Shown here: positions 1 through 52,329 of the stretch, piece by piece
Position numbering within the stretch: the stretch's first letter is position 1
Layout of the letters: each line of letters starts with the position of its first letter
Source of the DNA: Escherichia phage Mangalitsa
Direction: 5' to 3' (one strand)
Length of the DNA: 52,329 bases
Sequence record: NC_048799.1
The notes under the pieces: model-generated
Database searches by the model: none
Told to the model about the DNA's origin: nothing
The model's input: only the letters and a program-made list of their open reading frames with translations
Made by a program: the position numbers and the translations under genes

Positions 1-131
1 TTAAAATACGGTCCCTACCTCAACTTTTTCCTAGAGCCTATCGGCTTTCAATCAACACCAAGTTAGGCGCTTCGCTTATGAGTCAAGGTCAAAGGCAATC
101 AGAGCACGCTGTTGTAATGTGCTAGTCTCAC

Positions 132-150
132 CATTAGTTGGTTGTGATTA
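132..150 (+). promoter_or_regulatory. phage-RNAP-type promoter, variant class (CATTAGTTGGTTGTGATTA), upstream of the RNAP gene
   Basis: Member of a 10-copy motif family with core CATTAGT; closest match is the copy at 26372 upstream of terminase. Confidence 0.5.
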
Positions 151-210
151 TGAATAGGCTACGCAAGTCTAATCCGTTTCAGTTAAATCATAATCAATTG
201 GAGACTTATC

Positions 211-2325
211 ATGACTAACGAAGAATACCGTGCACTGGCTGCTGATGGCGCTCGCTTGAAAGAAGAAGGCCAAGGTTGGAAAGACGTGCTCGATACGATG
301 GACCGTTGCAACCAGATGGTAGATGAAATCACCTCCGCTACACAATCCGAAACTAAAACCGAAACTAAATTGGAGACTCGCAAAATGACAACTATCTCAA
401 CTCAAACTATCAAATCCGTTGTCCCTGCTATCACTGCCCTGGTATACCGTGCTAAAGAGAAACAGAATTACATGCAGCCTCAGACCTGTGCTATTGCTGC
501 TCTTGCAATCTTTAAGATGATGACCTCATTCACTCGTGATGATGTTGTTCCTGCAATGTCAATGGTTGAACTGGCTTCTGCTTCTATTGCTGATGCCAAC
601 CGTTACAACAACGACCTGAAAGCAATGCACTATGTTGACCCGGCTATCAACCTCATTGGTCTGGCTAAACACTTTGGCTTCATCACCATGAACGAAGACA
701 AGTCGTTCCAACAAACTGATGCATGGGTTGAGCTGGTTACTACCAAAGATACCTCAGTTCCATTTACTGAGCGTGTTACCACTGAATCTCGTCGCAAGCC
801 TTTCGTTAAAGGTGGCAAAGTTAAGCCATCCAAGACTCTGAAAGCTGCAATCGAATTCCTGCAAGATACTGAGTACCATGTGGAGACTGAGATGGTTCGC
901 GTCATCCAGTCTATGATTGAACAACGTACCTACGGTGGTTTGCAGGTGCCAGAAGCAATCCAGACTGAACTCCATGTTTGGAACAATGCTGTAGCAATGA
1001 TGACTCAGGACACTCTGTTCTCTGACTACTTTGCTGATAACCGTGGTCGTCTGTATCATGTAGCATGTGCTGGTCCTAACCCACAATCATCTGACTTTGC
1101 TCGTTGCTTGTATTCTCACAATGTTGAGAACATCGTTAAGAAGTTTAACGAAGATGGTTCTACTACCATTGCATACAACATGTTCATGGCAGAGCTGGAA
1201 GATATTTCCGGTGGTGAATGGTGTACTGCTAAGCGTTTAACTTATGTTGCTCAGAATCCAGCTGGTTCACTTGCTCGCATGATGAACATGGACAAATCTG
1301 AACGTCCTTCTAAGCCATTCACTTATGTTCGATTGGCTCTGGATTGGTTCAAGTTTGAGACTACAGGTGAGTGTGATTCTCGAGTAGGCTTTGGCTTAGA
1401 TGCTAAATGTTCTGGTACTCAATATCTGGCATTCATTGCTGGTAACATGGAGATGGCTCGTGCAACAGGTCTGGTTGATTCTGAGACTAAAGCATCTGAC
1501 CCATACCAGTTGAGTCTCCGTGAACTGTTGAAGCTACTGGATAAGTCTTCAATGAAACCATCTCCTGAAATTATGGATGAATTCTTGAATCCGAAAGCTG
1601 GTCGTAAGTTTATCAAAACTCCATACATGGCTATCCAATATGGTGGTGGTAAAGCTGCGTTAACTGGTTCTTCTGACTTTATCTCCTACATGACTGCATC
1701 TCTACAGATTCCAGTTGAGAAAGCAGAAGCATTTGCTGAACTGTGTGTGGAAGCAATCCATAACGCATTGGGTGCTAAGATTAACATGTTCATTGAGAAA
1801 GCTGCTGAAGCTGCATATAACCGTTGTGTTGAACTCAACAAAGAGTACATCACCTATAAGCACACTGATGGCCAAGTTGTAATGAAGCCTTGCTTCCCAT
1901 CTCGTGAAATCTGTGATGCATTCAGCATTCGTGTTGATTCTCAAACTCGTGTTATCTTTGGTCAGATTCAGGAAGAGAAACCTTGGACCATTCGTGAGTC
2001 CAATCCAACTAAGGAAGAATTCAAACGTACCTTCGTTGTTAACTACATTCAAGGTATTGATGCTCTGGTTGCTCGTACTGTTGCAGTTAAGGCTAAAGAA
2101 GCTGGTCTTCGTGGCTTTACTCCAATCCATGATTGTTTCCGTTGCTGTTTGGCTGATGCTCCACGCATGATGGAAGTTATTCGTGCAGCATATGTTGAAA
2201 TCTTTGTAACCAACAATCAATTCGAGAATCTGTCTAAGCAACTTGGTGGCATCAAGATGTATCACGAGAACATCGTAACCGAAGAGCTTCTGATGAGCGA
2301 ACACGCTTACTACTTCTGTCAATAA
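211..2325 (+). CDS. single-subunit DNA-dependent RNA polymerase, T7-like but compact (704 aa)
   Basis: Palm motifs readable in the translation: motif A DAKCSGTQYLA, motif B KFIKTPYMAIQYGGG, motif C IHDCF; RBS GGAGA before the ATG. Confidence 0.85.
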   Translation: MTNEEYRALAADGARLKEEGQGWKDVLDTMDRCNQMVDEITSATQSETKTETKLETRKMTTISTQTIKSVVPAITALVYRAKEKQNYMQPQTCAIAALAIFKMMTSFTRDDVVPAMSMVELASASIADANRYNNDLKAMHYVDPAINLIGLAKHFGFITMNEDKSFQQTDAWVELVTTKDTSVPFTERVTTESRRKPFVKGGKVKPSKTLKAAIEFLQDTEYHVETEMVRVIQSMIEQRTYGGLQVPEAIQTELHVWNNAVAMMTQDTLFSDYFADNRGRLYHVACAGPNPQSSDFARCLYSHNVENIVKKFNEDGSTTIAYNMFMAELEDISGGEWCTAKRLTYVAQNPAGSLARMMNMDKSERPSKPFTYVRLALDWFKFETTGECDSRVGFGLDAKCSGTQYLAFIAGNMEMARATGLVDSETKASDPYQLSLRELLKLLDKSSMKPSPEIMDEFLNPKAGRKFIKTPYMAIQYGGGKAALTGSSDFISYMTASLQIPVEKAEAFAELCVEAIHNALGAKINMFIEKAAEAAYNRCVELNKEYITYKHTDGQVVMKPCFPSREICDAFSIRVDSQTRVIFGQIQEEKPWTIRESNPTKEEFKRTFVVNYIQGIDALVARTVAVKAKEAGLRGFTPIHDCFRCCLADAPRMMEVIRAAYVEIFVTNNQFENLSKQLGGIKMYHENIVTEELLMSEHAYYFCQ

Positions 2326-2367
2326 CATTAATTGGTCAAGGATGACCACAACTACTTGGAGACTACA

Positions 2368-2568
2368 ATGAATACCATGCAAATCAAACAAATCGAAAAC
2401 TGTTTCAATCCTCACCACACTTGCAGCATGACTGATTTATCTCGTCCTACAGTGGAGGAGACTAAAGACTTCTTAGAATTGTTGTCAGAATATAAACAAG
2501 AATCGCATGTATTATTGCATGCATATTTACACAACTCTGGATACTTTGATACAGAGATACCGTTCTGA
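2368..2568 (+). CDS. hypothetical early protein (66 aa) ending in DTEIPF
   Basis: ORF-track frame 2332..2568 begins at TTG; the internal ATG at 2368 has a GGAGA RBS. C-terminus ...SGYFDTEIPF. Confidence 0.45.
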   Translation: MNTMQIKQIENCFNPHHTCSMTDLSRPTVEETKDFLELLSEYKQESHVLLHAYLHNSGYFDTEIPF

Positions 2569-2573
2569 TACTC

Positions 2574-2598
2574 GGGAGCTTCGGCTCCCTTTTCTTGT
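2574..2598 (+). terminator. intrinsic terminator, GGGAGC-UUCG-GCUCCC hairpin plus U-tract
   Basis: Perfect 6-bp GC stem with UUCG tetraloop followed by TTTTCTTGTTT, directly after the RNAP operon. Confidence 0.6.
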
Positions 2599-2620
2599 TT
2601 CAACTAATCTAAAGATGTAG

Positions 2621-2640
2621 CATTAGTTGCATGTGAATAA
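2621..2640 (+). promoter_or_regulatory. phage-RNAP-type promoter CATTAGTTGCATGTGAATAA
   Basis: Identical 20-mer recurs at 3749; family consensus CATTAGTTGR-ATGTGAA. Confidence 0.6.
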
Positions 2641-2660
2641 CAAACAATTTGGAGCATATC

Positions 2661-2825
2661 ATGTTCACAGTACATTACATAAACAAGAACTTATCCGAAG
2701 GTGTTTACAAGTGCGACACACTCAAAGAGGCAAGAGCGTTCGCCAGAAGCTTGAGAGAAGTAATATCTGTTGAAATCACAGATGGCGATAAAGAGTACGA
2801 TGTAGTTAAGCCTGAACTCCACTGA
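2661..2825 (+). CDS. hypothetical small protein (54 aa)
   Basis: ATG 21 nt after the promoter with GGAGCA RBS; below the 60-aa cutoff of the ORF track. Confidence 0.4.
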   Translation: MFTVHYINKNLSEGVYKCDTLKEARAFARSLREVISVEITDGDKEYDVVKPELH

Positions 2826-2838
2826 TTCCCAATATTCA

Positions 2839-2865
2839 GACAATATTGCTGCATGTAATATTGTC
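2839..2865. repeat. inverted repeat GACAATATT-N9-AATATTGTC
   Basis: Perfect 9-bp arms; belongs to the AATATTG..CAATATT family also at 3289, 3538 and the right end. Confidence 0.6.
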
Positions 2866-2876
2866 TCGATATTCGA

Positions 2877-2896
2877 CATTAGTTGGATGTGAAGTA
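2877..2896 (+). promoter_or_regulatory. phage-RNAP-type promoter CATTAGTTGGATGTGAAGTA
   Basis: Motif family member; the prefix GATATTCGACATTAGTTGG is shared with the copy at 10780. Confidence 0.55.
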
Positions 2897-3288
2897 ACAG
2901 AATACGGAGAAGTATTACTCACGTTGTTCGTGGGTTTCCGCATGTCATGTTGAAATCATTCTAGAAACATTTCAGCATGTCAACTAAACATACAGTGTTG
3001 TAATGATGTGGCAATCATTGAACTCCCTGTCTTTGGCCAGACAAAGTTCCAACAACCATGTGTGAAGTAGGATTATTATTCGAAACTGTTCTTCAACTAA
3101 GGCATGTTCACTTGTTTCAATATTGCTTCATCTCCTATTATCAAGGCCCACCCACAAGCCGGGAGATAACTTTGGCAAGACTGGAACTTTTGGACATGCT
3201 TCTTTCTTTCAATCAGAATTCGAAAGAAGAGAAGAGTCGGAGCAAAGTGGCATTACGAATCCCGTAGCCCGCCCCGATTTTGAGCAAC

Positions 3289-3306
3289 AAATATTGTGAC
3301 AATATT
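3289..3306. repeat. inverted-repeat 18-mer AATATTGTGACAATATTG, copy 1
   Basis: Exact duplicate at 3538..3555; imperfect palindrome. Confidence 0.65.
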
Positions 3307-3537
3307 GTCGCAGTATGGCATGTAAATATTGCTACAAATTGGCATGTTAGAATGTGGCAGAATTGTTAGAGGACTAATCACCTCGAAGATACAATTGTCT
3401 ACCAATCCGGCATGTTAATTTTGTAACAGTATTTGTGCCAAATTCGCATGTATTAGCTGTATCAGTATTAACCCAATATTCTTGCAACCCGCATGAATAC
3501 TGGCTTCCAGCCAAGCGAAGGCTTTATCATCGCATGT

Positions 3538-3555
3538 AATATTGTGACAATATTG
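3538..3555. repeat. inverted-repeat 18-mer AATATTGTGACAATATTG, copy 2
   Basis: Exact duplicate of 3289..3306. Confidence 0.65.
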
Positions 3556-3748
3556 GGATAAAACCCTTTATTTAATTAGTTTTATTATGCTGTACATGGT
3601 CGGTTTTCCGTACCTGCTGCGCCACTTCTTGATGTGCCAAATACATTCCAAGATAGGAGCAAACCTGTAATTAATGATGCATGTTTAGTTGTGACAAAAT
3701 TCGTCTATTTGGCAGATGAATTAGTTGCAATTAAGCATGTCCATTTAT

Positions 3749-3768
3749 CATTAGTTGCATGTGAATAA
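3749..3768 (+). promoter_or_regulatory. phage-RNAP-type promoter CATTAGTTGCATGTGAATAA, preceded by a partial copy at 3721..3734
   Basis: Identical to the 2621 copy; tandem partial motif TTAGTTGCAATTAA lies 28 nt upstream. Confidence 0.6.
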
Positions 3769-3869
3769 GACCAAATCTCTGTAAATTCTGCTGAAATTGT
3801 GTGGCAGATTTTAGAGAGATTATGTCTCCAAGCTAATCATTGTAGTTTTCGGCACTTCATGTGTCACAT

Positions 3870-3933
3870 ACTCCCTACAACTTTAAGGTGGATTGAGGTA
3901 AGACAAGACCTCCACAATCGTTCTGTAGGGAGT
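3870..3933 (+). other. structured 5' leader hairpin upstream of gene 3959
   Basis: 10-bp perfect long-range stem ACTCCCTACA / TGTAGGGAGT enclosing an inner GAGGT/ACCTC hairpin; sits between promoter 3749 and the RBS at 3948. Confidence 0.4.
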
Positions 3934-3958
3934 TTTCTTTTAACTTTGGAGAATAAAA

Positions 3959-4207
3959 ATGGATACTGTAATTAAAGCTGCTTGTTTCAAAGACCTGCAA
4001 GATGGTCAAATCTTCACTGTTCGTTCTGTGAAGTGGATTAAAGTAAATGAATCAGATAAGTACAATGCTGTAAAGTTCTTTGATTCAAGTAAGGCATGTA
4101 CTTTTAGCGACAATATTGTTGTCAATATTGAAGTCGAATTAACTCCTGAAGACGAAGATATTGAAGTGGCTCTTCGTAAAACTGCTGGATATAACGAGGG
4201 ATTCTAA
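3959..4207 (+). CDS. hypothetical early protein
   Basis: ORF with GGAGAA RBS; no recognisable motif. Confidence 0.5.
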   Translation: MDTVIKAACFKDLQDGQIFTVRSVKWIKVNESDKYNAVKFFDSSKACTFSDNIVVNIEVELTPEDEDIEVALRKTAGYNEGF

Positions 4208-4444
4208 ATGAATTATGCTTTATATCAATACATTAATCGTGATGGTGTTGTTGCTCACGCCTTAGTCAATACTAAGACAAAAGATGTAATGCTGGCTGAC
4301 ACAGTGATTTACTTCGAAAGAGGAAATCTGGTTTGGAAACCTGCTGCACATCCTGAATACGTTTGGCTTGCAATTCAAAATGACAAACATCACAAAATTG
4401 TAGCAATGGCCACGCACCCTCATTTCATTAAAGCAAGAGGTTAA
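4208..4444 (+). CDS. hypothetical early protein
   Basis: ORF tightly packed against neighbours. Confidence 0.5.
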   Translation: MNYALYQYINRDGVVAHALVNTKTKDVMLADTVIYFERGNLVWKPAAHPEYVWLAIQNDKHHKIVAMATHPHFIKARG

Positions 4445-4445
4445 T

Positions 4446-4634
4446 ATGGACTTCATCGTCTTCTTCAAATTAAATGATGTAGAGCAAAGGTTATACTTCA
4501 ATTCTTTATTTCGTTTACAGGAGTGGGCGGAGAAGTTTGTTGGTTACGACTTTGAATACATCAATGCATGTACAACTGACGAACATGAGGAAATCGTGTT
4601 CAGTTCTTTAAATCAAATTCTGGAGGCCAAATGA
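4446..4634 (+). CDS. hypothetical early protein
   Basis: ORF tightly packed against neighbours. Confidence 0.45.
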   Translation: MDFIVFFKLNDVEQRLYFNSLFRLQEWAEKFVGYDFEYINACTTDEHEEIVFSSLNQILEAK

Positions 4635-4876
4635 GCCAGTTTAAGTTAAAAGCAGATTTAATCGAATTGGCCTCTTATGAAGAGAAGGTCGAATTCATTC
4701 AGGAGCGTCTTGTTGTTAACTATGGTGGTTGGTGGGATATTGCAACAGATGAGCTAGTCACCATTGTTAAGGAAGAATTCGGCATTGAGCTGACCAATAA
4801 GCAATTTCTTGATGATGTTCTCACAGATAAAGTCGTTAAAGAAATTACAACCAATTTCATGACAAGTGTTCAGTAG
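4631..4876 (+). CDS. hypothetical early protein
   Basis: ATGA overlap with the upstream gene. Confidence 0.5.
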   Translation: MSQFKLKADLIELASYEEKVEFIQERLVVNYGGWWDIATDELVTIVKEEFGIELTNKQFLDDVLTDKVVKEITTNFMTSVQ

Positions 4877-4885
4877 GAGTATTAA

Positions 4886-5059
4886 ATGAACGACCAGCAA
4901 TTCAACACATTCATGCAGCAGATTAATCATCAAGAACTGATGGATGCCATCAAAGGCAAGAAGCCAGTCGAACGTCAATATCGTAAAATTGATAATTATA
5001 TGCCAACAATCATTGCATGTGTTGGTGTTGCTATTGTTCTCTACTTCCTGGTGAAATAA
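4886..5059 (+). CDS. hypothetical small membrane protein (57 aa)
   Basis: TAGGAGT RBS; hydrophobic C-terminal segment TIIACVGVAIVLYFLV; below ORF-track cutoff. Confidence 0.4.
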   Translation: MNDQQFNTFMQQINHQELMDAIKGKKPVERQYRKIDNYMPTIIACVGVAIVLYFLVK

Positions 5060-5154
5060 TGGACATTGTTAAGAAATTAGTGTTCTGCATTCTAATGTTC
5101 CCTCTGGTGCTGCTCGTTGTGGGCAGCTTCTTAATCTTTTAATAAGGTAATTCA

Positions 5155-5451
5155 ATGTCAATTCAGAAATTCCTTGATGTAGCAAACGTTGCTAAGAATT
5201 CGATTCCAAGCAATCCCGATATTCTCACCTCAATGCGTGTTGATGTTGCAATTCTGGCTTTGGCTGGTGAGCACATCAATGTACTTGAGAAGCAAGTTTC
5301 AGATTGTAAAAGTGAAATAATCACTTTGCGTGACCAGGTTGCCAGCCAAGAAGCGGCATATTCTGACCTCATGGATGCGAAAAACCATTTGCAACAACGG
5401 CTTGCAGATGCACTTGAAGAAATCGAAAGGTTAACACCTCCAACCAAATAA
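5155..5451 (+). CDS. hypothetical protein, coiled-coil-like
   Basis: ORF; heptad-like charged sequence. Confidence 0.5.
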   Translation: MSIQKFLDVANVAKNSIPSNPDILTSMRVDVAILALAGEHINVLEKQVSDCKSEIITLRDQVASQEAAYSDLMDAKNHLQQRLADALEEIERLTPPTK

Positions 5452-5466
5452 CAATTGGGAGTTATT

Positions 5467-5730
5467 ATGGCTACTAAGACTGGAATGATGATTGTCCCAA
5501 GCCGTAATAACTCTTTAAGCGGCTTTACTCCATATAAAATCTATGAAGTAATTTCTGGCACTGGTGAAGCAAACCTGTCAGAAGTTGCTTTGAAGCTAGG
5601 TAGGATGGTCCACTCCGACATTTCCTGTAACGTAGTTGATGATGAAGGTAAAATCCGTTTTGTAACAATGGATTTCTTTCGTGAATTTAATCTTAAATCT
5701 GAAATCGGTGTTTTATATCATGAAATTTAA
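5467..5730 (+). CDS. hypothetical protein
   Basis: ORF-track frame 5455 begins at TTG; first ATG at 5467. Confidence 0.5.
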   Translation: MATKTGMMIVPSRNNSLSGFTPYKIYEVISGTGEANLSEVALKLGRMVHSDISCNVVDDEGKIRFVTMDFFREFNLKSEIGVLYHEI

Positions 5731-5947
5731 ATGTGTTGCTTCAACCAAAGATTATGTTCCAGTTGGCTTCATCGTTGAAGGTGAAGCTATCTCACCTTTG
5801 GAATTTAAAGTGACCAAATCGGCTGAGGATGTTTCTCCAGCATTTCGTAAAGGTGCTGTCGTTCCTATGAATGGTGTATTCTGGACATGGCAGCGTGACC
5901 ATGAAGCAGAATTTGCAGATATTTGTGAACAAGGGTTATTGCAATGA
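5720..5947 (+). CDS. hypothetical protein, tandem paralog A
   Basis: Starts MKFKCVASTKDY..., contains VFWTW; resembles the next gene. Confidence 0.5.
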   Translation: MKFKCVASTKDYVPVGFIVEGEAISPLEFKVTKSAEDVSPAFRKGAVVPMNGVFWTWQRDHEAEFADICEQGLLQ

Positions 5948-6174
5948 CAAAGTTTAAATGTGTGAAATCGACCTCTTCATCTGAGTATTCTCCGAAGGTT
6001 GGAGATATTATTGAGGGAGAGCTTGTAACTATTAAAGACGAGGATGGAGTGCAGACTCGCATAAACATCACAGAAGACAGTGACCGCAGAACTTCCTATG
6101 GCGCCCCATATTGGTCTGCGGGAGAGAGTGTTCCCTTGGAAGGCAGTGTCTGGACTTGGGAAGAAGTTAAATAA
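5944..6174 (+). CDS. hypothetical protein, tandem paralog B
   Basis: Starts MTKFKCVKSTSS..., contains SVWTW. Confidence 0.5.
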   Translation: MTKFKCVKSTSSSEYSPKVGDIIEGELVTIKDEDGVQTRINITEDSDRRTSYGAPYWSAGESVPLEGSVWTWEEVK

Positions 6175-6237
6175 TTTCCTCAACCGCTTTTGTAATGAGA
6201 GTGGTTGCTGAATATTATTAATTAACTTGGAGCATTT

Positions 6238-6525
6238 ATGAAACAGCGTACTCGTTTACAACGTGACCCAGCCACAGGCCGCTTGTTACCAGCATATTTG
6301 AAGGTTGGTGACTTAGTTTACACTCGTGACTTTGCTTTTGATATTTGCCCAAGCAAAGTTTATGTTGTTCTGGCTACCAGCTTGTCAAAACCTAAAGTGC
6401 TGTTTGGTGCACTTGAACCAATTCAATTAACCGGAACTCAATTTGTCATCAAAGATGAATCTGGTTGTAACCGAATCTTCAGTCTTGGAGGTGGACTATC
6501 TAAGTGGGAGAAAGTGAGGAAATGA
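6238..6525 (+). CDS. hypothetical protein
   Basis: ORF with GGAGCA RBS. Confidence 0.5.
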   Translation: MKQRTRLQRDPATGRLLPAYLKVGDLVYTRDFAFDICPSKVYVVLATSLSKPKVLFGALEPIQLTGTQFVIKDESGCNRIFSLGGGLSKWEKVRK

Positions 6526-6809
6526 ATAAGAATTCAATCGTTAAATATGTTGGTGAAACAAATTCCAGCTTCACCAAAGGCAAGAAGTACAAAATCGTCG
6601 CAGGTCGTGGTGACGGAGTTCCTCGAAACAGCGGTACATTAGGTGCGTATATTCAATCTCCTTTGGGTTTTGTCGTTATTGATGATAACAACGTTCTACT
6701 CTATCGTTCATTCACCAATTTGTGGGAGTTGGTGAAAGATTCTGGCGAAGTAAGTTGGTATAAACCTGAATCAAACATCGACCCGATTCCTATTTCAAAG
6801 GTGATGTAA
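6522..6809 (+). CDS. hypothetical protein
   Basis: ATG with GAGGAA RBS, ATGA overlap with upstream stop. Confidence 0.5.
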   Translation: MNKNSIVKYVGETNSSFTKGKKYKIVAGRGDGVPRNSGTLGAYIQSPLGFVVIDDNNVLLYRSFTNLWELVKDSGEVSWYKPESNIDPIPISKVM

Positions 6810-6850
6810 ATTAACAAGGGGCATTCATTGAGTGTTCCTGATTAATTCAA

Positions 6851-6870
6851 CATTAGTTGGATGTGAGAGA
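6851..6870 (+). promoter_or_regulatory. phage-RNAP-type promoter CATTAGTTGGATGTGAGAGA
   Basis: Motif family member, 70 nt upstream of the SSB-tail gene. Confidence 0.55.
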
Positions 6871-6938
6871 CAAAGCTATTCCGTGGTTAGCAATGTCGCT
6901 GAAACTTAAACTGTAATTAACTTAAAGAGAATTTAATC

Positions 6939-7313
6939 ATGGCACAATTTAACGATTTAAACACTGGTATTCTGGGTTCCAATGGCTTCAAGAAAGCTGA
7001 AAATCATCCAGACGTTCGTGGTCGCATTAACGTAGAAGGTATTTGGTATTGGGTGTCTGGCTGGAATAAGAAAGCTGGCAACACCGAATTTACCTCATTG
7101 GCACTCACCATCATGACTCAGGAACAGGTTGATGAAATGATGCGTAAGCGTGAAGAGAAGGCTAAAGCCAAAGCTCAACCTCAAGCTGCCGCTCAACAGC
7201 AACAGCCACGCCAGCAGCCAACTCAGCAACAGCAAGCTCCTGCTCAACAACAACAGCAGAGCAATTATAACCCGAACGAGCCGAAAGACTTCGACGACGA
7301 CATTCCATTCTAA
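6939..7313 (+). CDS. mini SSB-like protein: short N-domain, Gln/Pro-rich linker and a C-terminal tip identical to E. coli SSB (DFDDDIPF)
   Basis: C-terminus ...NPNEPKDFDDDIPF; low-complexity linker QPQAAAQQQQPRQQPTQQQQAPAQQQQQ; N-terminal 70 aa is too short for a canonical OB-fold SSB. Confidence 0.55.
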   Translation: MAQFNDLNTGILGSNGFKKAENHPDVRGRINVEGIWYWVSGWNKKAGNTEFTSLALTIMTQEQVDEMMRKREEKAKAKAQPQAAAQQQQPRQQPTQQQQAPAQQQQQSNYNPNEPKDFDDDIPF

Positions 7314-7326
7314 TTGGAGATGCCCT

Positions 7327-7446
7327 ATGAAAATTTTATGTTTTATAGGGCTACATAATTGGGAGATTTCTCATACAAACGATTATGTAACCTTTTGGGT
7401 GTGTAAGCACTGCTCAGAAATGCGTGAGGAGTATCATGGACAATAA
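7327..7446 (+). CDS. hypothetical small Cys/His-containing peptide (39 aa)
   Basis: GGAGA RBS; MKILCFIGLHNWEISHTNDYVTFWVCKHC...; below ORF-track cutoff. Confidence 0.3.
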   Translation: MKILCFIGLHNWEISHTNDYVTFWVCKHCSEMREEYHGQ

Positions 7447-7912
7447 GTTTGTCGAAATACCTGCCAACTTGGTTAAAGCTGGCGACGTATTAGTATATAG
7501 CAACAGAGAATATTTAATTGTAAAAGTTCTGCGATTTAGTTCTGTAGTTCAACTCCAATATTCCGGAGGATACTACAATTTTGAGTTTGGGCGCATAGTC
7601 AAAGTGTTGGACAGGCCACCAGCTTCAGGAACCTCAACAATTGAATTCCCAAACCAAATAAATCCAGTATTCCTTCCTGTGGAGAATAACATGGAAACAT
7701 TAAATATTCAAAATGCAATCGAAGCACAACGCATTCTTCTGCAAAAGTTGGAGCAAATGTTGGAATTAACCCAGCTTACACCAACAAAAGATGGCAAGAT
7801 TGCAATTGGCAACTGTAACATTCGCGTGGACAAGGCATCAATCACTAAAGCCGTACGAGATGAAATGAAAGCTGCCGCAAGCAAATCCGCAGAGCTTATC
7901 AAGAAGCTGTAA
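7436..7912 (+). CDS. hypothetical protein
   Basis: ATG 7436 with GAGGAG RBS (ORF-track frame begins earlier at 7424). Confidence 0.5.
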   Translation: MDNKFVEIPANLVKAGDVLVYSNREYLIVKVLRFSSVVQLQYSGGYYNFEFGRIVKVLDRPPASGTSTIEFPNQINPVFLPVENNMETLNIQNAIEAQRILLQKLEQMLELTQLTPTKDGKIAIGNCNIRVDKASITKAVRDEMKAAASKSAELIKKL

Positions 7913-7964
7913 TTAACAGAGGTCATTCCACTTCGAGTGGCCTCGATTAATTATTGGAGGTTAC

Positions 7965-8096
7965 ATGTGGGATATTTATCTTGAAGGTGTTGACGAGCCA
8001 ATTTCAACACTTAACACACAATTTGTTACGGTTGGGTGTGCAATCCTCTACAAAGGTAGGTTGTACACCGTATCTAAAATCGTTCAGAGGTTTTAA
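7965..8096 (+). CDS. hypothetical small protein (43 aa)
   Basis: GGAGG RBS 4 nt upstream; stop overlaps the ATG of the next gene. Confidence 0.3.
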   Translation: MWDIYLEGVDEPISTLNTQFVTVGCAILYKGRLYTVSKIVQRF

Positions 8097-8437
8097 TGAA
8101 AACATTTTACATCTTCTTAGTTATTCTTTTCGGCGTCTTAACCTTTAAATCTGAAGCCAAACAGGTTAAATTTGGTTGCGACGGCTTTGATGTAACTTTA
8201 GACCAGTTTGAAAACAGACCAATCGTAGCATCAATCACATTTGAACCAGGTACTTGGGTTGAAGTTCCAGAAAGCGGAGATTCAAACACCATTCACCTAT
8301 TCAATATAGTCAATAGCAAACTTGCAGTTATGGGTATGGACCATCATGGCTCACTGTTTCTGCAAATTTATCGCGATTATGATTTCTATCAGGCCCACCA
8401 GCCTCAACATAGTTTAAGATGTTTGGAGAGAAAATGA
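8096..8437 (+). CDS. hypothetical exported protein (N-terminal signal peptide)
   Basis: MKTFYIFLVILFGVLTFKSEA-KQ: hydrophobic leader with an A-X-A-like cleavage context. Confidence 0.5.
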   Translation: MKTFYIFLVILFGVLTFKSEAKQVKFGCDGFDVTLDQFENRPIVASITFEPGTWVEVPESGDSNTIHLFNIVNSKLAVMGMDHHGSLFLQIYRDYDFYQAHQPQHSLRCLERK

Positions 8438-8661
8438 CGTCAGCCGAATTTACCATTGATGGAGTACCATACTTACTAGAATCCAATTGCGAATACCGCC
8501 ATTGGTCAGTAATTCACGACCGAGTTGTAAAATACTTGGAACGTGTAGGGAGAGCAACCGCAGTATTGTTTGAAGCAACCGTTGAAGGTAGTACATCAAT
8601 CAATAAAGAGTGTGTTGCTTTTAAATTAACCATCAACCCACAAGGTAATAACTTCCGATGA
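8434..8661 (+). CDS. hypothetical protein
   Basis: ATG 8434 with GGAGAG RBS, overlaps upstream stop. Confidence 0.45.
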   Translation: MTSAEFTIDGVPYLLESNCEYRHWSVIHDRVVKYLERVGRATAVLFEATVEGSTSINKECVAFKLTINPQGNNFR

Positions 8662-8924
8662 AAGTTGAAGAACTTGCAGACCGCTTGGCGGCAGCAAAGA
8701 AAGAGCTTGCAACACATGCTACACGTGTTAATTCTCTTAAAGCACTCCCTTCTGGTGAGGAAATCTCACTATTCACAGACAATATTTGGTTTTCAATGAA
8801 TCGTGCACAATTTATTGAGATTCAGGACCAACGTTTGGCTGAACTGGAGCAGAAAGTTGCCAGTTATGAGGGTTTACTGCAAACTTTACAAGCAACACTG
8901 GACCAGGAGCTGGGAAATGTCTAA
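8658..8924 (+). CDS. hypothetical coiled-coil protein
   Basis: ORF; Leu/Glu/Ala-rich heptads. Confidence 0.5.
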   Translation: MKVEELADRLAAAKKELATHATRVNSLKALPSGEEISLFTDNIWFSMNRAQFIEIQDQRLAELEQKVASYEGLLQTLQATLDQELGNV

Positions 8925-9315
8925 TGTTAAGTTGGGCCAACGCTCACTTGACCGACTCAAGGGTGTAAATCCCTCATTAGTGGCAGTTTTCAAGCGTGCA
9001 TGTGAAACAATGCCGTTTGATGTAACTGTTCTTGAAGGATTGCGCACTTATGAGCGCCAACAAGAGCTTTTAAAGCAGGGTGCAACCAAAGTTTCAGTTA
9101 GCCGACACATGTCAGGCAATGCTTTAGACATTGCACCATATCCAATTGACTGGAATGACCTCGAACGATTCCAAATTGTAGCTGAACACATGTTCAAAGC
9201 CGCAGAAGAGCTTGGAATTGTCATTCGTTGGGGCGGAACATGGGAGCGTTCATTCACTAAGCCAGTGAAATGGGCTAAATTCCTAGACGCACCACACTTC
9301 GAACTTCCAGCATAA
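8917..9315 (+). CDS. peptidase M15 family, T5 Lys-like L-alanyl-D-glutamate endopeptidase (endolysin candidate)
   Basis: SRHMSGNALDIAPYPIDWNDLERF, IRWGGTW and PHFEL match the zinc-peptidase signature of T5-type endolysins as recalled; ATG 8917 overlaps upstream stop. Confidence 0.7.
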   Translation: MSNVKLGQRSLDRLKGVNPSLVAVFKRACETMPFDVTVLEGLRTYERQQELLKQGATKVSVSRHMSGNALDIAPYPIDWNDLERFQIVAEHMFKAAEELGIVIRWGGTWERSFTKPVKWAKFLDAPHFELPA

Positions 9316-9335
9316 CTTCATCAATGGAGCATCCG

Positions 9336-9614
9336 ATGAATTACGAAGATATCCCAAGAGAGTTGAATGCACTAGAGTCAAGAGCCATCCGTGCAGAGAA
9401 TATTCTCCACCAGCACCTATCAATTAACGTAGGTGATGAAAAGAAGATGCAGTACACTATGGAACTTGACGATGTAGTCTACACTGTCAGTTACAACGAG
9501 AAGGCTGCTATCCTCAGTGCACTTATCAAAGGTGGAAATGAGCGAATCAATCAACTTAAGATTCTGGACACAGAATTGAGAGGCACTTGGGAGAAACTAA
9601 ATGCAAAACGATAA
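9336..9614 (+). CDS. hypothetical protein
   Basis: ATG 9336 with GGAGC RBS (alternative ATG at 9324). Confidence 0.45.
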   Translation: MNYEDIPRELNALESRAIRAENILHQHLSINVGDEKKMQYTMELDDVVYTVSYNEKAAILSALIKGGNERINQLKILDTELRGTWEKLNAKR

Positions 9615-10149
9615 CATTACTCAAGCAGTAGAACAGCTAAAGTCCTGGCGTAGAGATGAAACCTTATTGGTTCGTTTCTACACAGGCGAAACTAATTCTG
9701 AATTTGTAGATGCGTGGATTGATGGCCTGTCTTGGCGTCACTATGATTTCAACATGCGGGACTATTTGCATGAAGAATATGGCATTGAATATCCAGAAGA
9801 CGGTACATATGACGTAATTGAATCAAACGAAGAAGATGTTACCGAAGTTTGCTTTGCCAATGGGCTATTCAGCATTCGTAAATATGATAAGTTCAATGGG
9901 CTGCTTGTTGACACCGATTTGGATGTAATTCTTGCAGCATTCCGCAGTGGTGAGATTGATATTTTCACTGTGGATGATTTGAACGACATGTTCATCACAC
10001 GTTGCGACTCAATTACAGAATATTTGAAGCAAAGTGAGGCACTGGATATTCCAGACCGCCTTGCACCATATATTGATTGGGATGCAATAACCAGAGATTA
10101 TGGAAGTGACTACATTTTCTCTGAGGGAATATTATTCTTAAATGCGTGA
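9601..10149 (+). CDS. acidic protein, candidate ArdA-like DNA-mimic anti-restriction protein
   Basis: Strongly acidic 182 aa; segments FYTGETNSEFVDAWIDGL and YIDWDAITRDYGSDYIFSEGILF resemble ArdA N- and C-terminal signatures as I recall them; not search-verified. Confidence 0.4.
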   Translation: MQNDNITQAVEQLKSWRRDETLLVRFYTGETNSEFVDAWIDGLSWRHYDFNMRDYLHEEYGIEYPEDGTYDVIESNEEDVTEVCFANGLFSIRKYDKFNGLLVDTDLDVILAAFRSGEIDIFTVDDLNDMFITRCDSITEYLKQSEALDIPDRLAPYIDWDAITRDYGSDYIFSEGILFLNA

Positions 10150-10381
10150 TTTAAATATTGCTGAACTTGAGGCTGGATTGATTGTTCACCACCAGCCTCG
10201 AAACACTTTCTATCGTATTCTTGGGCCTACAAAGATTAAAACTCACTCCGGAGATTGGGTAGATGGGTTTGCTTACCAGGAAGTGAAGAAATACGGGAAT
10301 CATACTTTCTTGAGTATTGATTCTTCTACTATCTACACACGACCGAAAGAGCTATTTGACTCAGATTGGAAAACACTATAG
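10142..10381 (+). CDS. hypothetical protein
   Basis: ORF overlapping upstream stop. Confidence 0.45.
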   Translation: MRDLNIAELEAGLIVHHQPRNTFYRILGPTKIKTHSGDWVDGFAYQEVKKYGNHTFLSIDSSTIYTRPKELFDSDWKTL

Positions 10382-10591
10382 TTCCAGGCGGTTTCTTCGA
10401 AGTGCCAAGCGGGTTTGTTGCTCGCATTGGCCTTCGGCATTCTTCTGGGGCATTAGTGGGATTTGATTCTGACCTCTTAGGGAAGAAAGGCATTATACAC
10501 TTATCGCCAAATAGGTGTCAAGCACTTTCTTCATTTATTTTAATTTATTCTTATTATTCTTTTTGTTTGGAATATTGGAATAATTCTTAAA

Positions 10592-10610
10592 CATTAGTTG
10601 GAATTGAAAT
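10592..10610 (+). promoter_or_regulatory. phage-RNAP-type promoter CATTAGTTGGAATTGAAAT
   Basis: Motif family member, ending 1 nt before the ATG at 10609. Confidence 0.5.
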
Positions 10611-10785
10611 GATTAAAGTCCTGGAAAAAGATAATGTAACCTTCACACGCCAATGCCAGTTGTGTGCCTCTGTTGTGTCTTATGAATTCTCTGACTTAAA
10701 GATGCGCACAGGAAAGAATGACCGAGGATACTTCGCATACAGATTTATTCCTTGTCCTGTTTGTAAGAAAGATATTCGACATTAG
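10609..10785 (+). CDS. hypothetical zinc-ribbon protein (58 aa)
   Basis: CQLC ... CPVC pairs; stop codon lies inside the next promoter motif; below ORF-track cutoff. Confidence 0.45.
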   Translation: MIKVLEKDNVTFTRQCQLCASVVSYEFSDLKMRTGKNDRGYFAYRFIPCPVCKKDIRH

Positions 10786-10799
10786 TTGGAATTGGAGAA
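10780..10799 (+). promoter_or_regulatory. phage-RNAP-type promoter CATTAGTTGGAATTGGAGAA
   Basis: Motif family member; transcription would enter the GC-rich 10800..11434 leader. Confidence 0.5.
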
Positions 10800-11434
10800 A
10801 CAACATCAGATAATAACTTTGTAACTCGGTAGACCGTTGCGGCCGCATCGTGAGAGAATGTTCGACTCATTCTGCAAAGTTATTTTCGATGGAATGTTTC
10901 CATCACATACATTTATCTTTTAACATAGGCCAAAGGGCCGGAATACTTCTTCGCAGAAAAGCTATTCACTTGTTATAGGCGATGTATTGGGATGAATTGG
11001 AACTAAATAAGCAAGCTGTTAGGGCTGAATAATTAGAGGGTAGTGCCTCATGCTTATGTTAGTCATTCGAAAATAGGTTTGTGCCACAAGCTGCTGGTGC
11101 TCTGAGGAAGTCGGACAAACAGGGCTTAGAGTGGCATAATCCGCACAAAACCTCGCCACCAGCTATGCCAAAGCAGGTGGATTGGGTGAATGTATTGGGA
11201 AGGGTTGCAAAGCCTCTGTGACACGCCTGAGCCGCAAGGCGACGACACTCATGTGATTAGCGTATCGCACCCCTAACGGGAGTAACCCTTCACCAATGCA
11301 GTTATCCAGAATTGACACAAACGGTAGGCAGCGGCCCGATTTTCGGCCTTCCTGCGCTGCCCTGTGGCCTGTTTCCTGGGCCAAAAGATGAGAAGAGAAG
11401 TCACAAACACTGAATCGAAAATTGGAGAGTTCCT

Positions 11435-11749
11435 ATGATTCGTAAGCATTCTGCCAAAGTTTTGACATTGAGAAATGTCCTCATGCCATTAACAGGAAAA
11501 GAGGAAGAAACAATCCACTTCGTCCTGATTGGTGGACGTTGGTACTATAATGGGACAAACGCCTTCGAAGTTACCAAGTCCCTCAAAGACGGGTTCTGGA
11601 AGAACAATATTAAAGAAGTTCTTTCGGTTAGTGCAAACTACACCCTCGGAGAAGTTAAAAGATTCTTCTACCATGGCCCAAACAAGTCCATGCAAATTGC
11701 AATGCGCGAGTGGACAACAAACCAACCAATTTACGGAGTACCATTTTAA
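11435..11749 (+). CDS. hypothetical protein ending in YGVPF
   Basis: GGAGAG RBS; C-terminal hydrophobic-Pro-Phe. Confidence 0.5.
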   Translation: MIRKHSAKVLTLRNVLMPLTGKEEETIHFVLIGGRWYYNGTNAFEVTKSLKDGFWKNNIKEVLSVSANYTLGEVKRFFYHGPNKSMQIAMREWTTNQPIYGVPF

Positions 11750-12057
11750 TGGCTCGCAAAACATTGAAGCAAAAACTTCGAAAACAGATTCGTGAAATCA
11801 AATCTGCTGCCGACCAGGAACATGAGTTGGCTGGCATCACAATTAACTTTGAACTCCAGGCAATGCAAGCTGTTGCTTTAGGTCATGGCCTTATGACCAC
11901 ACTCATTCATGCCAAGAATGTGTTGGGAGTAAACAACGAAGATTACCAAACCATCGAGAAAGTGGCGCAAGAGCGTATTTCGCAGTGCTTGGTGAAATTA
12001 GTTGATATGGGAATTCCTGCTGAAGAAGCAAATCACCGAATCTTACAAGGCCATTAA
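11749..12057 (+). CDS. hypothetical protein
   Basis: ATG overlaps upstream TAA (TAATG); ORF-track frame begins at 11710. Confidence 0.5.
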   Translation: MARKTLKQKLRKQIREIKSAADQEHELAGITINFELQAMQAVALGHGLMTTLIHAKNVLGVNNEDYQTIEKVAQERISQCLVKLVDMGIPAEEANHRILQGH

Positions 12058-12059
12058 TA

Positions 12060-12734
12060 ATGTCTTATCATGATGACGACAAAGAAATTGCACTTTCTAC
12101 GTGCAAGCAATGGCTCAATGATAATGATGCCGTCTATCTTGCCAAGGAAGATGTTATCATCATGTGGGTCCATTTTAATCCAGAATCTAAACGCGGTGAG
12201 TGGCAACGCTACAAAATGAAAGAGGCTTGCCGAATCATTAAAGCCACTCGCGCTGGCTTCTCTGCGATGAAGTATATCAAACCAGAGATGCTCATGCTTG
12301 CTGCACAAGAAGAAGAACGTGCTTACAAGCAAGCTGTTAAATCTCGCTCAACTGTTCCTCCAGAGTTCTTTAATCTGGAGCGCGCTGGACACTTCAACAA
12401 TTTAGAAATGTTGACATTGTGCATGTTGCAAGAATTAGTTGGAAGAGGAATGAACATTGAAGCTGTTTGCCTTGGGGAACTCATGAAAGAGTTGTTCTTG
12501 ACAAAGGGCTTTGCTGTGCCTAATCGCACGCTTCGTTGGAAACTGCTTCGTGCTGTTGAAGGTGAAGCTGGTGTGATTATCCGTGACCGAACCAACCGCA
12601 TGACTGTAACAGGTGTGGGACGTTTTGTTGCGATTCAAATCGAGGGCATTGACGACTCGATTACAACTGAACTCACTGTCGCCGAGACAAAGGATTTAGT
12701 GATTAAATCAATCGAACGATTCAATATGTATTGA
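12060..12734 (+). CDS. hypothetical protein (224 aa)
   Basis: Long ORF, no recognisable motif. Confidence 0.55.
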   Translation: MSYHDDDKEIALSTCKQWLNDNDAVYLAKEDVIIMWVHFNPESKRGEWQRYKMKEACRIIKATRAGFSAMKYIKPEMLMLAAQEEERAYKQAVKSRSTVPPEFFNLERAGHFNNLEMLTLCMLQELVGRGMNIEAVCLGELMKELFLTKGFAVPNRTLRWKLLRAVEGEAGVIIRDRTNRMTVTGVGRFVAIQIEGIDDSITTELTVAETKDLVIKSIERFNMY

Positions 12735-12764
12735 GTCGTTTGTTAAATCAGAGCAGTTCTGAAA

Positions 12765-12784
12765 CATTAGTTGAATGTGAAAAG
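12765..12784 (+). promoter_or_regulatory. phage-RNAP-type promoter CATTAGTTGAATGTGAAAAG
   Basis: Motif family member upstream of the acidic protein gene. Confidence 0.55.
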
Positions 12785-12857
12785 AGAAAGGCTCTTTAAT
12801 TTTATCTAAGTCACGCCACCGTGGCGTGCAAAACTATTTAACATAAGGTATATACAA

Positions 12858-13196
12858 ATGGCTAAGATTGTAACCGTAACTCAGTATGAAGCTAACGATG
12901 GTTCCCTGTTCCTGAGCGAAGCAGAATGTAACGCACACGATTTTAAACTGGAAAACGGTGCTAAAATCGACGCAGCTGTTGAAGCGTTCGCCAACACCAT
13001 GAAACTGGTTGACCGTTCTCGCTCCATGCAGAGCAACACTGTTGCATCCTTCCTGGCATTCTACCTGCCGTGGGTTGAAGCTGGTTGCCCGGAAGTTGAA
13101 CGTGTTGCGTTCGACACTCCGAAAGAAGTCAAAGTTGCCGAAGCAGAAGTAGTTGAAGCTGTTGAAGCTGCTGTGGAAGAAGCTCCGGTATTCTAA
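12858..13196 (+). CDS. small acidic protein with acidic tail ending in PVF; candidate DNA mimic or replisome-docking protein
   Basis: About 20 Asp/Glu against 9 Lys/Arg; tail VAEAEVVEAVEAAVEEAPVF; codon usage typical of highly expressed enterobacterial genes (CTG, CCG, CGT, GAA). Confidence 0.55.
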   Translation: MAKIVTVTQYEANDGSLFLSEAECNAHDFKLENGAKIDAAVEAFANTMKLVDRSRSMQSNTVASFLAFYLPWVEAGCPEVERVAFDTPKEVKVAEAEVVEAVEAAVEEAPVF

Positions 13197-14041
13197 GTTG
13201 CCAAGGGCAAACTTGAGAAGCTAAGCTAATTCGATCTGGCACGCACTGGAAGATTTCCGGTGCTGCCTTGAACCCATTCCGGCGTGAGTGGGCTTCAATG
13301 AGCATTCTTGTGATTAGAGTTGGGAGGTAGGCCGATGCCCAATCTCGTGGCCCAGACAAGAGTGTTCATTGAAGTTATTTCAATATGGATGTACAGTAGG
13401 ATGAGAAGCTTCTCCGATAAGAGGAGTGAAAGTAGCTGGAAGGACATGCCCACAGAACTGACCGAGACCATTACAGTAGTAGCGATTCACTACCGCGAAA
13501 CAGTATTGAAATTGGCAACGGTTCATGCGGAAGGGCATCAGTGAAATCTACGTTCAGTGCGCGTGGTGAAATGAAGGAGTAGTGTCCTGAGAATTAGCCC
13601 TGTCTGGTTAAATGCCAGAGTCCATATTAAAGTAACTGGAAACTATTCCTGTCAGGTACTCCTATAATGTCTGAAACGGAGTCAGGTCGCACCTGGTAGC
13701 CGAGGCTATTTACCTACAGATGGATACCTGACAGAAGTAGTTTTCTGAGTCTTACGACGGGCCTAAACTGCCTGGAGTTATTGCGACTGTTTTATTCATT
13801 TAAAATAAATGCAAATGATTCTGAAATGCGAGTTGCGGCTTAATTAAATTTGAGTCCTCTCCGTGGTCTTCCAATCCCATGTAACCAAATTTGGCGCATT
13901 GTGGCTTCGAGATGTGATTAATAAATCGGAGCAATAATTAATTTGTATTCTGCGATGCAGGGCAGGCTTAAGTCCCTCAGTGCGCGTAGGGATGTGATAG
14001 AGTACAAACTTAATTATTAACCTAACCTATAGAGAAACATT

Positions 14042-14296
14042 ATGGAAAGCATTGCCGTATTAATTGTTGGTGTTCTGTTGTTTGCTGCATACATGATTCC
14101 AACTCTCATTGCATTTAGTCGTGGTCATGCTTCCAAGTGGGGCATTTTCATTACAAATCTGTTACTAGGTTTAACAGGAATCTTTTGGGTTGCTGCATTA
14201 ATCTGGTCGCTGTCCAATAAAGGTCAGCAACAATCTCTTGTTGTAAATGTTGGCAGTAATAATGTCAGCAATGTATCACAAAAGGATTCGCTTTAA
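14042..14296 (+). CDS. superinfection-immunity-like small membrane protein
   Basis: Two predicted TM helices; MIPTLIAFSRGHASKWGIFITNLLLGLTGIFWVAALIWSL fits the A..R.H....I..N.LLG.T.I.W..A.IW pattern I recall for this family. Confidence 0.5.
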   Translation: MESIAVLIVGVLLFAAYMIPTLIAFSRGHASKWGIFITNLLLGLTGIFWVAALIWSLSNKGQQQSLVVNVGSNNVSNVSQKDSL

Positions 14297-14543
14297 GTGA
14301 ATTGCCCTGAGCATGGAAATAAACTGCTCTAACCGATGGTATCTACAAAGGTAGATTAAATCAGGTTGCCTGTTGGTACTTGGGTTCAACACCTGCTTGC
14401 ACTCGCAAAGTAGTGCCTTGTACCTGAGATGAAGTGAGTCGGGACCATCAATCCCACGTTATGTCAAAACACAGTAGGCGACTCACAGATTCTACAAGCC
14501 TCGCAGTTTGGGAAAACCTGCGTTACCAAAACCCACCTCATTC

Positions 14544-14639
14544 GGACGAGTAGCTCAGAAGGTCTGCTCCAGAGCTTAGTCAGGTAGAGCAATCTGTTCG
14601 ACAGATGTGTCGTTGGTTCGAATCCAACCTTGTCCACCA
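14544..14639 (+). tRNA. tRNA-like gene with an expanded D region; candidate anticodon UCG (Arg) if the anticodon loop is GTTCGAC
   Basis: 7-bp acceptor stem GGACGAG/CTTGTCC, canonical T-arm GTTGG-TTCGAAT-CCAAC, discriminator A and encoded CCA; D-arm-like GCTT-AGTCAGGTA-GAGC preceded by about 20 extra nt; 93 nt before CCA. Confidence 0.4.
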
Positions 14640-14669
14640 GCTTTAATAACCCGCAACACTGGAGTCCTT

Positions 14670-14810
14670 ATGGATTTTGATGCACTTGATAACTTAGACT
14701 TCGGTGCTGCCGAAGAAGCAATTGAAGAACTGAAGAAGAAACAGGACGAAGAAGCAATCGTTCCTGGTGCTGGCGACAACGACTGCTCAAGTGGTGCGTG
14801 CGCCATCTAA
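14670..14810 (+). CDS. hypothetical small acidic peptide (46 aa) with Cys-containing C-terminus
   Basis: GGAG RBS; MDFDALDNLDFGAAEE...GAGDNDCSSGACAI. Confidence 0.35.
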   Translation: MDFDALDNLDFGAAEEAIEELKKKQDEEAIVPGAGDNDCSSGACAI

Positions 14811-14818
14811 GGTGAATC

Positions 14819-15055
14819 ATGCAACAGCTTAAGTCAATCTTTCTTGGCGTCTTGACTGCATTGGGTATTCTCCTTGCAGTGTTCCTCAAAGGCAAAAGCT
14901 CAGGCAAAGCCGAGGAGCGCCAGGAAGCCAAAGAGAAGCAATTCGATTCCATTAAAGAATCTATCGAGATTAAAACGCATGTTCAGAAAGAAGTGTCTAG
15001 CAGTTCTGATAGCAATGTCGATAGTGAGTTGCTCTCAAAGTGGGTTCGTAAGTGA
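14819..15055 (+). CDS. small membrane-anchored protein, possible i-spanin-like
   Basis: N-terminal TM IFLGVLTALGILLAVFL followed by a charged helical region; AAGGTG RBS. Confidence 0.4.
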   Translation: MQQLKSIFLGVLTALGILLAVFLKGKSSGKAEERQEAKEKQFDSIKESIEIKTHVQKEVSSSSDSNVDSELLSKWVRK

Positions 15056-15188
15056 TTACTGCATGATTGCACAACCAATATATTTGGATGTTGCAGAAGT
15101 GAAAGTTTTGTCACGCGAAACCAAAACACAGATTTTAGTCCACAATGAAACGTGGGCACAAAAGTGTTCGAAACTTACCCGACAGTGA
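14979..15188 (+). CDS. possible o-spanin-like lipoprotein overlapping the preceding gene in the +1 frame
   Basis: MFRKKCLAVLIAMSIVSC: positive n-region, hydrophobic core and lipobox-like IVSC; starts inside 14819..15055 and extends past it; rare codons weaken the call. Confidence 0.3.
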   Translation: MFRKKCLAVLIAMSIVSCSQSGFVSDYCMIAQPIYLDVAEVKVLSRETKTQILVHNETWAQKCSKLTRQ

Positions 15189-16085
15189 GTGAACAAGACG
15201 GACGTCTATAACTTCCCACATAAAGTCGAGGGAGTGCGCGACTTTAAATAACGAGACTCTAGCCACTTGTGGTATGGCAGGTGTAATTCCTGCAAGTTGC
15301 TCTGGGCATAACAATTGAAATTGCTGCCTCGCATTGAACGCGAAAAAGTTCAGGTAGTCACTTCCTAGAACAGTGGCCGGGAACAGACCTAGACAAAAGT
15401 GCTTGAGAACGTTAGCTCTGTCTTGCCAGCATTAATGGCACGTTGGCCGCGTAAAGGCCACAGCGTCTGACCAACGTATCGGTCAACCAAATTCAACGGA
15501 TTCGTAGAGTTAATGAAACCTGCACGATGGGATAGGGATGAAGCATCCGAGGCCGACTGTGTAATTGTGAACGCGGAGTTCACCGAATCCACCAAATCAA
15601 TGGGCTAGTGCAAATGTCAGTCACTAGAAGATGTGTTGCAAAACGTCTTCCATGATGTGCAAAGTGTCAGTCACGTGCCCACCACTTTCCTAACAGTTAT
15701 GCCTCTGTTCAAAAGGCTCATGCGAGCGTCTGGCATACCGTAGCGATACGGCTTAGTTGCGCTGATTGTGTTGTGTCGAAAGAAAGTTCAGGCTTTCGTT
15801 TGAGTTCCTCCTCATCTCGAAGTTAGCTGGATTCAAAATCCAGACTATGTTCCTATTCACATGAAATATGCAAGTCGAGGGTTCTTAATATCTGACATAG
15901 GTATTAAGCGGGTTTATACTTTTCCCCGATGGTCCCCATAAACAAGGTTGATTCACTTGGGCGGTTCGAATCAAATTTAATAAGTGTCTTGGCCGCAGTG
16001 GAAACATCATTTAAGCCAATTTATTGTAATGTTCGTAATAGTCCACGTCAGGGCACTTACTTAAATTTTATCTAGAGAGAGAAAC

Positions 16086-16307
16086 ATGAAAACTGCTGAA
16101 ATTGCCGAAGAGATTTATATGGCCTTAATTGCCAACCAAATTACAAGTGAAGTCCTGCACATGGATATTGAAGAAGTTCGCAAGGCCTTTGGTGGTTTTG
16201 CAATCTTGTCAATCGAAGCTGCGGAAGCACTGACAAACACGTACAACCATCGTGAATACGAGAAGCGGTCTGTACTAAATGCGTCGCTTCAAGCGTCATT
16301 AAAATAA
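16086..16307 (+). CDS. hypothetical protein
   Basis: ORF with GAGAGAGA RBS. Confidence 0.45.
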   Translation: MKTAEIAEEIYMALIANQITSEVLHMDIEEVRKAFGGFAILSIEAAEALTNTYNHREYEKRSVLNASLQASLK

Positions 16308-16363
16308 TACCATTATCATGGTGCGGAGCTAATTAATCTCCCACCATATGAACCGGAGAGCAA

Positions 16364-17014
16364 ATGATTACTGCTACACTCGTTGACCACATGGGAAGCG
16401 ACCTCACAACTGTTAACGCTGCACGAGCATCTTATGCAGCAGAATCTTATGTGCTGTCTGAGCGAGACGTTCGTCTGATTCGATTCCTCGCAGAACACAA
16501 GCATATTACGCCGTTTCGTCATGCACAGGTAACTCTTCGTTGCAGTGCTCCAATCTTCATTGCACGTCAACTTGGTAAACACCAGGCTGGCTTTAGTTGG
16601 AACGAAGTTAGCCGTCGCTACAAGGATGGCAAAGATGTTGAAATCAAGTGCTTTGTTCCAGAAACTGTGTTTGGTCGTCCTGAGAAGTTAATGACTCAGG
16701 CTGCACAACCACTGCCAAAAGACTTTGCTGACGATATTCAGTATCGTATGGAAGCGCATAACAAGGCTTGCATTGCAGAGTATGAAACATTACTTGGATT
16801 GGGGATTGCTCCAGAGCAAGCTCGCATGGTACTGCCACAATCCATGATGACCACTTGGATTTGGACTGGCTCACTTTATGGCTGGGCATCCATGTATAAT
16901 CAGCGCTCTTCTGAACATGCACAATACGAATCTCGCTTGTTTGCGGAAGAAGTAAATAAAATTATGTTGGAACTATTCCCAATTTGCTGGAAGGGTCTGA
17001 CCACTCAGGAATAA
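16364..17014 (+). CDS. thyX: flavin-dependent thymidylate synthase (ThyX)-like protein with a non-canonical active-site motif
   Basis: Blocks LVDHMGSDLTTVNAARASY, SAPIFIARQL and FSWNEVSRRY align to ThyX as recalled, but the position of the canonical RHR motif reads KHQ. Confidence 0.65.
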   Translation: MITATLVDHMGSDLTTVNAARASYAAESYVLSERDVRLIRFLAEHKHITPFRHAQVTLRCSAPIFIARQLGKHQAGFSWNEVSRRYKDGKDVEIKCFVPETVFGRPEKLMTQAAQPLPKDFADDIQYRMEAHNKACIAEYETLLGLGIAPEQARMVLPQSMMTTWIWTGSLYGWASMYNQRSSEHAQYESRLFAEEVNKIMLELFPICWKGLTTQE

Positions 17015-17019
17015 AATAA

Positions 17020-18783
17020 ATGAACGTCAAGCAATGTGTTGCCAAGATTAAGCACGATGTACCAGACTGTAAATCCACATCTGGCAAGTCTTTACAGGTT
17101 TGGTTGAATGTCGATGAAGCTGGTAATAAGAACTTCTCTGGTTACTGCTTTGCATGTGGCGTTCTCGTTCCGAATCCGTACGGCAATAATCCGGAGAATA
17201 TTCCGGAAATTAAAGTCAAGACTCCAGAAGAAATTCAGGAAGAAATTGACGAAGTAACCTCGTGCCCTCCGTTTGATTTAGACCATCGCAGCATTGAACC
17301 AGAATTCTGGAAAGCTGCTGGTGTTCGCCTACTCTACTCAGAGTTTGATGGCAAAACTCCAAATGCTTTGGCGCATGGGTATACCAAGAATGGCAAACTT
17401 GTTCGTTGGAAGATTAAACTTCTGAACAAGAAAGTCATGTGGTCTGTTGGCGATACTCAGGGTAATGACCCGTATAACTGGATGGCTGCAAAAGCAATTG
17501 GCGGTAAGACACTGTTCATCACAGAAGGTGAAGAAGATTGTATCGCATTGCGTCAAATCCTCAAGACTATGAACCGTGGTGGTGCATATGAAGATTTGGA
17601 TTTTGCTGTAATTAGTTTGAGTGATGGAAGTGATTCCGTACATAAATGTTTGTCACCAGTTGCAGAAGAAATTAAGCAACGTTGGGAGCAGGTTGTTATC
17701 GTATTTGATGATGATGAACCTGGTCGTAAAGCTGCTAAGGAAGCATGTCGTTTGTTGCCTGGTGCAATGATTGCAACACTTCCAGCTAACGATGCCAACG
17801 ATTGTCTGAAGCGTGGTTTGCTCAAAGCCACTCAGTCTGCTGTTGTATTCCGTGCTGCCCGTCCTCTCCCCACAGCACTCGTCAATAAAGAGCTTCTTAT
17901 GGAAGAGCTTGATGATGAAGTTGAACAGGGTGTGGACTATCCTTGGCCTAAGTTAACCGACTTAATGTTTGGTCAGCGTCGTGCCGAAGTTATCTCAATT
18001 GGTGGTGCAGAAGGTGGTGGTAAAACCACACTGTCACGACAGATTGTGCATCACAACATTGTTCAGCATGATTGGGGAGTGTTTACTGCATACATGGAGG
18101 AAACTCCAGCAGAAACATTACGCCGTATGGCTGGCCTTAATGACAATTTGCCATATTGGGAACCTGCGTTTACACGCGAAGACCCTCGATATGATGAAGC
18201 TAAGTTCCGTCAAACTGCTGCGAAGATGCTTCGTAACATGGAGATTTGGGACCGCAAGCAAGCTGGAGAAGACCCTTATGAAACTTGGGATGGGTTAAAG
18301 ACGATTCTTCGTCAGATTGGTCCAGACATTGATATGTTTGTTCTTGATAACTTAACCTATTTATCGGAAGGGATTTCTGCGTCAGAGAAGAACGACTTTC
18401 TGGGCAAGCTGTATGCAGACATTACAAAGTTAGCAGACCAGTACCAGTTCCACGTTAATATTCTGTCGCACCTTAACCCTGTGGCAAAAGGGCAACGACC
18501 TCATGAAGATGGTGGACGTATCAAGAAGTCAGACTTTACTGGCTCTCGTGCTGCTGCTAAATATTCTCATGGTATGTTTGGTTTTGAGCGTAATAGTCAG
18601 GCAGTAGACCCAAACTGTTCTATTATTCGTTCCATCAAAGCTCGTAAGAGTGGTAAAACAGAAGGCTTCAAGACGTACTATGATACAGACTCAGGTCGAA
18701 TCATTCAACGTTCTTGGGAAGATTCACTGTTTGAAACTAAAGAGATTGTTCAACTTACTAAGAAGAACGGTCCACACCAATAA
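17020..18783 (+). CDS. bifunctional primase-helicase (T7 gp4-like)
   Basis: N-terminal Cys pair, TOPRIM-like ITEGEEDC and VFDDDEPG, helicase Walker A GGAEGGGKTT and Walker B FVLDNL. Confidence 0.8.
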   Translation: MNVKQCVAKIKHDVPDCKSTSGKSLQVWLNVDEAGNKNFSGYCFACGVLVPNPYGNNPENIPEIKVKTPEEIQEEIDEVTSCPPFDLDHRSIEPEFWKAAGVRLLYSEFDGKTPNALAHGYTKNGKLVRWKIKLLNKKVMWSVGDTQGNDPYNWMAAKAIGGKTLFITEGEEDCIALRQILKTMNRGGAYEDLDFAVISLSDGSDSVHKCLSPVAEEIKQRWEQVVIVFDDDEPGRKAAKEACRLLPGAMIATLPANDANDCLKRGLLKATQSAVVFRAARPLPTALVNKELLMEELDDEVEQGVDYPWPKLTDLMFGQRRAEVISIGGAEGGGKTTLSRQIVHHNIVQHDWGVFTAYMEETPAETLRRMAGLNDNLPYWEPAFTREDPRYDEAKFRQTAAKMLRNMEIWDRKQAGEDPYETWDGLKTILRQIGPDIDMFVLDNLTYLSEGISASEKNDFLGKLYADITKLADQYQFHVNILSHLNPVAKGQRPHEDGGRIKKSDFTGSRAAAKYSHGMFGFERNSQAVDPNCSIIRSIKARKSGKTEGFKTYYDTDSGRIIQRSWEDSLFETKEIVQLTKKNGPHQ

Positions 18784-18870
18784 CAGAGCTGCTGCGCTGC
18801 ATGGTTCGCCCACCAGCGCGGCCCTCCCTAAATCCATTGGAGCCATACTGTGTTGTATCCTTGGGAAAAT

Positions 18871-20784
18871 ATGTATGCCAGTGACATTGAAACAACTGGT
18901 TTGTTGGAGCAGATGAAGAAACAGGCTGCACCACGTCTTCACAACATTGGATACATTGATGTTCAAACTCGTGAAGAAACTGTAATTGAGTGGACGCAAC
19001 GAAAATCCATTCAAGACTTTCTGGACACAGGTCCAACACTAATCATGCACAACGGCGCAACCTTTGACTTCGAAGCATTGAAGTTCCTTGGTTATGACGT
19101 TTCAAAATGTACTCTGATTGATACACTATTTATCAGTTGGTATCTCCAACCTCGTCGTGTTAAGCACGGACTTGAAGGTTATGGTGAAGAGTTTGGTGTG
19201 CCTAAACCAATCATTGATGATTGGGAAAACCAAACACAAGAAGAGTACAACCATCGTGTACTGGAAGACTGTAAGATTCAGCACAAGTTGTGGGAACAGC
19301 AGTATATCCAGTTACTCAAGATTTATAAGACTCCATCTGAAGTAAGACGCTTTGTTGAATACTTGATGACCAAAGCTCGCCAACAGGTTATTCAGCAACG
19401 TACTCGTTGGAAGTTGAACATTGAGAAGGCATTGGCATTTAAGGCCAAGCTGGAACCAATGATTAAAGAGAAGACCGACGCATTAGAAGCATCAATGCCG
19501 AGTATTCCAGAATATGCAATCAAAACTCGTCCAGCCAAATGCCACAAGCTAAATGGGCAGTTGTCTGCCACTGGACTTAAGTGGAAAGCTGTTTGTGATG
19601 CAAACGGTTTAGACTGGAAAGACCCAGACTTGGCTATCAAAGTTCTAAAGGGTTATAAAAAGCCAAACGCTGGTTCTCATGTACAAATTAAAGATTGGCT
19701 ATTCAGCTTAGGCTGGGAGCCAGAAACATTTAAGTTTGACCGTAATAAGGAAACAGGCGAGACTCGCCAGATTCCTCAAATTACTGTAAAGGATGAAGAT
19801 GGCAATCCTGAAATCTGTCCGAGCTTGCATAAGCTGGCAGAAAGAAACCCCGACTCCGGTATTCAACACCTTATTGGTATGGGCGTGTATAAACATCGTC
19901 TGTCTGTTGTTAATGGTTTCCTTCGCGACGTCGATGAAGATGGATTCCTTACTGCGCGATGCGGTGGTCTTACCAATACTTTACGTCTTAAACACCGCGA
20001 ACTTGTTAACCTCCCTTCTATTCGCGTATTTGGCGGTGAAGAGCTTCGTTCAATGTTGGAAGCGTGGCGCGAAGACTACGAACAGTTAGGCTCTGACTTG
20101 TGTTCACTGGAAGACCGCTGTAAGCACCACTTCCAATGGATGTATGACCCTGAATATGTTAAGAAGCAGTTGGCACCAGACTATGATGCTCACCTTGCAA
20201 TTGGCGTAATCGGTGGGTTCATCACTGAGAAAGAATCTCAGGACCATAAGGATGGAATACAGAAATGTAAGCAACGTCCAATGTTTAAGACCACTAACTA
20301 TGCTTGTCAATATGGTGCTGGCATTCCAACTGTTGCTCGTTCTGCCGACTGTGACCAAGCAACGGCTGCGCGTCTACATAAAGCATATTGGGACTTGAAC
20401 TGGTCCATCAAAGAGATTGCTGCTAACACTAAAGTAATTACAGTTGATGGTCAGATGTGGCAACAGAATCCAGTAAACAAATTCTGGTATTCGTTGCGTA
20501 CAGAGAAAGACCGATTCTCAACACTGTGTCAGGGCACTGGTGCATATGTGTTTGACATTTGGTGTAACAACATTATTGCAATTTGTAACGAACGTTGGGG
20601 ATGTGACCCGCTTCTGTCTGGACAATTCCATGATGAATTGATTCTCCAGGTTAAGAAAGGCTTCCGCGATTTGTGGACGGACTTGCTTAATGAAGCAATG
20701 GACCGAACCAACAAAGAACTTAAACTTAACCGTGATTGTGCATGTGATGTGCAGTTCGGTGATAACTACGCAGAGATTCACTAA
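18871..20784 (+). CDS. family A DNA polymerase with 3'-5' exonuclease domain
   Basis: Exo I motif ASDIETTGL; Pol A motif B-like KTTNYACQYGAG; C-terminal His. Start uncertain (ATG 18871 or GTG 18850). Confidence 0.8.
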   Translation: MYASDIETTGLLEQMKKQAAPRLHNIGYIDVQTREETVIEWTQRKSIQDFLDTGPTLIMHNGATFDFEALKFLGYDVSKCTLIDTLFISWYLQPRRVKHGLEGYGEEFGVPKPIIDDWENQTQEEYNHRVLEDCKIQHKLWEQQYIQLLKIYKTPSEVRRFVEYLMTKARQQVIQQRTRWKLNIEKALAFKAKLEPMIKEKTDALEASMPSIPEYAIKTRPAKCHKLNGQLSATGLKWKAVCDANGLDWKDPDLAIKVLKGYKKPNAGSHVQIKDWLFSLGWEPETFKFDRNKETGETRQIPQITVKDEDGNPEICPSLHKLAERNPDSGIQHLIGMGVYKHRLSVVNGFLRDVDEDGFLTARCGGLTNTLRLKHRELVNLPSIRVFGGEELRSMLEAWREDYEQLGSDLCSLEDRCKHHFQWMYDPEYVKKQLAPDYDAHLAIGVIGGFITEKESQDHKDGIQKCKQRPMFKTTNYACQYGAGIPTVARSADCDQATAARLHKAYWDLNWSIKEIAANTKVITVDGQMWQQNPVNKFWYSLRTEKDRFSTLCQGTGAYVFDIWCNNIIAICNERWGCDPLLSGQFHDELILQVKKGFRDLWTDLLNEAMDRTNKELKLNRDCACDVQFGDNYAEIH

Positions 20785-21056
20785 TGAAAACTGTATACTC
20801 TATTTTCGATATGCAGGAGTTAGAGCATCATATGTTTGCTACTGATTCCGAAGTTCTCGCAAAAGACGCCGTAATGGCGTTTCTTGAAAAGATTAAGGGC
20901 AACGTATTCGCTTCGTCCGACCCACAGTCTCAAGCACTTAACGATGAGACATTTAAAAGCCTCCAATCTTTAATCTCGGCAACGACTTCAATTGAAGAGC
21001 TGTCCGAAGCATTAGTTGGATACGACTTCCGTCTTGCAACATTGCAAGTCGATTAA
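20784..21056 (+). CDS. hypothetical protein
   Basis: ATG overlaps DNAP stop. Confidence 0.5.
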   Translation: MKTVYSIFDMQELEHHMFATDSEVLAKDAVMAFLEKIKGNVFASSDPQSQALNDETFKSLQSLISATTSIEELSEALVGYDFRLATLQVD

Positions 21057-21084
21057 CCTAAACTGAAACTTAAAGGTACTCAAA

Positions 21085-21951
21085 ATGGCATTTGCTGCTC
21101 CTACCCTGGCCTCGAACAAGACTCCTTCTGCTGCACCATTACTGGAAGCGGGTGGTTATCCTGCTCGTGTTTGCCGTATTATCGACCTGGGCCTACAGCC
21201 TGGTTCTGCTAAATATCCTACCCCGTCTCTGAAACTTCTGGTTTCTTTCGAACTTCTCGACGAGTACATGAAAGAAGTTGATGGCGAAGGTAAAATGGTC
21301 ATGGTCCAAGACCCGGACGAAGATGACGGCGTAATGATGGCGAAGAATCTTGAAGACAAGCCGCGTTGGTTTGACTTTGAGTTTACCTACAACGCTGACG
21401 GCTTCATGGGTGACAACTCCCACATCTACAAATTCGCTAAAGCGATTGATGCTCTGGAAGTTAAACAGAATCTGGAACAAGGCATTCAGGGCCATCCTGC
21501 CAAGAACCTGCCAGATTGGTTGGGCGAACCTCTGATTGTTGGCATTGTTCAGTATACCAAGCAGTCCGGTAAGAATGCTGGCCAGGTTGCAAACAAAGTT
21601 GCTACCTTCTCTCCGATGAAATCTAAGGAGAAGAAAGAAGCTAAAGCTCTGGTTAACCCGACTGTCTTCTTTGACATGTCTGAGCCGGACCTGGAAGTAT
21701 TCAACAAACTGCCAGGTGGCGAATCTCCGTATGCAATCAAGAACCGTATTACTTCCGGTGTTGATTTCTACAAGACTAAGCTGTCTGCACTATTAGGCGG
21801 TAAGCCTGCCGATGAAGGCGCTGTACCGAATCAGGCTTCTGATGAAGAAGTTGATGCAGCTATGAAAGCTGAACTGGAAGCACAGGCTGCTGCAAAAGCA
21901 CAGCGTGAAGCGGAAGGTGGTGCTGCTGGCGGTACTGGAATGCCCTTTTAA
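21085..21951 (+). CDS. candidate ssDNA-binding or annealing protein with flexible tail ending in GMPF
   Basis: Sits immediately after DNAP; high-expression codon usage; Ala/Gly/Glu-rich C-terminal region ending ...GGTGMPF, reminiscent of gp2.5 or SSB tails. Confidence 0.35.
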   Translation: MAFAAPTLASNKTPSAAPLLEAGGYPARVCRIIDLGLQPGSAKYPTPSLKLLVSFELLDEYMKEVDGEGKMVMVQDPDEDDGVMMAKNLEDKPRWFDFEFTYNADGFMGDNSHIYKFAKAIDALEVKQNLEQGIQGHPAKNLPDWLGEPLIVGIVQYTKQSGKNAGQVANKVATFSPMKSKEKKEAKALVNPTVFFDMSEPDLEVFNKLPGGESPYAIKNRITSGVDFYKTKLSALLGGKPADEGAVPNQASDEEVDAAMKAELEAQAAAKAQREAEGGAAGGTGMPF

Positions 21952-21959
21952 TCATAATT

Positions 21960-21982
21960 GGCTCCTTCGGGAGCCTTTAATT
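21960..21982 (+). terminator. intrinsic terminator, GGCUCC-UUCG-GGAGCC hairpin plus U-rich tract
   Basis: Perfect 6-bp stem with UUCG tetraloop then TTTAATTT. Confidence 0.6.
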
Positions 21983-21992
21983 TGGAATTCAA

Positions 21993-22421
21993 ATGAAAGT
22001 TTGTAGTTCATGTAAAACACCAAAGCCTTTATCTGAATTCTATAAATGGAAGTTGGGTAAAGATGGGCATCGAGCAAGCTGCAAGTTTTGTGTAAACAAA
22101 CAAAACAACAGCAGCATAAGCAAGAACCCAGAGGCCAAACTTCGAGCAAACCGTAAGTATAAGAAAGTTAATATCGACAAAGTTCGAGAGCAAACTTCTT
22201 TGTACAGAAACTCAAACCCAATAAAACGTGCAGCACATGTTGCAGTCCAAATAGCTCTTAGAGAGCACAGACTTGTAAAAGGTGCTTGCGAATGTTGTGG
22301 AGATACTAATTCAGTAGCTCACCACGACGACTATTCCAAGCCTCTGGATGTGAGGTGGTTGTGCAACTTCCACCACAAACAGTGGCACACCAAGAACGGA
22401 GAAGGACTTAATGGTAAGTAA
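21993..22421 (+). CDS. HNH endonuclease
   Basis: N-terminal CxxC pairs; C-terminal AHHDDY...WLCNFHH HNH-like motif. Confidence 0.5.
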   Translation: MKVCSSCKTPKPLSEFYKWKLGKDGHRASCKFCVNKQNNSSISKNPEAKLRANRKYKKVNIDKVREQTSLYRNSNPIKRAAHVAVQIALREHRLVKGACECCGDTNSVAHHDDYSKPLDVRWLCNFHHKQWHTKNGEGLNGK

Positions 22422-23436
22422 GAAGCGCGTCCTGCTTCTCGTTGATGCAGATATGGTTGCATTTTCCCACTGCGCGGCAGAAGAATATGGGAAAGAGCCA
22501 GGAGATATAAACTTCGCCAAGATTCAAATGTCCATAGACTCCAAGATGGAGTTCCTTGCCAAGCGTTCTGGAGCCACGGAGATTATGAGTTTTGTATCCC
22601 CGTCTGAAACTATGAGACATGTCTTTGCTCCTGACTACAAGGGCAACCGTGATAACGTATGGCGTCCAGAAAACCTTAAGAATGCGAAAGCACATCTCAT
22701 GGTTGCATGGAATGGAATGTGGATGAAGGGTCTGGAAGCAGATGACCTTCTGGCTGTATTCGCTCGACATGAATACGAAGCAACAATGGGTAAACGTAAT
22801 GAGATTAAGAGCCTCAAGCGCATTGGTCCGTGCACATATGATGAAGTCTGGATTGCATCGTTGGACAAAGACTTGCGTCAAATCGGGCAGAACGGTGGTG
22901 TTGGTCCAGTAATCAAGCACTACCAGTGGGAACGCGAAACCCAGGGCATTGGTGAGAAAATCGTAATCCCGAAAGATTATGGTGAACTCAAACTAATCAT
23001 CAAGGACAATGGTAAAACGAAGAAGAAAGAAGTTAAAGGCAATGGTCCCAAATTCTTCTTGCATCAATTGCTTATTGGCGACTCAACGGATAACGTTATG
23101 GGTTGCGGAGTTCTTGAAGAAAGAATCTACAAAACTGGTGCCAAAGCCGGAGAAACTTATTTCCGTCGTGATGGCATTGGTGCAGTTGCTTCATTCGAAA
23201 TGCTGGATGGTACAACCTCCTATGCAGAAGGTTTGAAGAAAGTTATTGGTGCATATATTGTGCGCTTCGGAGATGGTTGGGAACAAGAGCTGCTCAAAGT
23301 GGGCCGTCTTGTTTACATGCACCATCAAATTGAAAAGGGTAATTGTGTTCGCTTGTGGCATTACAAGAACATTAACGAATACTTTGACCTTAAAGAGAAT
23401 CGTATCCTCACTCAAGAAGAGTACCTCCAGAAATAA
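22411..23436 (+). CDS. 5'-3' exonuclease / flap endonuclease (T7 gp6-like)
   Basis: LLVDADMVAF, PDYKGNR, EADDLLAV and SLDKDL match the T7 gene 6 pattern as recalled. Confidence 0.75.
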   Translation: MVSKKRVLLLVDADMVAFSHCAAEEYGKEPGDINFAKIQMSIDSKMEFLAKRSGATEIMSFVSPSETMRHVFAPDYKGNRDNVWRPENLKNAKAHLMVAWNGMWMKGLEADDLLAVFARHEYEATMGKRNEIKSLKRIGPCTYDEVWIASLDKDLRQIGQNGGVGPVIKHYQWERETQGIGEKIVIPKDYGELKLIIKDNGKTKKKEVKGNGPKFFLHQLLIGDSTDNVMGCGVLEERIYKTGAKAGETYFRRDGIGAVASFEMLDGTTSYAEGLKKVIGAYIVRFGDGWEQELLKVGRLVYMHHQIEKGNCVRLWHYKNINEYFDLKENRILTQEEYLQK

Positions 23437-23447
23437 TTGGAGTTGGA

Positions 23448-23972
23448 ATGGCTTACGGTTATTGTGGAACGGAAGCCAAGTTTGTATCTTGGCTCCAATC
23501 TGCTATTCGAAGTGTTTGGTCTAAACACCCAAGCAAACTTGCGCTGATACAATCTCGACGCATTGCATTGAGGGTCGGTGACTCAAAGAAACCAATCTTC
23601 CACATTCAATGCTACCATTGCAAGAAGTTGTATAAGCTCAAAGAGATTGAAGTAAACCACAAAGTTCAGGTTGGTGGCCTCCTTAAATTGGAAGACCTGC
23701 ACCGCTTTGTGGACAACCTTCTACTGGTTCAGCCAGAAGATTTGGAATTGCTGTGTAAAGATTGTCACGGCATTATTACATACATGGAACGATATGGTGT
23801 ATCACGACGTGATGCAGTCATTGAGAAGAAGTGTATCGCATTTGCCAAATTATCTGACGAAGAGCAAATTGCCAAGTGCAATCTTGCTAAAATAGAGCCA
23901 GTTCCTAAAACCAAAATCGGACGCAAGAATGCTGTCCGAGAATACCTGAGAAAGAATCTTAATGTCTATTAA
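23448..23972 (+). CDS. HNH endonuclease
   Basis: CYHCKK...EVNHK...CKDCH arrangement (Cys pair, His, Asn, Cys-x2-Cys-His). Confidence 0.5.
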   Translation: MAYGYCGTEAKFVSWLQSAIRSVWSKHPSKLALIQSRRIALRVGDSKKPIFHIQCYHCKKLYKLKEIEVNHKVQVGGLLKLEDLHRFVDNLLLVQPEDLELLCKDCHGIITYMERYGVSRRDAVIEKKCIAFAKLSDEEQIAKCNLAKIEPVPKTKIGRKNAVREYLRKNLNVY

Positions 23973-24717
23973 GCTCCTCGATGATGGTACAAAATACACA
24001 AAGGCTCACGCACATGATTGGGAAGACCCAGACTGCCGTATCAAAGGGCGCTGTGAACTCTTCATCAAGATTGACGGAATTCGAGCTATCCGTAATAAAT
24101 CAGGTAGTGTCTGGAGTCGTAATTCCAAACCCCTACCTCATTTGGACCACTTACAGTTCAGAGATGCTGAGATATTCCGTAATAGTTGGAATGAGACTTC
24201 TAGCATCCTCGGACGTATTGACCCGCCAAGCATTCCACTAACCCAAGACAATGTGTATGAGTTGAGCGATGGTGCTGTTGACCCACGCCTGTACATCGGC
24301 TGGTGCAAGGACCCAAGCAATGAGAACCTTAAGGCATTGATGGATAAATACTTGGCGCTTGGTCATGAAGGTATTATTGTCCGTGATGCAAAAGGTAAAT
24401 GGTGGAAAATTGTACCATACAAATACGCCGATGTAAAAATTACTGGTATGAAAGAGGGTACTGGTGCTCTTAAAGGTATGTGTGGTTCTATTTCCTCGAA
24501 CTACGGCAGTGCTGGCTCAATGGTGAAAGATTGTCTGGCAGACCACGGTATTCCTGAATCTAACACATTGATTCGTAAGTGGTTGTGGGAACACCGTCAC
24601 GAGCTAATTGGTTCGATTATGCAAGTTCGGTATCGTGAGAAAACAGAAGCTGGTAAGTTCCGGTTCCCGTCACTCGTTCGTTTACGTGCAGACAAGAGTG
24701 AGGAAAGTTTTGATTAA
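23962..24717 (+). CDS. ATP-dependent DNA ligase
   Basis: Adenylation motif I KIDGIR in FIKIDGIRAI. Confidence 0.7.
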   Translation: MSIKLLDDGTKYTKAHAHDWEDPDCRIKGRCELFIKIDGIRAIRNKSGSVWSRNSKPLPHLDHLQFRDAEIFRNSWNETSSILGRIDPPSIPLTQDNVYELSDGAVDPRLYIGWCKDPSNENLKALMDKYLALGHEGIIVRDAKGKWWKIVPYKYADVKITGMKEGTGALKGMCGSISSNYGSAGSMVKDCLADHGIPESNTLIRKWLWEHRHELIGSIMQVRYREKTEAGKFRFPSLVRLRADKSEESFD

Positions 24718-25336
24718 GCGACTAGCTGTTATTCTTAATGGACCTCCTGGCTGCGGTAAAGACACTATTGCCAATAAGATTATTGCTGCTGAGGAATCCT
24801 ACTTCCTCGGTAGGCGCAAATTCATTAAACATCAGTTTAAGGATGCACTGTATGAGCATACTGCCAAACACTTTCAAGTTGATGTGGACAAGTTTATTCA
24901 CTATGCTTCGGACCGTGACCTCAAAGACTCTATCTCCCTTGCAGGTCTTGGTGGCAGAACACCTCGTCAAGCTCTTATTCATGTTAGTGAAGACATATAT
25001 AAGCCTCGCCACGGACAAGACTATTTTGGTCAAGTTGAAGCGGCTCGTGTTAAAGAACTCACGGGGCGTATGGGTGGCGTTGTTAATGTCATTTATCCCG
25101 ATGGCGGTTTTGGCGATGAAGTCGTTGCCATTGAGTCTGCTTATGATTTTGTCATCATTGTGCGTTTGCATCGTGGTGGTTATGATTTCAAAGGCGATTC
25201 TCGCAGATACATCGAACTCCCAAACACACCTACCCGCGTAACAGTGGATGAACATCTAATTGATGGTAAAGTGGGTGATGCTGTATTCAAAGTGTTCAAC
25301 TGGATTGAGCGCGTAACTCATCAAGTAGAGAAATAA
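24710..25336 (+). CDS. P-loop kinase, candidate deoxynucleoside monophosphate kinase (T4 gp1-like)
   Basis: Walker A LNGPPGCGKDT; start uncertain (TTG 24710 or GTG 24698); the ORF-track frame overlaps the ligase. Confidence 0.5.
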   Translation: MIKRLAVILNGPPGCGKDTIANKIIAAEESYFLGRRKFIKHQFKDALYEHTAKHFQVDVDKFIHYASDRDLKDSISLAGLGGRTPRQALIHVSEDIYKPRHGQDYFGQVEAARVKELTGRMGGVVNVIYPDGGFGDEVVAIESAYDFVIIVRLHRGGYDFKGDSRRYIELPNTPTRVTVDEHLIDGKVGDAVFKVFNWIERVTHQVEK

Positions 25337-25338
25337 TC

Positions 25339-25791
25339 ATGTCTTGTATGACTCAAGTTGTTGCTGTAAAGCGAGTGCATCCTAATGCGAAATTACCTGT
25401 GTACGCTACTGCTGGCGCTGCTGCTGCTGACGTTTGCACTATCTCCGATAGCACTGTTGTTATCAATCCCGGCTGCTCTGCTGTTTTCGATACTGGCCTC
25501 CAGTTCGAGATTCCAATTGGATACGAACTCAAAGTGCATAGCCGTTCTGGTCACGGCTTTAAGTCTGGCATTCGCCTGGCAAACTGCACAGGAATTCTGG
25601 ACTCCGATTATCGTGGCAATCTTATGGTTAAGTTGCACAACGATTCGGACACAGCCTTTGTGGTTCAGCCAGGTGAACGTATTTGTCAGGTGCAAGTTAG
25701 TAAAGCTACTCAACACCATTTCGTTGAAGTTGACCTCTTAAATTCCACTGTTCGTGGTGAAGGTGGGTTTGGTTCAACTGGACGAGTTTAG
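25339..25791 (+). CDS. dut: dUTP pyrophosphatase (dUTPase)
   Basis: All five dUTPase motifs: AGAAAADV, HSRSGHG, GILDSDYRGNL, RICQVQV, RGEGGFGSTGR. Confidence 0.85.
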   Translation: MSCMTQVVAVKRVHPNAKLPVYATAGAAAADVCTISDSTVVINPGCSAVFDTGLQFEIPIGYELKVHSRSGHGFKSGIRLANCTGILDSDYRGNLMVKLHNDSDTAFVVQPGERICQVQVSKATQHHFVEVDLLNSTVRGEGGFGSTGRV

Positions 25792-25821
25792 TAATTAGTA
25801 ACTAATTGGAACCTATCTGAA

Positions 25822-26151
25822 ATGAAACTGTCCTCACCTGTTGTAGTAAATAGTCGCAAAGTTAAATTTGCATACCTCAAGTCTAATGTCACCTCCACTG
25901 GTGGTGGGACTTATCTCACCCGTGCACTTGCAGTTCGCAACGAAACAGGTGCGGATGTCATCGTTTTCATGCTTCCTCATGGTGAAAACACAATCAAGAA
26001 CGTCGAACGTATCAAGCGTGGGCGCGAAGATTTAATGTCGGCTGTTAAGCCGCTAATACTGCCATTTAAGATTGTGGTGGTTGTTGGTTCTACCCAAGCA
26101 TATCTTGAAGATTTCTATAAAGATATGGCCTGGAGCGATATTAAATATTAA
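25822..26151 (+). CDS. hypothetical protein
   Basis: ORF between dut and the terminase region. Confidence 0.45.
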   Translation: MKLSSPVVVNSRKVKFAYLKSNVTSTGGGTYLTRALAVRNETGADVIVFMLPHGENTIKNVERIKRGREDLMSAVKPLILPFKIVVVVGSTQAYLEDFYKDMAWSDIKY

Positions 26152-26167
26152 GCGGCACGCATAATAG

Positions 26168-26194
26168 GGAGGCTATCTGGCCTCCTATCTTATT
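26168..26194 (+). terminator. candidate intrinsic terminator
   Basis: GGAGGC / GCCTCC stem with 6-nt loop, followed by TATCTTATT. Confidence 0.4.
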
Positions 26195-26205
26195 CGGAGT
26201 CGCTT

Positions 26206-26391
26206 ATGCGCACAATACAATGTCCCAACTGTCATTATGAAATTGCTGAAGATGATTTCATAACGCAACAATGTCCTATCTGTGATTCATACATGCCGCT
26301 AAACCGCCTATACTTAAAGGCTGATTCTGGTTTGGGCAGCATCATTCGCATTAATCCCGTGCAAACTTTGCCATTAGTGGATTGTGATTAA
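26206..26391 (+). CDS. hypothetical zinc-ribbon protein (61 aa)
   Basis: CPNC ... CPIC pairs. Confidence 0.45.
   Translation: MRTIQCPNCHYEIAEDDFITQQCPICDSYMPLNRLYLKADSGLGSIIRINPVQTLPLVDCD
26372..26390 (+). promoter_or_regulatory. phage-RNAP-type promoter, variant class (CATTAGTGGATTGTGATTA), upstream of terminase
   Basis: 17 of 19 positions identical to the copy at 132; overlaps the end of the zinc-ribbon gene. Confidence 0.5.
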
Positions 26392-26410
26392 AACCAAAGA
26401 GAACGAATCA

Positions 26411-28429
26411 ATGTCAAAGACTGATGACCTCGGACCAGAGTTTAACGATACAGTTGCCAGCTATCTCGTTAAGAACTATGGTGACGTTTTAAAAGTCTCA
26501 AGAGAGAGATTCTGTATTCTATCTTTGCCATTGCTCCGTCGATATATTTCAGAAAATACTGCAATAGTTGACAGCTATGAAGAACAAATTCAAGCAGAGT
26601 TAGAAGGCCAGGGTCTGGAAAACGATGCGGTTCTTCGTTCCGTTTTCAAAGCACAACTTGAGCGTCTTCGCTCTGGCGATAAGAAAGACTCAACTGCCTA
26701 TGCAGACGAGTTGAAGAAAGGTATCCAAGCAGGTGTTACTGACCGTGTTGCAGGTTCCACTTTAGAGGAGCCAAACGCTGAACACGATAACACCGAAGAA
26801 CTTGTAGACAAGATTCTGCATGACCCACATAACGTGGACCCAACTGTAATCCCTGCCAAGGTTGCAGAACGTGTTCGCAAAATCTTGATGAAGAGTTTCG
26901 AAGCCTTTGGTAAGTGGCAGTTCCACATTCAGATGGGATTCCCATTCCAGGCACAAGACTTTCACGATGTAATATTCAGTGTTGGTCAGAAGGTTGTTGA
27001 TGGCGAGATTGACCGCTTAATAGTTACCATTCCTCCACGACACTCTAAGACTCAGCTTATGAGTATTGCATTGCCCTTGTATTCATTTTGCCACAATGAA
27101 TCAAGCCATAACATTATCACCTCGTATGCAGAAGACGTTGTTCTTGAATCAAGTGGTTACATCCGTGCAGTAATGATGGACCCACTATTCCAACGCATAT
27201 TCCCGAAGGTGAGAATAGACCCGAACAAACGTTCTCTTGAGCGTTGGGGTACGACCAAAGCTGGCGTAATGCACGCTGTTCCTACTGGTGGTAAGCTAAC
27301 TGGTAAGGGTGCTGGCCTGTTGGTTGCAAACTATTCCGGCTGCTTTGTGGTCGATGACGTAATCAAGCCTAAAGATGCCTATTCAGACACAGTTCGAGCG
27401 GAGATTAACGACCGATTCGATAACACCTTTATGTCCCGTCTTGCAAATGATGGTTGCATAACCGACTCTCGTGGCAATCAAATCAAGTGTGCTCGTACAC
27501 CAATGGTTATCATTATGCAGAGGGTGCATGACCAAGATTTAGTTGGATATATACTTCGTGGTGGCTCGTCTGATAAGTACCATTACCTAAACATCCCAGC
27601 CATTATTGAGAAAGGTGTGGGAAGTGCTGAATGGTATGACAAGTTAATTAAGAAGCAGAACTACACTCATGCTATTCCGATTCTTTACAATTTGAACAGG
27701 AAGGAAGAGAAGTCTGCATTGTGGCCTTCACGTAAGAGTTTAGATTCTCTGGAGGCAATGAAAGAGTCCAACCCATATACATACAATTCACAGTATGCTG
27801 GCGACCCATCTGCACAAGGCCATGGCCTCGTTAAAGAAGATTGGTGGCAGGAATATGAACCGGATGCTTTCGACAGAAGTCGCATAGTTAGAAGTTTTAT
27901 CACTGCTGATACGGCATCAACTGCCAAGTCATATTCTGACTATTCGGTCCTGAAGCATTGGGGCGTGACTAAAGAGCGAGATGTCTATTGTTTAGATATC
28001 ATGCTTGGTAAGTTTGAAACTCCAGAACTCAAGACTGCTATCATCGACTTCTGGAACAAATGCAACAAGTTGGACTTGAAAGCTGTAGGCTGTATTCCTC
28101 GTGCATTGTACATGGAAGACAAGTCTGCTGGACAATTCTTGAACCAACAATTTATTAGAGATGGGAGTGTCCGAGTCTTACCTCTGCCCCGTGATGGTGT
28201 GAATGGTAACGACAAGGTAACTCGATTCCTTAACGCAATCCCATATTTCTCACAAAAGAGAATATTCTTCCCTGCTGGTCATGAACACATCGACCACGTT
28301 AGACGTGAAATACTTGGATTCACTTCTTTGGGTAGCGGTACTGGACACGACGATTGTGTCGATAACGTCTCAGATATGGTTGCAATCGAATTCTCCGGCC
28401 CAAGTGCCAACTACTCGGCATGGATGTAA
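26411..28429 (+). CDS. terminase large subunit
   Basis: Large ORF immediately upstream of portal; ATPase-like segment DRLIVTIPPRHSKTQ and acidic C-terminal nuclease-like region; start ATG 26411 or GTG 26384. Confidence 0.65.
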   Translation: MSKTDDLGPEFNDTVASYLVKNYGDVLKVSRERFCILSLPLLRRYISENTAIVDSYEEQIQAELEGQGLENDAVLRSVFKAQLERLRSGDKKDSTAYADELKKGIQAGVTDRVAGSTLEEPNAEHDNTEELVDKILHDPHNVDPTVIPAKVAERVRKILMKSFEAFGKWQFHIQMGFPFQAQDFHDVIFSVGQKVVDGEIDRLIVTIPPRHSKTQLMSIALPLYSFCHNESSHNIITSYAEDVVLESSGYIRAVMMDPLFQRIFPKVRIDPNKRSLERWGTTKAGVMHAVPTGGKLTGKGAGLLVANYSGCFVVDDVIKPKDAYSDTVRAEINDRFDNTFMSRLANDGCITDSRGNQIKCARTPMVIIMQRVHDQDLVGYILRGGSSDKYHYLNIPAIIEKGVGSAEWYDKLIKKQNYTHAIPILYNLNRKEEKSALWPSRKSLDSLEAMKESNPYTYNSQYAGDPSAQGHGLVKEDWWQEYEPDAFDRSRIVRSFITADTASTAKSYSDYSVLKHWGVTKERDVYCLDIMLGKFETPELKTAIIDFWNKCNKLDLKAVGCIPRALYMEDKSAGQFLNQQFIRDGSVRVLPLPRDGVNGNDKVTRFLNAIPYFSQKRIFFPAGHEHIDHVRREILGFTSLGSGTGHDDCVDNVSDMVAIEFSGPSANYSAWM

Positions 28430-28430
28430 T

Positions 28431-28643
28431 ATGGCGGTTATCACTCGCTTAGATGCCCGCTCACGTAAGAACAACTCCCTCCAGATTCAAGATTTGGATG
28501 GCAACATTCTCTGCGTGGTTGAGGCTGTATCAACCGTGGAAAACGATTGTGTTAAATTGAAACACGAATCTAATCTGCGTCTCCATACCTCCGACAAGAT
28601 TCAAATTGTTAAAGGTAACGGAACAATCTTAAGGAAGAAATAA
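28431..28643 (+). CDS. hypothetical protein
   Basis: ATG right after terminase stop; ORF-track frame extends upstream inside terminase. Confidence 0.4.
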   Translation: MAVITRLDARSRKNNSLQIQDLDGNILCVVEAVSTVENDCVKLKHESNLRLHTSDKIQIVKGNGTILRKK

Positions 28644-29962
28644 TGGCTTCCAAAGATAAAAAGAACAATTTAGCCGTAAAGGTTACAGACGGCCTTGAGA
28701 ACCTTGTAACAGGTTTAGGAGGCCAAGCGGATAAGTCTACTTTTAACCAGTGGACTTTCTCAAATAAGAACGCGAACTATCGCGAACTGATGAACCGCTT
28801 CCGTGAGGATTGGGTAAGCCAGAAGGTTTGCACTGTAATACCTCAAGATATGACGCGTAAGTGGCGGCATATTGATACTGAAGAGGGACGTAAAGCGGAT
28901 AAGAAACTTCGAATCCGTAAACTGTTCCGTGAAGCATATCAATGGGCCAGGCTGTACGGGACTTCATTTGTTCTGCTCGACCTGAAAGGGACGGGCAAAC
29001 TTGATACGCCATTACGTCTGGATAACTTGAAGACTGGATGTATTAAATCCATGAGAGTTATTGACCGCTCACGCTTATTTGCCGCAGGAACTATGGTTCT
29101 GGACCCTTTGAGTCCTCACTATGGTTTGCCAGAGTATTACACTTTGGCTGGATATCCCGGCTATATCCACTACACTCGTTTTCTTCGATTCGAGGGTACT
29201 GAACTCCCACTGTTCGAATTCCAACGTAACATGTGGTACTCTGATTCGGTACTTATTCCGTTGCTGAAAACGATTGACCAGTTTTACACAACTGCCGCTG
29301 CTGCTGCCAGCCTTGCTCAAGAGGCCACAATTGATGTGGTAACTGTCGAAGGTTTACAATCTCTGCTTACATCACCGGAAGGTGAAGCTGCTGTGATGAA
29401 ACGCTTCAAACTCATGAAGCTGGCAAAAAGTATTTATAATGTTTTAATTCTCGACAACACTGAGAAATATGACACCAAATCAATTGCACTATCTGGTGTG
29501 AAGGACTTGATTTGGGAATACTTGAAGATTGTAGCTGCTGCTGTAGGTATTCCGGCAACACGTTTCCTTTCTGCATCTCCAGACGGTATGAATGCTACGG
29601 GCGAATCTGACCTCGTAAACTATATCGACTTGTTGACTGGCTTGCAAACATCTGTCTTCGACCCTCGTTTAGATGTGGTAGACAAGATTGTTCAGGCGCA
29701 CTTTGGCATTGAAGAATACGACTATGAATGGTTGGACATCTTCCCTGAATCCAATGTTGAGAAAGCGAAGCGAGCCAAAGATTTGGCATTCGCTGTTGAC
29801 CTGTTGGTTAATAACGGAACCATAACAACCGAAGTTGCAAACGATGTAATGTTCCATGCAGGAGTGTTCGGAACATGTGACCTTGGTAAGCCAAATCCCA
29901 AACCACCAAACATTCAAAAGGGTAACGCAAGTGAAGCAAAGCCAAAACCTGGTTCAGCTTAA
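28643..29962 (+). CDS. portal protein
   Basis: 439-aa ORF between terminase and scaffold/capsid genes; call is positional. Confidence 0.6.
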   Translation: MASKDKKNNLAVKVTDGLENLVTGLGGQADKSTFNQWTFSNKNANYRELMNRFREDWVSQKVCTVIPQDMTRKWRHIDTEEGRKADKKLRIRKLFREAYQWARLYGTSFVLLDLKGTGKLDTPLRLDNLKTGCIKSMRVIDRSRLFAAGTMVLDPLSPHYGLPEYYTLAGYPGYIHYTRFLRFEGTELPLFEFQRNMWYSDSVLIPLLKTIDQFYTTAAAAASLAQEATIDVVTVEGLQSLLTSPEGEAAVMKRFKLMKLAKSIYNVLILDNTEKYDTKSIALSGVKDLIWEYLKIVAAAVGIPATRFLSASPDGMNATGESDLVNYIDLLTGLQTSVFDPRLDVVDKIVQAHFGIEEYDYEWLDIFPESNVEKAKRAKDLAFAVDLLVNNGTITTEVANDVMFHAGVFGTCDLGKPNPKPPNIQKGNASEAKPKPGSA

Positions 29963-30995
29963 CGACGAAGATACCGTAAGTGAAGTTGTCCTGTTAACGG
30001 ATAAAGCCACACTTACGACTCGTCGTTTACGTGACTCTGGTGAAATGATTGCAGAATGCACCATTGCTCGTACTGGCATCATGCTGTACAAAGCAAAAGA
30101 ATTAGGTGACATTGCCAAGCATTTGGACCCAGAATCTATTTGCCGTGTTCGCACCAAGCCGGAAGTATTATTTGATGAAGCAACCATCGAAGGTTGTCGC
30201 TCAATTCCGGTAACTATCGGTCATCCGAAAGATGATGTGAACATTAAGAACAACAAAGAGTTGCAGAAAGGCTTTATCGAAGGTCGTCCAGTTGCTGACG
30301 GTTCTTTCTTGGCTGCATCAATCGTTTTAAATGACGAGCAAGCCATTCGATTAGTTGATTCTGGCGTTGACCAAATCTCTTTAGGGCACAATGCAGAACT
30401 GGCAGTAAGCCAAGATGCAGATGCAGACTTTGATAAAGTTCGCATCATTCCTAACCACGCTGCTATTGTAGTTCGTGGTCGTGCTCAAACAACTCGTATC
30501 GGCGACTCTGGTGAAGAGATTGCCATCGTAGATAAAGCCACGTTTGATGTAGTTGAAGCAGAACGTGATGCTGCAATTGACAAGGTTGCTGTACTTGAGC
30601 AGAAACTAGCAGATGCTGAATCTGCACGCCTATCCGATGAAGCTATTCAGGCTGAGGTAGACAAGCGTGTGGTTGCTCGTACTGCACTGTTAATTGATGT
30701 TGCTCGCCTGGGTGACGAATTCTCACAACTGGACTTTGCTGGAAAGACTGATGCACAAGTTAAGTTGGCTGTAGTTAATAAGTTGCATGACAAGGACTTC
30801 AGCGATAAGAGTGAAGATTATATCTCTGCTCGTTTCGATGCAGCACTTGAAGACTGCGATTCCATTACTCTGGGTGATGCCCTGAACCAGTCTATGCAGT
30901 TCTCTGCTAAGAAGGCTGCTGAAGATAGCAAACCTAAAGTATCTATTTCAGACGAAGCAAACAAACGTCGTTTAGAACGCTTCAACTCTTTATAA
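29931..30995 (+). CDS. putative capsid scaffolding protein
   Basis: Position between portal and capsid genes; Ala/Glu-rich coiled-coil C-terminal half; start uncertain (GTG 29931 with AAAGGG RBS). Confidence 0.4.
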   Translation: MKQSQNLVQLNDEDTVSEVVLLTDKATLTTRRLRDSGEMIAECTIARTGIMLYKAKELGDIAKHLDPESICRVRTKPEVLFDEATIEGCRSIPVTIGHPKDDVNIKNNKELQKGFIEGRPVADGSFLAASIVLNDEQAIRLVDSGVDQISLGHNAELAVSQDADADFDKVRIIPNHAAIVVRGRAQTTRIGDSGEEIAIVDKATFDVVEAERDAAIDKVAVLEQKLADAESARLSDEAIQAEVDKRVVARTALLIDVARLGDEFSQLDFAGKTDAQVKLAVVNKLHDKDFSDKSEDYISARFDAALEDCDSITLGDALNQSMQFSAKKAAEDSKPKVSISDEANKRRLERFNSL

Positions 30996-31004
30996 GGTAA
31001 TACA

Positions 31005-31478
31005 ATGCCAAAACAAGATTGGTCTATCAACACTGGTGCAGCTTACGCAGGTGAGCAGTACGGTCTTGCTACCACTAACTCCCAGCGTCTGACCTACAAT
31101 GCCGAAGAAGAAATGGCAAACTTTGGTCTGGCCGTTATTCAAGGTACTGCTGACAATCAGGTTAAACCTGGTATTGAATCTGATGGTACTGTTCTGGGCA
31201 TTACTATGCGCCAGATTAACATCGAATCTGCTACCCGTCCTGGTGATGGCACTGTCGCTATCAAAGCTGGCTGGCCTCTGGGCGTTATGCTGTCTGGCCC
31301 AATCATGGTCAAACTGGTAACTGCAATCACCGATAAAGACATTGGTGTATCTGCCACTGGTCAATTTGGTGGTGTTGGCGCTGGTTATACTGCCGCTACC
31401 AACCTGACTGCACTTCGTTACCCTGCTTCCGCTGGTGATGTTATTCCGGTCATGGTTAACGTAGTCCCAAAGCCGTAA
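31005..31478 (+). CDS. putative head decoration or capsid accessory protein
   Basis: 157-aa, highly expressed codon usage, directly upstream of the major capsid gene in the lambda gpD position. Confidence 0.5.
   Translation: MPKQDWSINTGAAYAGEQYGLATTNSQRLTYNAEEEMANFGLAVIQGTADNQVKPGIESDGTVLGITMRQINIESATRPGDGTVAIKAGWPLGVMLSGPIMVKLVTAITDKDIGVSATGQFGGVGAGYTAATNLTALRYPASAGDVIPVMVNVVPKP
31466..31472 (+). other. -1 programmed ribosomal frameshift slippery heptamer C-CCA-AAG
   Basis: X-XXY-YYZ heptamer two codons before the stop of 31005..31478; the -1 frame is open from here to 31771. Confidence 0.5.
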
Positions 31479-31771
31479 CGCCACCTCCAGCACCTACAGT
31501 ATCTGCTGTAGCTGCGATTGTAACTGCGGACGCATCTTCTTCTGATGCCACCGTGACTGTAGATAAGCTGTTTACATTCGGCAACTCTACAGCAACGGAT
31601 TATGATTTCGCTGTTACTCCCGCTGTGACTGGTGTTTCTGTGGCGGCAAACGGCACTGTGACTGTCCTGAACGAAACAACCACTGCCATCTCTGCGACAA
31701 TTACGGCAACGAACAAGACAACCCCTAGCGTAACTGCAACTAAAGAAATCGCTATTACGCCGAAGCCTTAA
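31472..31771 (+). CDS. -1 frame extension encoding a Pro/Ala linker plus bacterial Ig-like (Big_2-like) domain
   Basis: -1 frame reads AVTPPPAPTVSAVAAIVTADASSSDATVTVDKLFTFGNSTATDYDFAVTPAVTGVSVAANGTVTV...; the ORF-track piece 31553..31771 has only a GTG start. Confidence 0.5.
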   Translation, partial: AVTPPPAPTVSAVAAIVTADASSSDATVTVDKLFTFGNSTATDYDFAVTPAVTGVSVAANGTVTVLNETTTAISATITATNKTTPSVTATKEIAITPKP

Positions 31772-31778
31772 TTGTACT

Positions 31779-31799
31779 GGCGCAATTAATAGTTGCGCC
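31779..31799 (+). other. hairpin GGCGCAA-N7-TTGCGCC between decoration and capsid genes
   Basis: Perfect 7-bp stem, no U-tract. Confidence 0.3.
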
Positions 31800-31825
31800 T
31801 AACCAAATAAAACGGATTAAATTAC

Positions 31826-32833
31826 ATGCCAAAGATGATTAAACTGGCCGACGGTTCTGAATTCGAACTGAACGACGCCATCGCTCGTATTCAGGATTCT
31901 GGTACTGTTCCCCTGAACGACGACGACGCAGTATTCTTCCAACGTCAGCTTGAGTTCATTGAAGCTCAAACTTACGACACCCTGTATCCTGAACTGGAAG
32001 CTCGTGCAGCTTTCGGCGTAGATACGACTGGCGGCCCTGGTGTTAACACCCTGACCTACCGTTCATACAACCATGTTGGTAAAGCACAGGTAATCAACGC
32101 TCGTGCAACCGACCTGCCGAAGTCCAGCATTTCTGGTAAAGAATACAGCGTAACTGTTAAGTCAGTTGGTACTGCATTCGACTACGACATTGACGAAGTT
32201 GCCGCTGCTGCTGTAACTGGTCTGCCGCTGGAAACTCGTAAAGCAAACGCTGCTATCCGTGGTTACGAGCAGTATGTAAACTCTGCTGCATGGTACGGCG
32301 ATGCTGCTAACGGCTTCGTTGGCTTCTTCGAAAACCCAGACATCACCAAAGCAACTGTTGCTCAGGGTGCTGGCGGTTCTACCGAGTGGGCCGAGAAGAC
32401 TCCGACCGAAGTTATTGCTGACCTGACTGCTGCTGTGTCTGCAATGTATGCTTCTACTCTGAAAATCATGCGCCCGGATGAAATCTGGATGCCTGTTGAG
32501 CATGAGCAGTACATCTTCAACACTGCACGTTCTGAGCAGTCTGACAAGACGATTGGTCAGTTCTTCATTGACAACAACCAGTTCATCAACTCCCGCGATA
32601 AAATCAAGGGTCTGAACGCAATCAAAGGTCACGGCGATGCTGGTTCTGATTGCTTCGTTGTTGTTTGCCGCAATGCAATGGGCAACCGTACTTTCCGTCT
32701 GCGTGAACCTCTGCCGCTGACCTGGCAACCGGTACAGCTTCATGGCCTGATTTATGAAGTACCTGGCCGTGGTCGTTTCGCTGGCTTCCAGACTATGTAT
32801 CCGGCTGCAATCAGCATCAACTCCGGCATCTAA
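31826..32833 (+). CDS. major capsid protein (lambda gpE-like)
   Basis: 335 aa, highly expressed codon usage, GGSTEW segment as in lambda E as recalled; position after the decoration gene. Confidence 0.65.
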   Translation: MPKMIKLADGSEFELNDAIARIQDSGTVPLNDDDAVFFQRQLEFIEAQTYDTLYPELEARAAFGVDTTGGPGVNTLTYRSYNHVGKAQVINARATDLPKSSISGKEYSVTVKSVGTAFDYDIDEVAAAAVTGLPLETRKANAAIRGYEQYVNSAAWYGDAANGFVGFFENPDITKATVAQGAGGSTEWAEKTPTEVIADLTAAVSAMYASTLKIMRPDEIWMPVEHEQYIFNTARSEQSDKTIGQFFIDNNQFINSRDKIKGLNAIKGHGDAGSDCFVVVCRNAMGNRTFRLREPLPLTWQPVQLHGLIYEVPGRGRFAGFQTMYPAAISINSGI

Positions 32834-32840
32834 TAAATCA

Positions 32841-32860
32841 GGGCGGGAGCAATCTCGCCC
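32841..32860 (+). other. hairpin after the capsid gene
   Basis: GGGCGGG-AGCAAT-CTCGCCC, 7 bp with one G-U pair. Confidence 0.3.
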
Positions 32861-32881
32861 ACAACTCTAAGAGAAATATTA

Positions 32882-33322
32882 ATGCAGATTAAGAACAACG
32901 AAACACGTAACCTTCAATTCTTCTTCTACAAGAAAGACAAGGCTGGCCAGGCTGTGTTGGATTTTGTACACATTCCTGGTGGCGCTACTGTAGAACTGGA
33001 TGACTCAGTGTATAAAGCACTGACCTCTTCTGTAACTGAAGTTGAAGTAATGCGTGAAGAAGTAGTTCCGCTGGATGACTCCAACATCGGTGCTGATGTT
33101 AAGACTGGTAAAGAAGCTCTTGTAATCAAAGAGTATTACAACACTGGTGAAACTCGTAAAGTAAACCTGGTCCTCGAAGCAATCAAGAAAGGTACTCTTT
33201 CTATTGTTGAGCGTGTTAAAGTTGGTATGCCAGAAGTTGAGAAAGTTCTCGCTGCAAATGGTATTGCAACCAAAGACATGTCCGACGATGCTAAGCTGGC
33301 CCTCTACGATAAGTTGGCGTAA
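32882..33322 (+). CDS. hypothetical head/neck protein
   Basis: Position between capsid and tail genes. Confidence 0.45.
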   Translation: MQIKNNETRNLQFFFYKKDKAGQAVLDFVHIPGGATVELDDSVYKALTSSVTEVEVMREEVVPLDDSNIGADVKTGKEALVIKEYYNTGETRKVNLVLEAIKKGTLSIVERVKVGMPEVEKVLAANGIATKDMSDDAKLALYDKLA

Positions 33323-33712
33323 ATGATAACACTAACCGATTTGGTTAAGCGTTATCCGGCAATGGCTGACATGACCCAAGGCCGTTTTGATATCTTAGTT
33401 GAAGATGCAAAACTTCTAATGGGTACAATCGAATCGCGTTGGTGTGGGTTTTATGACCCTGCAATGGCATCACTGGTAGCGCATTGGTCTGCAACAATTG
33501 ATGACCTAATGCCTGGTGATGCTGCTATGCCAGCAATGCCTGTAAGTCGTACAGATGTTGACGATGTACAGGTAGAATTTAGCGACCGAATCATTTCAAC
33601 GATTCCGTATGTTGAAGCAGATTTCATGTCAACTGTCTACGGACAACGTTACATTCAATGGCGGCGTATGGCATTTGCTGGGCCGAGGGTTTCTCCTGGG
33701 TTCCAGTTTTGA
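33323..33712 (+). CDS. hypothetical head-tail joining protein
   Basis: Positional; 3' end overlaps the next ORF by 55 nt. Confidence 0.45.
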   Translation: MITLTDLVKRYPAMADMTQGRFDILVEDAKLLMGTIESRWCGFYDPAMASLVAHWSATIDDLMPGDAAMPAMPVSRTDVDDVQVEFSDRIISTIPYVEADFMSTVYGQRYIQWRRMAFAGPRVSPGFQF

Positions 33713-34071
33713 TTAACCAACGTCGAGCATTTAATCGCTACACAACAACACGAATGCTTCTCGAAGTTTATCAAGAGGGGCATTACGACGATAAGAATAA
33801 TTGGGTAGGAGATACTTTTGCACCTGCCAAACCAATCCGATGTACTCCCATACCTTACGGCGACCGTGATTCTGGGGTAAGTGGTCAAACATTGAAGGCC
33901 ACGGAAATTGGTGAACGCCAACCAGCATTCATGCAAGTACATTCCCGAACCGAAATGCCGATGAAGTCTGTGTTGATTATCTACGGCATACGCTACAAAG
34001 TTGTCTCAGTCTCTGACTATAATGCTGCTGGCTTCTATGAAGTAATTGCTGCCAAGGAGTTAGAGAAATGA
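33658..34071 (+). CDS. hypothetical head-tail joining protein
   Basis: Positional; start uncertain because of the long overlap. Confidence 0.4.
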   Translation: MAAYGICWAEGFSWVPVLINQRRAFNRYTTTRMLLEVYQEGHYDDKNNWVGDTFAPAKPIRCTPIPYGDRDSGVSGQTLKATEIGERQPAFMQVHSRTEMPMKSVLIIYGIRYKVVSVSDYNAAGFYEVIAAKELEK

Positions 34072-34580
34072 TTTATGACGACGACATTCAGGCAATGAAA
34101 GATATTGTGGATGTTTGCGTTGGCATTCCACGCTTCTCTTATGAGATGCAATTAAACGCACCTCGACCTGCTGATAACTATGCCGCAATTAAATGTGCGT
34201 CATCTGTTAATCCTGGCTTCGATGAAACTCGTATCGAAGTTCGTAATGGCGAGGAAGTATTTGTAACAAGAGGAATTCGAATACTGACTTTCTATATTCT
34301 CTTCTCGCGTCGCGGGAGTGAGTATGTGAAGTTTGATAATTCCTTCTTCCGTCCTGATGTACTGGCCGTGCTTAAGAGCAAAGGCTTTGCTGCACTGGAC
34401 AAAACCCAATTGAATCTTGCCTCGACAACACTTGAAACGAATTGGGAATTCCGTGAAGGAATCCAAATGAAATTTAATGTTCTTCGTGAAGATGTTATGC
34501 CAATCGGTACAATGTCTGATGCCAGTGTTGGCGGCATATTCTATGATGGCAACGAACCCATCCTCATAAAGGGAATCTAA
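34068..34580 (+). CDS. hypothetical tail completion protein
   Basis: Positional. Confidence 0.45.
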   Translation: MIYDDDIQAMKDIVDVCVGIPRFSYEMQLNAPRPADNYAAIKCASSVNPGFDETRIEVRNGEEVFVTRGIRILTFYILFSRRGSEYVKFDNSFFRPDVLAVLKSKGFAALDKTQLNLASTTLETNWEFREGIQMKFNVLREDVMPIGTMSDASVGGIFYDGNEPILIKGI

Positions 34581-36029
34581 ATGGCAATTCCAATTTCCGA
34601 CATCATCCAGGTAAACATCGCGGTTAGTCCGAACGCTGTTGCTGTGGAAGGTTTTGGTCCTTTACTCTTTCTCTCTAAAGAGTTTACACCGACTGCTGCT
34701 GAAGTAGTTCCTGTTCGTCAATATACGAGCATGGCTGCGGTGTCTGCTGATTTCCCGTCTGGTGAAATCTACAATGCAGCTTTGGCATGGTATTCTCAGA
34801 AACCTACTCCGAAGTATTTCTTGGTTGGTGCAATCACCCATGAAGACGTAGTTCCTGCAACTGCTGGTACTGTCACTGCTTCTACTGCTGCAAACCTGGA
34901 CGACATTAAAGATGTAACTTCTGGTGTTATCTCCATCAACATCAATGGCGTTGATATGCACACTGACGCTATCAACTTCTCTACCGTAACAGACTTCGCT
35001 GGTGCTGCTGCTACAATGACTGCTGCATTTGTAACTGCTAATATCCCGGCAACCGTCTCTCAGACCACTGGTGTGTTTAAAATCACTACCAACCTGACTG
35101 GTGACACTGCTGTTATCGGTGATGTTTACGGTACTGCTGCAAGTGCTTTCAAGCTGGATGCAAACTCAAGTCCTGTATTTGTCCAGGGCAACGATGAACA
35201 GTCTATCGGCTCTGACTTGTCTGCAATCCTGAACTCCACTTACAACTTCTTCTTCGTTGCGATTGACCGTGAGTATCGTGGTGGCGCTGCTGGTGATAAC
35301 CAGATGACTGTTGCTAAGTGGGCAGAAGCAAACGAGAAAGTATTTGGCTGGGCAGACTCTGACCCTCAGATTCTGGTTGTTGGTGCTGAATCTAGCTTCA
35401 AGCGTGCCAAAGAACAGAACCTCCAGCGTACTTTGCTGGTGTATGATGCGTCTGATAATGGCGACGAATATCCAGAAATCTCTATCCTGGGTCGTGCATC
35501 AACTGTCAACTTCAACGTTGCAAACTCTGCGCTTGTTCTGGCATTCAAACAAGGTCCGGCTATCAAGACTGCTGACCTGTCTCCGAACCAGCTTGCTGCT
35601 CTCGAACGTGTAAATGGTAACGCATTCATCAACGTTGGTGGGAACACTATGTTCTACAACGGCAAGATGGCTGACGGTACTTGGTTCGATACTGTTCAGG
35701 GTGTGTCTTGGTTAACCTCCAAGATTCGCGCGAACGTGTTCAACCTGTTCTACACTTCCACTACCAAGATTCCTTGGACGGACACTGGCGTTGCTCTGGT
35801 CAACCAGCAAGTAACTCTGGCACTGGAACTGGCTGTAACCAATGGCTTAATCGCTCCAGGTTATGACAACGAAGGAACCTTCTACGCAGATGGTTATAAA
35901 GTATTGTCTACCGACTTGGCACTGATGCAGTCGCAGAAAGGTGCTCGAATCTGGGAAGGTACTTCCTTCATTGCAATTGGCTCTGGCGCATTGCAGGGTG
36001 CAGTTATCTCCGGCAACTTCGTTCAGTAA
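34581..36029 (+). CDS. putative contractile tail sheath protein
   Basis: 482-aa ORF directly upstream of a 151-aa tube-sized ORF, chaperone pair and tape measure; highly expressed codon usage. Confidence 0.45.
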   Translation: MAIPISDIIQVNIAVSPNAVAVEGFGPLLFLSKEFTPTAAEVVPVRQYTSMAAVSADFPSGEIYNAALAWYSQKPTPKYFLVGAITHEDVVPATAGTVTASTAANLDDIKDVTSGVISININGVDMHTDAINFSTVTDFAGAAATMTAAFVTANIPATVSQTTGVFKITTNLTGDTAVIGDVYGTAASAFKLDANSSPVFVQGNDEQSIGSDLSAILNSTYNFFFVAIDREYRGGAAGDNQMTVAKWAEANEKVFGWADSDPQILVVGAESSFKRAKEQNLQRTLLVYDASDNGDEYPEISILGRASTVNFNVANSALVLAFKQGPAIKTADLSPNQLAALERVNGNAFINVGGNTMFYNGKMADGTWFDTVQGVSWLTSKIRANVFNLFYTSTTKIPWTDTGVALVNQQVTLALELAVTNGLIAPGYDNEGTFYADGYKVLSTDLALMQSQKGARIWEGTSFIAIGSGALQGAVISGNFVQ

Positions 36030-36040
36030 GGGTGCGATAA

Positions 36041-36496
36041 GTGAAACAATATTCTTTCTATAATACCGACCTCATTATCGACGGTGCTCGTGTAGATGGT
36101 TTTACTTCTGGTAACGCCATCATCACTGCTCGTCGTAACGCACCTCAACACCTGCCAGTGATTGACGCATATGGTAAGTTGGCTGTGGCTACCACGGCTG
36201 ACTTGTCTGGTACTATCACGTTCCCGCTTCTGCAAACCGCAGACTGGAACGAGATTCTGTACAACCGTGCTCAGCTCACTCAAGCAACTGGCTTGTCTGG
36301 CAACAAATCTCTTTGGACTCCGCTCCAGATTCAGATTGTTGACAAGATGGGTGATGTTCTTGTTAACGGTGTTAACGGCGCAATTCTGCAACAGCCCGCT
36401 ATCCAGCGTGGCGTTAGCTTCACGTCTAACGTGTGGGCTATCTTTGTAGAACGTCTTCAGATTAAGACTGGCTCTTATCCTGAAATTGGCGTTTAA
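36041..36496 (+). CDS. putative tail tube protein
   Basis: 151 aa, positional. Confidence 0.45.
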   Translation: MKQYSFYNTDLIIDGARVDGFTSGNAIITARRNAPQHLPVIDAYGKLAVATTADLSGTITFPLLQTADWNEILYNRAQLTQATGLSGNKSLWTPLQIQIVDKMGDVLVNGVNGAILQQPAIQRGVSFTSNVWAIFVERLQIKTGSYPEIGV

Positions 36497-36511
36497 TTAT
36501 TTGGAGTAATC

Positions 36512-36970
36512 ATGGCTTGTGAATTGCTACAACGTGAATTCACAAACTCCAAAGGTGAACCAGTGCTAGTCGTTGTTCGACAACTGTCGGCTTCGGCTGC
36601 ACTGTCTCTTCACGCGGAGTTGGTAAGCAAGATTGGCTCACGGGTATTTCCATTCATCGAAGGCAAATATAACTTCGCTGATATTATCTACCTGATGCAG
36701 CAAGTGGAGCATACCGTATTCACAGAACTATTCAAACGTGTTATCAGTATGCAGTCGTCTAAAGATGGTCAAGAAATCAAACCAGCTTTATATGATATGC
36801 AATTCAACGGCGAATTAATGTTATCTTGCCACGTCTTTGCATTTGTTCTTGAAGCAAACTTCCTTGATTTTTTCAAGCAAGGGCTCGAAATCAACGAACA
36901 GAGACGGTTGGAGGCGGAGGAAGCATCCAAGCTGGCAGAGCAGAAGAATTCGAGTCCGGAGACAGTTTAG
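36512..36970 (+). CDS. tail assembly chaperone (G-like)
   Basis: Immediately upstream of the tape measure gene; contains the slippery site T-TTT-TTC near its 3' end. Confidence 0.55.
   Translation: MACELLQREFTNSKGEPVLVVVRQLSASAALSLHAELVSKIGSRVFPFIEGKYNFADIIYLMQQVEHTVFTELFKRVISMQSSKDGQEIKPALYDMQFNGELMLSCHVFAFVLEANFLDFFKQGLEINEQRRLEAEEASKLAEQKNSSPETV
36868..36874 (+). other. -1 programmed frameshift slippery heptamer T-TTT-TTC
   Basis: Canonical X-XXY-YYZ in the chaperone frame; the -1 frame opens exactly here (stop TGA at 36865..36867) and runs to 37146. Confidence 0.55.
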
Positions 36971-37146
36971 TATCCCTGTTCCCAGACATAAAGTATTTTC
37001 TGCATCGTCCTATTATTGAAGATAGTTCCCTCTGTACTCTTCGTGAGTTGCAAGATGGAACTTATTCTTTAATAGATTTGTTGTTATTCCATGACATTCT
37101 CGATTTGCGTAAGAAACTCGAACCAGTAGAAGAAGACAATGGCTAA
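36874..37146 (+). CDS. -1 frame C-terminal extension of the tail assembly chaperone (GT-like fusion)
   Basis: Open -1 frame of about 90 codons with no start codon of its own, ending at TAA overlapping the tape-measure ATG. Confidence 0.5.
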   Translation, partial: QARARNQRTETVGGGGSIQAGRAEEFESGDSLVSLFPDIKYFLHRPIIEDSSLCTLRELQDGTYSLIDLLLFHDILDLRKKLEPVEEDNG

Positions 37147-40100
37147 TCAAAAAGATTTAATGAAGTTAGGCACTAGCGAGTTAATTGCTCTTGGTGCACA
37201 GAGCGGTCTGACTTTCCATGCTGGTATGAAGAAGTCGCACATGGTTCAACAACTTAGTGCGAGTGCTGCTTCTGGATGGATGGAAACAAATGCAGAATTA
37301 ATGGGTGGAACATTCGAAGATACTGGTGAAGTTTATACAGAATCTTTTGGGGATTCATCCATGATTTCAGACGCTGCTCATGTGGCTCAAATGCTCTCAG
37401 GAGCTGGTTACACAGAAGCGTTTCACAATGCAATGAACGGTCCACAACACCATGTAGAAGCAGTTCATGCATACATGGAAAGGCTCGGTGTCAACACAGA
37501 TGATGTGTGGATGCACATGCCGAAAGCCAATCCAAACTTGCCGCAGGGCAACTTCAATATGCTTAATGCCTATATGCGAGATACTTTGCAAGGGCATCAA
37601 GATATTATGCCGGAAATCCCAGGACATTACACTGGGGATATTATGGCAGAATACTCCACCAACCGTGGAAACATTGCTGACTCTTATAACTACATGGCCC
37701 ACATGTATGTTGACCGTGAGCAATATGCAAGTCATGAATTATACGCAAGAGACATTAGTCGAGTTGCCAAACGTCTGGAACAAGAGTTGCCTTCCTCCTT
37801 TAAGGAGATTGGGTATACCGCTGCCTCTAATGTAGGAAATAAATCGGCCCCACATATTTCATACATGGATGCACTTCCGCAAATTGGCTCTCCATCAATT
37901 GTTGCTGGCATTTCACATCCTCGCCAACCTCTTAATGCGTCTGGCTTACCACTTGGTTCTTATGGCTCTGGCATCAATCCAGAATATTCCCTCACTGCAT
38001 CATTAACTGGTGGCACTGGTTGGAGCGAACCAAGCAAGGCATTATATTCATCTATTAGCGAGGCTGTTAAGTCTGCTGCTAAAGTTTACTCTGGCAAAAC
38101 CGGAATGAACAACACGCGTCATGAAGTATCTGACCGTGACATGATTATGGATTCCGCTACTCGTTATGCTGATTTGGAAGAAGCTCGTAGTGGATATGCC
38201 AACCTTAAGTCAGAGCTTGCTGACGAACCTTCATATTCTGCATCAAGTGTTCGGGCAATTCTCGAAAACACTTATGACAAAATGGATGCTGAACCTATTC
38301 GCATTCCAGAAATGAAGTCTGCGTCACAGAAGATTGTTAAGGATTCACAATCAACTTCTACAGAGTTTACTGCACAACTTGGTGAAGCAACCAACTGGAA
38401 CTCTGCCAGAATGCGTCGTGAAGAACTTGCGATTGCAAACATGGATAGTGCAGGATTCAGGGATGTATCAGACTACGGAACTGGAAAGTCCGAGTCTCCA
38501 ATCAAGTTCCATGACCTTGAGCAAGGTAGTCAAGAGTGGTTAGACTTTCGTAAGCAGTACGACGTAACTGGTTCTACAGTTGGCACGTTCCTTGGTAACA
38601 ACGCATACACCCGACCTTGGGCTGGAATGGTTGACAAACTTGGAATATCCAGAAGTAAAGAGCCAAGCGATTTCACTAAGAAGATGTTCGCTGATGGTCA
38701 CAGAACGGAAGAAGAAGCACGCGCTCGCGTAAGTAAGGAATTTGGATTCAATATTGCTCAAACTGGCGCTATAACAAATGACAACTATCCCGCCTTTATG
38801 TATTCTCCTGACGGCCTTATTGGTGATGACGCCATTTGGGAGCATAAGAATCCGCAAAGGGCTGGTAAGTTTGCTGACCTTCTTAGTGGCGACCATCCAG
38901 ACTACATGGACCAAGTTCAATTTGGTATGCACGTATCTGGTCGTAACCGCGCTCTGTTCTCTCAAACTATCAACAACGAAACCCGTTCGCAATGGATTGA
39001 GAAGGACGAAGGATGGTACGAAAGAAACCGAAATCGTCTTGATTCTGTGCTTGGTCGTCTTGATGCTGGGCGAGAGTTTGTTAGAAACAATCCTTCACTA
39101 GACCGAGAAGAACTTGTCGCTGGTGCTCGTAGTGCAGTGGTGGGTGATGGCATCTGGAAGGATGTTAAGCAACGCTCTAATCGTGGGTTTAGTCCTGCTG
39201 CTGGTACGTCAGAAGACCCATTCATTGGTTCTCGTCCTTCTTTCGACCCAAATCCTGGCGGCACTTCTGACTACAAACCAAACTTTGTTATGCACGAGCA
39301 AAACTTCCCAGCTGTAGTTGGTGATGGAAGTAATGACTCAATGGCCCTTTCTGTTAAGCGTGGTATCTTAGCGGCACAGGAAGAAAACAAACAGAAAGGT
39401 ATCTCTGGTGTAGATGCCGATTTCGATGGCAAACAAGATTCCACTGTTGGTTGGAATCAGGAACGTTTCGATGCAGCAAATGGTGGCGGCAGTGGTGGCG
39501 GCGGTGGTCGAGGATATTTCTCGGCGGGTGGAAACTTTGGCGATGACTTTGGAAAGGCAGGTGGTGCACTTGCTTCTGGCATCGCTGGTGGTAGCTTATC
39601 TTCTGCATCAAACGGTGTGATGCAAGCACTGATGGCAACTCCTGCTGGACGTATGGCGGCAGTTGGTATTGGTGCAATTCAGATTGGTAACGAAGCTGCT
39701 GACTTCATGAATGATTACATTGGTCAATCTCTTGACGCTGGCGTAGCTAATCCAAATGAATACTCTTCCATGTCGCAAGGCTTGGAAATGTTGGGGCTAA
39801 ACTCCCAGCAAGCTAACCGTTTGAATCAAACCACACATAGTGCCTACAACACCATGCTTAACGGCGACCCCAGTGCCGCTGTGAACATTGTTCGTGGCAG
39901 TAGGGGATTGCTCACCATAGGTGATATTCGCTCGACTGGCGGCGACCCCGTGGCCTTAGCTCGCATTATGCAGGAAAGGGGCAAGGAACGTGGCTGGAGT
40001 CAGGCCCGTATCGCTGGTGCTGCCGAGATGGCTGGCCTACAGGGTATGGCGAGAGCATACGACCGCACGGAATACAGCCATGAGCGAGCAGGTTCGGTGG

Positions 40101-40858
40101 TAGAAAGCGGCAGAAACTCTGACTTTGCCGAAGGTATGGCCCAATCAGAAATGTTGCAGGTGGAGCGCGCACAGCTCCTGCCAGGGTATAACGTGCCACA
40201 AAGTGTGTTATCTCATGGTGCTGCACTGTTCGAAGCTGGAAGCACTGCTGCTGGTGCTGCTAACTCTGGATACAGCCAAGCCCGACAAGTTGCTGCAAAC
40301 GTTTATGATTTTATTGCTGGTGAAGAGTCTGGTGGCAGGGAATACAACAAGGATGGTACACGAGTTACAAGCCCAACTGGTGCTCGTGGAATCATGCAGG
40401 TTCTTCCTTCTACTGCTCGTGACCCAGGTTATGGAATCAAACCTTCTGATGGAAGTCCTGAAGATGATGCTCGTGTTGGTCGTGAATACTACGATGCGAT
40501 GTACAAACGATTCGGTGGCGACCATGAGAAAGCAATGGCTGCTTACACGGATGGTGCTGGAACTGTTGACAAGGCTGTCGATAAGTTTGGAATGGATTGG
40601 CTCAGTGCTGTTCCGGCTCAGGCTCAGAAGCGAGTTAAAGCGTATCGTGATTGGGCTAAGTCTTCCGAAGGCTTGGATGAAGGTGCGACTGGATTCACAC
40701 GGAATGGTATCTCCTATGGTCAAGCTCAAACCACTGTTAACGTGAAGATTGATGCGAAGGTTAATAACCAAACTGCATCTGCCACTGTAGCTGTTCCTGG
40801 CGGTCAGACTGTGACTCAGCAAATGAACATGCACAATGGTGCGCAACAAAGAAGATAA
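37139..40858 (+). CDS. tail tape measure protein with C-terminal soluble lytic transglycosylase domain
   Basis: 1239 aa; Gly-rich segments; transglycosylase signature GEESGGREYN...GARGIMQVLPSTARDPGYG. Confidence 0.75.
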   Translation: MANQKDLMKLGTSELIALGAQSGLTFHAGMKKSHMVQQLSASAASGWMETNAELMGGTFEDTGEVYTESFGDSSMISDAAHVAQMLSGAGYTEAFHNAMNGPQHHVEAVHAYMERLGVNTDDVWMHMPKANPNLPQGNFNMLNAYMRDTLQGHQDIMPEIPGHYTGDIMAEYSTNRGNIADSYNYMAHMYVDREQYASHELYARDISRVAKRLEQELPSSFKEIGYTAASNVGNKSAPHISYMDALPQIGSPSIVAGISHPRQPLNASGLPLGSYGSGINPEYSLTASLTGGTGWSEPSKALYSSISEAVKSAAKVYSGKTGMNNTRHEVSDRDMIMDSATRYADLEEARSGYANLKSELADEPSYSASSVRAILENTYDKMDAEPIRIPEMKSASQKIVKDSQSTSTEFTAQLGEATNWNSARMRREELAIANMDSAGFRDVSDYGTGKSESPIKFHDLEQGSQEWLDFRKQYDVTGSTVGTFLGNNAYTRPWAGMVDKLGISRSKEPSDFTKKMFADGHRTEEEARARVSKEFGFNIAQTGAITNDNYPAFMYSPDGLIGDDAIWEHKNPQRAGKFADLLSGDHPDYMDQVQFGMHVSGRNRALFSQTINNETRSQWIEKDEGWYERNRNRLDSVLGRLDAGREFVRNNPSLDREELVAGARSAVVGDGIWKDVKQRSNRGFSPAAGTSEDPFIGSRPSFDPNPGGTSDYKPNFVMHEQNFPAVVGDGSNDSMALSVKRGILAAQEENKQKGISGVDADFDGKQDSTVGWNQERFDAANGGGSGGGGGRGYFSAGGNFGDDFGKAGGALASGIAGGSLSSASNGVMQALMATPAGRMAAVGIGAIQIGNEAADFMNDYIGQSLDAGVANPNEYSSMSQGLEMLGLNSQQANRLNQTTHSAYNTMLNGDPSAAVNIVRGSRGLLTIGDIRSTGGDPVALARIMQERGKERGWSQARIAGAAEMAGLQGMARAYDRTEYSHERAGSVVESGRNSDFAEGMAQSEMLQVERAQLLPGYNVPQSVLSHGAALFEAGSTAAGAANSGYSQARQVAANVYDFIAGEESGGREYNKDGTRVTSPTGARGIMQVLPSTARDPGYGIKPSDGSPEDDARVGREYYDAMYKRFGGDHEKAMAAYTDGAGTVDKAVDKFGMDWLSAVPAQAQKRVKAYRDWAKSSEGLDEGATGFTRNGISYGQAQTTVNVKIDAKVNNQTASATVAVPGGQTVTQQMNMHNGAQQRR

Positions 40859-40863
40859 GGAGT

Positions 40864-40890
40864 TGGGGAGAAATCCCCAGCTTTCCTTTA
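40864..40890 (+). terminator. candidate intrinsic terminator
   Basis: TGGGGA-GAAA-TCCCCA hairpin followed by GCTTTCCTTTA. Confidence 0.5.
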
Positions 40891-40910
40891 CATTAGTTGA
40901 ACGTGTATTA
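40891..40910 (+). promoter_or_regulatory. phage-RNAP-type promoter CATTAGTTGAACGTGTATTA
   Basis: Motif family member after the tape-measure terminator, upstream of the baseplate genes. Confidence 0.5.
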
Positions 40911-40930
40911 ATTTCAATAGGTATATCGCA

Positions 40931-42025
40931 ATGCCGTGGATGCGCAGAGTTGAGATAATTGTTTCTCGTAAAGATGACCCAAGTGTGCAGACGATATTCA
41001 AATCACATCGAATTGATTTCGAAGTTCGTTCTACTGTTGGGTGGCCCGCCGATACGGCAAACGTAACTCTGTTCAACTTGTCTTTGGAAGAAGTTAAGTT
41101 CTTGCAGGATAAGTCCTACGGAGATATGTATATCGAAATTCGTGCAGGGTATGCGGAAGATGAACGTGGCGCTTCTTCTGGTGGCGTTAAGAACTACCGA
41201 AGGTCCGAATCTTCTAGCAATGTTATCGAAGTAAATACTTCACTACCTACGCTTTTCTCCGGGATAATTACGAACGCAGTTGGCTACAGAAAGCCTCCTG
41301 AACATGTTACGCAGCTATTCTGTATTTCGAAAGCGTATGGTGCATCAACCGACTTCTCCCAAATGAAAGCAATTCCTCCTGGGTCAACCTTGAAGGATGC
41401 TATTCGCTCTATGTGTTTGGATTATGGCTTTAATACCATTTCCACATTTGGCGTAGAAGATGAAGTAATGAATCAAGTTATGCCTCGTGGTCGTGTGTTC
41501 CACGATACATTCCTTATTGAGTTTCGTGCGATGTTGGGAGAATACAACCTCCTGTTCTCCGTAACCACTGGCGAGATTCAAATATTCCCAGATACCTTTG
41601 GGGATAAAGATGCAGTAAACAGAATGTCCAAAGACCGTGAACCAATCAAGTTGGATGCCAACTCTGTTATTGGGAACCCTGTTGCTGGAATCTGCACCTA
41701 CACACTTAGCACCTTCCTGAACCCAACATACCAACCAGGCATGATTCTGGATGTGTCACCACTCCTAGGAACACAACTTCTTGCAAATGGTGTGACTGCA
41801 ATACAAGGTGATGGTATTGTTCTTAATACTGACCAATCAGTATTTCGTTGGGCTGTTGAAGATAAATACTTCATCATGGAAGTTGTTCATAAAGGTTCTA
41901 CACACGCCATTGATTATAAGACTTCCATCACTGCAATCCTTGGTGGCAATACTATGATGGGTGGTAAAGAGGCTGCGTGGCAAGAGATGTATGCCAATAG
42001 TGGCATGGCTATGGAGTCATTCTAA
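40931..42025 (+). CDS. putative baseplate hub / tail protein
   Basis: Positional (first gene after tape measure). Confidence 0.35.
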   Translation: MPWMRRVEIIVSRKDDPSVQTIFKSHRIDFEVRSTVGWPADTANVTLFNLSLEEVKFLQDKSYGDMYIEIRAGYAEDERGASSGGVKNYRRSESSSNVIEVNTSLPTLFSGIITNAVGYRKPPEHVTQLFCISKAYGASTDFSQMKAIPPGSTLKDAIRSMCLDYGFNTISTFGVEDEVMNQVMPRGRVFHDTFLIEFRAMLGEYNLLFSVTTGEIQIFPDTFGDKDAVNRMSKDREPIKLDANSVIGNPVAGICTYTLSTFLNPTYQPGMILDVSPLLGTQLLANGVTAIQGDGIVLNTDQSVFRWAVEDKYFIMEVVHKGSTHAIDYKTSITAILGGNTMMGGKEAAWQEMYANSGMAMESF

Positions 42026-42927
42026 TGTCTATTTTCGATACAAACTTAATTGATAGTGCTGCTGGTGTTCTCAAGAACTTTAGTTATGGGCATCACCCTT
42101 CAATTGTTATGTGGTCCAACGGAGTAGTTGACCAAAAGGAAGATGATGACTCTTTCCTTGGTAGCATAACTGGTGGCATATCTCGTGCACTGGAAAGTAT
42201 TCCGCTTGTTGGCGATTCTCTTCCAGAAAGTTTTAGTTCTTTTAAATTTGATGCAATGGTTAGCGAGGAACACGAAGCCGCATCAACTGTAACCAAGTTC
42301 CCTGTAAGCTCTGGCTTTCTTGTAAGCGACCATGTTATTAACCAGAACCGAGTCTTGAAGCTGACTGCTGTTGCTGTCAACATGCAGAACTCCTCAATGT
42401 GGTCTGCTTCACTACAAGGCTTGTCTGTAGCAACTGGTGCAATCTTCAACTCCCCAGCTTTGTCTGTTATGGGAAGTGCAATTGGTGCTGTTGCTTCAAC
42501 ATTTGAAACAAGCAACCGAATTCAATCAACCTACGATTTGTTTAACAATTTCCGAACAACGGGAAAGAAGCTCTACATATCCACAATACTCGGCCCGTAC
42601 CTGAACTGTGTAGTGACGTCCATTAAGGCGAAGCACGACAAGAACACTTCAGCAATGCTGGCAGTTGAGATTCTGTTGGAAGAGCTTCAAACAATAGGCA
42701 CGGATGCCTTGGCGGTGGAGGCAAGAAAGGCAATGGAATCAATGTACGACTATTCCGACTTTGCTAAGACTGCAACAAACTTAGGGATGGGTGCGCTTGG
42801 TGGTGTTCCTCTTCCAGGATTAGGTGATGTATTTGGCGCATCTTCTGTAACACAACTTGCCAACCTTAAAGGCAAACTTGAGTTACTCAATTCTCCAGTA
42901 TCTTCTGTTAAGGGTGTTCTCCTGTGA
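42025..42927 (+). CDS. putative baseplate protein
   Basis: Positional; translationally coupled. Confidence 0.35.
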   Translation: MSIFDTNLIDSAAGVLKNFSYGHHPSIVMWSNGVVDQKEDDDSFLGSITGGISRALESIPLVGDSLPESFSSFKFDAMVSEEHEAASTVTKFPVSSGFLVSDHVINQNRVLKLTAVAVNMQNSSMWSASLQGLSVATGAIFNSPALSVMGSAIGAVASTFETSNRIQSTYDLFNNFRTTGKKLYISTILGPYLNCVVTSIKAKHDKNTSAMLAVEILLEELQTIGTDALAVEARKAMESMYDYSDFAKTATNLGMGALGGVPLPGLGDVFGASSVTQLANLKGKLELLNSPVSSVKGVLL

Positions 42928-43292
42928 CAAACGCTGAAACACAAGCACAGGCATTTAATGAAATCATTAGCCTACTTCCTACAGGCTATGTGAAGACTGT
43001 CCCGTTTGATGTTTCCAAGGATGTATCCTTCGAGTTCTCTGGCGTCACAGTTAAAATGTCTGCCCTTTATTTAAACTCGTACTTGAACTGCTACATGTTT
43101 GACCTGGCTTGGGGAGCAACGAATAAAATATTCGGAATCCCTATCCGTTGTGGTGTTGATATTCTTGAACAATACTCGACACCACTTCCAAACATGTATG
43201 CAACAAATACGGTATTCCCTGGACAAGAGGTTGTAAGCTACAAACAACTCTCACTGTTCGTTATTGATGCGAGTGTTCTTGAACGTGGCTAG
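42924..43292 (+). CDS. putative baseplate protein
   Basis: Positional. Confidence 0.35.
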   Translation: MTNAETQAQAFNEIISLLPTGYVKTVPFDVSKDVSFEFSGVTVKMSALYLNSYLNCYMFDLAWGATNKIFGIPIRCGVDILEQYSTPLPNMYATNTVFPGQEVVSYKQLSLFVIDASVLERG

Positions 43293-44079
43293 TCATAACA
43301 ACAATCAAAATGCTCCAGATATTAATACCAGTTATCCAGGGCATATCTACAATTTCGATGCCGTAACACAAACGTGTGAAGTGCAGCTTGCAATTGAAAA
43401 CTTATTTGTTGGTTATGCAGAAGCATATACATTACAACCTAAGCAAAGATTGCAGGGAGTTCCTGTTCAGTTTATTCAGGGTGGTGGCTGGAGTTTAACC
43501 CACCCTGTTCCTGATGGCACTCCATGTTATGTACACTTCTCACAACGTGGCATCGACCACTGGTTATCAGAGAACAAGGATGTTGCTGGCATGATTGGTT
43601 CAAGACCTTCACCAGCATTCAGTCAATTGTTCTCGCACAATGCTGCCGTATGCACAATTGGTACTCAGCCAATTCCAAAAGTTATTGCCGGATTTGCTGG
43701 CGAGGTTACAGAACTTCGTAACGCAGATAGAAGCCAGCGACTGACAATGCACTCAAGTGGTTTAATCGAAATCATTACGGGTGCTGCCAAGATTCAAATC
43801 ACGAAAGACTCGGAGATTTTAATTGAAGTTACGTCGCAAGCAACAGTTAAAGCGCCGCAGATTACACTGGACGGCGACACAACAGTCACCAAATCGTTAA
43901 CTGTTTTAGGTGGCATGGCTGTATCTGGAACCAAAGATGGTTCTACTGCAACGTTCACTGGCAACTTCAAGATGGACGGCAACATGGTTCAAACTGGCTC
44001 CCTCACCCTTAATGGTATTAAGGTTGATGGTCACACCCACACTAACCCAGAAGGCGGCGATGTTGGGCCGATGAAATAA
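43267..44079 (+). CDS. baseplate central spike protein (gpV-like)
   Basis: Position before a gp25/W-like gene; C-terminal beta-helix-like Gly/Thr-rich region ending GHTHTNPEGG (His-x-His tip). Confidence 0.5.
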   Translation: MRVFLNVASHNNNQNAPDINTSYPGHIYNFDAVTQTCEVQLAIENLFVGYAEAYTLQPKQRLQGVPVQFIQGGGWSLTHPVPDGTPCYVHFSQRGIDHWLSENKDVAGMIGSRPSPAFSQLFSHNAAVCTIGTQPIPKVIAGFAGEVTELRNADRSQRLTMHSSGLIEIITGAAKIQITKDSEILIEVTSQATVKAPQITLDGDTTVTKSLTVLGGMAVSGTKDGSTATFTGNFKMDGNMVQTGSLTLNGIKVDGHTHTNPEGGDVGPMK

Positions 44080-44450
44080 TGGCTGGTAATTTAGCTTTAG
44101 ATTCAAACCACGACATTATTATTGGGCGTGGTGCAACACGTATATCAGGGGCCACTCAGGTGGCTCAGCTGGTTAAGTGCAGACTGTTGACATTATTTGG
44201 CGAGTGGGCTTTGGATGATACTATTGGTCTTCCTTGGTATGAATCCATTTTCACTAAGCAGGTCCGTGTATCTGATATAGAGTCGGCAGTTGCAAACATT
44301 ATTCGTGGTACTGAGGGTGTTCAGCAACTCTTGTCTATTGACATTGATGCTGATTTCAGAACTCGCCAACTTAATATTTCATTCGTAGCCATCTCTGATT
44401 ATGGCGATATTTCGGAAACTGTAACATGGCTACAATACAATATGGTGTAA
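44079..44450 (+). CDS. baseplate wedge protein (gp25 / GPW-like)
   Basis: 123 aa; IIIGRGATRISGATQVAQLVKCRLLTLFGEWALDDTIGLPWY resembles the GPW/gp25 family; precedes a J-sized gene. Confidence 0.5.
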   Translation: MAGNLALDSNHDIIIGRGATRISGATQVAQLVKCRLLTLFGEWALDDTIGLPWYESIFTKQVRVSDIESAVANIIRGTEGVQQLLSIDIDADFRTRQLNISFVAISDYGDISETVTWLQYNMV

Positions 44451-45583
44451 CAGAAGACGGGTTCGTAAGAAAGCCCGTTACAGAAGTTGTTAAAAGCCTT
44501 AATAACAAATTCATTGCAGCGTTTGGTGCCAACTTCGATGTAAGTCCTGAGTCCCCAGATGGGCAGGTTATTGGAATAGTATCAGACGAGATTGCATCGT
44601 GTTGGGAACAGGCCCAGCAAGTGTTCAACGCATATCGACCTGGCGCTGTTGAAGGAGTCGGACTTGATAATGTTTGCGAACTTACCAATACTAAGCGATA
44701 TGTTAATAAACCATCCCAAGCAACTGTGTATTGCGATGGTACTGTTGGCACTCTGGTTCCTGCTGGCTCGCTTGTAAGTGATGGCAGTCGCCAATTCAGG
44801 CTGGATACTGATGTAACCTTACCTGGCGATGTTACTGCTATTGCAACCGAGCCTGGTGAATACTACATTGCTGCCGACACAATCATTAACATTCTAACTC
44901 CGATTTCTGGTTGGACGTCTGTAACCAACCCAACAATTGGTACAACTGGTGTTGACTATGAATCAGACCCAGAACTCCGAGCACGCCGTGACAAAACAAC
45001 GGCAGTCAATTCGGCCACAACGGCAGAAGCCATCTATGCTTCACTCGCTGACCTCGATATTGATTACATTCGTGTTCGTGATAATGATACCGATGCTGCT
45101 ATTGGCAGTCAGCCTCCAGGCACTGTCTTCGTTGTAGTTGATGGTGGCACGAGTAACGATATTGCTCGACGCATTTATAATGCCAAAACTGGTGGTGTTC
45201 CTACTTATGGTGACATTGAAATCACAATCAATGACTCTCGTGGCTACCCGCATCCAATCAAGTTTAGTCGTCCAGTTCGTACCCCAATCTTTGTCAAAGG
45301 TACTTTCCGTCGTCGCGCTTCTGCAAACATTAGTTCTAACGATGCTGCCGAAAGATTGCAGGAAGCTGCCATTGCATATTTAAACAGCTTACAACCTGGT
45401 GATGATGTAGTTTGGTCAAACATGTTCGGACCGATTATGTCTGCTGTACAGTATATCGAAGTTGATTCATTGTTCATTGGTTTGTCTTCAAACCCAACGA
45501 GCACTGCAACAATTGAACTAGACATTGATAAACGTGCACAAGGTCTGGAAGCTAACATTTCATTCACTGACGTAACGGTGTAA
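44426..45583 (+). CDS. baseplate J-like protein
   Basis: 385 aa following the W-like gene, overlapping start. Confidence 0.5.
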   Translation: MATIQYGVTEDGFVRKPVTEVVKSLNNKFIAAFGANFDVSPESPDGQVIGIVSDEIASCWEQAQQVFNAYRPGAVEGVGLDNVCELTNTKRYVNKPSQATVYCDGTVGTLVPAGSLVSDGSRQFRLDTDVTLPGDVTAIATEPGEYYIAADTIINILTPISGWTSVTNPTIGTTGVDYESDPELRARRDKTTAVNSATTAEAIYASLADLDIDYIRVRDNDTDAAIGSQPPGTVFVVVDGGTSNDIARRIYNAKTGGVPTYGDIEITINDSRGYPHPIKFSRPVRTPIFVKGTFRRRASANISSNDAAERLQEAAIAYLNSLQPGDDVVWSNMFGPIMSAVQYIEVDSLFIGLSSNPTSTATIELDIDKRAQGLEANISFTDVTV

Positions 45584-45584
45584 C

Positions 45585-46226
45585 ATGGCTACTAAACATG
45601 GCTTGGAGATGTTGTTATCTCAGTATTACAACTCGCCAAACTTAAAGAAGTACATTTCAATCTTCATTGAAGAGTTTGCTGAAGTTAAACAAGCCATGTC
45701 CGACTCTGTAAAGTATCGTTACCTTGCAGATTCCTTTGGCGTCATGGTTGATGACATTGCCTACATTGTTGGCACTGAACGTACAATTATTGGCGCTGAA
45801 GCTATCGGATACTTTGGCTTCTATCGTGACCCGTCTGCATACCCAGCAGGTGATGACAACGACCCAGATGTTGGTGGCATACTTAAGTCAGATTATGACA
45901 AAGACTCCGGTGACTTCGTTCGTACCGATGAGCAACTTAAGAATGCTATTCGTGCCAGGATTACCAAAATCACTGGCAACTGTAACATCGAACAAATCAT
46001 TACATACCTTGAACTTGTAATTGGACGAGACTTAGACCTTGAAATTAGAGAAGGGTTTAAGCGAATGGATTATATTGTCCATGAGAGTTTATCTGTTGCA
46101 GACAAGGTTATGCTGGCTCACATGATTCCACGATTTAAACCTGTTGGAATCACTGTAACACTTGAAGATAATAATGGCGTTATCGACCTGGTGTTCAGTT
46201 CTAAAGACTTCCCGCCGGAGACATAA
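45585..46226 (+). CDS. putative baseplate/tail protein (gpI-like position)
   Basis: Positional. Confidence 0.4.
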   Translation: MATKHGLEMLLSQYYNSPNLKKYISIFIEEFAEVKQAMSDSVKYRYLADSFGVMVDDIAYIVGTERTIIGAEAIGYFGFYRDPSAYPAGDDNDPDVGGILKSDYDKDSGDFVRTDEQLKNAIRARITKITGNCNIEQIITYLELVIGRDLDLEIREGFKRMDYIVHESLSVADKVMLAHMIPRFKPVGITVTLEDNNGVIDLVFSSKDFPPET

Positions 46227-47371
46227 TGACTAATCGTTTAACTTTCCAATTTCCCTGGGCGCAAGATGGTGAAGTTGCTGACCCAGACTTAGACACAACC
46301 AACCCAAGTTACGTTGCAAACCGATATGCAGACATGGGATGGGAAGCTGAGAAGCCTCCAAACGAATGGCAGAACTTCTTAACACAGATTAGCGATTTAA
46401 AGATTATGTCTTTACTCTTCTCTGGTGTGGCAGAGTTTGATAGCAGTGTTACATATCAAACTGGTGCAGTGTCTGTCCTTAATGGTGTTGTGCAAATTAA
46501 GGTTGCCTCCGGTTGGGAACAAATCCTGGACATGAAGACTGTCGATTATTTAAATGATGTTGCAGCATTGAAACTCATTTATGATAATCACATGGCAGCA
46601 ACCAACCCTCACCAAGATACAGTTGAGACACTTACAGATAAGAGTCGCACCAAAGAGTATCTGGATGCTGCATTCGGAAGTCCTACCGACCCACAAACAA
46701 TTGTTTATCATAAATTGCAACAAGGTCGTGTTCACCAGGAAACTCCAGAGCAGGTTGGGACTCTTCCAATATCTGGTGGTACATTCACTGGTCCTGTGTC
46801 ATTCCTTGCTGGGATGGGGTTTGCAACAAACAACACTGTCAGTATGAACGGTGCAACAGGTCGTTTGGAACTTCGTAGTGGTAATCGTATTCTGTCTATT
46901 GATGCTCTAGGAAATGTTATCTGGAGCATAGTTGGTGGTGAAGAATATCCCGTGATGACGGAGCTGAATTACTCAGAGTTTCAAATCCGTTGGGGAAACA
47001 GATTTGCACTCCCAACACCATACTTGAGCATGAACCTATCTGCCAGTATTAATGATGCTTGCTCTGTTCGTGGTTGGAAGATTTCAACAACGGGAACACC
47101 AGCATTTCACCCTATGGGTGGGTTGAAGATTGATGACAATACTGTAACCTTCTCCGGATTTGATGTTTCTTGTCCAACCACAATAGTGGCCTTTACAAGA
47201 AATGCTTCCGGTACTCTTGGGAGAGGTAACTCTGATGCTCCGTCTGGTGGGTATACAAGCCTTAACACACTCCTTACGAACCTTGGAATAGTTGATGCTG
47301 CTTACATCGTAAGTATCACTTGCTACCCAACGTTAACCGCTTATCAGAAATCAATGTTAGTGAGGCCATAA
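46226..47371 (+). CDS. putative tail fiber protein
   Basis: Contains NPHQDT fiber-repeat-like segment. Confidence 0.45.
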   Translation: MTNRLTFQFPWAQDGEVADPDLDTTNPSYVANRYADMGWEAEKPPNEWQNFLTQISDLKIMSLLFSGVAEFDSSVTYQTGAVSVLNGVVQIKVASGWEQILDMKTVDYLNDVAALKLIYDNHMAATNPHQDTVETLTDKSRTKEYLDAAFGSPTDPQTIVYHKLQQGRVHQETPEQVGTLPISGGTFTGPVSFLAGMGFATNNTVSMNGATGRLELRSGNRILSIDALGNVIWSIVGGEEYPVMTELNYSEFQIRWGNRFALPTPYLSMNLSASINDACSVRGWKISTTGTPAFHPMGGLKIDDNTVTFSGFDVSCPTTIVAFTRNASGTLGRGNSDAPSGGYTSLNTLLTNLGIVDAAYIVSITCYPTLTAYQKSMLVRP

Positions 47372-48765
47372 TGGCGCTTCGTCCTGAATTAAACCGCGTC
47401 TGGACTTCAAACAACTCTGTTGCCAGACGTGACCCAGGGGATGCAAAGTATCTCCAAGGTTGGGTTGCTGAGATACCAACCTATCAAGTTTTAAACTATT
47501 TGCAGTACAAAGTTGATACCACAATGCTTGCTCAGGCGGAACGTGGAATCTTCGAGTGGGGTGGTGATGTTTCTTATGGTGTTGGCAGTTTGGCTTGGGA
47601 CGAAACAAACAAAACTATTTATGTTTGTACTGTAACAAACCCAAGCAAGACTTTAGCACCAAGTGTCAACCCTTCTCAATGGAGTCCGAGCGCCATTCAG
47701 GTATCTCGTGCAAATTATGACTCTGTTGTGTCTGCAATCAATAACCACATTGCAAACCGAGCAAACCCACACCAAGTAACTGCTGCACAGGTTGGTACAT
47801 ATAACCGTGCTGAAATGGATGCGCTTGTTTCAAACTACCGTGCAATGGTGTTGGCCCACGCCTCAGACTACAACAACCCACACAACTTAACTGCTGTTCA
47901 AGTTGGTGCTGTTCCTGTAACTGGTGGTGAGTATACTGGTCAGGTTACTATGCCAACTGCATACTTCAATGAGTCCAAAACTGCACAACTGTTGCAAGAC
48001 AATGGACTATGGTTGAAGAATGGCAACTACTTACTAGGTATTAACGGTACGACAGGGAATCCCGAAGCAGGAACTGCTGCAAGCAAGTCCCGGATAGTCA
48101 CAGAACTTATCTTCCCAGACTTGAAAGCTGCACAAGAGTCTGAATATGCAGTAGAAGCGCCATACTATGAAATGGCACTAATAGGTTCTGTAAACATACT
48201 TCGTGGCACAGGAACATTCAGTACCGGGAACTCCGAGCCTATGTACTTGGCATCATCTGGTGGTGCTCTAACATTCGACAGCTCACCAACCAGCCCATCA
48301 CAGTCATTCAACGCTTCTTCACAACTCCCTGCTGGCCCAAGTATGACGGTCTGTGCCGATGTTATGAGGGTGTCACAGTCTGATACAAGTGATGGCAACT
48401 GGCAGCTAAGTTTCGGCACCGCAGATTTCAATATCACCATTGGGTACAATGGGTATACTACCATTAGGTACAGGAGCCTAGCAGGAAGTATTGCTGTAAT
48501 ATTGCAGGGTGTAATCTCCCAAGATTTGAAAACCGTAGGTGTGTGGAACAGGGTGTCGGCAACACTTTCTGGAAGCACTATGAAGGTGTTTGTAAACGGT
48601 GCACTGCTATTCTACAAAGAGCAAGAAGTTGGTGTTGCAGTGGAGAGAGCGCCATTTATAACTAAATGGGCTATGGTTGGGGCTACCACAAACTCTAGAA
48701 TGTCTATTAGGGCTTTTAGGTTGTGGGACTCGGCACTAACAGATAAACAAATCTCAACCTTATAG
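47371..48765 (+). CDS. putative tail fiber protein
   Basis: Repeated NPHQVTAAQVG / NPHNLTAVQVGA fiber-repeat motifs; ATG 47371 with GAGG RBS. Confidence 0.5.
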   Translation: MALRPELNRVWTSNNSVARRDPGDAKYLQGWVAEIPTYQVLNYLQYKVDTTMLAQAERGIFEWGGDVSYGVGSLAWDETNKTIYVCTVTNPSKTLAPSVNPSQWSPSAIQVSRANYDSVVSAINNHIANRANPHQVTAAQVGTYNRAEMDALVSNYRAMVLAHASDYNNPHNLTAVQVGAVPVTGGEYTGQVTMPTAYFNESKTAQLLQDNGLWLKNGNYLLGINGTTGNPEAGTAASKSRIVTELIFPDLKAAQESEYAVEAPYYEMALIGSVNILRGTGTFSTGNSEPMYLASSGGALTFDSSPTSPSQSFNASSQLPAGPSMTVCADVMRVSQSDTSDGNWQLSFGTADFNITIGYNGYTTIRYRSLAGSIAVILQGVISQDLKTVGVWNRVSATLSGSTMKVFVNGALLFYKEQEVGVAVERAPFITKWAMVGATTNSRMSIRAFRLWDSALTDKQISTL

Positions 48766-48773
48766 GATTCAAA

Positions 48774-49859
48774 ATGGCTAAAGGCTATTCTTTAGACGCG
48801 TTGGTGCAAGAGCACTATATGAAGTCTAGTACCAACCTGGATAATATAAATATCGACACCCTTACAGGAATGGATAGTGTTGGAGTGTATTACCAGTCAT
48901 ACAACGCTTATGCCATACTTGCAAATAATTACCCTCCAGGTGCGCAAGCAGGTACTTTGGAGGTTATTCCAACAAACGTAGGCTCTGCGGGTCGTGTGAC
49001 ACAAAGATATACAAACTGGCAAGACCTTCGTATGTGGGTGCGCGGCCAAAGTGGAAGCACGACGGCGGCCGATTTAAGTTTTAGCCCGTGGGTGGAGTTT
49101 ATAAATGCCAACAACATTTATAATGCCATCTATCCGATTGGTATTGTTCTCAAGTTTGATAACGCCACCAACCCAAACAACTCCTTCACAGGAACTGTGT
49201 GGCAACAAATCACAGATGGTCGTGCTGTTCGTGCTGCAACTTCTGCTGTGGCTGGAGCTACCGATGGACAGATTGGTTCTGTAGCTGGCAGTGATTCTGC
49301 ATCAATCGCTGTAGCCAACCTCCCATCACACACCCACAACATGCGTAACCATACCCACTCTATTGCGTCCCACACGCACACTATGGCCCATACGCACTCA
49401 ATAAACCACGACCACGGTGCGGTAACATCGAGTTCGGCTGGTGCTCACACACACAGCTTGAGTGGCACTGCTGCTTCTGCTGGGAACCACAACCACAACC
49501 AGGGCGTTGCATGGGAGCATGGTGGCGACACGCAGTATGGCTCTGTTACTGTTGGTAACAAGTCGCGTCGCCAGGACTGGCTTGATGGTGGTAACAACCA
49601 GTATCCTAAGACTTCAACCAACGGTGCTCACACACATAGTGTTAGTGGTACTGCAAACTCTGCTGGCGCTCACACGCACTCTGTAGACCTGCCTAACTTC
49701 ACAGGCACAAGTGGTGGCTCCAGTGCTGCTAACACAGGCGGTACTGCCCTGACGACTGGTGCACCTAGCTCCAACGAATCGGATGCAACTGGCGGCGGTA
49801 CTGCCTTAACCGTCCGTAACTCATCTCACTACTATGCCCTCTGGAAACGAGTGGCTTAA
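48774..49859 (+). CDS. tail fiber distal protein with His-x-His repeats
   Basis: HTHNMRNHTHSIASHTHTMAHTHSINHDHG and two further GAHTHS repeats, resembling metal-coordinating HxH motifs of myovirus fiber tips. Confidence 0.55.
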   Translation: MAKGYSLDALVQEHYMKSSTNLDNINIDTLTGMDSVGVYYQSYNAYAILANNYPPGAQAGTLEVIPTNVGSAGRVTQRYTNWQDLRMWVRGQSGSTTAADLSFSPWVEFINANNIYNAIYPIGIVLKFDNATNPNNSFTGTVWQQITDGRAVRAATSAVAGATDGQIGSVAGSDSASIAVANLPSHTHNMRNHTHSIASHTHTMAHTHSINHDHGAVTSSSAGAHTHSLSGTAASAGNHNHNQGVAWEHGGDTQYGSVTVGNKSRRQDWLDGGNNQYPKTSTNGAHTHSVSGTANSAGAHTHSVDLPNFTGTSGGSSAANTGGTALTTGAPSSNESDATGGGTALTVRNSSHYYALWKRVA

Positions 49860-49866
49860 GGAAATC

Positions 49867-50208
49867 ATGGAACGCTTATCCATTCAGATGTTTCTCGACC
49901 TCATGCACCAATACGGCGTTTGGCATGGATTGCTGGCTGGCCTGACGGCTCTAATCCGTGGGGCATACGAGAGTGAGGGTTTAAGCAAGGCGTTGCTGGA
50001 TGCGACGCTATGCAGCTTAATCGGCCTGTTTGCATTTCAGGTCGCTGGCACATTTGAGACTTTCACGACTAACGTCACTATGCAGTTAGTTCTTGCGATT
50101 GTTATCGGTGTGATTGGTGCAAACCTCATTATCACAACTGTCAGGGAAAGTTTCTCTGGCGCAATCAAACAACTTAATCCTTTGACGTGGTTCAAGAAGG
50201 CACGATGA
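49867..50208 (+). CDS. putative holin
   Basis: Three predicted TM segments, basic C-terminus, AAGGAA RBS; immediately upstream of a cell-wall hydrolase. Confidence 0.45.
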   Translation: MERLSIQMFLDLMHQYGVWHGLLAGLTALIRGAYESEGLSKALLDATLCSLIGLFAFQVAGTFETFTTNVTMQLVLAIVIGVIGANLIITTVRESFSGAIKQLNPLTWFKKAR

Positions 50209-50225
50209 AATGATAAGGAACTCGA

Positions 50226-50780
50226 ATGCTATCATTCAAAGTTCTTGCACTTCTGACAGCTTTAGTTCACATCAACGCCCCAGCTTCGGTTGGGGCAGTG
50301 AATTCTGCTATTACAGATTTTGCAAGTCATTCCTATTTAAATGGAAGTCTGAAACTATCTTCTTCACAACGCAAAGAGCTAGAATGCTATACTAAAGTAA
50401 TCTGGTACGAAGCTCGTGGTGAAGATAAACATGGAAAGATTCTGGTAGCTAATGTCGTCCGTAATAGAACAGAGTTCGGGAAGCCATTCGCTAACACCGT
50501 TTGTAATGTTGTCTACCAACGCAATCAATTTGCATGGACACGAGAAGCAAAGAAGAAGAATGCTCAATGGAAGCATGTAGCAAAGATTAATTATGCCACA
50601 GAACAACAACAAGTTCTGGACACCATTAATGTTGCAATCTCTTTTGTACTATTTAATCAACCCTCTATCACCAAAGCAACTCACTTTTGTACAGCATCGG
50701 AGAAGTGCAACTTCAAGAATGTCAAAGGTCTGGGCCGCTATGGTGGACATAAATTCTATGAGTATCTAGGAAATCTGTAA
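50226..50780 (+). CDS. SleB-type cell wall hydrolase with N-terminal signal or signal-anchor sequence
   Basis: [29 protein letters not shown]...[17 protein letters not shown] matches the SleB/CwlJ catalytic-domain pattern; hydrophobic N-terminus [24 protein letters not shown]. Confidence 0.65.
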
Positions 50781-51880
50781 TGGCTTACACTACCTTTTCA
50801 CAAACCAAGAATAACCAACTACTAGAGCCAATGTTCTTTGGTCAGAACGTTAACGTTGCTCGATATGACCAACAGAAGTACAGCATCTTCGAGAAGTTAA
50901 TCGAGAAGCAGTTATCATTCTTTTGGCGACCTGAAGAGGTTGATGTTAGCCAGGACCGAATTGACTATGCCAGTCTGCCTGAATGCGAGAAGCACATCTT
51001 CACAAGCAACTTGCGTTACCAAATCCTGCTTGATTCCATTCAGGGACGTGGGCCAACCACAGTTCTGCTACCAATTGTGAGCATTCCTGAACTGGAAACT
51101 TGGATTGAAACTTGGTCTTTCTCTGAGACAATTCATTCCCGTTCTTACACTCATATTATTCGTAATATTGTCACCGACCCAAGTGTAATCTTTGATGAAA
51201 TTGTGGAGAATGAGCATATTAAAATGCGTGCAATTGGCATCTCTCAATATTATGATGAGCTTCAGCATCTCACTTCCATGTGGCATCTGCATGAAGATGA
51301 AGTAGACCTCCGTGAACTTAAGAAGAAGCTGTATTTATGCCTCATGTCCATCAATGCACTGGAAGCAATTCGCTTCTATGTTAGCTTTGCTTGCTCATTT
51401 GCCTTCGCTGAACGTAAGTTAATGGAAGGAAATGCCAAGATTATTCGCTTAATTGCTCGTGATGAAGCACTCCATTTGACCGGAACTCAACACATGTTGA
51501 ACCTACTTGCAAGTGGTGTTGATGACCCAGAAATGGCCGAAATTGCCAAAGAATGCCGTCAAGAATGCCAAGAAATGTTCGAAAATGTGGCCCAACAAGA
51601 GAAAGATTGGGCTGATTATTTGTTCAAAGATGGCTCAATGATTGGCTTAAATAAGCAAATTCTGTGCGGATATGTGGAATATATCACGAATATTCGTATG
51701 CAAGCAGTTGGATTGGATGCTCCATTCAAAGGTGCAACTAACCCGATTCCATGGATTAATGCATGGTTGAATTCGGATGCTGTACAAGTTGCTCCACAGG
51801 AAACGGAGATTAGTTCGTACCTTGTCGGGCAGATTGACTCCGAAGTTGACACCAATGCTCTGGGCGGATTTGAATTATGA
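50780..51880 (+). CDS. nrdB: ribonucleotide reductase class Ia small subunit (NrdB)
   Basis: Near-identical over long stretches to E. coli NrdB as recalled ([11 protein letters not shown]..., [16 protein letters not shown]..., C-terminal [13 protein letters not shown]). Confidence 0.9.
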
Positions 51881-51997
51881 TTGGTTACGGTGAAGGCTGA
51901 CGTTTGTCAGTTAATATGTGAGAAGAGATTCGATGCGTTAGCGTCGTTTCTCTTTGAGCTAGAATAAAACAAGTAAATTAAATATTTATTTATTCCC

Positions 51998-52014
51998 AAT
52001 ATTGCTACAATATT
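51998..52014. repeat. AATATTGCTACAATATT site (related copies at 3325 and 52184)
   Basis: Same family as the AATATTGTGACAATATT inverted repeats of the early intergenic region. Confidence 0.5.
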
Positions 52015-52056
52015 AAGAGTAATATTAGGAATGCGTAAAGTTCAAAACCAAATGGT

Positions 52057-52109
52057 ACATGGTCGGTCAACTGCACCTGCTTCAATCTTCGTTCATGGTC
52101 GGTCGACTG
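52057..52109. repeat. direct repeat ACATGGTCGGTC(A/G)ACTG, two copies 37 nt apart
   Basis: Copies at 52057..52073 and 52094..52109; a third partial copy ACATGGTCGGTT at 3594..3605. Confidence 0.5.
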
Positions 52110-52150
52110 TATCTCGCCGAAATTTGTTCGAACAGAAGTCCGACTATGAA

Positions 52151-52183
52151 ATAATTTTTTTTTTATAATTTTTTTTTATTTTT
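52151..52183. repeat. AT-rich tract with T10 and T9 homopolymer runs
   Basis: ATAATTTTTTTTTTATAATTTTTTTTTATTTT. Confidence 0.5.
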
Positions 52184-52204
52184 CAATATTGCTACAGAAT
52201 TAAT

Positions 52205-52260
52205 GAGACTAGAATTGTTACGATATTGGAGACTCGAATTTGTTCGATATTAACGAGACT
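52205..52260. repeat. three GAGACT-containing direct repeats with about 25-bp period
   Basis: GAGACT at 52205, 52229 and 52255 in similar contexts, followed by TGTGACAATATT at 52268. Confidence 0.4.
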
Positions 52261-52329
52261 CAATCTGTGACAATATTATAATTTTATTTTTGGGCCAGCG
52301 GGGAGGGGAAGCCCAACGTCCTATCGGAC

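Follow-up and report, generated by a model that had tools for sequence, protein, structure and literature searches.

Escherichia phage Mangalitsa, a phiEcoM-GJ1-like phage with T7-style transcription and replication genes and a predicted contractile tail

The window is the entire 52,329-bp sequence of Escherichia phage Mangalitsa (NC_048799.1), with a G+C content of 44.0% (Table 1). Open reading frames on the plus strand cover about 89 to 90% of it, and all minus-strand frames of at least 80 aa are nested in larger plus-strand frames, in agreement with a sequence-only reading that had placed all supported genes on one strand. That reading had also named the first gene a T7-family single-subunit RNA polymerase (RNAP), and the profile matches bear this out. 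The protein has catalytic motifs A, B, and C. In its BLASTP alignment with T7 RNAP (E = 2e-5, 20% identity), DxxCSGxQ and IHDxF line up, and RxxxKxxxMxxxYG is present as well. Its divergence is such that phmmer, run on the PDB with this one sequence, returned nothing at E <= 0.01. The gene start in phages phiEcoM-GJ1 (GJ1) and ST32 corresponds to the ATG at 385 of Mangalitsa, and positions 211 to 384 are an in-frame, 58-codon 5' extension that is annotated in JL1 too and is not found in GJ1, TH53, or ST32.

Table 1. Coordinates of features in the Mangalitsa genome
Feature	Position	Strand	Evidence
JL1 terminal-repeat counterpart	1..3238	+	JL1 repeat maps to ~52325/1..3238
Phage-promoter-like sites, n = 11, consensus ACATTAGTTGGATGTGA	131..40906	+	Motif scan
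Single-subunit T7-family RNA polymerase	211..2325	+	PF00940 E=1.5e-18; phrog_414 E=5.5e-97
Terminator-like intergenic hairpins, n = 7	2574..51946	+	Folding energies and z-scores
Single-strand DNA-binding protein	6939..7313	+	phrog_7364 E=1.1e-38
Thymidylate synthase (ThyX type)	16364..17014	+	phrog_85 E=1.2e-69; GJ1 and FXie annotations
T7 gp4-like primase-helicase	17020..18783	+	Toprim and DnaB_C/AAA_25 domains
Family A DNA polymerase (T7 gp5-like)	18850..20784	+	PF00476; BLASTP vs T7 gp5 E=3e-8
5'-3' exonuclease (T7 gp6-like)	22411..23436	+	PF02739; BLASTP vs T7 gp6 E=2e-4
ATP-dependent DNA ligase	23962..24717	+	DNA_ligase_OB_2 and ligase domains
Terminase large subunit (TerL)	26384..28429	+	Terminase_6C; GJ1 gp48 ortholog
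Portal protein (PF06381 type)	28643..29962	+	E=3.7e-74
Head maturation protease/scaffold (DUF2213)	29856..30995	+	PF09979 E=7.2e-31; phrog_530 E=2.9e-69
Capsid cement/decoration protein (E217 gp24 / Pam3 gp6 type)	31005..31478	+	PF22758 E=1.1e-16
Major capsid protein (PF09950 family)	31826..32833	+	PF09950 E=6.8e-48; Pam3 capsid 8hdt_A E=3.2e-33
Tail completion / neck terminator protein	34068..34580	+	PF23961; phrog_12771 E=6.3e-83
Contractile tail sheath, 482 aa	34581..36029	+	DUF3383 E=4.9e-64; phrog_205 E=1.9e-97
Tail tube protein, 151 aa	36041..36496	+	9mt4_P 3e-10; Pam3 tube 0.0098; phrog_280
Tail assembly chaperone pair	36512..37146	+	PF21822; phrog_11820
Tape measure protein, 1239 aa	37139..40858	+	PF09588 and PF01464; phrog_19855
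Baseplate module	40931..46226	+	Profile matches; GJ1 annotation
Baseplate hub	40931-42025	+	
Dit-like protein	42025-42927	+	
Baseplate plug	42924-43292	+	
Spike (V-like)	43264-44079	+	PF18352
W/gp25-like wedge	44079-44450	+	phrog_120
J-like wedge	44426-45583	+	PF04865
DUF2612 protein	45585-46226	+	
Three tail fibre genes (46226-47371, 47320-48765, 48774-49859)	46226..49859	+	phrog_8147 and phrog_2097
Holin/anti-holin	49834-50208	+	phrog_126 and phrog_938 (with endolysin)
Endolysin-like protein	50226-50780	+	phrog_126 and phrog_938 (with holin)
Ribonucleotide reductase small subunit	50780-51880	+	PF00268 E=2.3e-49
Likely host (sigma-70) early promoter region, 5' of RNAP gene	52166..52290	+	TTAACG-18-TATTAT at 52250-52279

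A promoter family specific to the phage had been proposed, and the motif is real. At three mismatches or fewer, the consensus ACATTAGTTGGATGTGA occurs 11 times, exclusively on the plus strand, versus 0.24 expected (starts at 131, 2620, 2876, 3748, 6850, 10450, 10591, 10779, 12764, 21009, and 40890). Nine of the 11 sites are intergenic, orthologous sites are found in GJ1 and TH53, and eight are among the nine putative phage promoters annotated in GJ1. The sites are putative phage promoters. According to the ICTV profile, promoters of chaseviruses "have not yet been identified." Hairpin terminators had also been proposed. The seven strongest plus-strand hairpins (2574-2589, 5109-5127, 7919-7944, 21960-21975, 26167-26186, 40859-40884, and 51931-51946) all lie within about 55 nt 3' of a stop codon, at -12 to -19 kcal/mol and z-scores of -2.0 to -5.8, and two sit directly before promoter-like sites (2620 and 40890). 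In total, terminator-like hits were no more numerous than in shuffled sequence.

The genome ends can be predicted from a relative. In vB_EcoM_JL1 (JL1), positions 1 to 2995 equal positions 52577 to 55571 at 100%, an exact 2,995-bp direct terminal repeat. The Mangalitsa sequence holds a single copy of the counterpart and starts within about 5 nt of the JL1 repeat boundary, which suggests that the virion DNA also carries a direct terminal repeat. The probable early host promoter region at the right end is contiguous with position 1 in relatives, and the GJ1 annotation places a putative sigma-70 promoter at the orthologous site.

Resemblance to T7 and the Autographiviridae goes beyond unidirectional genes, an early RNAP related at the level of the protein family, and a dedicated set of putative promoters and hairpin terminators. 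Judged by protein homology, it extends to the primase-helicase (BLASTP against gp4, E = 2e-35, 26% identity), the DNA polymerase, and the 5'-3' exonuclease, the last with a PF02739 match (E = 5.8e-7) of 29.8 bits, under the curated cut-off of 34.3 bits. It does not include the terminase, whose large subunit had no similarity to T7 gp19. The Mangalitsa RNAP is without about 100 to 240 N-terminal residues of the T7 enzyme, and its putative promoters bear no relation to the T7 consensus. Head and tail are likewise unrelated, a predicted contractile tail standing against the short podovirus tail of T7, and the genome is 52 kb rather than 40 kb. Direct terminal repeats may be another shared trait, but the T7 repeat is 160 bp whereas that predicted for Mangalitsa is about 3 kb, with the RNAP gene inside.

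The virion genes follow the order terminase, portal, scaffold, decoration protein, and capsid, as first described. The true start of the protease/scaffold gene is probably downstream of 29856. The accompanying label of a lambda-like head with an E-like capsid does not hold at the family level. If the module had come from lambda B, C/Nu3, D, and E, or were their family-level homologue, the shared gene order and the presence of a decoration protein would be accounted for, and the HK97 fold is common to the capsid proteins of all tailed phages. The portal (PF06381), capsid (PF09950), and cement (PF22758) families, however, are not those of lambda, and BLASTP of the three proteins against lambda B, E, and D found no similarity (E-values of 0.69 to 1.4). 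Among solved structures, the capsid protein is closest to that of Pam3, and its family also occurs in T1-like Drexlerviridae and cyanophages. We consider a lambda-like head very unlikely; the likeness is one of gene order only. The nearest solved relatives of the portal, capsid, and cement proteins are those of Pam3, a myophage, and its kin.

The 482-aa and 151-aa proteins had been described as sheath-sized and tube-sized, and a check for other identities came out negative: the sheath matches solved sheaths of Pam3 (8hdr_M, 7.7e-17), 7kh1 (3e-12), and phi92 gp130 (1e-6), and the tube matches solved tube proteins. A frameshifted chaperone pair had also been noted. A 152-aa product is encoded at 36512-36970, and the -1 frame opens exactly at a slippery T_TTT_TTC (36868-36874) and extends to 37146, for a predicted 211-aa product. 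GJ1 and TH53 have an identical slippery site in an identical context, and in GJ1 the -1 extension is conserved at the protein level. A -1 frameshift of the lambda G/GT type is predicted here, a likeness general to long-tailed phages, while the Mangalitsa tail is predicted to be contractile and not siphovirus-type. The tape measure protein has the expected C-terminal SLT transglycosylase domain (aa 1045-1149), and V-, W-, and J-like baseplate genes are likewise present. Within the genus, few parts of the genome diverge more than the fibre genes, and the fibre and baseplate region at 42 to 50 kb is about 74 to 78% identical to GJ1 and TH53 where aligned.

The tape measure protein also contains a central lambda-Exo/YqaJ nuclease domain (aa ~448-646, nt ~38480-39076), with PDB matches to 3syy_A (1.8e-7) and lambda exonuclease (2e-3). 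The domain is conserved with catalytic residues intact, and the catalytic motif is invariant in five genera. We found no paper that discusses it.

Cyanophage Pam3 (8hdr/8hdt) and, by Pfam family names, Pseudomonas phage E217 share with Mangalitsa the families of the capsid, cement, sheath, tube, baseplate hub, and plug proteins. The similarity is distant (E-values of 1e-10 to 1e-33), and the Mangalitsa tape measure differs in carrying nuclease and SLT domains. To our knowledge, a T7-type RNAP has not been reported for Pam3 or E217.

Where Mangalitsa belongs is clear from whole-genome comparison. Classified Carltongylesvirus records, dozens of isolates, align collinearly over the full length at 84 to 94% DNA identity and cover 84 to 96% of each genome half at that identity. 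GJ1, JL1, TH53, and FXie-2024a share the taxonomy line Chaseviridae; Cleopatravirinae; Carltongylesvirus. The nearest records (FXie-2024a, SKA49, TH53, and JL1) and GJ1 have the same gene order, strand, genome size, RNAP-first layout, promoter motif at orthologous sites, frameshift site, tape measure architecture, sheath, tube, and baseplate genes. Of the four HNH endonuclease genes in GJ1, three are missing from Mangalitsa, no tRNA gene was detected at the place where GJ1 annotates one, and Mangalitsa has two extra small-gene inserts bearing promoter-like sites (2620-2825 and 10609-10795). The ICTV profile of the Chaseviridae lists myovirus morphology, a single-subunit RNAP, a genome of 52 to 56 kb with a G+C content of 39 to 52.5%, and terminal repeats of about 3 kb. 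We conclude, with a probability of about 0.97, that Mangalitsa is a phiEcoM-GJ1-like virulent E. coli myophage of the genus Carltongylesvirus, represented by a complete, non-redundant genome with a single copy of the terminal repeat. No observation spoke against placement in this family and genus. The contractile-tailed morphology of Mangalitsa is predicted from the sequence and from relatives.

The description of a mosaic of T7-style transcription and contractile-tail genes stands, but the idea that such a phage cannot be placed in any known group has to be dropped. One could suppose that a T7-like podovirus had been joined to an unrelated myovirus in a chimeric assembly, a possibility that the sequence-only reading had itself raised, as the halves have different nearest model phages, T7-like for replication and transcription and Pam3-like for structural proteins. 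The same collinear layout, however, recurs in dozens of phages that were isolated and sequenced independently: bases 1-25000 are covered to at least 80% by at least 35 records, and bases 27330-52329 to the same extent by at least 20. In GJ1 and in TH53 alike, each 2-kb bin has an aligned counterpart. Against either phage, identity at the replication/structural junction near 26 kb is 92% with 100% coverage, and over the surrounding 24 to 30 kb it is 91 to 95% with 99 to 100% coverage. Moreover, G+C content shows no step at the junction (range, 0.38 to 0.49 over the whole genome), and the two parts share one promoter motif, present at 21009 and at 40890. Given collinearity in at least 35 isolates, a chimera is refuted for practical purposes. 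A new family or genus uniting T7-like and myovirus modules is just as improbable: the genome could not be placed from its letters, and no record in the collection searched reached 95% identity, but the identity and coverage given above are well above the cited genus threshold of roughly 70%, and the Chaseviridae are already ratified by the ICTV. As no record reached the 95% species threshold (the best, FXie-2024a, gave about 81% for the first half and 88% for the second as identity times coverage), Mangalitsa is at most another species within the known genus.

We propose that Carltongylesvirus Mangalitsa would be expressed as follows. From sigma-70-type promoters immediately 5' of the left end, host RNA polymerase would transcribe the phage RNAP gene. 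The divergent phage RNAP would then read the family of roughly 17- to 20-bp promoters, which are dense in the first 13 kb; the 21.0-kb copy precedes the genes for late replication, packaging, head, and tail, and that at 40.9 kb precedes baseplate and fibres. Intergenic hairpins may punctuate the transcription units. DNA would be replicated by the T7-like set, recognized by homology, of gp4-like primase-helicase, family A polymerase, gp6-like exonuclease, ligase, and single-strand DNA-binding protein. The virion genes are unrelated to those of T7 and lambda. They specify a portal of the PF06381 type, a protease/scaffold with DUF2213, an HK97-type capsid of family PF09950 with E217/Pam3-type cement, and a simple contractile tail of sheath, tube, frameshifted chaperones, tape measure, and P2/Mu-style baseplate. 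By homology, the nearest solved counterparts of this module are Pam3 and kin.

A T7-type RNA polymerase and replication genes with a contractile tail were published in 2008 as the hallmark of this kind of phage, and the combination and predicted promoters were already in earlier papers. The mosaic is real but ordinary, a defining trait of the Chaseviridae. Ultimately, it is neither recent recombination nor an artefact but an old, stable lineage trait common to the whole family.

Where Mangalitsa belongs is decided by DNA identity to genomes that are already classified. Each half of the window (bases 1-25000 and 27330-52329) was compared by megablast with 50,697 phage records (collection release of August 2025), and about 79 related records were found, from phages of Escherichia, Yersinia, Erwinia, Pectobacterium, and Proteus. 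At least 35 records covered at least 80% of the first half, the best being TH53, FXie-2024a, JL1, and SKA49 at about 90 to 91% identity (for FXie-2024a, 90.7% identity at 89% coverage). For the second half, at least 20 records reached 80% coverage, led by FXie-2024a (93.8% identity, 94% coverage) and followed by SKA49 (90%). The classification Chaseviridae; Cleopatravirinae; Carltongylesvirus is given to GJ1 (phiEcoM-GJ1), JL1 (vB_EcoM_JL1), TH53, and FXie-2024a alike. Moreover, the RNA polymerase (RNAP) and TerL genes are highly identical in DNA sequence to those of classified Chaseviridae members, which makes membership in that family effectively certain. DNA-level identity to classified genomes thus settles the placement, and the view of the sequence-only reading that the combination fits no phage group known to it is wrong.

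The thresholds are about 70% nucleotide similarity for a genus and, as the ICTV criterion, more than 95% nucleotide identity over genome length for a species. As identity times coverage, TH53 scored 83.7%, and GJ1, the prototype of the genus, scored 74.7% in a comparison limited to 50 of the 53 kb of GJ1; both values lie above the genus threshold for Carltongylesvirus. None of the 50,697 records in the August 2025 collection exceeded the species threshold, the best standing at about 81 to 88% identity times coverage. Relative to that collection, Mangalitsa would be one more species of Carltongylesvirus. We note that the TH53 record (MT446419.1, marked "UNVERIFIED") is exactly 52,329 bp, the same length as the window. 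The two are about 87% identical overall, their starts are offset by 119 nt, and bases 50001-52329 of the window align inside bases 1-50000 of TH53; the equal length is treated as a coincidence. We also note that PP952070.1, "Staphylococcus phage Pel53," matches 85% of the first half of the window at 88.6% identity, and its host assignment (Staphylococcus hyicus) is probably wrong.

What was read as an unplaced mosaic is the signature of a known family. According to the ICTV profile, Chaseviridae are myoviruses, with micrographs available for relatives, whose linear genomes of 52 to 56 kb are terminally redundant through repeats of about 3 kb, whose G+C content is 39.3 to 52.5%, and whose single-subunit RNAP is akin to the one in Autographiviridae. 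The same combination appears in later papers on flopper, ST32, and PP101, which also describe unidirectional open reading frames, an early RNAP, and promoters predicted for the phage. The window is 52,329 bp with one copy of the putative repeat, has a G+C content of 44.0%, encodes an RNAP with the T7 family domains and motifs, and qualifies as a myovirus at the gene level only, through sheath, tube, and baseplate genes homologous to those of solved contractile tails. The pairing of a T7-type RNAP and replication module with a contractile-tail virion was reportedly described for phiEcoM-GJ1 in 2008. This pairing defines Chaseviridae, a family ratified by ICTV. Membership in Autographiviridae would call for a podovirus virion with a T7-type head, tail, and terminase, whereas the window carries sheath, tube, and baseplate genes, and its terminase has no similarity to T7 gp19 by BLASTP.

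The possibility that two phages were joined in assembly is dismissed by an identity profile in 2-kb bins against GJ1 and TH53. Every bin contained aligned sequence in both (74 to 95% identity), and the boundary between replication and structural genes (24 to 30 kb) was among the best-conserved parts, at 91 to 95% identity and 99 to 100% coverage. The most divergent region relative to the same two phages was 38 to 50 kb, which holds the baseplate and fibre genes and part of the tape measure. G+C content ranged from 0.38 to 0.49 along the window with no step. The first half matched TH53 best and the second FXie-2024a, which is ordinary mosaicism within the genus. The genome is not chimeric.

Family searches identified the RNAP as a T7-family single-subunit enzyme, as had been proposed, and BLASTP aligned it directly to T7 RNAP (E = 2e-5, 20% identity over 445 residues). 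All three palm motifs are present: motif A reads LDAKCSGTQ against FDGSCSGIQ of T7 (containing D537), motif C reads IHDCF against IHDSF, and motif B reads RKFIKTPYMAIQYGG against RSVTKRSVMTLAYGS. Motif B was found by its pattern (RxxxKxxxxxxxYG), as MAFFT and BLASTP both shifted it. The enzyme is shorter than that of T7 (646 to 704 versus 883 aa), and the alignment gave about the first 100 T7 residues no counterpart, such that a full-length T7-like N-terminal promoter-binding domain is absent; the N-terminal part is either missing or too different to align. The alignment is weak up to about T7 residue 410, and the Pfam match spans positions 78 to 369 of the 448 in the profile. A single-sequence phmmer search of the PDB returned no match at an E value of 0.01 or below, the sequence being too divergent for such a search; the case for homology to T7 RNAP comes instead from Pfam, PHROG, and the direct BLASTP and MAFFT comparisons. 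We note that the RNAP reading frame has an in-frame 58-codon 5' extension (211-384) and that the ribosome-binding sequence TTGGAGACT occurs twice, at 199 and 370. The 704-aa form is also the one annotated in JL1; in GJ1, ST32, and TH53 the 174 nt are missing, and the gene begins at the position equivalent to ATG 385.

The replication genes likewise include T7-like members. By BLASTP, the primase-helicase matched T7 gp4 (E = 2e-35), the family A polymerase matched gp5 (E = 3e-8), and the 5'-3' exonuclease matched gp6 (E = 2e-4). Further replication and nucleotide genes encode a ligase, SSB, ThyX, a dNMP kinase, a dUTPase, and the small subunit of ribonucleotide reductase (RNR). A longest-frame call of 167 aa at 24738-25241 had no family match and is probably spurious; the dNMP kinase lies in an overlapping frame at 24608-25336 (phrog_139, E = 1.4e-38), and its actual start probably lies inside that frame, near 24710.

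The structural module carries contractile-tail genes, and its head is not lambda-like. Portal, cement, and capsid proteins gave no BLASTP similarity to lambda B, D, and E (E values of 0.69 to 1.4) and belong to different Pfam families (Table), the capsid family being shared with T1-like Drexlerviridae and cyanophages. Thus, "lambda-like" is true of gene order only; the sequence-only description of a mosaic stands for the T7-like RNAP and replication genes joined to a contractile-tail module and falls for the lambda-like head and E-like capsid. The tail assignments held throughout. The 482-aa and 151-aa proteins are sheath and tube by homology to solved structures, the sheath also matching 7kh1 (E = 3.1e-12) and phi92 gp130 (E = 1e-6). 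The tape measure does carry the transglycosylase domain (SLT) attributed to it, and the V/W/J-like baseplate genes are recognizable, the spike belonging to PF18352 and being annotated COG4540/gpV in GJ1. Finally, the proposed frameshifted chaperone pair is supported by a T_TTT_TTC at 36868 in slippery register within the chaperone gene (PF21822). In the -1 frame, a TGA stands just ahead of this site; from exactly that point the frame is open for 92 codons, to 37146, and it overlaps the beginning of the tape measure gene. GJ1 and TH53 share an identical site and context, and in GJ1 the protein sequence of the extension is conserved; the predicted frameshift would yield a 211-aa fusion protein.

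Table. Principal features of the window and the matches that identify them
Feature	Coordinates	Strand	Matches and remarks
Single-subunit RNAP	211-2325	+	PF00940, E = 1.5e-18; phrog_414 "RNA polymerase," E = 5.5e-97
Terminase large subunit (TerL)	26384-28429	+	Terminase_6C
Portal	28643-29962	+	PF06381, E = 3.7e-74
Protease/scaffold	29856-30995	+	DUF2213; phrog_530
Cement protein	31005-31478	+	PF22758 (E217 gp24/Pam3 gp6)
Major capsid protein	31826-32833	+	PF09950; Pam3 capsid 8hdt_A, E = 3.2e-33
Sheath, 482 aa	34581-36029	+	DUF3383; phrog_205; Pam3 sheath 8hdr_M, E = 7.7e-17
Tube, 151 aa	36041-36496	+	Solved tube protein 9mt4_P, E = 3e-10; Pam3 tube
Tape measure, 1239 aa	37139-40858	+	SLT at aa 1045-1149; nuclease domain at nt ~38480-39076
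Baseplate genes			Hub, Dit-like, Pam3 gp18-like plug, spike, W/gp25-type wedge, J-like, DUF2612; then three fibre genes

The tape measure also contains a central YqaJ/lambda-Exo domain (PF09588, E = 1.2e-12, plus RecE-like PHROG families), which matched 3syy_A (E = 1.8e-7) and lambda exonuclease (E = 2e-3) in the PDB. Lambda Exo uses a catalytic D...ExK motif and an arginine that binds the 5' phosphate. Across five chasevirus genera, all Cleopatravirinae, and lambda Exo, the elements SPDGL...WEHKNP, an N-terminal W..R, and YMDQVQ do not vary, and the predicted catalytic residues and phosphate-binding arginine of a PD-(D/E)XK nuclease are in place. Conservation of the full nuclease-plus-SLT architecture extends to 78 records, with identities as low as 45%. 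Outside Chaseviridae, the phage homologs found for the domain were all stand-alone recombination exonucleases or unannotated reading frames, and a literature search returned no paper that treats tape measures with nuclease domains. In SKA49, the tape measure gene is auto-annotated as a "putative endonuclease." One proposal, which we consider unlikely, is that the tape measure of Cleopatravirinae supplies a virion-borne 5'-3' exonuclease, carried into the cell along with the DNA, that might either resect the ~3-kb terminal repeats and let them anneal for circularization or concatemer formation or attack host or competitor DNA.

The probable ends of the genome can be read from relatives. There was no repeat between the two ends of the window, and in GJ1 the last bases of the window run directly into its first bases; thus, the window would be one unit of a terminally redundant genome. 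JL1 has an exact 2,995-bp repeat at both ends that maps to the window from ~52325/1 through 3238, which puts the window start within about 5 nt of the JL1 repeat boundary. We infer that about 3.2 kb, present in one copy in the window, forms a direct terminal repeat, which would take in the RNAP gene together with three of the promoter sites. We note two repeat families in the largely noncoding 2.5- to 3.8-kb region, which spans the right boundary of this putative repeat. GCATGT is strand specific, with 14 of its 25 plus-strand copies within 1.3 kb (2480-3810; 10.5 per kb versus 0.22 per kb elsewhere). The palindrome AATATTG-N3-CAATATT has 20 matches against 4.65 expected and also occurs at 52.0 to 52.2 kb (51980-52290), just upstream of the left boundary. 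Candidate roles for these repeats are early host promoters, iterons of an origin, or elements for end processing.

Three of the four GJ1 HNH homing-endonuclease genes are absent from the window: gp34, between thyX and the primase-helicase gene (window junction 17014-17020); gp36, before the DNA polymerase gene (18783-18850); and gp47, before TerL (26151-26384). Only gp41 has a counterpart, at 23448-23972. In the region matching 13200-16360, the GJ1 record has a tRNA-Arg "that may contain an intron," whereas ARAGORN detected no tRNA and Rfam at gathering thresholds no family anywhere in the window. In the window, 13200-16360 has long stretches without convincing reading frames (gaps of 497, 310, and 740 nt) and a spanin-like frame at 14874-15188. 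The lysis genes are split between the early/middle region, where an endolysin at 8803-9315 (phrog_465) is annotated as an L-alanyl-D-glutamate peptidase in FXie-2024a, and the far right, where a holin and a second endolysin-like frame (49834-50780) adjoin the RNR small subunit gene.

How transcription is organized was also predicted by the sequence-only reading. The one-strand layout was borne out: plus-strand reading frames occupy about 89 to 90% of the window, and every minus-strand frame of at least 80 aa lies inside a larger plus-strand one. As to the proposed promoters of the RNAP's own, the GJ1 record annotates nine "putative phage promoters" with the core ACATTAGTTGGATGTGA. With up to three mismatches, the core occurs 11 times in the window, always on the plus strand, against 0.24 expected from shuffles, and 9 of the 11 sites are intergenic. 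GJ1 and TH53 have nine copies each, none on the minus strand, at orthologous positions where core identity is mostly 15 to 17 of 17; the flanks are nearly as conserved, and therefore the core leaves no independent footprint. The window sites are concentrated in its first 13 kb. The site at 131 is upstream of the RNAP gene, that at 21009 comes ahead of the genes for late replication, packaging, head, and tail, and that at 40890 comes ahead of those for baseplate and fibres. A generic sigma-70 scan showed no enrichment over shuffles (33 versus 39.6, 25 versus 30.3, and 19 versus 23.3) and could not place early promoters. We predict that the 11 sites are promoters for the phage RNAP.

The proposed hairpin terminators fared less evenly. 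The seven strongest plus-strand hairpins (-12 to -19 kcal/mol; z-scores of -2.0 to -5.8) each lie within about 55 nt downstream of a stop codon, and those at 2574 and 40859 directly precede the promoter-like sites at 2620 and 40890. The total from a generic terminator scan, however, was not clearly above that of shuffled sequence, with a mild excess in the first 20 kb only (23 versus 15.6). The scan is informative for the strongest plus-strand hairpins only, and position rather than number suggests that these may be terminators. We note that a 58-aa CxxC...CPxC zinc-ribbon frame (10609-10785) sits between promoter copies at 10591 and 10779. At that place GJ1 and TH53 carry one promoter, its two flanks corresponding to the outer flanks of the pair in the window; the promoter at 2620 and the frame at 2649-2825 are likewise absent from GJ1. 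This arrangement suggests that promoter copies may act as recombination joints for small-gene cassettes.

The useful outcome is a correction: the genome is placeable and nonchimeric, with a head of the Pam3/T1 (PF09950) type instead of a lambda-like one. For the family, the ICTV profile states that chasevirus promoters "have not yet been identified," and the 11-site motif, found at orthologous positions in relatives, is a concrete target for testing which sequences may serve as promoters for the phage RNAP.

Follow-up and report, generated by a model that had tools for sequence, protein, structure and literature searches.

Conserved motif copies in the chasevirus Mangalitsa as candidate promoters of a phage-encoded T7-fold RNA polymerase

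Eleven sites on the + strand of the Escherichia coli myophage Mangalitsa, a chasevirus (NC_048799.1; the window is the whole stretch of 52,329 nucleotides analysed here), share a motif of about 22 bp with the consensus TT-N3-CATTAGTTG-RAW-GTGAW, and we consider, with a probability of roughly 80%, that they serve as promoters for the single-subunit, T7-fold RNA polymerase (RNAP) that the phage encodes. This is the best reading because the strand, position and conservation of the copies, a layout in which a terminator is followed by a promoter, and the presence of a T7-fold RNAP all speak for it, and because the readings as sigma-70 or hairpin promoters fail. It was proposed in a preliminary description of this DNA, of which the promoter family stands, as the most probable interpretation, while a variant class and a half-site do not.

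The motif is already known, not new. The same 20-mers were annotated as "putative phage promoter 1-9" in phiEcoM-GJ1 (GJ1; GenBank EF460875; Jamalludeen et al., 2008), and for the Pectobacterium phage PP101, a chasevirus of another genus, eight phage-RNAP promoters were hypothesised with a consensus drawn from PHIRE repeats (Lukianova et al., 2020; PMC6989608), the same promoter reading having been reached independently in both cases. The ICTV 2022 profile describes chasevirus promoters as "not yet identified," and our literature searches found no published start-site mapping, in vitro transcription or binding data for them.

The motif and its copies

All ten copies listed in the preliminary description are real, each reading CATTAGT(T/G)G with a TG further on, and all are on the + strand. 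Scored with a position weight matrix derived from them, these sites lie at 26.8-36.3 bits, clear of all other matches, the runners-up reaching 16.9 (at 10451) and 13.0 bits on the + strand and 13.8 bits at best on the - strand. The list was nevertheless incomplete, as it overlooked the eleventh good site at 10451, and the core proposed with it, CATTAGTTG-N-WDKTG, is not literally present at 26372 (TGG for TTG) or 40891 (AACGTG). The window contains CATTAGT 16 times where 7.9 would be expected, a figure of 16 that no shuffle reached, and CATTAGTKGNWNKTG with at most one mismatch has 12 matches, every one on the + strand, against 0.78 expected and again with no shuffle as high. The genome held no second repeated motif of comparable kind, and a conserved +1 G is absent from the motif.

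Although the coding share of the genome is about 90%, only one of the ten listed sites is not fully intergenic, namely 26372, into which a 61-aa ORF (26206-26391) extends with its last six codons. The next start codon lies between 17 and about 300 nt from the motif, and several copies lie directly 3' of terminator hairpins and 5' of gene blocks (Table 1). As in the promoters of T7-type phage RNAPs, a conserved sequence some 20 bp long recurs on the coding strand, between genes and ahead of gene blocks.

Table 1. Motif copies, look-alikes and neighbouring features in the window; promoter and terminator functions are predictions.
Feature	Position	Strand	Sequence	Remarks
Motif copy	132..148	+	CATTAGTTGGTTGTGAT	79 nt 5' of ATG at 211 (RNAP gene); within terminal repeat, ~135 nt from predicted left genome end; identical in JL1
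Single-subunit RNAP gene	211..2325	+		704-aa ORF
Terminator-like hairpin	2574..2589	+	GGGAGCTTCGGCTCCC + T-run	After RNAP operon, 32 nt before copy 2621
Motif copy	2621..2637	+	CATTAGTTGCATGTGAA	40 nt 5' of 54-aa ORF (2661-2825)
Motif copy	2877..2893	+	CATTAGTTGGATGTGAA	GJ1 "putative phage promoter 1"
Motif copy	3749..3765	+	CATTAGTTGCATGTGAA	GJ1 promoter 2; 210 nt 5' of early gene block (start 3959)
Motif copy	6851..6867	+		GJ1 promoter 3; 88 nt 5' of ssDNA-binding protein gene (6939)
Probable eleventh copy	10451..10467	+	CATTAGTGGGATTTGAT	GJ1 promoter 4
Motif copy	10592..10608	+	CATTAGTTGGAATTGAA	Upstream member of duplicated pair (GJ1 promoter 5)
Motif copy	10780..10796	+	CATTAGTTGGAATTGGA	Downstream member of duplicated pair (GJ1 promoter 5)
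Intragenic look-alike	12433..12449	+	AATTAGTTGGAAGAGGA	GJ1 "promoter 6"; without invariant T-4
Motif copy	12765..12781	+		GJ1 promoter 7; 93 nt 5' of gene 12858; last copy before replication module
Intragenic look-alike	21010..21026	+	CATTAGTTGGATACGAC	GJ1 "promoter 8"; codes E-A-L-V-G-Y-D
Terminator-like hairpin	21960..21975	+		In replication module; position of terminator annotated in 4HA13
Terminator-like hairpin	26167..26186	+		End of replication and nucleotide-metabolism block
Motif copy	26372..26388	+	CATTAGTGGATTGTGAT	39 nt 5' of large terminase ATG (26411; assignment PF17289)
Terminator hairpin	40859..40884	+		Directly 3' of tape-measure gene; 7 nt before copy 40891
Motif copy	40891..40907	+	CATTAGTTGAACGTGTA	GJ1 promoter 9; 40 nt 5' of baseplate and tail-fibre block (40931)
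Terminator-like hairpin	51931..51946	+		After last late-block ORF (50780-51880)
Predicted sigma-70-type promoter cluster (host RNAP)	52190..52279	+		Just upstream of terminal-repeat boundary; best match TTAACG-18-TATTAT (52250-52279) = GJ1 "putative host sigma70 promoter"

By consensus and by position the Mangalitsa copies belong to the GJ1 set, the same motif (for example CGACATTAGTTGGATGTGAA) standing at matching places in both genomes. Both lists are predictions, and they differ in that GJ1 carries no annotation for the copies upstream of RNAP and of terminase or for the equivalent of 2621, which is weaker there and lies at 2640, and in that it includes two intragenic look-alikes; these, at 12433 and 21010 in Mangalitsa, are probably non-functional because they lack the invariant T-4 (and the invariant TG). 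The copy at 10451 sits within a doubtful TTG-start ORF that is unannotated in GJ1, and across seven close relatives one of its motif positions is variable (in TH53). The pair at 10592 and 10780 flanks an inserted 58-aa ORF (10609-10785) where relatives have a single copy, homology ending right after the motif. Downstream of 2877 there follows a conserved region of about 0.9 kb, non-coding since all six frames are conserved in it, with a leader, GTAACAGAATACGGAGAAGTATT, that is kept across genera. In PP101 our scan found CATTAGT(T/A)G..GTGA at 356, 2471, 7103, 12143, 14253 and 42396, together with weaker sites, from which we infer that its published promoters are the same motif.

The copies at 132 and 26372 had been set apart as a distinct variant class, which is not supported as such: the TTGTGATTA that they share is kept at the RNAP-upstream site in one sub-clade only (JL1), this site reading GGA(A/C)GTGAATTG in GJ1, TH53, TH24 and PYps23T, while 4HA13 has a degenerate terminase-upstream copy and Y2 and PP101 have none, and the end of the overlapping ORF also constrains the sequence at 26372. 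A better-conserved sub-type, CATTAGTTGCATGTGAATRA, comprises 2621 and 3749 and is found too in GJ1, PYps23T and Y2. The supposed half-site at 13984 has just GGATGTGA in common with the motif, which is at chance level (3 occurrences of this 8-mer outside motif copies, about 0.9 being expected per strand); the gene that follows it is, as had been suggested, a superinfection immunity gene (PF14373, E = 1.4e-17). It was also correctly observed that no copy precedes the replication genes at 16-26 kb, where the sole look-alike is the intragenic one at 21010.

Conservation among relatives

The motif is found at corresponding positions in five genera of the Cleopatravirinae with RNAPs of 66-97% identity. 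Carltongylesvirus, Sabourvirus, Loessnervirus and Suwonvirus have copies in front of the RNAP gene and behind it, upstream of ssb (this one in 7/7 genomes compared), at the place of 12765 and ahead of the baseplate genes; in Myducvirus the first four are present and the baseplate-upstream copy was not found. Six positions are invariant across 34 sites, and among seven close relatives invariant columns make up 83% of the motif vs 57% of the flanks, with homology between close relatives stopping exactly at the motif edges.

In the sister subfamily Nefertitivirinae (VPs20 and pAh6-C; RNAPs 33-36% identical) the motif is absent, and the Vibrio phage VPs20 has a different + strand motif, CTCGCCCRCTARAA, with 5 occurrences vs 0.46 expected, two of them just 3' of its RNAP gene. 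The motif is thus common to phages with related RNAPs and absent or replaced where the RNAP is distant, a relationship that signals of another kind, if specific to a lineage, could show as well.

The layout fits promoters in that the succession of terminator and motif is kept after the tape-measure gene, where in other genera the hairpin holds its position with a different stem sequence and the motif always comes next, and also after the RNAP operon, the hairpin at 2574 being the same one that stands before the post-RNAP copy in 4HA13 and PYps23T.

The RNA polymerase and its own copy

The product of the RNAP gene matches PF00940 (E = 1.5e-18), and its AlphaFold model (pLDDT 91.8) has T7 RNAP structures as its best PDB matches (E = 2.8e-19, TM 0.60), so that the genome encodes a single-subunit RNAP of the T7 fold. 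To our knowledge, no myoviruses other than chaseviruses have a T7-type RNA polymerase. The ORF is extended in frame by 58 codons at its N-terminal end; most relatives use a start that corresponds to 385, and their RNAPs align from about aa 62-68 on. The enzyme is some 240 aa shorter than T7 RNAP, on the N-terminal side, and the AT-rich recognition loop and the intercalating hairpin could not be mapped on it, for which reasons a helper factor might be needed.

The promoters of the T7 group (T7 class II/III, T3, SP6 and K11) are of about 23 bp and are read by a single-subunit RNAP, and in T7 a phage promoter, phiOL, lies near the left end, upstream of gene 1. The chasevirus arrangement resembles this in its coding-strand motif of about 20 bp, with copies between genes and after terminators, in the T7-fold RNAP encoded by the phage and in the change of motif with RNAP lineage; it differs in the shorter RNAP, in having the RNAP gene within a terminal repeat some 3.2 kb long, and in lacking a conserved initiating GGG or a TATA-like segment from -4 to -1. 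The motif shows no significant similarity to the T7, T3, SP6 and K11 consensus (CACTATAG-type core), the best ungapped match being SP6 with 11/23 positions, which 36% of shuffles equal (p ~0.36).

As the preliminary description had it, a copy precedes the RNAP gene, and this is so for all Cleopatravirinae genomes examined. Its place relative to a conserved GGCTACGC block is different in Y2, PP101 and Myduc, and that it is kept in spite of this suggests maintenance by selection. This conservation makes it plausible that the phage RNAP transcribes its own gene, that is, the positive autoregulation that had been proposed.

Alternative explanations

Strand bias and intergenic placement would also be expected of a signal acting in RNA or of a site bound by a factor, and the 10-kb replication module without a preceding copy is a counter-point to the promoter reading.

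That the copies are promoters and in addition have a role in forming or recombining genome ends is unlikely, and that they are solely recombination or genome-end elements (module boundaries or terminal-repeat junctions), with no part in transcription, is very improbable. The idea comes from the Yersinia phage PYps23T, in which both ends of an experimentally assigned terminal repeat of 2,339 bp fall within motif copies and in the same register, between ATTAGTTGGA and NGTGAA, and from the mosaic breakpoints between relatives that coincide with copies, such breakpoints being, however, expected at promoters as at any short conserved sequence. The records of Y2 and JL1 contain the repeat twice, and in neither phage does it end at the motif: the left end reads ..CCTAT/CGGAC/TTAA.. 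and the right end is in unrelated sequence (in JL1, between GTC and GGAC). The PhageTerm starts of 4HA13 and Mangalitsa are at the same place, and Myduc starts with related sequence; moreover, a phage could not survive eleven cuts in its genome. The RNAP gene and its own copy are inside the repeat in all these phages, and the host-type promoters, being just outside it (as the Y2 and JL1 records also show for the sigma-70 cluster), precede only the right-hand repeat copy. If the combined role were true, transcription by the phage RNAP from the copies at 132 and 2877 would be linked with the duplication of the repeat or the processing of concatemers, and self-transcription would be the only way to express the left-hand RNAP gene.

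It is quite unlikely that the motif is instead the site of a phage-encoded factor, either an activator or a sigma/appropriator like T4 MotA/AsiA, redirecting the host RNA polymerase. Such a site would predict the same strand, position and conservation pattern, and the much reduced N-terminal region of the phage RNAP and the dissimilarity of the motif to T7-group promoters would agree with it; yet no -10-like element stands at constant spacing from the motif, the complete T7-fold RNAP must have promoters to read and a second repeated motif of this sort was not found in the genome, and the motif disappears along with the RNAP lineage in the Nefertitivirinae.

An action in RNA, as a processing site or translational operator of polycistronic transcripts, would explain why the transcribed strand always carries the motif, and why it stands between genes, but we regard it as highly doubtful: the sites have no secondary structure (z-scores -0.9 to +1.4), those at 40891 and 2621 are immediately 3' of terminators, the one near the genome end would have little RNA upstream of it, and the spacing to the next start codon is variable. 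An N4-type hairpin promoter was likewise rejected, the folding energies being no better than those of shuffled sequences.

That the sites are ordinary sigma-70 host promoters is scarcely credible, for although 2/11 (10780 and 12765) have a passable -10 after TTGGAA or TTGAAT, the remaining 9/11 have no partner hexamer above background, no consistent -35/-10 pair 16-18 bp apart accompanies the motif, its core CATTAGTTG..GTGA is unlike these elements, and the sites bear little resemblance to the real sigma-70 cluster at 52190-52279; sigma-70-like sites are, in general, not commoner in the genome than in shuffled sequence.

Proposed transcription scheme

If we accept the promoter reading, the host RNA polymerase would initiate at the sigma-70 cluster and the phage polymerase would be made, which we infer would bind the duplex motif and initiate near its GTGA(A) end. 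There would result a series of co-directional units with hairpin terminators as their limits (P and T denoting copies and hairpins by position): from P132 through the RNAP gene to T2574; from P2621, P2877, P3749, P6851, P10451/10592/10780 and P12765 through the early and middle genes and on, by read-through, into the replication genes as far as T21960 and T26167; from P26372 through terminase, head and tail to T40859; and from P40891 through baseplate, fibres and lysis to T51931. The RNAP-upstream copy would allow the enzyme to transcribe its own gene.

The motif has been in public annotation since 2008, and what this genome contributes is only extra copies and comparative support. The conserved list of sites nonetheless provides promoter candidates that are directly testable and that, if confirmed, would represent a new orthogonal polymerase-promoter pair and give a transcription map for phages that are used against E. 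coli, Erwinia and Pectobacterium.

A repeated motif on the + strand

All the long ORFs of the Mangalitsa window lie on the + strand, and the gene order runs from a single-subunit RNA polymerase (RNAP) through small early genes and the replication block to terminase, head, contractile tail and lysis. Copies of a 17-mer with a CATTAGT core and a GTGA end recur along this layout, and the reading of them that is best supported by the sequence is that of a promoter for the phage RNAP, to which we would give a probability of about 0.8. The ten copies listed in the preliminary description form a real family, since all of them read CATTAGT(T/G)G...TG on the + strand, and in the scan proposed there, with a weight matrix built from the ten sites, they score 26.8–36.3 bits, against 16.9 and 13.0 bits for the next + strand matches and 13.8 for the best on the − strand. 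The heptamer CATTAGT is found 16 times in the window (7.9 expected), and CATTAGTKGNWNKTG with at most one mismatch gives 12 matches, every one of them on the + strand, where 0.78 would be expected. Nine of these ten sites lie wholly between genes, a placement far from random because the published coding density of Mangalitsa is 89.7%. Positions within the motif are numbered with the final base of the 17-mer as −1, which is a convention and not a mapped start.

Positions of the motif in the window, with their counterparts among the nine promoter features (P1–P9) annotated in phage phiEcoM-GJ1 (GJ1), and of a different motif in Vibrio phage VPs20
Genome	Position	Strand	GJ1 counterpart	Remarks
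Mangalitsa	132	+	present, unannotated	upstream of RNAP gene
Mangalitsa	2621	+	present, unannotated	preceded by terminator; sub-type CATTAGTTGCATGTGAATRA
Mangalitsa	2877	+	P1	mosaic breakpoint at motif edge
Mangalitsa	3749	+	P2	sub-type CATTAGTTGCATGTGAATRA
Mangalitsa	6851	+	P3
Mangalitsa	10451		P4	eleventh family member, CATTAGTGGGATTTGAT
Mangalitsa	10592	+	P5 (with 10780)	mosaic breakpoint; pair flanks inserted 58-aa ORF
Mangalitsa	10780	+	P5 (with 10592)	mosaic breakpoint; pair flanks inserted 58-aa ORF
Mangalitsa	12433		P6	weak intragenic look-alike
Mangalitsa	12765	+	P7
Mangalitsa	21010		P8	weak intragenic look-alike
Mangalitsa	26372	+	present, unannotated	overlaps final six codons of 61-aa ORF
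Mangalitsa	40891	+	P9
VPs20	2318, 2473, 3555, 5107, 20997	+		fuller form (GGGCTCG-N3-5-)CTCGCCCRCTARAA

Conservation across genera

The records nearest to the window are Carltongylesvirus phages (family Chaseviridae), at ~88–90% DNA identity; Escherichia virus TH53 (MT446419) is only ~90% identical. The comparison covered Carltongylesvirus and close relatives (GJ1, PYps23T, TH53, TH25, TH24, TH23, JL1) together with 4HA13 (Sabourvirus), Y2 (Loessnervirus), PP101 (Suwonvirus) and Myduc (Myducvirus). In seven complete genomes, the window included, iterated matrix scans found 9–11 + strand sites per genome and at most one weak − strand match, with corresponding positions upstream of the RNAP gene, just after it, upstream of ssb, and at the equivalent of 12765. 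Six of the seven also have a copy ahead of the baseplate genes, none being found there in Myduc. Behind the tape-measure gene stands a terminator hairpin, with a stem sequence that varies by genus, and the motif always comes only a few bases after this hairpin. Thirty-four sites from five genera give the consensus TT-N3-CATTAGTTG-RAW-GTGAW, in which T-15, T-14, A-13, G-9, T-4 and G-3 are invariant; among seven close relatives, 83% of the columns are invariant within the motif as against 57% in the flanks, and it is in these relatives that mosaic breakpoints fall at motif edges.

The proposed variant class formed by 132 and 26372, by contrast, is not conserved outside a sub-clade, and we do not treat it as a class. 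The sequence that they have in common, TTGTGATTA, is kept by JL1 at the RNAP-upstream site, at which GJ1, TH53, TH24 and PYps23T read GGA(A/C)GTGAATTG; the copy upstream of the terminase gene, constrained by the overlapping ORF end, is degenerate in 4HA13, Y2 and PP101 lack it, and the remaining occurrences of TGTGATTA have no context in common. The sub-type at 2621 and 3749 is better conserved. A supposed half-site at 13984 is at chance level, the gene downstream of it being, as had been said, that of superinfection immunity. The lack of a motif copy ahead of the replication genes is confirmed; their transcription probably relies on read-through from the predicted promoter at 12765 or on an unrecognised signal.

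The RNA polymerase and other readings of the motif

The 704-aa RNAP ORF matches PF00940. A plain sequence search found no relative in the PDB; the AlphaFold model is confident (pLDDT 91.8, from a 51-sequence alignment), and its best PDB matches are structures of T7 RNAP (E 2.8e-19, TM 0.60, 14% identity), compared with which the N-terminal part of the phage enzyme is much shorter. The specificity loop of T7 RNAP is located between its motif B and motif C regions. In the model, beta-strands at 506–537 lie between a motif-B-like helix (R407, K411, Y414) and a motif-C-like HDCF (582–585), and from this topology, not from a superposition, we infer that they may correspond to that loop; an AT-rich recognition loop and an intercalating hairpin could not be placed in the model. 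At its N-terminus the ORF is extended in frame by 58 codons (211–384), and a ribosome-binding sequence, TTGGAGACT, occurs in duplicate, once ahead of 211 and once ahead of 385. JL1, Bp10 and SKA49 have this extension too, GJ1 lacks it, and in 4HA13 a separate small gene occupies the place.

Although the motif would work in the manner of T7-type promoters, it stands outside their sequence family, its similarity to the consensus of T7, T3, SP6 and K11 being in no case significant; an apparent TTAG.TG resemblance to SP6 amounts to no more than a lead. No consistent partner hexamer accompanies the motif in a sigma-70 reading, whether TTGNNN is taken as the −35 or ATTAGT, TTAGTT or TAGTTG as the −10, and nowhere in the genome do sigma-70-like sites exceed the number expected from shuffling. 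Folding detected no hairpin or RNA structure at the motif, which is therefore not a hairpin promoter of the N4 type, nor is it a structured RNA, and Rfam and tRNA searches of the window returned nothing.

Several non-coding stretches are to be recorded beside the motif. That at 2505–3762 (1.26 kb), bracketed by the copies at 2621, 2877 and 3749 and spanning the right end of the terminal repeat, holds 15 of the genome's 26 + strand GCATGT hexamers and at least eight copies of the palindrome AATATTGTGACAATATT; it has no conserved ORF, its conservation to other genera extending to every one of the six frames, and it could serve as an origin of replication or as a regulatory array. Units of a similar kind, AATATTGCTACAATATT, adjoin the sigma-70 cluster near the right end of the window (~51999, ~52184). 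In the interval from the early genes to the replication module there are two structured-looking stretches of ~850–900 nt (13200–14040 and 15190–16085). The GJ1 annotation has a tRNA-Arg 'with possible intron' close to what corresponds to 14540–14640, but neither ARAGORN nor Rfam found anything in the window.

Possible autoregulation and the terminal repeat

It had been proposed that a copy before the RNAP gene implies positive autoregulation. The copy itself is present in every genome examined of the subfamily Cleopatravirinae; its place in Y2, PP101 and Myduc is downstream of a conserved GGCTACGC block, with only a decayed remnant at the Carltongylesvirus position, a turnover which argues that selection maintains a copy there. 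The Y2 and JL1 records contain both copies of the terminal repeat, which starts (..CCTAT/CGGAC/TTAA..) at the equivalent of window ~1 and ends near 3237. What PhageTerm gave for 4HA13 agrees with this, as does the length of 3,234 bp reported for Mangalitsa; the PhageTerm repeat of Myduc (3,202 bp) has a similar length and a related starting sequence. The predicted promoter at 132 (P132) and the RNAP gene are therefore inside the repeat and the sigma-70 cluster (52190–52279) just outside it, so that in virion DNA the cluster would precede the right-hand RNAP copy only, and no + strand sigma-70-like site was found in 1–2341. With host promoters outside the repeat and P132 inside, self-transcription from P132 would be a reasonable model.

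In Yersinia phage PYps23T (NC_079178) the repeat of 2,339 bp, which was assigned by experiment, has both of its ends inside motif copies (2329–2345 and 52520–52536), in an identical register (..ATTAGTTGGA|CGTGAA.. and ..ATTAGTTGGA|TGTGAA..); either this is an artefact of the method, the junction having formed in a run of 10 bases common to both, or the difference is genuine. That motif copies mark repeat ends is suggested by this record only, is directly contradicted by Y2 and JL1, and is not what PhageTerm indicates for 4HA13, Myduc and Mangalitsa, where the starts too lie elsewhere. At both JL1 repeat boundaries (T)CGGAC is found, and there are repeats of CCTATCGG close to the left end (window 1–130 and the left ends of Y2, JL1, 4HA13 and Myduc); these are possible recognition or cutting sequences of the terminase.

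Lineage and earlier predictions

In the sister subfamily Nefertitivirinae, whose RNAP is 33–36% identical to that of the window, the CATTAGTTG motif was looked for and is absent. VPs20 (NC_079185) has instead CTCGCCCRCTARAA, five times on the + strand of its first 30 kb (0.46 expected), two of the five just after its RNAP gene. It came from a repeat search, a de novo k-mer search there having given mostly coding repeats, and is a candidate for the Nefertitivirinae RNAP promoter; in Aeromonas phage pAh6-C neither a clear motif nor the VPs20 type was found. The pattern fits a promoter changing with its RNAP, although any lineage-specific signal would look alike.

The motif is not new. Nine features labelled 'putative phage promoter' and one labelled 'putative host sigma70 promoter' stand in GenBank EF460875, the record of the type phage phiEcoM-GJ1, and the nine 20-mers are the same motif (e.g., CGACATTAGTTGGATGTGAA); P6 and P8, which lack the invariant T-4, are probably coding coincidences (peptide A-L-V-G). 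In 2020, 'eight consensus promotor sequences' for the phage RNAP were hypothesised in Pectobacterium phage PP101, the sequence being given in a figure only and absent from the supplements (PMC6989608), and a literature search found no start-site mapping in chaseviruses. What is described here thus re-derives, in a close relative, an annotation that has stood as a prediction since 2008, to which it adds three or four extra sites, conservation across genera, a conserved copy upstream of the RNAP gene, and an account of where host and phage promoters lie with respect to the terminal repeat.

Follow-up and report, generated by a model that had tools for sequence, protein, structure and literature searches.

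The Cleopatravirinae (Chaseviridae) are myoviruses with genomes of 52–56 kb that all carry an RNA polymerase (RNAP) of one type, and this "podovirus-like RNA polymerase" has been a hallmark of the group since 2008. Their promoters are listed as unidentified by ICTV, and in the literature no assay is reported for any member of the compact RNAP clade treated here. Direct terminal repeats (DTRs) have been demonstrated experimentally in PYps23T, and a DTR of 3,234 bp (PhageTerm) has been published for phage Mangalitsa. Among the better studied relatives, T7 has its promoters phi1.1A and phi1.1B directly after the RNAP gene, N4 RNAPII uses minimal, AT-rich promoters, and the mitochondrial enzymes Rpo41 and POLRMT require Mtf1 or TFB2M/TFAM. 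The window, that is, the whole stretch of 52,329 bp analysed here, comes from Mangalitsa (Chaseviridae, Carltongylesvirus), a published coliphage. Its RNAP gene and the family to which it belongs are already published and annotated; the gene is real and ordinary for that family.

Taken as a whole, it is very probable that the product of this gene is a DNA-dependent RNA polymerase of the single-subunit T7 family, belonging to the phage itself and of the Cleopatravirinae type. The protein matches the polymerase domain PF00940 (E 1.5e-18, 67 bits with a cutoff of 22, residues 384–679) and PHROG_414 (E 5.5e-97), and profile-profile comparison places it with T7-family enzymes at a probability of 99% (E 8e-18). 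Its fold is T7/mitochondrial-like in palm, fingers and thumb, the right-hand Pol-A type of the solved single-subunit RNAPs. The set of catalytic motifs is complete and the C-terminal YYFCQ is conserved; moreover, the aligned catalytic residues of DX2GR (D276, R278 and R280) and of motifs A, B and C are invariant among 73 homologs. The preliminary description had reported a compact enzyme with a displaced motif A, and both points hold: the protein is 179 aa shorter than T7 RNAP, and its catalytic aspartate is shifted by 140 residues. The coordinates of all features are collected in Table 1.

Table 1. Features of the RNAP locus and its surroundings in the window
Feature	Position	Strand	Remarks
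Left direct terminal repeat	1–3234	.	One copy in window
Promoter-like motif CATTAGTTGGTTGTGAT	132–148	+	Phage-type; upstream of RNAP gene
Shine-Dalgarno GGAG (200–203) and ATG 211	200–213	+	Start of 704-aa form
Full RNAP ORF	211–2325	+	704 aa, 79.3 kDa; stop codon included
Lineage-specific 174-nt insertion	211–384	+	58-aa extension
Ancestral RBS GGAG (372–375) and ATG 385	372–387	+	Start of 646-aa core
Conserved RNAP core	385–2325	+	646 aa, 72.7 kDa
Reduced N-terminal domain	385–840	+	Residues 59–210; 152 aa vs about 316 in T7
Short beta-hairpin KHFGFITMNEDKSFQQTDAW	667–726	+	Aligned to T7 intercalating hairpin (hhalign)
Shortened thumb region	841–1035	+	Residues 211–275 vs T7 317–420
DX2GR motif	1030–1059	+	D276-N-R-G-R280 = T7 D421-R425
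Motif A GFGLDAKCSGTQ	1387–1422	+	Catalytic D397 = T7 D537
Motif B / O-helix	1603–1647	+	K469, Y477, G478 = T7 K631, Y639, G640
Specificity-loop region	1867–2010	+	Four predicted strands; hhalign gap pattern
Motif C	2116–2145	+	H640-D641 = T7 H811-D812
Small ORF after RNAP gene	2368–2568		
Terminator-like hairpin with T-run	2574–2599	+	3' of ORF 2368–2568
Promoter-like motif, perfect match	2621–2637	+	24 nt before ORF 2661–2825
Small ORF in terminal repeat	2661–2825		
Promoter-like motif, perfect match	2877–2893	+	Faces non-coding region 2894–3958
Best sigma70-like hexamers	52250–52282	+	TTAACG-18-TATTAT, overlapping TATAAT

We then located the size difference from T7. The alignments indicate that the small size is due to a halved N-terminal domain, a shorter thumb and a missing fingers insertion of about 30 aa (at about T7 586–617). 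By region, the N-terminal domain accounts for 106 aa of the 179-aa shortfall, the thumb for 39, the fingers for 31 and the C-terminus for 8; from this sum 5 are subtracted because the segment between DX2GR and motif A is 5 aa longer than in T7. Since 58 of the 704 residues form an orphan extension with no homology to RNAPs, the homologous shortfall is in fact 237 aa. RPOL_N (PF14700) gave no Pfam match for the 704-aa form, the 646-aa form or the phiEcoM-GJ1 (GJ1) enzyme, with the T7 control at E 1e-34. The profile-profile alignment extends back to residue 146 (T7 214), and the C-terminal third of the RPOL_N domain (T7 214–316) is the only part of it that aligns significantly. A further alignment of residues 64–214 onto T7 71–301 is weak (probability 7%), so that the mapping of about the first 90 core residues is suggestive only. 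In these alignments there is no counterpart of about the first 70 residues of T7, nor of an internal block, placed at about T7 150–205 solely by the weak alignment, and the AT-rich-loop region is shortened. The equivalent of the intercalating hairpin (strands 158–160 and 165–168 in the predicted model) lacks about 9 tip residues in hhalign. The specificity loop differs in the other direction: residues 553–600 correspond to T7 about 731–775 with some 14 extra residues (hhalign), and the model predicts its strands across 564–595.

The preliminary description had assigned the shortfall to the N-terminal region and had taken this to indicate a promoter unrelated to that of T7. The first claim stands in part, as the thumb and fingers contribute too. 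As for the second, the candidate promoter described below is indeed unlike T7's, but a short N-terminal domain by itself does not imply a different promoter, and the specificity loop, the main promoter reader in T7, is retained and enlarged. The word "unusually" in "unusually compact" had to be dropped. Homologs at 60–97% identity are all 630–650 aa, apart from the 704-aa cluster, and belong to a broad clade of enzymes of about 610–760 aa (about 120 clusters at 50% identity; median 693 aa in 39 full-length cluster representatives), compared with a median of about 810 aa among enzymes of the T7 and phiKMV types. An enzyme of this clade would serve as a natural test of how far the promoter-binding domain of T7 can be dispensed with.

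A promoter-like motif occurs 8 times in the window against 0.29 expected, always on the + strand. A variant copy at 132 keeps the 9-bp core CATTAGTTG intact and has 2 mismatches downstream to ATTAGTTGnATGTGAA; CATTCGTTG is a designed mutant of the core. The same core lies ahead of the RNAP gene in 4HA13 (123) and Myduc (173), and the position of the motif before this gene is conserved in three other genera, which agrees with the earlier report of a phage-type promoter there. In GJ1, the core is found in the equivalent place after the RNAP gene, just before gp02 (2640–2648). The motif at 2877 is the equivalent of "putative phage promoter 1" of GJ1; the one at 2621 is not one of the two putative phage promoters annotated in that genome. 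We infer that the enzyme reads a promoter of about 20 bp, aCATTAGTTGnATGTGAA, mainly through its enlarged specificity loop, and that it would transcribe the + strand blocks after the motifs at 2621, 2877, 3749, 6851, 10592, 10780, 12765 and 40891. The variant copy at 132 would then give positive feedback on the RNAP gene.

Whether the polymerase does so alone can be questioned. Like N4 RNAPII and the mitochondrial RNAPs, it might be non-autonomous, with a trimmed N-terminal domain and a stub hairpin that are unable to melt or select promoters unaided and need a phage or host cofactor. We consider this rather doubtful, though worth keeping in mind. A well-conserved motif of about 20 bp together with an enlarged specificity loop are traits of autonomous T7-like enzymes, while N4 RNAPII promoters are minimal; the protein shows no similarity to N4 gp15, gp1 or gp2, and in sequence it matches T7 more closely than N4 gp16. 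If a cofactor is needed, any of the many small early proteins without known function is a candidate.

It is less probable still, and in our view unlikely, that the CATTAGTTG motif is another kind of element, such as a site where some other phage protein binds or where RNA is processed, or a host promoter of unusual form. The ICTV view of the promoters fits such a reading, as do the concentration of the motifs in the first 13 kb, with one copy in the late region, and the overlap of the variant at 132 with a weak extended -10-like TGtGATTAT. However, the motifs are strand-specific and intergenic, follow terminators, and lie 20–60 nt ahead of start codons; about 20 bp are conserved across four genera; one motif comes right after the RNAP gene, like phi1.1A and phi1.1B of T7; and earlier authors put forward the same motifs as phage promoters.

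Residues 1–58 are a recent, orphan, translated extension, which arose by a 174-nt insertion between the RBS and the ancestral ATG. The insertion is present in about 9 phages (e.g. Bp10, SKA49, JL1, 2KOFFS and TH23/26/28/33/37) and absent from GJ1, ST32, 4HA13, Myduc and nearly all homologs. The extension is acidic (pI 4.7) and is predicted to form two helices and a disordered T/E/K linker, with pLDDT about 70 and below 50 at residues 45–60. No homologs beyond the same RNAP ORFs were found in 50,697 phage records and 5.8 billion proteins, and the extension matches no Pfam or PHROG family. We also considered kinship with a separate 55-aa ORF at the same site in 4HA13 and rejected it for lack of homology. 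This lineage-specific insertion explains why the start codons disagree between records (704, 648, 646 and 617 aa).

It is quite improbable that solely the 646-aa protein is made from ATG 385 and that 211–384 is an untranslated or irrelevant leader, open in frame by chance. Nearly all homologs begin at the equivalent of ATG 385, including GJ1 and ST32 (after TGGAGACttacaaATG), the RBS ahead of it is intact, and the segment is modelled at lower confidence and tied to the core by its disordered linker. Against this, variable sites in the insertion of 8 phages fall at codon positions 4/1/15, so that 15 of 20 are third positions (P = 1.7e-4), and no comparable bias is seen in the upstream region 100–210. 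Moreover, the segment is free of indels and stops in these 8 phages and has its own GGAG and ATG with optimal spacing, identical in 8/8 save a 1-nt spacer indel. The ancestral RBS and ATG 385 are likewise invariant in the 8 phages; because they are intact, 79-kDa and 73-kDa forms may both be made. Finally, the gene might be truncated or mis-assembled, or might lack an upstream exon or part lying outside the window; an unassembled exon and a start past the window boundary had been named in the preliminary description as what would overturn it. This reading has only the size gap to T7 in its favour and is already refuted by the in-frame stop at 184–186, the physical terminus at position 1, the same length and N-terminus in >100 homolog clusters, the presence of every catalytic motif and the conserved C-terminus, and the confident structure model.

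The RNAP gene is physically the first gene, as had been described: it begins 210 bp in from the left end of the genome and falls within a repeat of about 3.2 kb that also contains two small ORFs and part of the non-coding region. Each virion DNA therefore carries two copies. For the window, the right boundary of the repeat is inferred. Its first position aligns with that of 4HA13, where a DTR annotated at 1–3120 likewise includes the RNAP gene, the Myduc DTR (1–3202) includes its RNAP at 215–2149, and the JL1 record has two RNAP copies. The small ORFs match unknown-function PHROGs only. A terminator is annotated after the RNAP gene in the SA91KD record; an Rfam scan of the whole window gave no family at threshold.

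This location raises a concrete question, namely how RNAP expression is bootstrapped. At standard stringency no + strand sigma70 promoter was found in 1–210, and relaxed stringency gave one weak extended -10-like site, no better than shuffled sequence. The best sigma70-like site lies just outside the repeat, about 260 bp upstream of the RNAP gene in a concatemer; it is thus upstream of the right-end copy or in concatemeric DNA only. Its equivalent in the GJ1 record is annotated as a putative host promoter, and the count of sigma70-like sites is not above the shuffle expectation. Because the gene is in the repeat, the 210 bp ahead of the left copy offer only the phage-type motif, and host-type promoters are linked to the right copy only. 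Most likely, first expression would be by host RNAP from sigma70-like sites just outside the repeat, with the right-end copy, or else circular or concatemeric DNA, as template. The gene had been set apart from the host-transcribed operon of T7; the phage-type motif upstream agrees with this, but the host-type hexamers do not.

A bolder reading, which as a joint statement is rather improbable, is that the 646-aa core is a near-minimal, autonomous, promoter-specific single-chain RNAP that reads aCATTAGTTGnATGTGAA almost wholly via its enlarged loop and has a stripped-down N-terminal domain, which may resemble a winged helix, and that in Mangalitsa-type phages the newly acquired orphan 58-aa module gives 79- and 73-kDa isoforms. 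If so, isoforms from tandem identical RBSs would tune activity or autoregulation from the variant at 132. An orthogonal polymerase of 73 kDa whose 20-bp promoter is defined would make a useful tool.

Structure prediction and alignment to T7, proposed earlier as a check, were carried out, and T7 proved alignable. An N4 RNAPII-like architecture was rejected: gp15 has no detectable similarity to the Mangalitsa RNAP, gp16 is weakly similar (E 2e-7), and in tblastn against the window the cofactor gp1 had no match and gp2 a best E of 7.6. N4 RNAPII is a heterodimer (gp15 and gp16, 673 aa in total), whereas the Mangalitsa enzyme is one uninterrupted chain, associated with a long, specific motif in place of AT-rich minimal promoters. 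The mitochondrial RNAPs (yeast Rpo41, human POLRMT) reach 900–1200 aa with large N-terminal extensions, and sequence similarity to them is marginal. Compared with T7 RNAP, it combines a smaller core, a shorter thumb and hairpin, and no RPOL_N signature or fingers insertion with a longer specificity loop; the sequence of the candidate promoter bears no relation to that of T7's, and the RNAP gene stands near the genome end behind a phage-type motif, whereas that of T7 ends a host-transcribed early operon. The closest system is phiEcoM-GJ1 gp01, which is co-linear over its full length, 92% identical over the 646 aligned columns of the core and superposable in structure (TM 0.92). Like the other Cleopatravirinae RNAPs, it has the same left-end place in the repeat and the same flanking promoter-like motifs, and the Mangalitsa enzyme differs from it by the extra 58-aa N-terminal extension.

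The genome of Mangalitsa is published, and its polymerase gene is typical of a family that has already been described and annotated. The 704-aa ORF that the preliminary description had read as a compact single-subunit RNA polymerase (ssRNAP) at 211-2325 is correctly located and identified, and the interpretation given with it is supported in part. Significant profile matches of the protein are to Pfam RNA_pol (PF00940, E 1.5e-18, over residues 384-679) and PHROG 414 'RNA polymerase' (E 5.5e-97), and an AlphaFold2 model from 73 homologs is confident (pLDDT 89.6, pTM 0.82), with T7 RNAP as its top PDB match in Foldseek (E 1e-19). The catalytic core is complete and has the T7/mitochondrial-type fold. 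Megablast of the RNAP region returned Carltongylesvirus (Chaseviridae, Cleopatravirinae) phages, including phiEcoM-GJ1 (GJ1), ST32, Bp10 and SKA49, all with 'RNA polymerase' annotated at the equivalent locus. The closure primers given in the Mangalitsa paper occur letter for letter, as reverse complements, at 215-236 and 51920-51942. [quoted passage not shown] We found no paper characterising the enzyme, and the ICTV profile says of the family's promoters that they 'have not yet been identified'.

Relatives also occur in bacterial DNA. A Hafnia alvei chromosome (NJFP02000002.1; 6881-11947 of stretch L014) bears a 648-aa RNAP homolog, 52% identical, in a region where integrase, holin, endolysin, RNAP, small ORFs and ArdA follow one another. 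The element, also seen as a ~52-kb contig (L015), has the look of a temperate relative that has integrated, although the family is described as strictly lytic. Further RNAP homologs lie on Mb-size Pseudomonas contigs.

The enzyme is compact compared with T7 but not with its own kind, so that 'unusually' does not apply inside the family. When 1.84 billion cluster representatives were searched with the profile, 120 clusters were hit at E ≤ 1e-30; for the 39 that span it completely, the median length is 693 aa and the range 609-901. The median of classic T7- and phiKMV-type enzymes is 807 aa, and these align only from about profile position 150, after about 265 residues of their own. Further ssRNAPs of 599-673 aa are present in BFVD. 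N4 RNAPII (269 + 404 = 673 aa), in which both the N-terminal domain and the thumb are truncated, is similar to the Mangalitsa enzyme in total size and in both truncations. As a close relative it was ruled out, with no match for gp15, only E 2e-7 for gp16, and no homologs of N4 gp1 or gp2 in the window.

We aligned the family profile against a profile of 26 T7-group enzymes, which placed window residues 146-678 on T7 214-849 (probability 99%, E 8e-18), and apportioned the 179-aa shortfall by the motif anchors listed in the table. On this split about 60% falls in the N-terminal domain, where the preliminary description had put all of it, while the rest falls in the thumb and fingers. Neither form of the Mangalitsa RNAP nor the GJ1 RNAP matches Pfam RPOL_N, whereas T7 RNAP does (E 1e-34), a contrast that fits a reduced N-terminal domain. 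The intercalating hairpin region of T7, STGMVSLHRQNAGVVGQDSETIELA, pairs with HFGFITMNE---------DKSFQQTDA; by this alignment the hairpin is present but about nine tip residues short, and the model has hairpin strands at 158-160 and 165-168. A weak alignment (probability 7%) of residues 64-214 onto T7 71-301, with the AT-rich-loop region shortened, is suggestive only. The specificity-loop region is kept and is about 14 residues longer than in T7. The N-terminal domain, thumb and fingers are reduced, and the specificity loop is retained and enlarged.

Features of the polymerase region and enzyme, with T7 counterparts, apportioned shortfall and RNAP comparison values
Feature	Window	T7 RNAP	Detail
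RNAP ORF	211..2325		+ strand; ATG start
Upstream closure of RNAP frame	184-186		TAA
Phage-type motif upstream of RNAP	132-148		core intact, 2 downstream mismatches
Small ORF	2368-2568		66 aa, PHROG 20790
Small ORF	2661-2825		54 aa, PHROG 32102
Tandem units	52199-52282		TTAATGAGACT / TTGGAGACT / TTAACGAGACT, then (A/C)AAT(T/C)TGT.. and GATATT
Best host-type hexamers	52250-52282		TTAACG-18-TATTAT/TATAAT; matches site annotated as host promoter in GJ1
Palindrome	35-46		AGCCTATCGGCT
Palindrome	52318-52329		GTCCTATCGGAC
DX2GR	D276-R280	D421-R425	
Motif A	D397	D537	
Motif B	K469 / Y477 / G478	K631 / Y639 / G640	
Motif C	H640-D641	H811-D812	
Shortfall, N-terminal end		before 214	68 aa
Shortfall		214-316	38 aa
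Shortfall, thumb		317-420	39 aa
Shortfall, DX2GR to motif A			-5 aa
Shortfall, motif A to motif C		mainly ~586-617	31 aa
Shortfall, after motif C			8 aa
Comparison, yeast mtRNAP			29.3
Comparison, T7 RNAP			26.2 (515 residues aligned)
Comparison, human mtRNAP			23.8
Comparison, N4 mini-vRNAP			20.5
Comparison, N4 RNAPII gp16			17.1
Comparison, N4 RNAPII gp15			7.9

The length of 704 aa is exact, but 58 of these residues are an orphan add-on. Annotated lengths are 704 aa in Bp10, 648 aa in GJ1, 646 aa in ST32 and 617 aa in SA91KD, and among 5.8 billion proteins searched one cluster has 704 aa and nearly all others 630-650 aa. The alignment lacks window 211-384 in GJ1, 4HA13 and Myduc, whose start ATG corresponds to ATG 385, where the conserved N-terminus MTTI(S/T)TQTIKSVVP begins. 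TH53 (GenBank MT446419.1), a different phage about 90% identical to the window, also lacks this 174-nt insertion, which was found in only about nine sequenced phages and is bordered on each side by the same ribosome-binding sequence, TTGGAGACT. No homolog of the extension, free-standing or fused, was found anywhere. Across eight phages it is free of indels and stops, and 20 sites vary, distributed over the codon positions as 4/1/15 (P = 1.7e-4); the adjacent core has a like bias (6/0/35), which was not seen in the upstream leader. Judged by its sequence, the segment is translated and lineage-specific. In the model it is a two-helix hairpin, acidic in composition (pI 4.7), and a disordered linker rich in T, E and K (residues 45-60, pLDDT below 50) connects it to the core. 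Since the ancestral start keeps both its ribosome-binding site and its ATG, it may yield a 646-aa isoform as well.

The site before the RNAP start seems to be a hot spot for insertions. 4HA13 has an unrelated, separate 55-aa ORF there (194-361 in that phage, L004), past the conserved leader and ahead of its RNAP gene, so the site tolerates insertions; Mangalitsa has 58 aa in frame instead.

That the gene comes first is partly a convention of the record, since the authors re-opened the genome, yet the physical genome bears it out. The first position of the window aligns to the first of 4HA13, for which PhageTerm gives a repeat at 1-3120; Myduc, which comes from the laboratory that published Mangalitsa, has a repeat at 1-3202 and its RNAP at 215-2149; the 55.6-kb JL1 record has two RNAP genes; and the repeat was demonstrated experimentally in PYps23T. 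On this evidence the gene, present once in the window, lies inside the terminal repeat, begins 210 bp in from the left end and occurs twice in virion DNA. Of two palindromes of the same design, one ends exactly at the terminus junction and the other is invariant in Mangalitsa, GJ1, 4HA13 and Myduc; both are candidate terminase or end-recognition elements.

As for transcription, the motif pattern ATTAGTTGnATGTGAA, derived from putative phage promoters annotated in GJ1, has eight matches in the window at ≤2 mismatches (0.29 expected), all on the + strand. Its 9-bp core CATTAGTTG is found again in GJ1, 4HA13 and Myduc at corresponding positions, namely upstream of RNAP, just past it and ahead of the first unique-region gene. 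The ~20-bp motif, with the consensus T.TT..ACATTAGTTGnATGTGAA..AA across genera, is thus strand-specific and conserved. The phage-type promoter motif proposed upstream of the gene is present as a variant and does not resemble the T7 promoter. On the + strand, 1-210 holds no convincing sigma70 promoter. The best host-type hexamers lie just outside the repeat, so that in the virion they are linked to the right-hand RNAP copy only; after circularisation or concatemer formation they would be linked to both.

We propose that host RNAP would prime expression from outside the repeat and that the enzyme, made as two isoforms, would recognise the ~20-bp motif chiefly via its specificity loop and transcribe the + strand blocks downstream of the motifs, with positive feedback through the variant at 132. 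The main rival, which we consider rather unlikely, is that the trimmed enzyme requires a cofactor, like N4 RNAPII and the mitochondrial enzymes. If a cofactor is needed, the nearest candidates are the two small ORFs, of unknown function in PHROG, which occur twice per virion because they share the terminal repeat with RNAP.

The arrangement also has likenesses to T7. The three tandem units just upstream of the repeat boundary, similar to three in GJ1 of which the last is annotated as a sigma70 promoter, are reminiscent of the T7 A1-A3 cluster. Phage-type motifs (2621, 2877) directly follow the polymerase gene, like phi1.1A and phi1.1B. Directly after these two comes ~1.1 kb without a convincing ORF (2894-3958), which spans the inferred right repeat boundary (3234), is rich in short repeats (GCATGT, AATATTG/CAATATT) and is conserved in GJ1. 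By position, with promoters and then a non-coding region after gene 1, it resembles the primary replication origin of T7.

Follow-up and report, generated by a model that had tools for sequence, protein, structure and literature searches.

The window analysed here is the whole 52,329-nucleotide record of Escherichia phage Mangalitsa (NC_048799.1), a member of the family Chaseviridae whose direct terminal repeat is 3,234 bp long according to the Mangalitsa paper. By alignment with the annotated or duplicated repeats of phages 4HA13, Myduc, Y2 and PM1, we placed both boundaries of this repeat, which stands as a single copy in the record (1..3234). It carries a single-subunit RNA polymerase gene (385..2325, + strand; 646 aa from this start, in a reading frame open from 211), with a promoter-like copy, CATTAGTTGGTTGTGATTAT, upstream of it (132..151, + strand) and, beyond its end on the same strand, a terminator-like hairpin with a T-run (GGGAGCTTCGGCTCCC; 2574..2599) and a putative phage promoter motif, P1 (CATTAGTTGCATGTGAATAA; 2621..2640), which is the 'putative phage promoter 1' of phiEcoM-GJ1. 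From 2826 to 3958 extends a gap, ended by the first downstream gene (3959..4207, + strand, 82 aa; 'EaE protein' in the annotation of relatives). The initial annotation saw no convincing ORF in this gap, in agreement with the annotations of 11 relatives, which give differing tiny ORFs or none; no ORF is conserved there, and the reading frames across the hairpin H2 described below vary from phage to phage. Identity to relatives is 93-96% in the gap, compared with 90-94% for the polymerase gene and 78-86% for the next 1.5 kb, and the GC content of the gap is 38%, against 44% genome-wide.

As the terminal repeat spans 1-3234, the gap straddles its right edge, and the echo of the gap's repeat families near the end of the record lies just outside its left edge. 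A link between these repeats and terminal-repeat signals had been proposed, and it stands insofar as the gap holds the right boundary and the echo adjoins the left one; the right end of the window, however, is not a physical DNA end, being the end of the database record, and in the virion a second copy of 1-3234 follows position 52329.

All items that the initial annotation had listed in the gap were found, at positions right to within 1 nt. Read rightward on the + strand, the gap first presents the inverted repeat GACAATATT-N9-AATATTGTC (2838..2866, arms at 2839 and 2857), with a GCATGT between its arms, followed by the putative promoter motif P2 (CATTAGTTGGATGTGAAGTA; 2877..2896), a predicted hairpin, H1 (CAUGUUGAAAU / AUUUCAGCAUG; 2943..2982), and the covariation-supported hairpin H2 (3101..3200; 100 nt, 31 pairs), in which GCAUGU at 3102 pairs with ACAUGC at 3194 and whose apex, CCUAUUAU(C/A)AAGGCCCACCCACAAGCCGGG, is invariant. 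The right repeat boundary (3234..3235) falls 35 nt past the 3' base of H2, with a further hairpin, H3 (CUUUCUUUC..GAAAGAAGAG; 3201..3232), just inside it. H3 was seen, and ends exactly at the boundary, only in Carltongylesvirus, so we do not use it as a general argument. Outside the boundary, by 56 nt, a local hairpin (3291..3316) stands on the first of two copies of AATATTGTGACAATATTG, followed by the predicted nested hairpin H5 with its four GCAUGU copies (3317..3451; 3318 pairs with 3446 and 3342 with 3410), whose inner hairpin (3339..3418), supported by covariation, has the conserved apex UUAGAGGACUAAUCACCUCGAAGAUAC. The second copy of AATATTGTGACAATATTG (AATATTGTGACAATATT) follows a GCATGT, the two occupying 3532..3556. 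These two copies, which begin at 3290 (rather than 3289) and 3538, had been described as imperfect palindromes, and are in fact perfect ones of the form 8+1+8. AATATTGCTACAA is present at 3325 and ACATGGTCGGTT at 3594, and the motif GTACATGGTCGGT, common to the left flank, occupies 3591..3625, ~360 nt past the right boundary, as it likewise does in Y2 and PM1. Hairpin H7 (3663..3762), with the apical loop AUUUGGC and closed by GCAUGU at 3679 pairing with 3735, runs into promoter motif P3 (3749..3768), which is identical to P1 and is the 'putative phage promoter 2' of phiEcoM-GJ1, and a long hairpin, ACUCCCUACA..UGUAGGGAGU and then UUUUCUUUU (3870..3941), directly precedes the RBS of the first downstream gene. 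The motif CATTAGTTG[GC]ATGTGAA at 2621, 2877 and 3749 agrees with the phage promoters noted earlier, and all genera examined have a P2-type copy upstream of the folded region.

About eleven GCATGT motifs had been noted in the gap; on the + strand we counted 12 (all in 2851-3757), against ~11-13 in the remaining ~50.7 kb and 25 genome-wide. The - strand has one copy in the same interval and 13 in the genome. In 11 phages the + strand carries 9-14 copies of GCATGT per phage and the - strand 0-1, and in five genera the innermost palindrome lies ~40-60 nt outside both repeat boundaries. Markov shuffles gave 4.65 +/- 1.8 sites that match AATATTGT-N-ACAATATT at 12 or more of its 16 positions; the window has 23, of which 15 fall in 2478-3538 or 51998-52272. 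The recurrence of the repeat families at 51998-52283 was likewise found to be well beyond chance, with 18 same-strand 10-mers in common between 2826-3958 and 51890-52329, where pairs of random regions share 1.06 +/- 1.4 (at most 10).

The left flank holds, first, a terminator-like hairpin and T-run after the last, nrdB-like gene (51931..51956, + strand), conserved in relatives. It is followed by a palindrome, AATATTG-CTA-CAATATT, inside TTCCCAATATT...AATATTAGGAA (51993..52031), whose arms are kept and whose centre differs in 4HA13 and Y2, then by two + strand copies of CATGGTCGGTC(A/G)ACTG (52055..52110), a T-rich tract (52151..52183) and four tandem + strand units of ~24-26 nt (52185..52288), each with a degenerate AATATTG..CAATATT palindrome that is succeeded by GAGACT in three of the four. 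The number of units differs among relatives, and the innermost of their palindromes stops ~52 nt short of the left repeat boundary. All genera keep the GTCGGTCRACTG motif, and CGGTCGACCT is present in Aeromonas phage ZPAH14. At the left terminus itself ends a mini-hairpin, GTCC-TATC-GGAC (52318..52329, + strand), with compensatory stem changes in PM1 and Myduc (CTCCC-TATC-GGGAG); a second one, AGCC-TATC-GGCT, lies at 33..46 on the + strand, and CCTATCGG occurs in the window only at 37 and 52320. The right repeat boundary is followed by GTCGGA(G/C), and TCGGAC stands at the left one.

Folding of the gap is strongly strand-dependent, with a predicted energy of -266.7 kcal/mol for the + strand (z -7.6) and -234.9 kcal/mol for the - strand (z -3.1). 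The + strand is the more stable one by 32-110 kcal/mol in nine phages, and by 57 kcal/mol in the distant phage ZPAH14. Compensatory changes occur in three hairpin modules across at least seven genera. In the inner H5 hairpin 93.9% of cells are paired and both sides have changed in 12 of 24 pairs, compared with 5.5 +/- 1.4 after shuffling (none of 500 shuffles gave 12) and 0-2 in slid controls, and the architecture of H5 was predicted independently in 10 phages, with spacings kept at 24-36, 66-69 and 34-58 nt. For H2, scored across 15 lineages on an alignment guided by a covariance model and thus biased toward the structure, 92% of cells pair and both-side changes affect 24 of 31 pairs (8-14 in slid controls). 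From a plain MAFFT alignment of H2 from the different genera, RNAalifold recovered the apex alone, since sequence by itself does not allow the arms to be aligned, a difficulty that the covariance model solved. The apical stem of H7 covaries as well (GC 5, UA 3, UG 2, and similar). Pairs are thus kept by compensatory changes above controls, as expected of a conserved structured RNA, and G·U cells far outnumber A·C cells (39:4, 50:4 in H2 and 43:2; ~10:1 overall). The GCAUGU:GCAUGU pairs are invariant and therefore provide no covariation evidence themselves, and their pairing through two G·U wobbles, possible on the + strand only, accounts for the strand bias of GCATGT. Taken together, these observations make a conserved + strand structure in the gap highly probable. 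They also show that the GCATGT motifs and most inverted repeats of the gap behave as arms of + strand hairpins, which is the main new finding here.

This finding bears directly on the initial suggestion that the palindromes are binding sites for one dimeric DNA-binding protein, which is not supported as the main explanation, since GCATGT and most of the inverted repeats behave as paired hairpin arms with compensatory changes, invariant G·U wobbles and a large excess of G·U over A·C. The gap is probably a folded RNA or a genome-end signal, and not a row of protein-binding sites. Nonetheless, operator or iteron arrays in double-stranded DNA, bracketing the repeat and bound by one dimeric protein of phage or host in packaging or early-transcription control, would account for the 17-bp palindromes (8+1+8), whose arms are conserved in sequence and whose centre is free in many copies and several genera, for their placement just outside both boundaries, and for the four tandem units of the left flank, which shows no RNA-type strand asymmetry. 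Degenerate copies of AATATTG/CAATATT also lack compensatory changes; given this and the sequence conservation of the arms, sequence-specific recognition fits them better than structure alone, and a protein may bind them, especially at the left flank, where folding is weak and without strand asymmetry. For this reason we do not extend the structural explanation to the echo. As an account of the whole arrangement, operator arrays are unlikely: GCATGT is strictly strand-specific, a duplex DNA site does not predict long-range compensatory changes with preferred G·U, the spacing in the right-hand region is irregular, and scans for DnaA and IHF consensus sequences gave no clusters, the only two DnaA boxes lying within the P1/P3 promoter sequence. 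Among ~30 small or unknown proteins scanned against Pfam and PHROG, no HTH, RHH or small-terminase-like protein was found, and for the proteins encoded at 25822-26148 and 26206-26388, upstream of the large terminase, the only matches are PHROGs of unknown function. An iteron-type origin is likewise not indicated: the left flank has tandem units of 24-26 nt, but spacing in the gap is irregular, and the scans gave no initiator-like protein. Readings of GCATGT and the palindromes by eye as sigma-54, extended -10, CRP, LacI or DeoR-like sites were dropped because their spacing or conservation does not fit; early sigma-70 promoters are not enriched (8 -35/-10 matches, 11.5 +/- 3.5 expected), and a tRNA/tmRNA scan gave none.

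We propose instead that the gap templates a + strand nucleic acid that is untranslated, conserved and densely folded. Covariation by itself cannot tell RNA from + strand single-stranded DNA, since DNA hairpins also tolerate G·T, and we regard RNA as the probable form. In its simplest version, the phage's own T7-like RNA polymerase would produce an RNA of ~1 kb starting at P2 (2877), and also at P1 (2621), that would fold into at least six hairpin modules. GCAUGU would act as a recurring clamp, two copies pairing through CAUG and two terminal G·U wobbles, and the AATATTG/CAATATT repeats would serve as helix arms that pair locally or with each other. With the gap at the right edge of the repeat and the echo outside its left edge, the two repeat-rich stretches bracket the polymerase-carrying repeat in concatemers. 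In five phages the 3' end of H2 and the right repeat end are 35, 44, 41, 40 and 39 nt apart, and H2, together with the related left-end mini-hairpin (YCC-UAUC-GGR), could mark the sites where the ends are cut, possibly through a polymerase transcribing out of the repeat, as in T7; the GCAUGU-clamped array downstream would form a structured leader ahead of the early genes. One report counts against this reading, namely that Yersinia phage PYps23T has a repeat of 2,339 bp whose ends fall within promoter copies. A cis-acting role of the hairpins at the concatemer junction is a tentative suggestion, drawn from their position. As the best overall explanation, a cis-acting structured region at the concatemer junction, transcribed by the phage polymerase and with its function deduced from its location, has a probability of about 0.5. 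A more ambitious version, in which H2 and its left-end miniature set the genome ends by a transcription-coupled process, in a myovirus family with 3-kb repeats, and the AU- and GU-rich GCAUGU array is in addition an RNA device that responds to temperature and underlies the growth of these phages at low temperature, appears improbable to us.

Transcripts of the phage polymerase could alternatively prime DNA synthesis from P1 and P2, as at the T7 primary origin, where a T7 promoter is required, as it is at every T7 origin (PMC8373140). Such an origin might also use a pre-primer of the ColE1 RNA II type, or displaced + strand hairpins as single-strand initiation signals. Its location matches that of T7 phi1.1A/1.1B, just downstream of the polymerase gene, and it could draw on the three putative promoter motifs (2621, 2877 and 3749), on the low GC content of the gap, and on the T7-like helicase-primase and DNA polymerase genes of the phage, with the best-folding strand presumably being the one displaced by rightward primer extension. 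However, no discrete AT-rich block follows P1 or P2, the ~1 kb of conserved structure far exceeds what T7 needs, and neither the left-flank echo nor the constant spacing between H2 and the repeat end would be explained, such that we consider an origin a doubtful account of the region. Still less probable is an injection stop like that of T5, at which the polymerase-carrying repeat would enter first, entry would pause at the hairpin- and palindrome-rich region, and newly made polymerase would pull in or release the rest. The T5 region has the same architecture (a repeat edge, untranslated, rich in repeats and better conserved than its neighbours), and the authors of the Myduc study proposed T7-like transcription-assisted entry, but the paired DnaA boxes of T5 are absent, and a signal at the DNA level would not predict selection for G·U-tolerant + strand pairing. 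A trans-acting non-coding RNA running from P2/P3 to the hairpin and U-tract at 3870-3941, serving as protein sponge, anti-defence decoy, processing scaffold or thermosensor, would suit the invariant loops of several hairpins (the apices of H2 and H5, and AUUUGGC in H7), the terminator-like element directly before the first gene and the best growth of this phage group at low temperature, but is very unlikely given its lack of similarity to Rfam families, its nearly constant pairing and its failure to explain why the region coincides with the repeat boundary. The thermosensor idea has no computational support, as predicted pairing is nearly unchanged between 20 and 42 C.

A search of the whole window against Rfam 15 yielded zero matches at the gathering score, and a permissive threshold applied to 2560-3980 gave chance-level matches only (E 0.8-4.4, far below gathering), making the gap a candidate new RNA family. 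Full-text literature searches returned none of the motif strings and no Chaseviridae transcriptome. Chaseviridae, for which a preference for growth at low temperature has been described, are candidates for biocontrol and therapy, and the 17-mers, the GCAUGU pairs and the apex of H2 offer mutable targets that bear on the cutting and duplication of long terminal repeats, a question for T5 and T7 too.

Several known systems share parts of this arrangement. Most of the T5 untranslated region falls within the left terminal repeat, with 270 bp extending beyond it, and the region is better conserved than the neighbouring ORFs (bioRxiv 10.1101/866236). Like the gap, T5 Repeat Region 3, with the injection stop, lies across the right edge of a long terminal repeat in which the genes expressed first are found, and both are large, untranslated and repeat-rich regions conserved above their neighbours. 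The two phages belong to different families and differ in their early genes (A1/A2 in T5, a T7-like polymerase here), and the T5 region, with its paired DnaA boxes, is treated at the DNA level, whereas here we find + strand-specific compensatory changes, G·U tolerance and the GCAUGU clamp. The T7 primary origin (phi1.1A/phi1.1B) resembles the gap in its tandem phage promoters immediately downstream of the polymerase gene, but comprises ~200 bp of promoters and an AT-rich stretch and has no kilobase-long series of conserved hairpins. With the palindromic operators of dimeric HTH repressors and the repeat clusters of lambda cosB and P1 pac, the arrangement shares clustered dyad-symmetric sites, here of 17 bp, around DNA cleavage positions; unlike them, the palindromes here take part in long-range wobble pairing, GCATGT is strand-specific, and the protein scans gave no cognate protein. 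At the T7 concatemer junction, as here, a phage polymerase promoter is directed at the terminal repeat's right end. Short-repeat arrays lie on both outer sides of the T7 repeat, and an inverted repeat is implicated in the hairpin-end intermediate. The T7 repeat is 160 bp long and gene-free, in contrast to the 3,234 bp with a polymerase gene described here, the class II pause signal of T7, ATCTGTT, is absent near the boundary in Mangalitsa (nearest + strand copy at 2765, window counts at chance), and the Mangalitsa repeat has a conserved 100-nt hairpin at a fixed 35-44 nt from its end.

The gene-free gap that follows the RNA polymerase gene (2826-3958) is dense in short repeats, and every element that the initial annotation listed there was recovered in the window, with positions off by at most 1 nt. 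GCATGT occurs 12 times on the + strand within 2851-3757, compared with 11 times in the other 50.7 kb, and a single copy lies on the - strand within the gap region. Sites resembling the 17-bp palindrome (at least 12 of 16 positions matching AATATTGT-N-ACAATATT) number 23 in the window against 4.65 ± 1.8 expected, and 15 of these fall in the gap and the second non-coding region, at the record's right end (51998-52283). The proposed echo between these two regions is significant, with 18 same-strand 10-mers in common, where random region pairs give 1.06 ± 1.4. An alignment of 57 GCATGT sites, drawn from five genera, revealed a composite motif, in which GCATGT is followed by the palindrome at a fixed offset. 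As initially suggested, the gap lacks a convincing ORF, with none conserved in the relatives, and its sequence identity to them is 93-96%, compared with 90-94% for the polymerase gene and 78-86% for the next 1.5 kb. A further GGCATGT lies at 4093, inside the first gene past the gap; GACAATATTGTTGTCAATATTG lies 15 nt after it (4109-4131) and consists of two direct CAATATTG copies.

By database comparison, the 52,329-bp window is closest to phiEcoM-GJ1-like myoviruses, which encode a T7-like RNA polymerase and belong to the Chaseviridae (genus Carltongylesvirus). The ICTV describes this family as having linear, non-permuted genomes with terminal repeats of ~3 kb, and its promoters as "not yet identified". 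For Mangalitsa, repeats of 3,234 bp were published, based on PhageTerm, and the two genome-closure primers given in the same paper both occur in the window. Annotated repeats span 1-3120 in 4HA13 and 1-3202 in Myduc, while the records of Y2 and PM1 contain both copies (2,608 and 2,665 bp). When aligned, the left ends of all four lie no more than 5 nt from window position 1 (...CCTATCGGAC|TTAAAATACGGTCCC) and the right ends align to ~3234, such that the gap straddles the right repeat boundary. The echo region thus retains its suggested link to the terminal repeat, lying directly outside the left boundary, but the point where the record stops does not correspond to a physical end; in the phiEcoM-GJ1 record, 51890-52329 and 1-384 form a single intergenic region. 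The published repeat of Yersinia phage PYps23T (2,339 bp) differs from those of the other phages, starting and stopping inside two promoter-motif copies (CATTAGTTGGA|CGTGAA and CATTAGTTGGA|TGTGAAG) that correspond to window ~142 and ~2887, and not at the boundaries common to Mangalitsa, 4HA13, Myduc, Y2 and PM1. Either the phages truly differ here, or the ligation-PCR assay switched templates between the two promoter copies.

The confinement of GCATGT to the + strand is explained by its pairing behavior: two GCAUGU copies form C-G, A-U, U-A and G-C pairs plus two terminal G·U wobbles, whereas the complement, ACAUGC, cannot self-pair in this manner. Four copies are predicted to build a nested hairpin (H5, 3317-3451), in which the outer two (1 and 4) pair with each other, as do the inner two (2 and 3); the same hairpin, with conserved spacing, was obtained in 10 of 10 phages folded singly. 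RNAalifold analysis of 11 sequences from at least seven genera paired the GCAUGU at 3342 with that at 3410, with compensatory double changes in 12 of the 24 inner pairs. Explicit counting found 93.9% of inner H5 cells paired and 12 pairs changed on both sides, versus 5.5 ± 1.4 in shuffled alignments (0/500) and 0-2 in slid controls. In a second hairpin, H2 (3101-3200), the apex is invariant, and the arms differ among genera yet remain complementary; with a covariance model derived from close relatives, it was found in 15 of 15 lineages, with 92% pairing and double changes in 24 of 31 pairs, compared with 8-14 in slid controls, in an alignment fitted to the model. In Proteus phage Myduc, a 218-nt tandem duplication (2785-3166) holds two complete H2 copies, each with a preceding GCATGT, and the repeat boundary comes after the second. 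Another GCAUGU pair closes H7 (3663-3762), a hairpin with covariation in its apical stem. G·U cells outnumbered A·C cells by 39:4, 50:4 and 43:2. The + strand of 2895-3760 folds at -266.7 kcal/mol (z -7.6) versus -234.9 (z -3.1) for the - strand, and across nine phages the + strand was more stable by 32-110 kcal/mol (z -5 to -10). No Rfam family matched the window or the gap. The covariation fits RNA and + strand single-stranded DNA alike.

H2 and a mini-hairpin are positioned close to the genome ends. Counted from its 3' base, H2 precedes the mapped right end by 35 (Mangalitsa), 44 (4HA13), 41 (Myduc), 40 (Y2) and 39 nt (PM1). The mini-hairpin, GUCC-UAUC-GGAC, has its 3' edge at the left end, and its stem is compensated in PM1 and Myduc (CUCCC-UAUC-GGGAG). 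A second mini-hairpin copy, AGCC-UAUC-GGCU, occurs at +33, and the YCC-UAU...GGR theme recurs in the H2 apical stem. In Carltongylesvirus, TCGGAC or GTCGGA(G/C) is present at both boundaries. These are positional correlations; H2 and the mini-hairpin might mark the cutting sites.

The surrounding layout is syntenic in five genera, with its elements in this order: left-flank palindromes with GTCGGTCRACTG, left repeat boundary, promoter-like site, polymerase gene, terminator, promoter motif(s), a CCTATTATAAAGGCCCACCCACAAGCCGGGA element ~100 nt before the right boundary, the right boundary itself, a palindrome 40-60 nt outside it, the GCATGT array, GGTCGGT ~360 nt out from that boundary, promoter motif and first gene. 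Aeromonas phage ZPAH14, a distant member, keeps this layout, but its repeat sequences differ: its equivalent gap (3127-3453) carries a different + strand repeat, CATARGTATGAGACA, spaced by 23-26 nt, and its + strand folds 57 kcal/mol better. Its left-flank motif CGGTCGAC is shared with GTCGGTCGACTG of the window.

A promoter-type motif, CATTAGTTGGTTGTGATTAT, lies within the terminal repeat upstream of the polymerase gene (132-151), with copies in 4HA13, Myduc and PM1, and its location suggests that the polymerase may transcribe its own gene. The polymerase ORF is open from the ATG at 211 (704 aa); most relatives start at the equivalent of 385 (646 aa), the 58-codon upstream extension being common to Bp10 only. 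The first gene past the gap has, directly 5' of its ribosome-binding site, a long hairpin conserved in the genus (ACUCCCUACA...UGUAGGGAGU, then UUUUCUUUU; 3870-3941) that might terminate or attenuate transcripts originating at the promoter motifs P2 (2877) and P3 (3749).

Together, these results establish that conserved + strand hairpins form a chain, that conserved phage-promoter motifs lie upstream of it and that the right repeat boundary falls inside it. From this we infer probable transcription of the gap by the phage polymerase and a possible cis-acting role at the concatemer junction. The initial proposal of sites for a dimeric DNA-binding protein may still hold for the sequence-conserved AATATTG/CAATATT arms, chiefly in the left flank, where no strand-specific folding is seen, but no candidate protein was found in scans of about 30 small or uncharacterised proteins. 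A T7-type replication origin, for which the position of the gap, corresponding to that of phi1.1A/B, would argue, ranks third. Of the genome's three consensus DnaA boxes (TTATTCACA, - strand), two fall in P1 (2621) and P3, identical promoters on either side of the gap, at 2632-2640 and 3760-3768; the total of such boxes equals chance expectation, and they are not kept in Y2 or PM1. Plaque formation by Mangalitsa is limited to 30°C and below, and ST32 bursts yield 602 phage at 20°C versus 2 at 37°C; no computational link between the folded region and low-temperature growth was found, since predicted pairing is almost the same from 20 to 42°C.

The T7 pause sequence is absent near the right boundary. 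The closest architectural analogue is the untranslated Repeat Region 3 of T5 (1.2 kb), which is rich in repeats and palindromes and thought to contain the injection stop signal. The paired DnaA boxes of T5 were not found here. Both regions lie across the right-hand boundary of a terminal repeat, in T5 the left one, and both are more conserved than their neighbours.

Follow-up and report, generated by a model that had tools for sequence, protein, structure and literature searches.

Two short adjacent genes in the genome of Escherichia phage Mangalitsa (NC_048799.1) encode proteins with common sequence motifs, which raises the question of whether the pair arose by local duplication, an event often seen in rapidly evolving host-interaction genes, as had been proposed in the initial annotation of this DNA. 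The whole stretch that was analysed, 52,329 nucleotides in length, is referred to below as the window, and the upstream and downstream genes of the pair as gene A and gene B. Both genes had already been deposited as hypothetical proteins and clustered in PHROGs, and the feature by itself is an ordinary part of the pre-replication region of a virulent phage. What is added here is that the two are overlapping homologues with one predicted fold, A being frozen throughout the genus and B a recombining cassette with discrete allele classes.

Genomic context and coding status

Both open reading frames described in the initial annotation were found on the plus strand at the positions and with the lengths it had given (Table 1), and the product of gene B has the same sequence as Mangalitsa_012 (YP_009850482.1) of phage Mangalitsa. 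The stop codon of gene A and the start codon of gene B overlap by 4 nt as ATGA, and the end of the preceding gp09-like gene overlaps the start of gene A by 11 nt, such that gp09, A and B form an overlapping run whose synteny is kept throughout 20 genus loci and also in L014, a distant contig. Purifying selection on both genes (dN/dS 0.14 for A and 0.20 for B across 18-20 related genomes) indicates that they are real coding genes. A longer, GTG-initiated reading frame for gene A (5681-5947) lacked support because the N-termini of family members align at M-x-K-F-x-C.

Table 1. Coordinates of the features of the A/B locus and its surroundings, as positions of the window
Feature	Position	Strand	Description
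CATTAGTTGNATGTGA, other perfect copies	132-147; 2621-2636; 2877-2892; 12765-12780	+	
RNA polymerase gene	211-2325	+	First gene; T7-type, single-subunit
CATTAGTTGNATGTGA, nearest copy upstream of A and B	3749-3764	+	Putative start of transcription unit containing A and B
gp08-like gene	5155-5451		Coiled-coil protein, 98 aa
gp09-like gene	5467-5730	+	Upstream gene, 87 aa; phrog_18131, a family other than that of A and B
Gene A	5720-5947	+	ORF, 75 aa, MKFKCVAST...FWTW...; orthologue of phiEcoM-GJ1 gp10; conserved paralogue
Gene B	5944-6174	+	ORF, 76 aa, MTKFKCVKST...VWTWEEVK; orthologue of phiEcoM-GJ1 gp11; variable paralogue
Hypervariable island in B	6020-6139	+	About codons 26-65; from per-site entropy and allele alignment
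Hairpin	6181-6207	+	11-bp stem, 5-nt loop; spacer between B and next gene
gp12-like gene	6238-6525		
gp14-like gene	6522-6809		95 aa
CATTAGTTGNATGTGA, next copy	6851-6866	+	Ahead of SSB gene; downstream limit of block
SSB gene	6939-7313		Directly after CATTAGTTGNATGTGA copy

Mangalitsa is a member of the genus Carltongylesvirus in the family Chaseviridae, and the region is 80-95% identical at the nucleotide level, in a mosaic pattern, to phiEcoM-GJ1, flopper and ST32. The RNA polymerase gene at the start of the window is followed by primase-helicase, DNA polymerase and terminase genes, all on the plus strand, and the block of small genes to which A and B belong has the phage RNA polymerase gene on one side of it and the SSB and replication genes on the other. 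The label 'early' that has been attached to the pair is putative and derives solely from this position. A scan for loci with protein A returned five, including the window itself and one metagenomic locus. Escherichia virus TH53 (MT446419.1, locus L007) differs in sequence here, matching the window in blocks of 81-95% identity and with an offset of 73 nt at gene A. The record PP952070.1 (locus L022), named 'Staphylococcus phage Pel53' with Staphylococcus hyicus as its stated host, is a Carltongylesvirus approximately 87% identical across the region, and its host label looks doubtful.

A 16-mer, CATTAGTTGNATGTGA, is present in six perfect copies, all on the plus strand (Table 1); when up to three mismatches were permitted there were 13 matches against 2.67 expected, a number that none of 100 shuffles reached. 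The copies precede genes at the sites checked and match 'putative phage promoter' features annotated in phiEcoM-GJ1, making the 16-mer a candidate for the promoter used by the phage RNA polymerase. The ICTV family profile reports that chasevirus promoters have not yet been identified (PMC12842549), and the assignment therefore stays putative. The SSB encoded directly after the downstream copy has a long Gln/Pro/Ala-rich linker and an acidic tail, DFDDDIPF, typical of bacterial-type SSBs.

Homology and predicted fold of A and B

The three motifs claimed as common to the pair, KFKCV-x-ST, the EGE core and (V/F)WTW, are all present in both proteins, and the paralogy deduced from them was borne out by each of the comparisons made. 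Pairwise alignment showed a similarity well beyond chance (34% identity over 71 columns, BLASTP E 6e-10), and in a phmmer search covering every window ORF of 40 aa or more, 381 in all, each protein was the sole significant match of the other (E approximately 1e-6; next best 0.2-1.5). Both match the same PHROG, phrog_18786, over nearly its whole length of 68 positions, protein A at E 2.4e-31 (profile positions 2-68) and protein B at E 7.6e-23 (positions 1-66), and both match the N-terminal 60 or so positions of phrog_24403.

Structure prediction with AlphaFold2 gave the same five strands in the same order for both proteins. Protein B modelled alone forms a five-strand all-beta domain (pLDDT 93.6, pTM 0.79); protein A, modelled within a joint A+B chain, has the strand order of B plus a short C-terminal helix, at a domain pLDDT of approximately 85. 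The strands predicted for A span residues 2-8, 18-25, 28-31, 47-49 and 55-60 and the helix residues 62-68, a layout of one predicted beta-barrel domain (residues 1-60) followed by a short helical C-terminal tail. Superposition of the BFVD models available for family members gave TM values of 0.69-0.81. Genes A and B are homologous, anciently diverged members of one small beta-barrel domain family.

Members, signature and distribution of the family

The family domain (PHROG 18786/24403) comprises approximately 60-65 aa, predicted to form a five-stranded beta-barrel, and carries the signature M-x-K-F-x-C...G...G...P-x-x-G-x-[LVI]-W-x-W-E. Across a 49-sequence alignment, in the numbering of protein B, every sequence has C6, G67 and W72, and conservation is 90% or higher at K3, G20, P64 and W70; the full set of K3, F4, C6, G20, P64, G67, W70 and W72 is complete in both window proteins. 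A profile search among 1.84 billion representative proteins recovered 50 clusters at E<=1e-3, two of which (P0064 and P0076) probably match spuriously, in sequence that lies outside the barrel domain. The named members belong to Chaseviridae (Carltongylesvirus and Erwinia phage Faunus), to Gamaleyavirus (N4-like Schitoviridae) and to Veterinaerplatzvirus (Drexlerviridae), with further members on contigs of phage size (46-72 kb, one of 151 kb), and every genomic context examined for the family was a phage or a phage-sized contig. These contexts are arrays of small genes, one of them directly after an RNA polymerase gene and with a weak ArdA match nearby. Some members carry extra C-terminal parts, in the form of a helical extension, a DUF7279 module or a Cys-rich tail. 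In Faunus (MH191398.1, locus L004, 2447-2653) the member is an unannotated 68-aa protein encoded between the genes for AWN08591.1 and AWN08592.1.

The phrog_18786 and phrog_24403 entries, which include phiEcoM-GJ1 gp10 and gp11 and Mangalitsa_012, catalogue these proteins without an assigned function, and all deposited names of members that were looked up are 'hypothetical' or 'uncharacterized'. The annotations seen record no paralogy, no contrast between a conserved and a variable gene, no fusions and no fold, and no functional study of these genes emerged from a search of the literature on phiEcoM-GJ1 and Carltongylesvirus. The family proteins had no Pfam, NCBIfam, PADLOC or PDB-sequence match.

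The neighbouring small genes were compared with the family as possible hidden members, which was rejected as unproven on the hhalign results: only the last 16 residues of the gp12-like proteins align (probability 21%, E 0.0011), and the gp09/gp14 group gave no match. The gp12-like protein of the window ends in GGLSKWEKV, resembling the C-terminal G-x-VW-x-WEEV strand of the family. The gp09-like and gp14-like proteins, whose genes flank the block, resemble another paralogue pair of weaker similarity (BLASTP E 8e-5 over 42 residues); they are collinear, with 13 invariant columns across 9 sequences, and the gp14-like protein matches phrog_18131, the entry of gp09, at E 0.0016.

Age of the split between A and B

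A recent tandem duplication would fit the adjacency and overlap of the two genes, a copy number of two to three within the genus, and third copies that group loosely with the B alleles and are flanked by duplicated spacer. However, the longest stretch of DNA common to A and B is 14 nt, and their 34% amino acid identity lies below the identity of each to homologues in other genera or families. Outside its orthologues, the nearest relatives of A are P0049 (60%), the second domain of the fused proteins of another chasevirus-like contig (47%) and the Faunus protein (36-40%), and outside its own alleles the nearest relatives of B are Gamaleyavirus proteins (ST4, 47-52%). Gene A is absent from the eleven closest relatives of B, and B from those of A. 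The two genes thus display neither of the marks of recent tandem duplicates, namely mutual closest relatedness and retained DNA similarity.

Neighbour-joining trees were built with 200 bootstraps from an alignment of only 67 columns, and a clade of A plus B was recovered in 0 of the 200. Bootstrap support was 100% for the A orthologues, 72% for an A-type clade including Faunus and 85% for the B alleles. The B alleles group with the third copies at 49% support, and on this grouping the third copy would be a cassette of the B type that was gained later. It follows from the bootstrap trees that the split between A and B is older than the genus, or that the pair was assembled by acquiring a second family member. 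A is the conserved lineage and has A-type relatives in other chasevirus-like phages. As an account of the A/B pair, a recent local duplication with both copies diverging fast is largely refuted and is considered very improbable, gene A also being nearly invariant (dN 0.04, omega 0.14).

Contrasting evolution of A and B within the genus

Across 18 genus genomes, gene A is 87-99% identical to the window at the amino acid level and forms one class at 80% identity, whereas gene B is 58-96% identical, falls into at least six allele classes at the same threshold and encodes proteins of 68 or 76 aa. The earlier characterization of the pair as rapidly evolving consequently holds for B and fails for A, and does not extend to positive selection for either gene. 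By pairwise Nei-Gojobori comparison, in which dS is saturated between B allele classes, gene A gave a dN of 0.041 and a dS of 0.29 (omega 0.14), gene B a dN of 0.267 and a dS of 1.32 (omega 0.20), and the flanking gp09-like and gp12-like genes a dN of 0.043-0.048 and a dS of 0.46-0.49 (omega about 0.1), which places A among the most conserved genes of the block. Within the B allele classes pN/pS was 0.24-0.47. Positive selection was rejected, since dN/dS by this method was below 1 both overall and within allele classes, and the combination of a high dN with a high dS at an omega of 0.20 points to old B allele classes shuffled by recombination rather than to accelerated adaptive change.

The variation in B is concentrated in an island (Table 1) made up of the long loop before beta4 and the beta2-beta3 hairpin, in which there are charge reversals and an indel of 8 residues. 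Over the island the mean pairwise nucleotide identity falls to 0.41-0.64, compared with 0.85-0.99 over gene A and 0.94-0.99 over the downstream spacer. The first ~25 and last ~10 codons of B are conserved, as are its terminal strands. Net charge is not conserved (pI 4-10). Despite the overlap of the genes, nucleotide distances in A show no correlation with those in B (Spearman 0.07, p 0.41), EcoM1 for example having 99% identity in A and 61% in B and TH37 89% and 88%, and this uncoupling argues for recombination. Discrete B allele classes are common to unrelated genomes. The sharp confinement of the divergence within one gene would also be compatible with targeted hypermutation of the diversity-generating retroelement type, but the window holds no second, template copy of the variable region of B, no reverse transcriptase was identified among the ORFs that were scanned, and the 8-codon indel, the saturated synonymous change and the discrete allele classes constitute a recombination pattern, so that hypermutation is effectively refuted and given next to no credence.

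The gp08-like coiled-coil protein encoded upstream is as divergent as B (dN 0.27, dS 1.09) and was detectable in 11 of the 20 loci; its weak PHROG matches to Rz-like spanins probably reflect coiled-coil composition.

Copy number, fusions and a cassette slot at B

A comparison of copy number among relatives, one of the checks put forward with the initial annotation, showed that it varies. Gene A with one B is found in 17 of 20 genus loci, and the genus as a whole has mostly two genes and in some cases three domains, with one copy in most other phage groups. Escherichia phage FXie-2024a has three genes, the third flanked on both sides by a duplicated unit of approximately 60 bp that consists of the last codons (GAAGAAGTTAAATAA) and the hairpin spacer. 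In a metagenomic relative, gene A precedes a 147-aa protein in which two B-type domains are joined in frame (P0027), a fusion seen on contigs from three independent assemblies. P0032 and P0034 consist of a domain not of the A type fused to an A-type domain, an arrangement encoded on a more distant chasevirus-like contig. In the unverified record of TH25 the start of gene B is missing. Gene B sits in a cassette slot at which cassettes have been gained, fused or lost, and local cassette gain, although discounted for the origin of the A/B pair, does occur there.

The hairpin that follows B (Table 1) has a folding energy of -14.9 kcal/mol (z -2.8) and is 94-99% conserved, and in its copies around the third gene of FXie-2024a the stem changes keep pairing. 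The equivalent site in SA91KD is annotated as a rho-independent terminator, and the hairpin is probably a terminator or an RNA-stability element.

An additional gene of 60-63 aa with a CxxC...CxxC zinc-ribbon motif is present between the gp09-like gene and gene A in FXie-2024a, ST32, EcoM1, SA91KD and BSBP01 (L002 2221-2403; L010 1592-1774; L017 1092-1274; L018 1089-1271) and absent from the window and from phiEcoM-GJ1. Its product was compared with the Cys-rich C-terminus of P0054 and no relationship was evident (BLASTP E 0.10).

The fusions raise a further possibility, that A and B form a hetero-oligomer in which A is the constant subunit and B an exchangeable specificity subunit, the fused proteins (P0032, P0034 and P0027) being covalent versions of it. 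Under the Rosetta stone principle, fusion of two proteins in some genomes often points to an interaction between their separate counterparts in others; the overlap of the genes would fit coupled synthesis, and the contrast between a constant and a variable partner fits as well. On the other hand, an AlphaFold2 model of A and B joined by a 20-residue linker reached a pTM of 0.42; each domain folded well (pLDDT approximately 85) but there was no confident relative placement of the two, in what is a weak test, the model being a single-chain workaround based on a shallow paired alignment of 21 rows, and the single copy in most other phage groups implies that the family domain can function alone. 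A hetero-oligomer of this kind is viewed as unlikely.

Possible function

The proposal favoured here, held with slightly better than even confidence and based on sequences and models, is that A and B may be small, non-enzymatic binding proteins made before replication, with the target of A invariant and that of B polymorphic. Along the terminal strands, the invariant residues F4, C6, G20, P64, G67, W70 and W72 alternate in the manner expected of core positions, and they may form the core of the barrel. No catalytic, enzymatic or nucleic-acid-binding signature was found in A or B, and the suggestion of a binding protein draws on this result together with the alternating invariant residues, the restriction of variation to one hairpin and one loop, and the unconserved charge. 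A fixed scaffold with variable loops would serve binding; the partner of A would be invariant, whereas that of B would differ between host strains, as a variable host or defence protein does. A polymorphic target of this kind would keep several B alleles in circulation. A direct arms-race signature is lacking, dN/dS being below 1 everywhere it was measured, and PADLOC gave no match to defence systems.

A competing role is that of nucleic-acid-binding or RNA-polymerase-binding factors, built like the small barrels of the KOW, Sm or Tudor type and acting in the transcription or replication of the phage itself. Such a role would suit the location of the genes between those for the RNA polymerase and the SSB, the basic tails, DUF7279 module or Cys-rich C-terminus of some homologues, and a weak NCBIfam match, far below the cut-off (E 0.0076), between B and Csl4, an RNA-binding protein of the exosome. 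Neither the Pfam KOW profile nor the KOW sequence motif of NusG-Spt5-type domains was found in the proteins, and a factor of this sort is regarded as quite improbable.

A more specific extension of the binding-protein proposal, in which A and B would constitute a constant and a variable module, B being a scaffold with at least six interchangeable specificity cassettes under frequency-dependent selection against a polymorphic host target, is speculative and on balance doubtful. If it is true, the B allele would help decide which E. coli strains support the growth of Carltongylesvirus phages after adsorption. The contrast with A makes gene B a good candidate in the search for post-adsorption host-range determinants of these phages, several of which are under consideration as therapeutic agents against pathogenic E. 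coli and Yersinia, and the variable loops of the confidently modelled 65-residue scaffold could be studied as a natural library of binding surfaces. Should B have no effect on host range, the finding would amount to a routine annotation note.

Comparison with known systems

Among the nearest known systems considered are the SH3-like small beta-barrels, including SH3, KOW, the PhnA C-terminal domain and eL27-type domains. Another is found in virulent phages, which undergo mosaic cassette exchange at conserved intergenic stem-loops, as exemplified by the promoter-early stem-loops of T4-type phages. The B locus resembles this system in having a variable gene between conserved flanks that include a conserved hairpin, in the extra cassette bounded by a duplicated flank, and in the uncoupling of the B allele from the neighbouring gene. 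It differs from the T4-type exchange in that the conserved flanks include the first and last codons of B itself, such that exchange at this site, known here from sequences alone, would swap the middle of the protein while retaining its scaffold.
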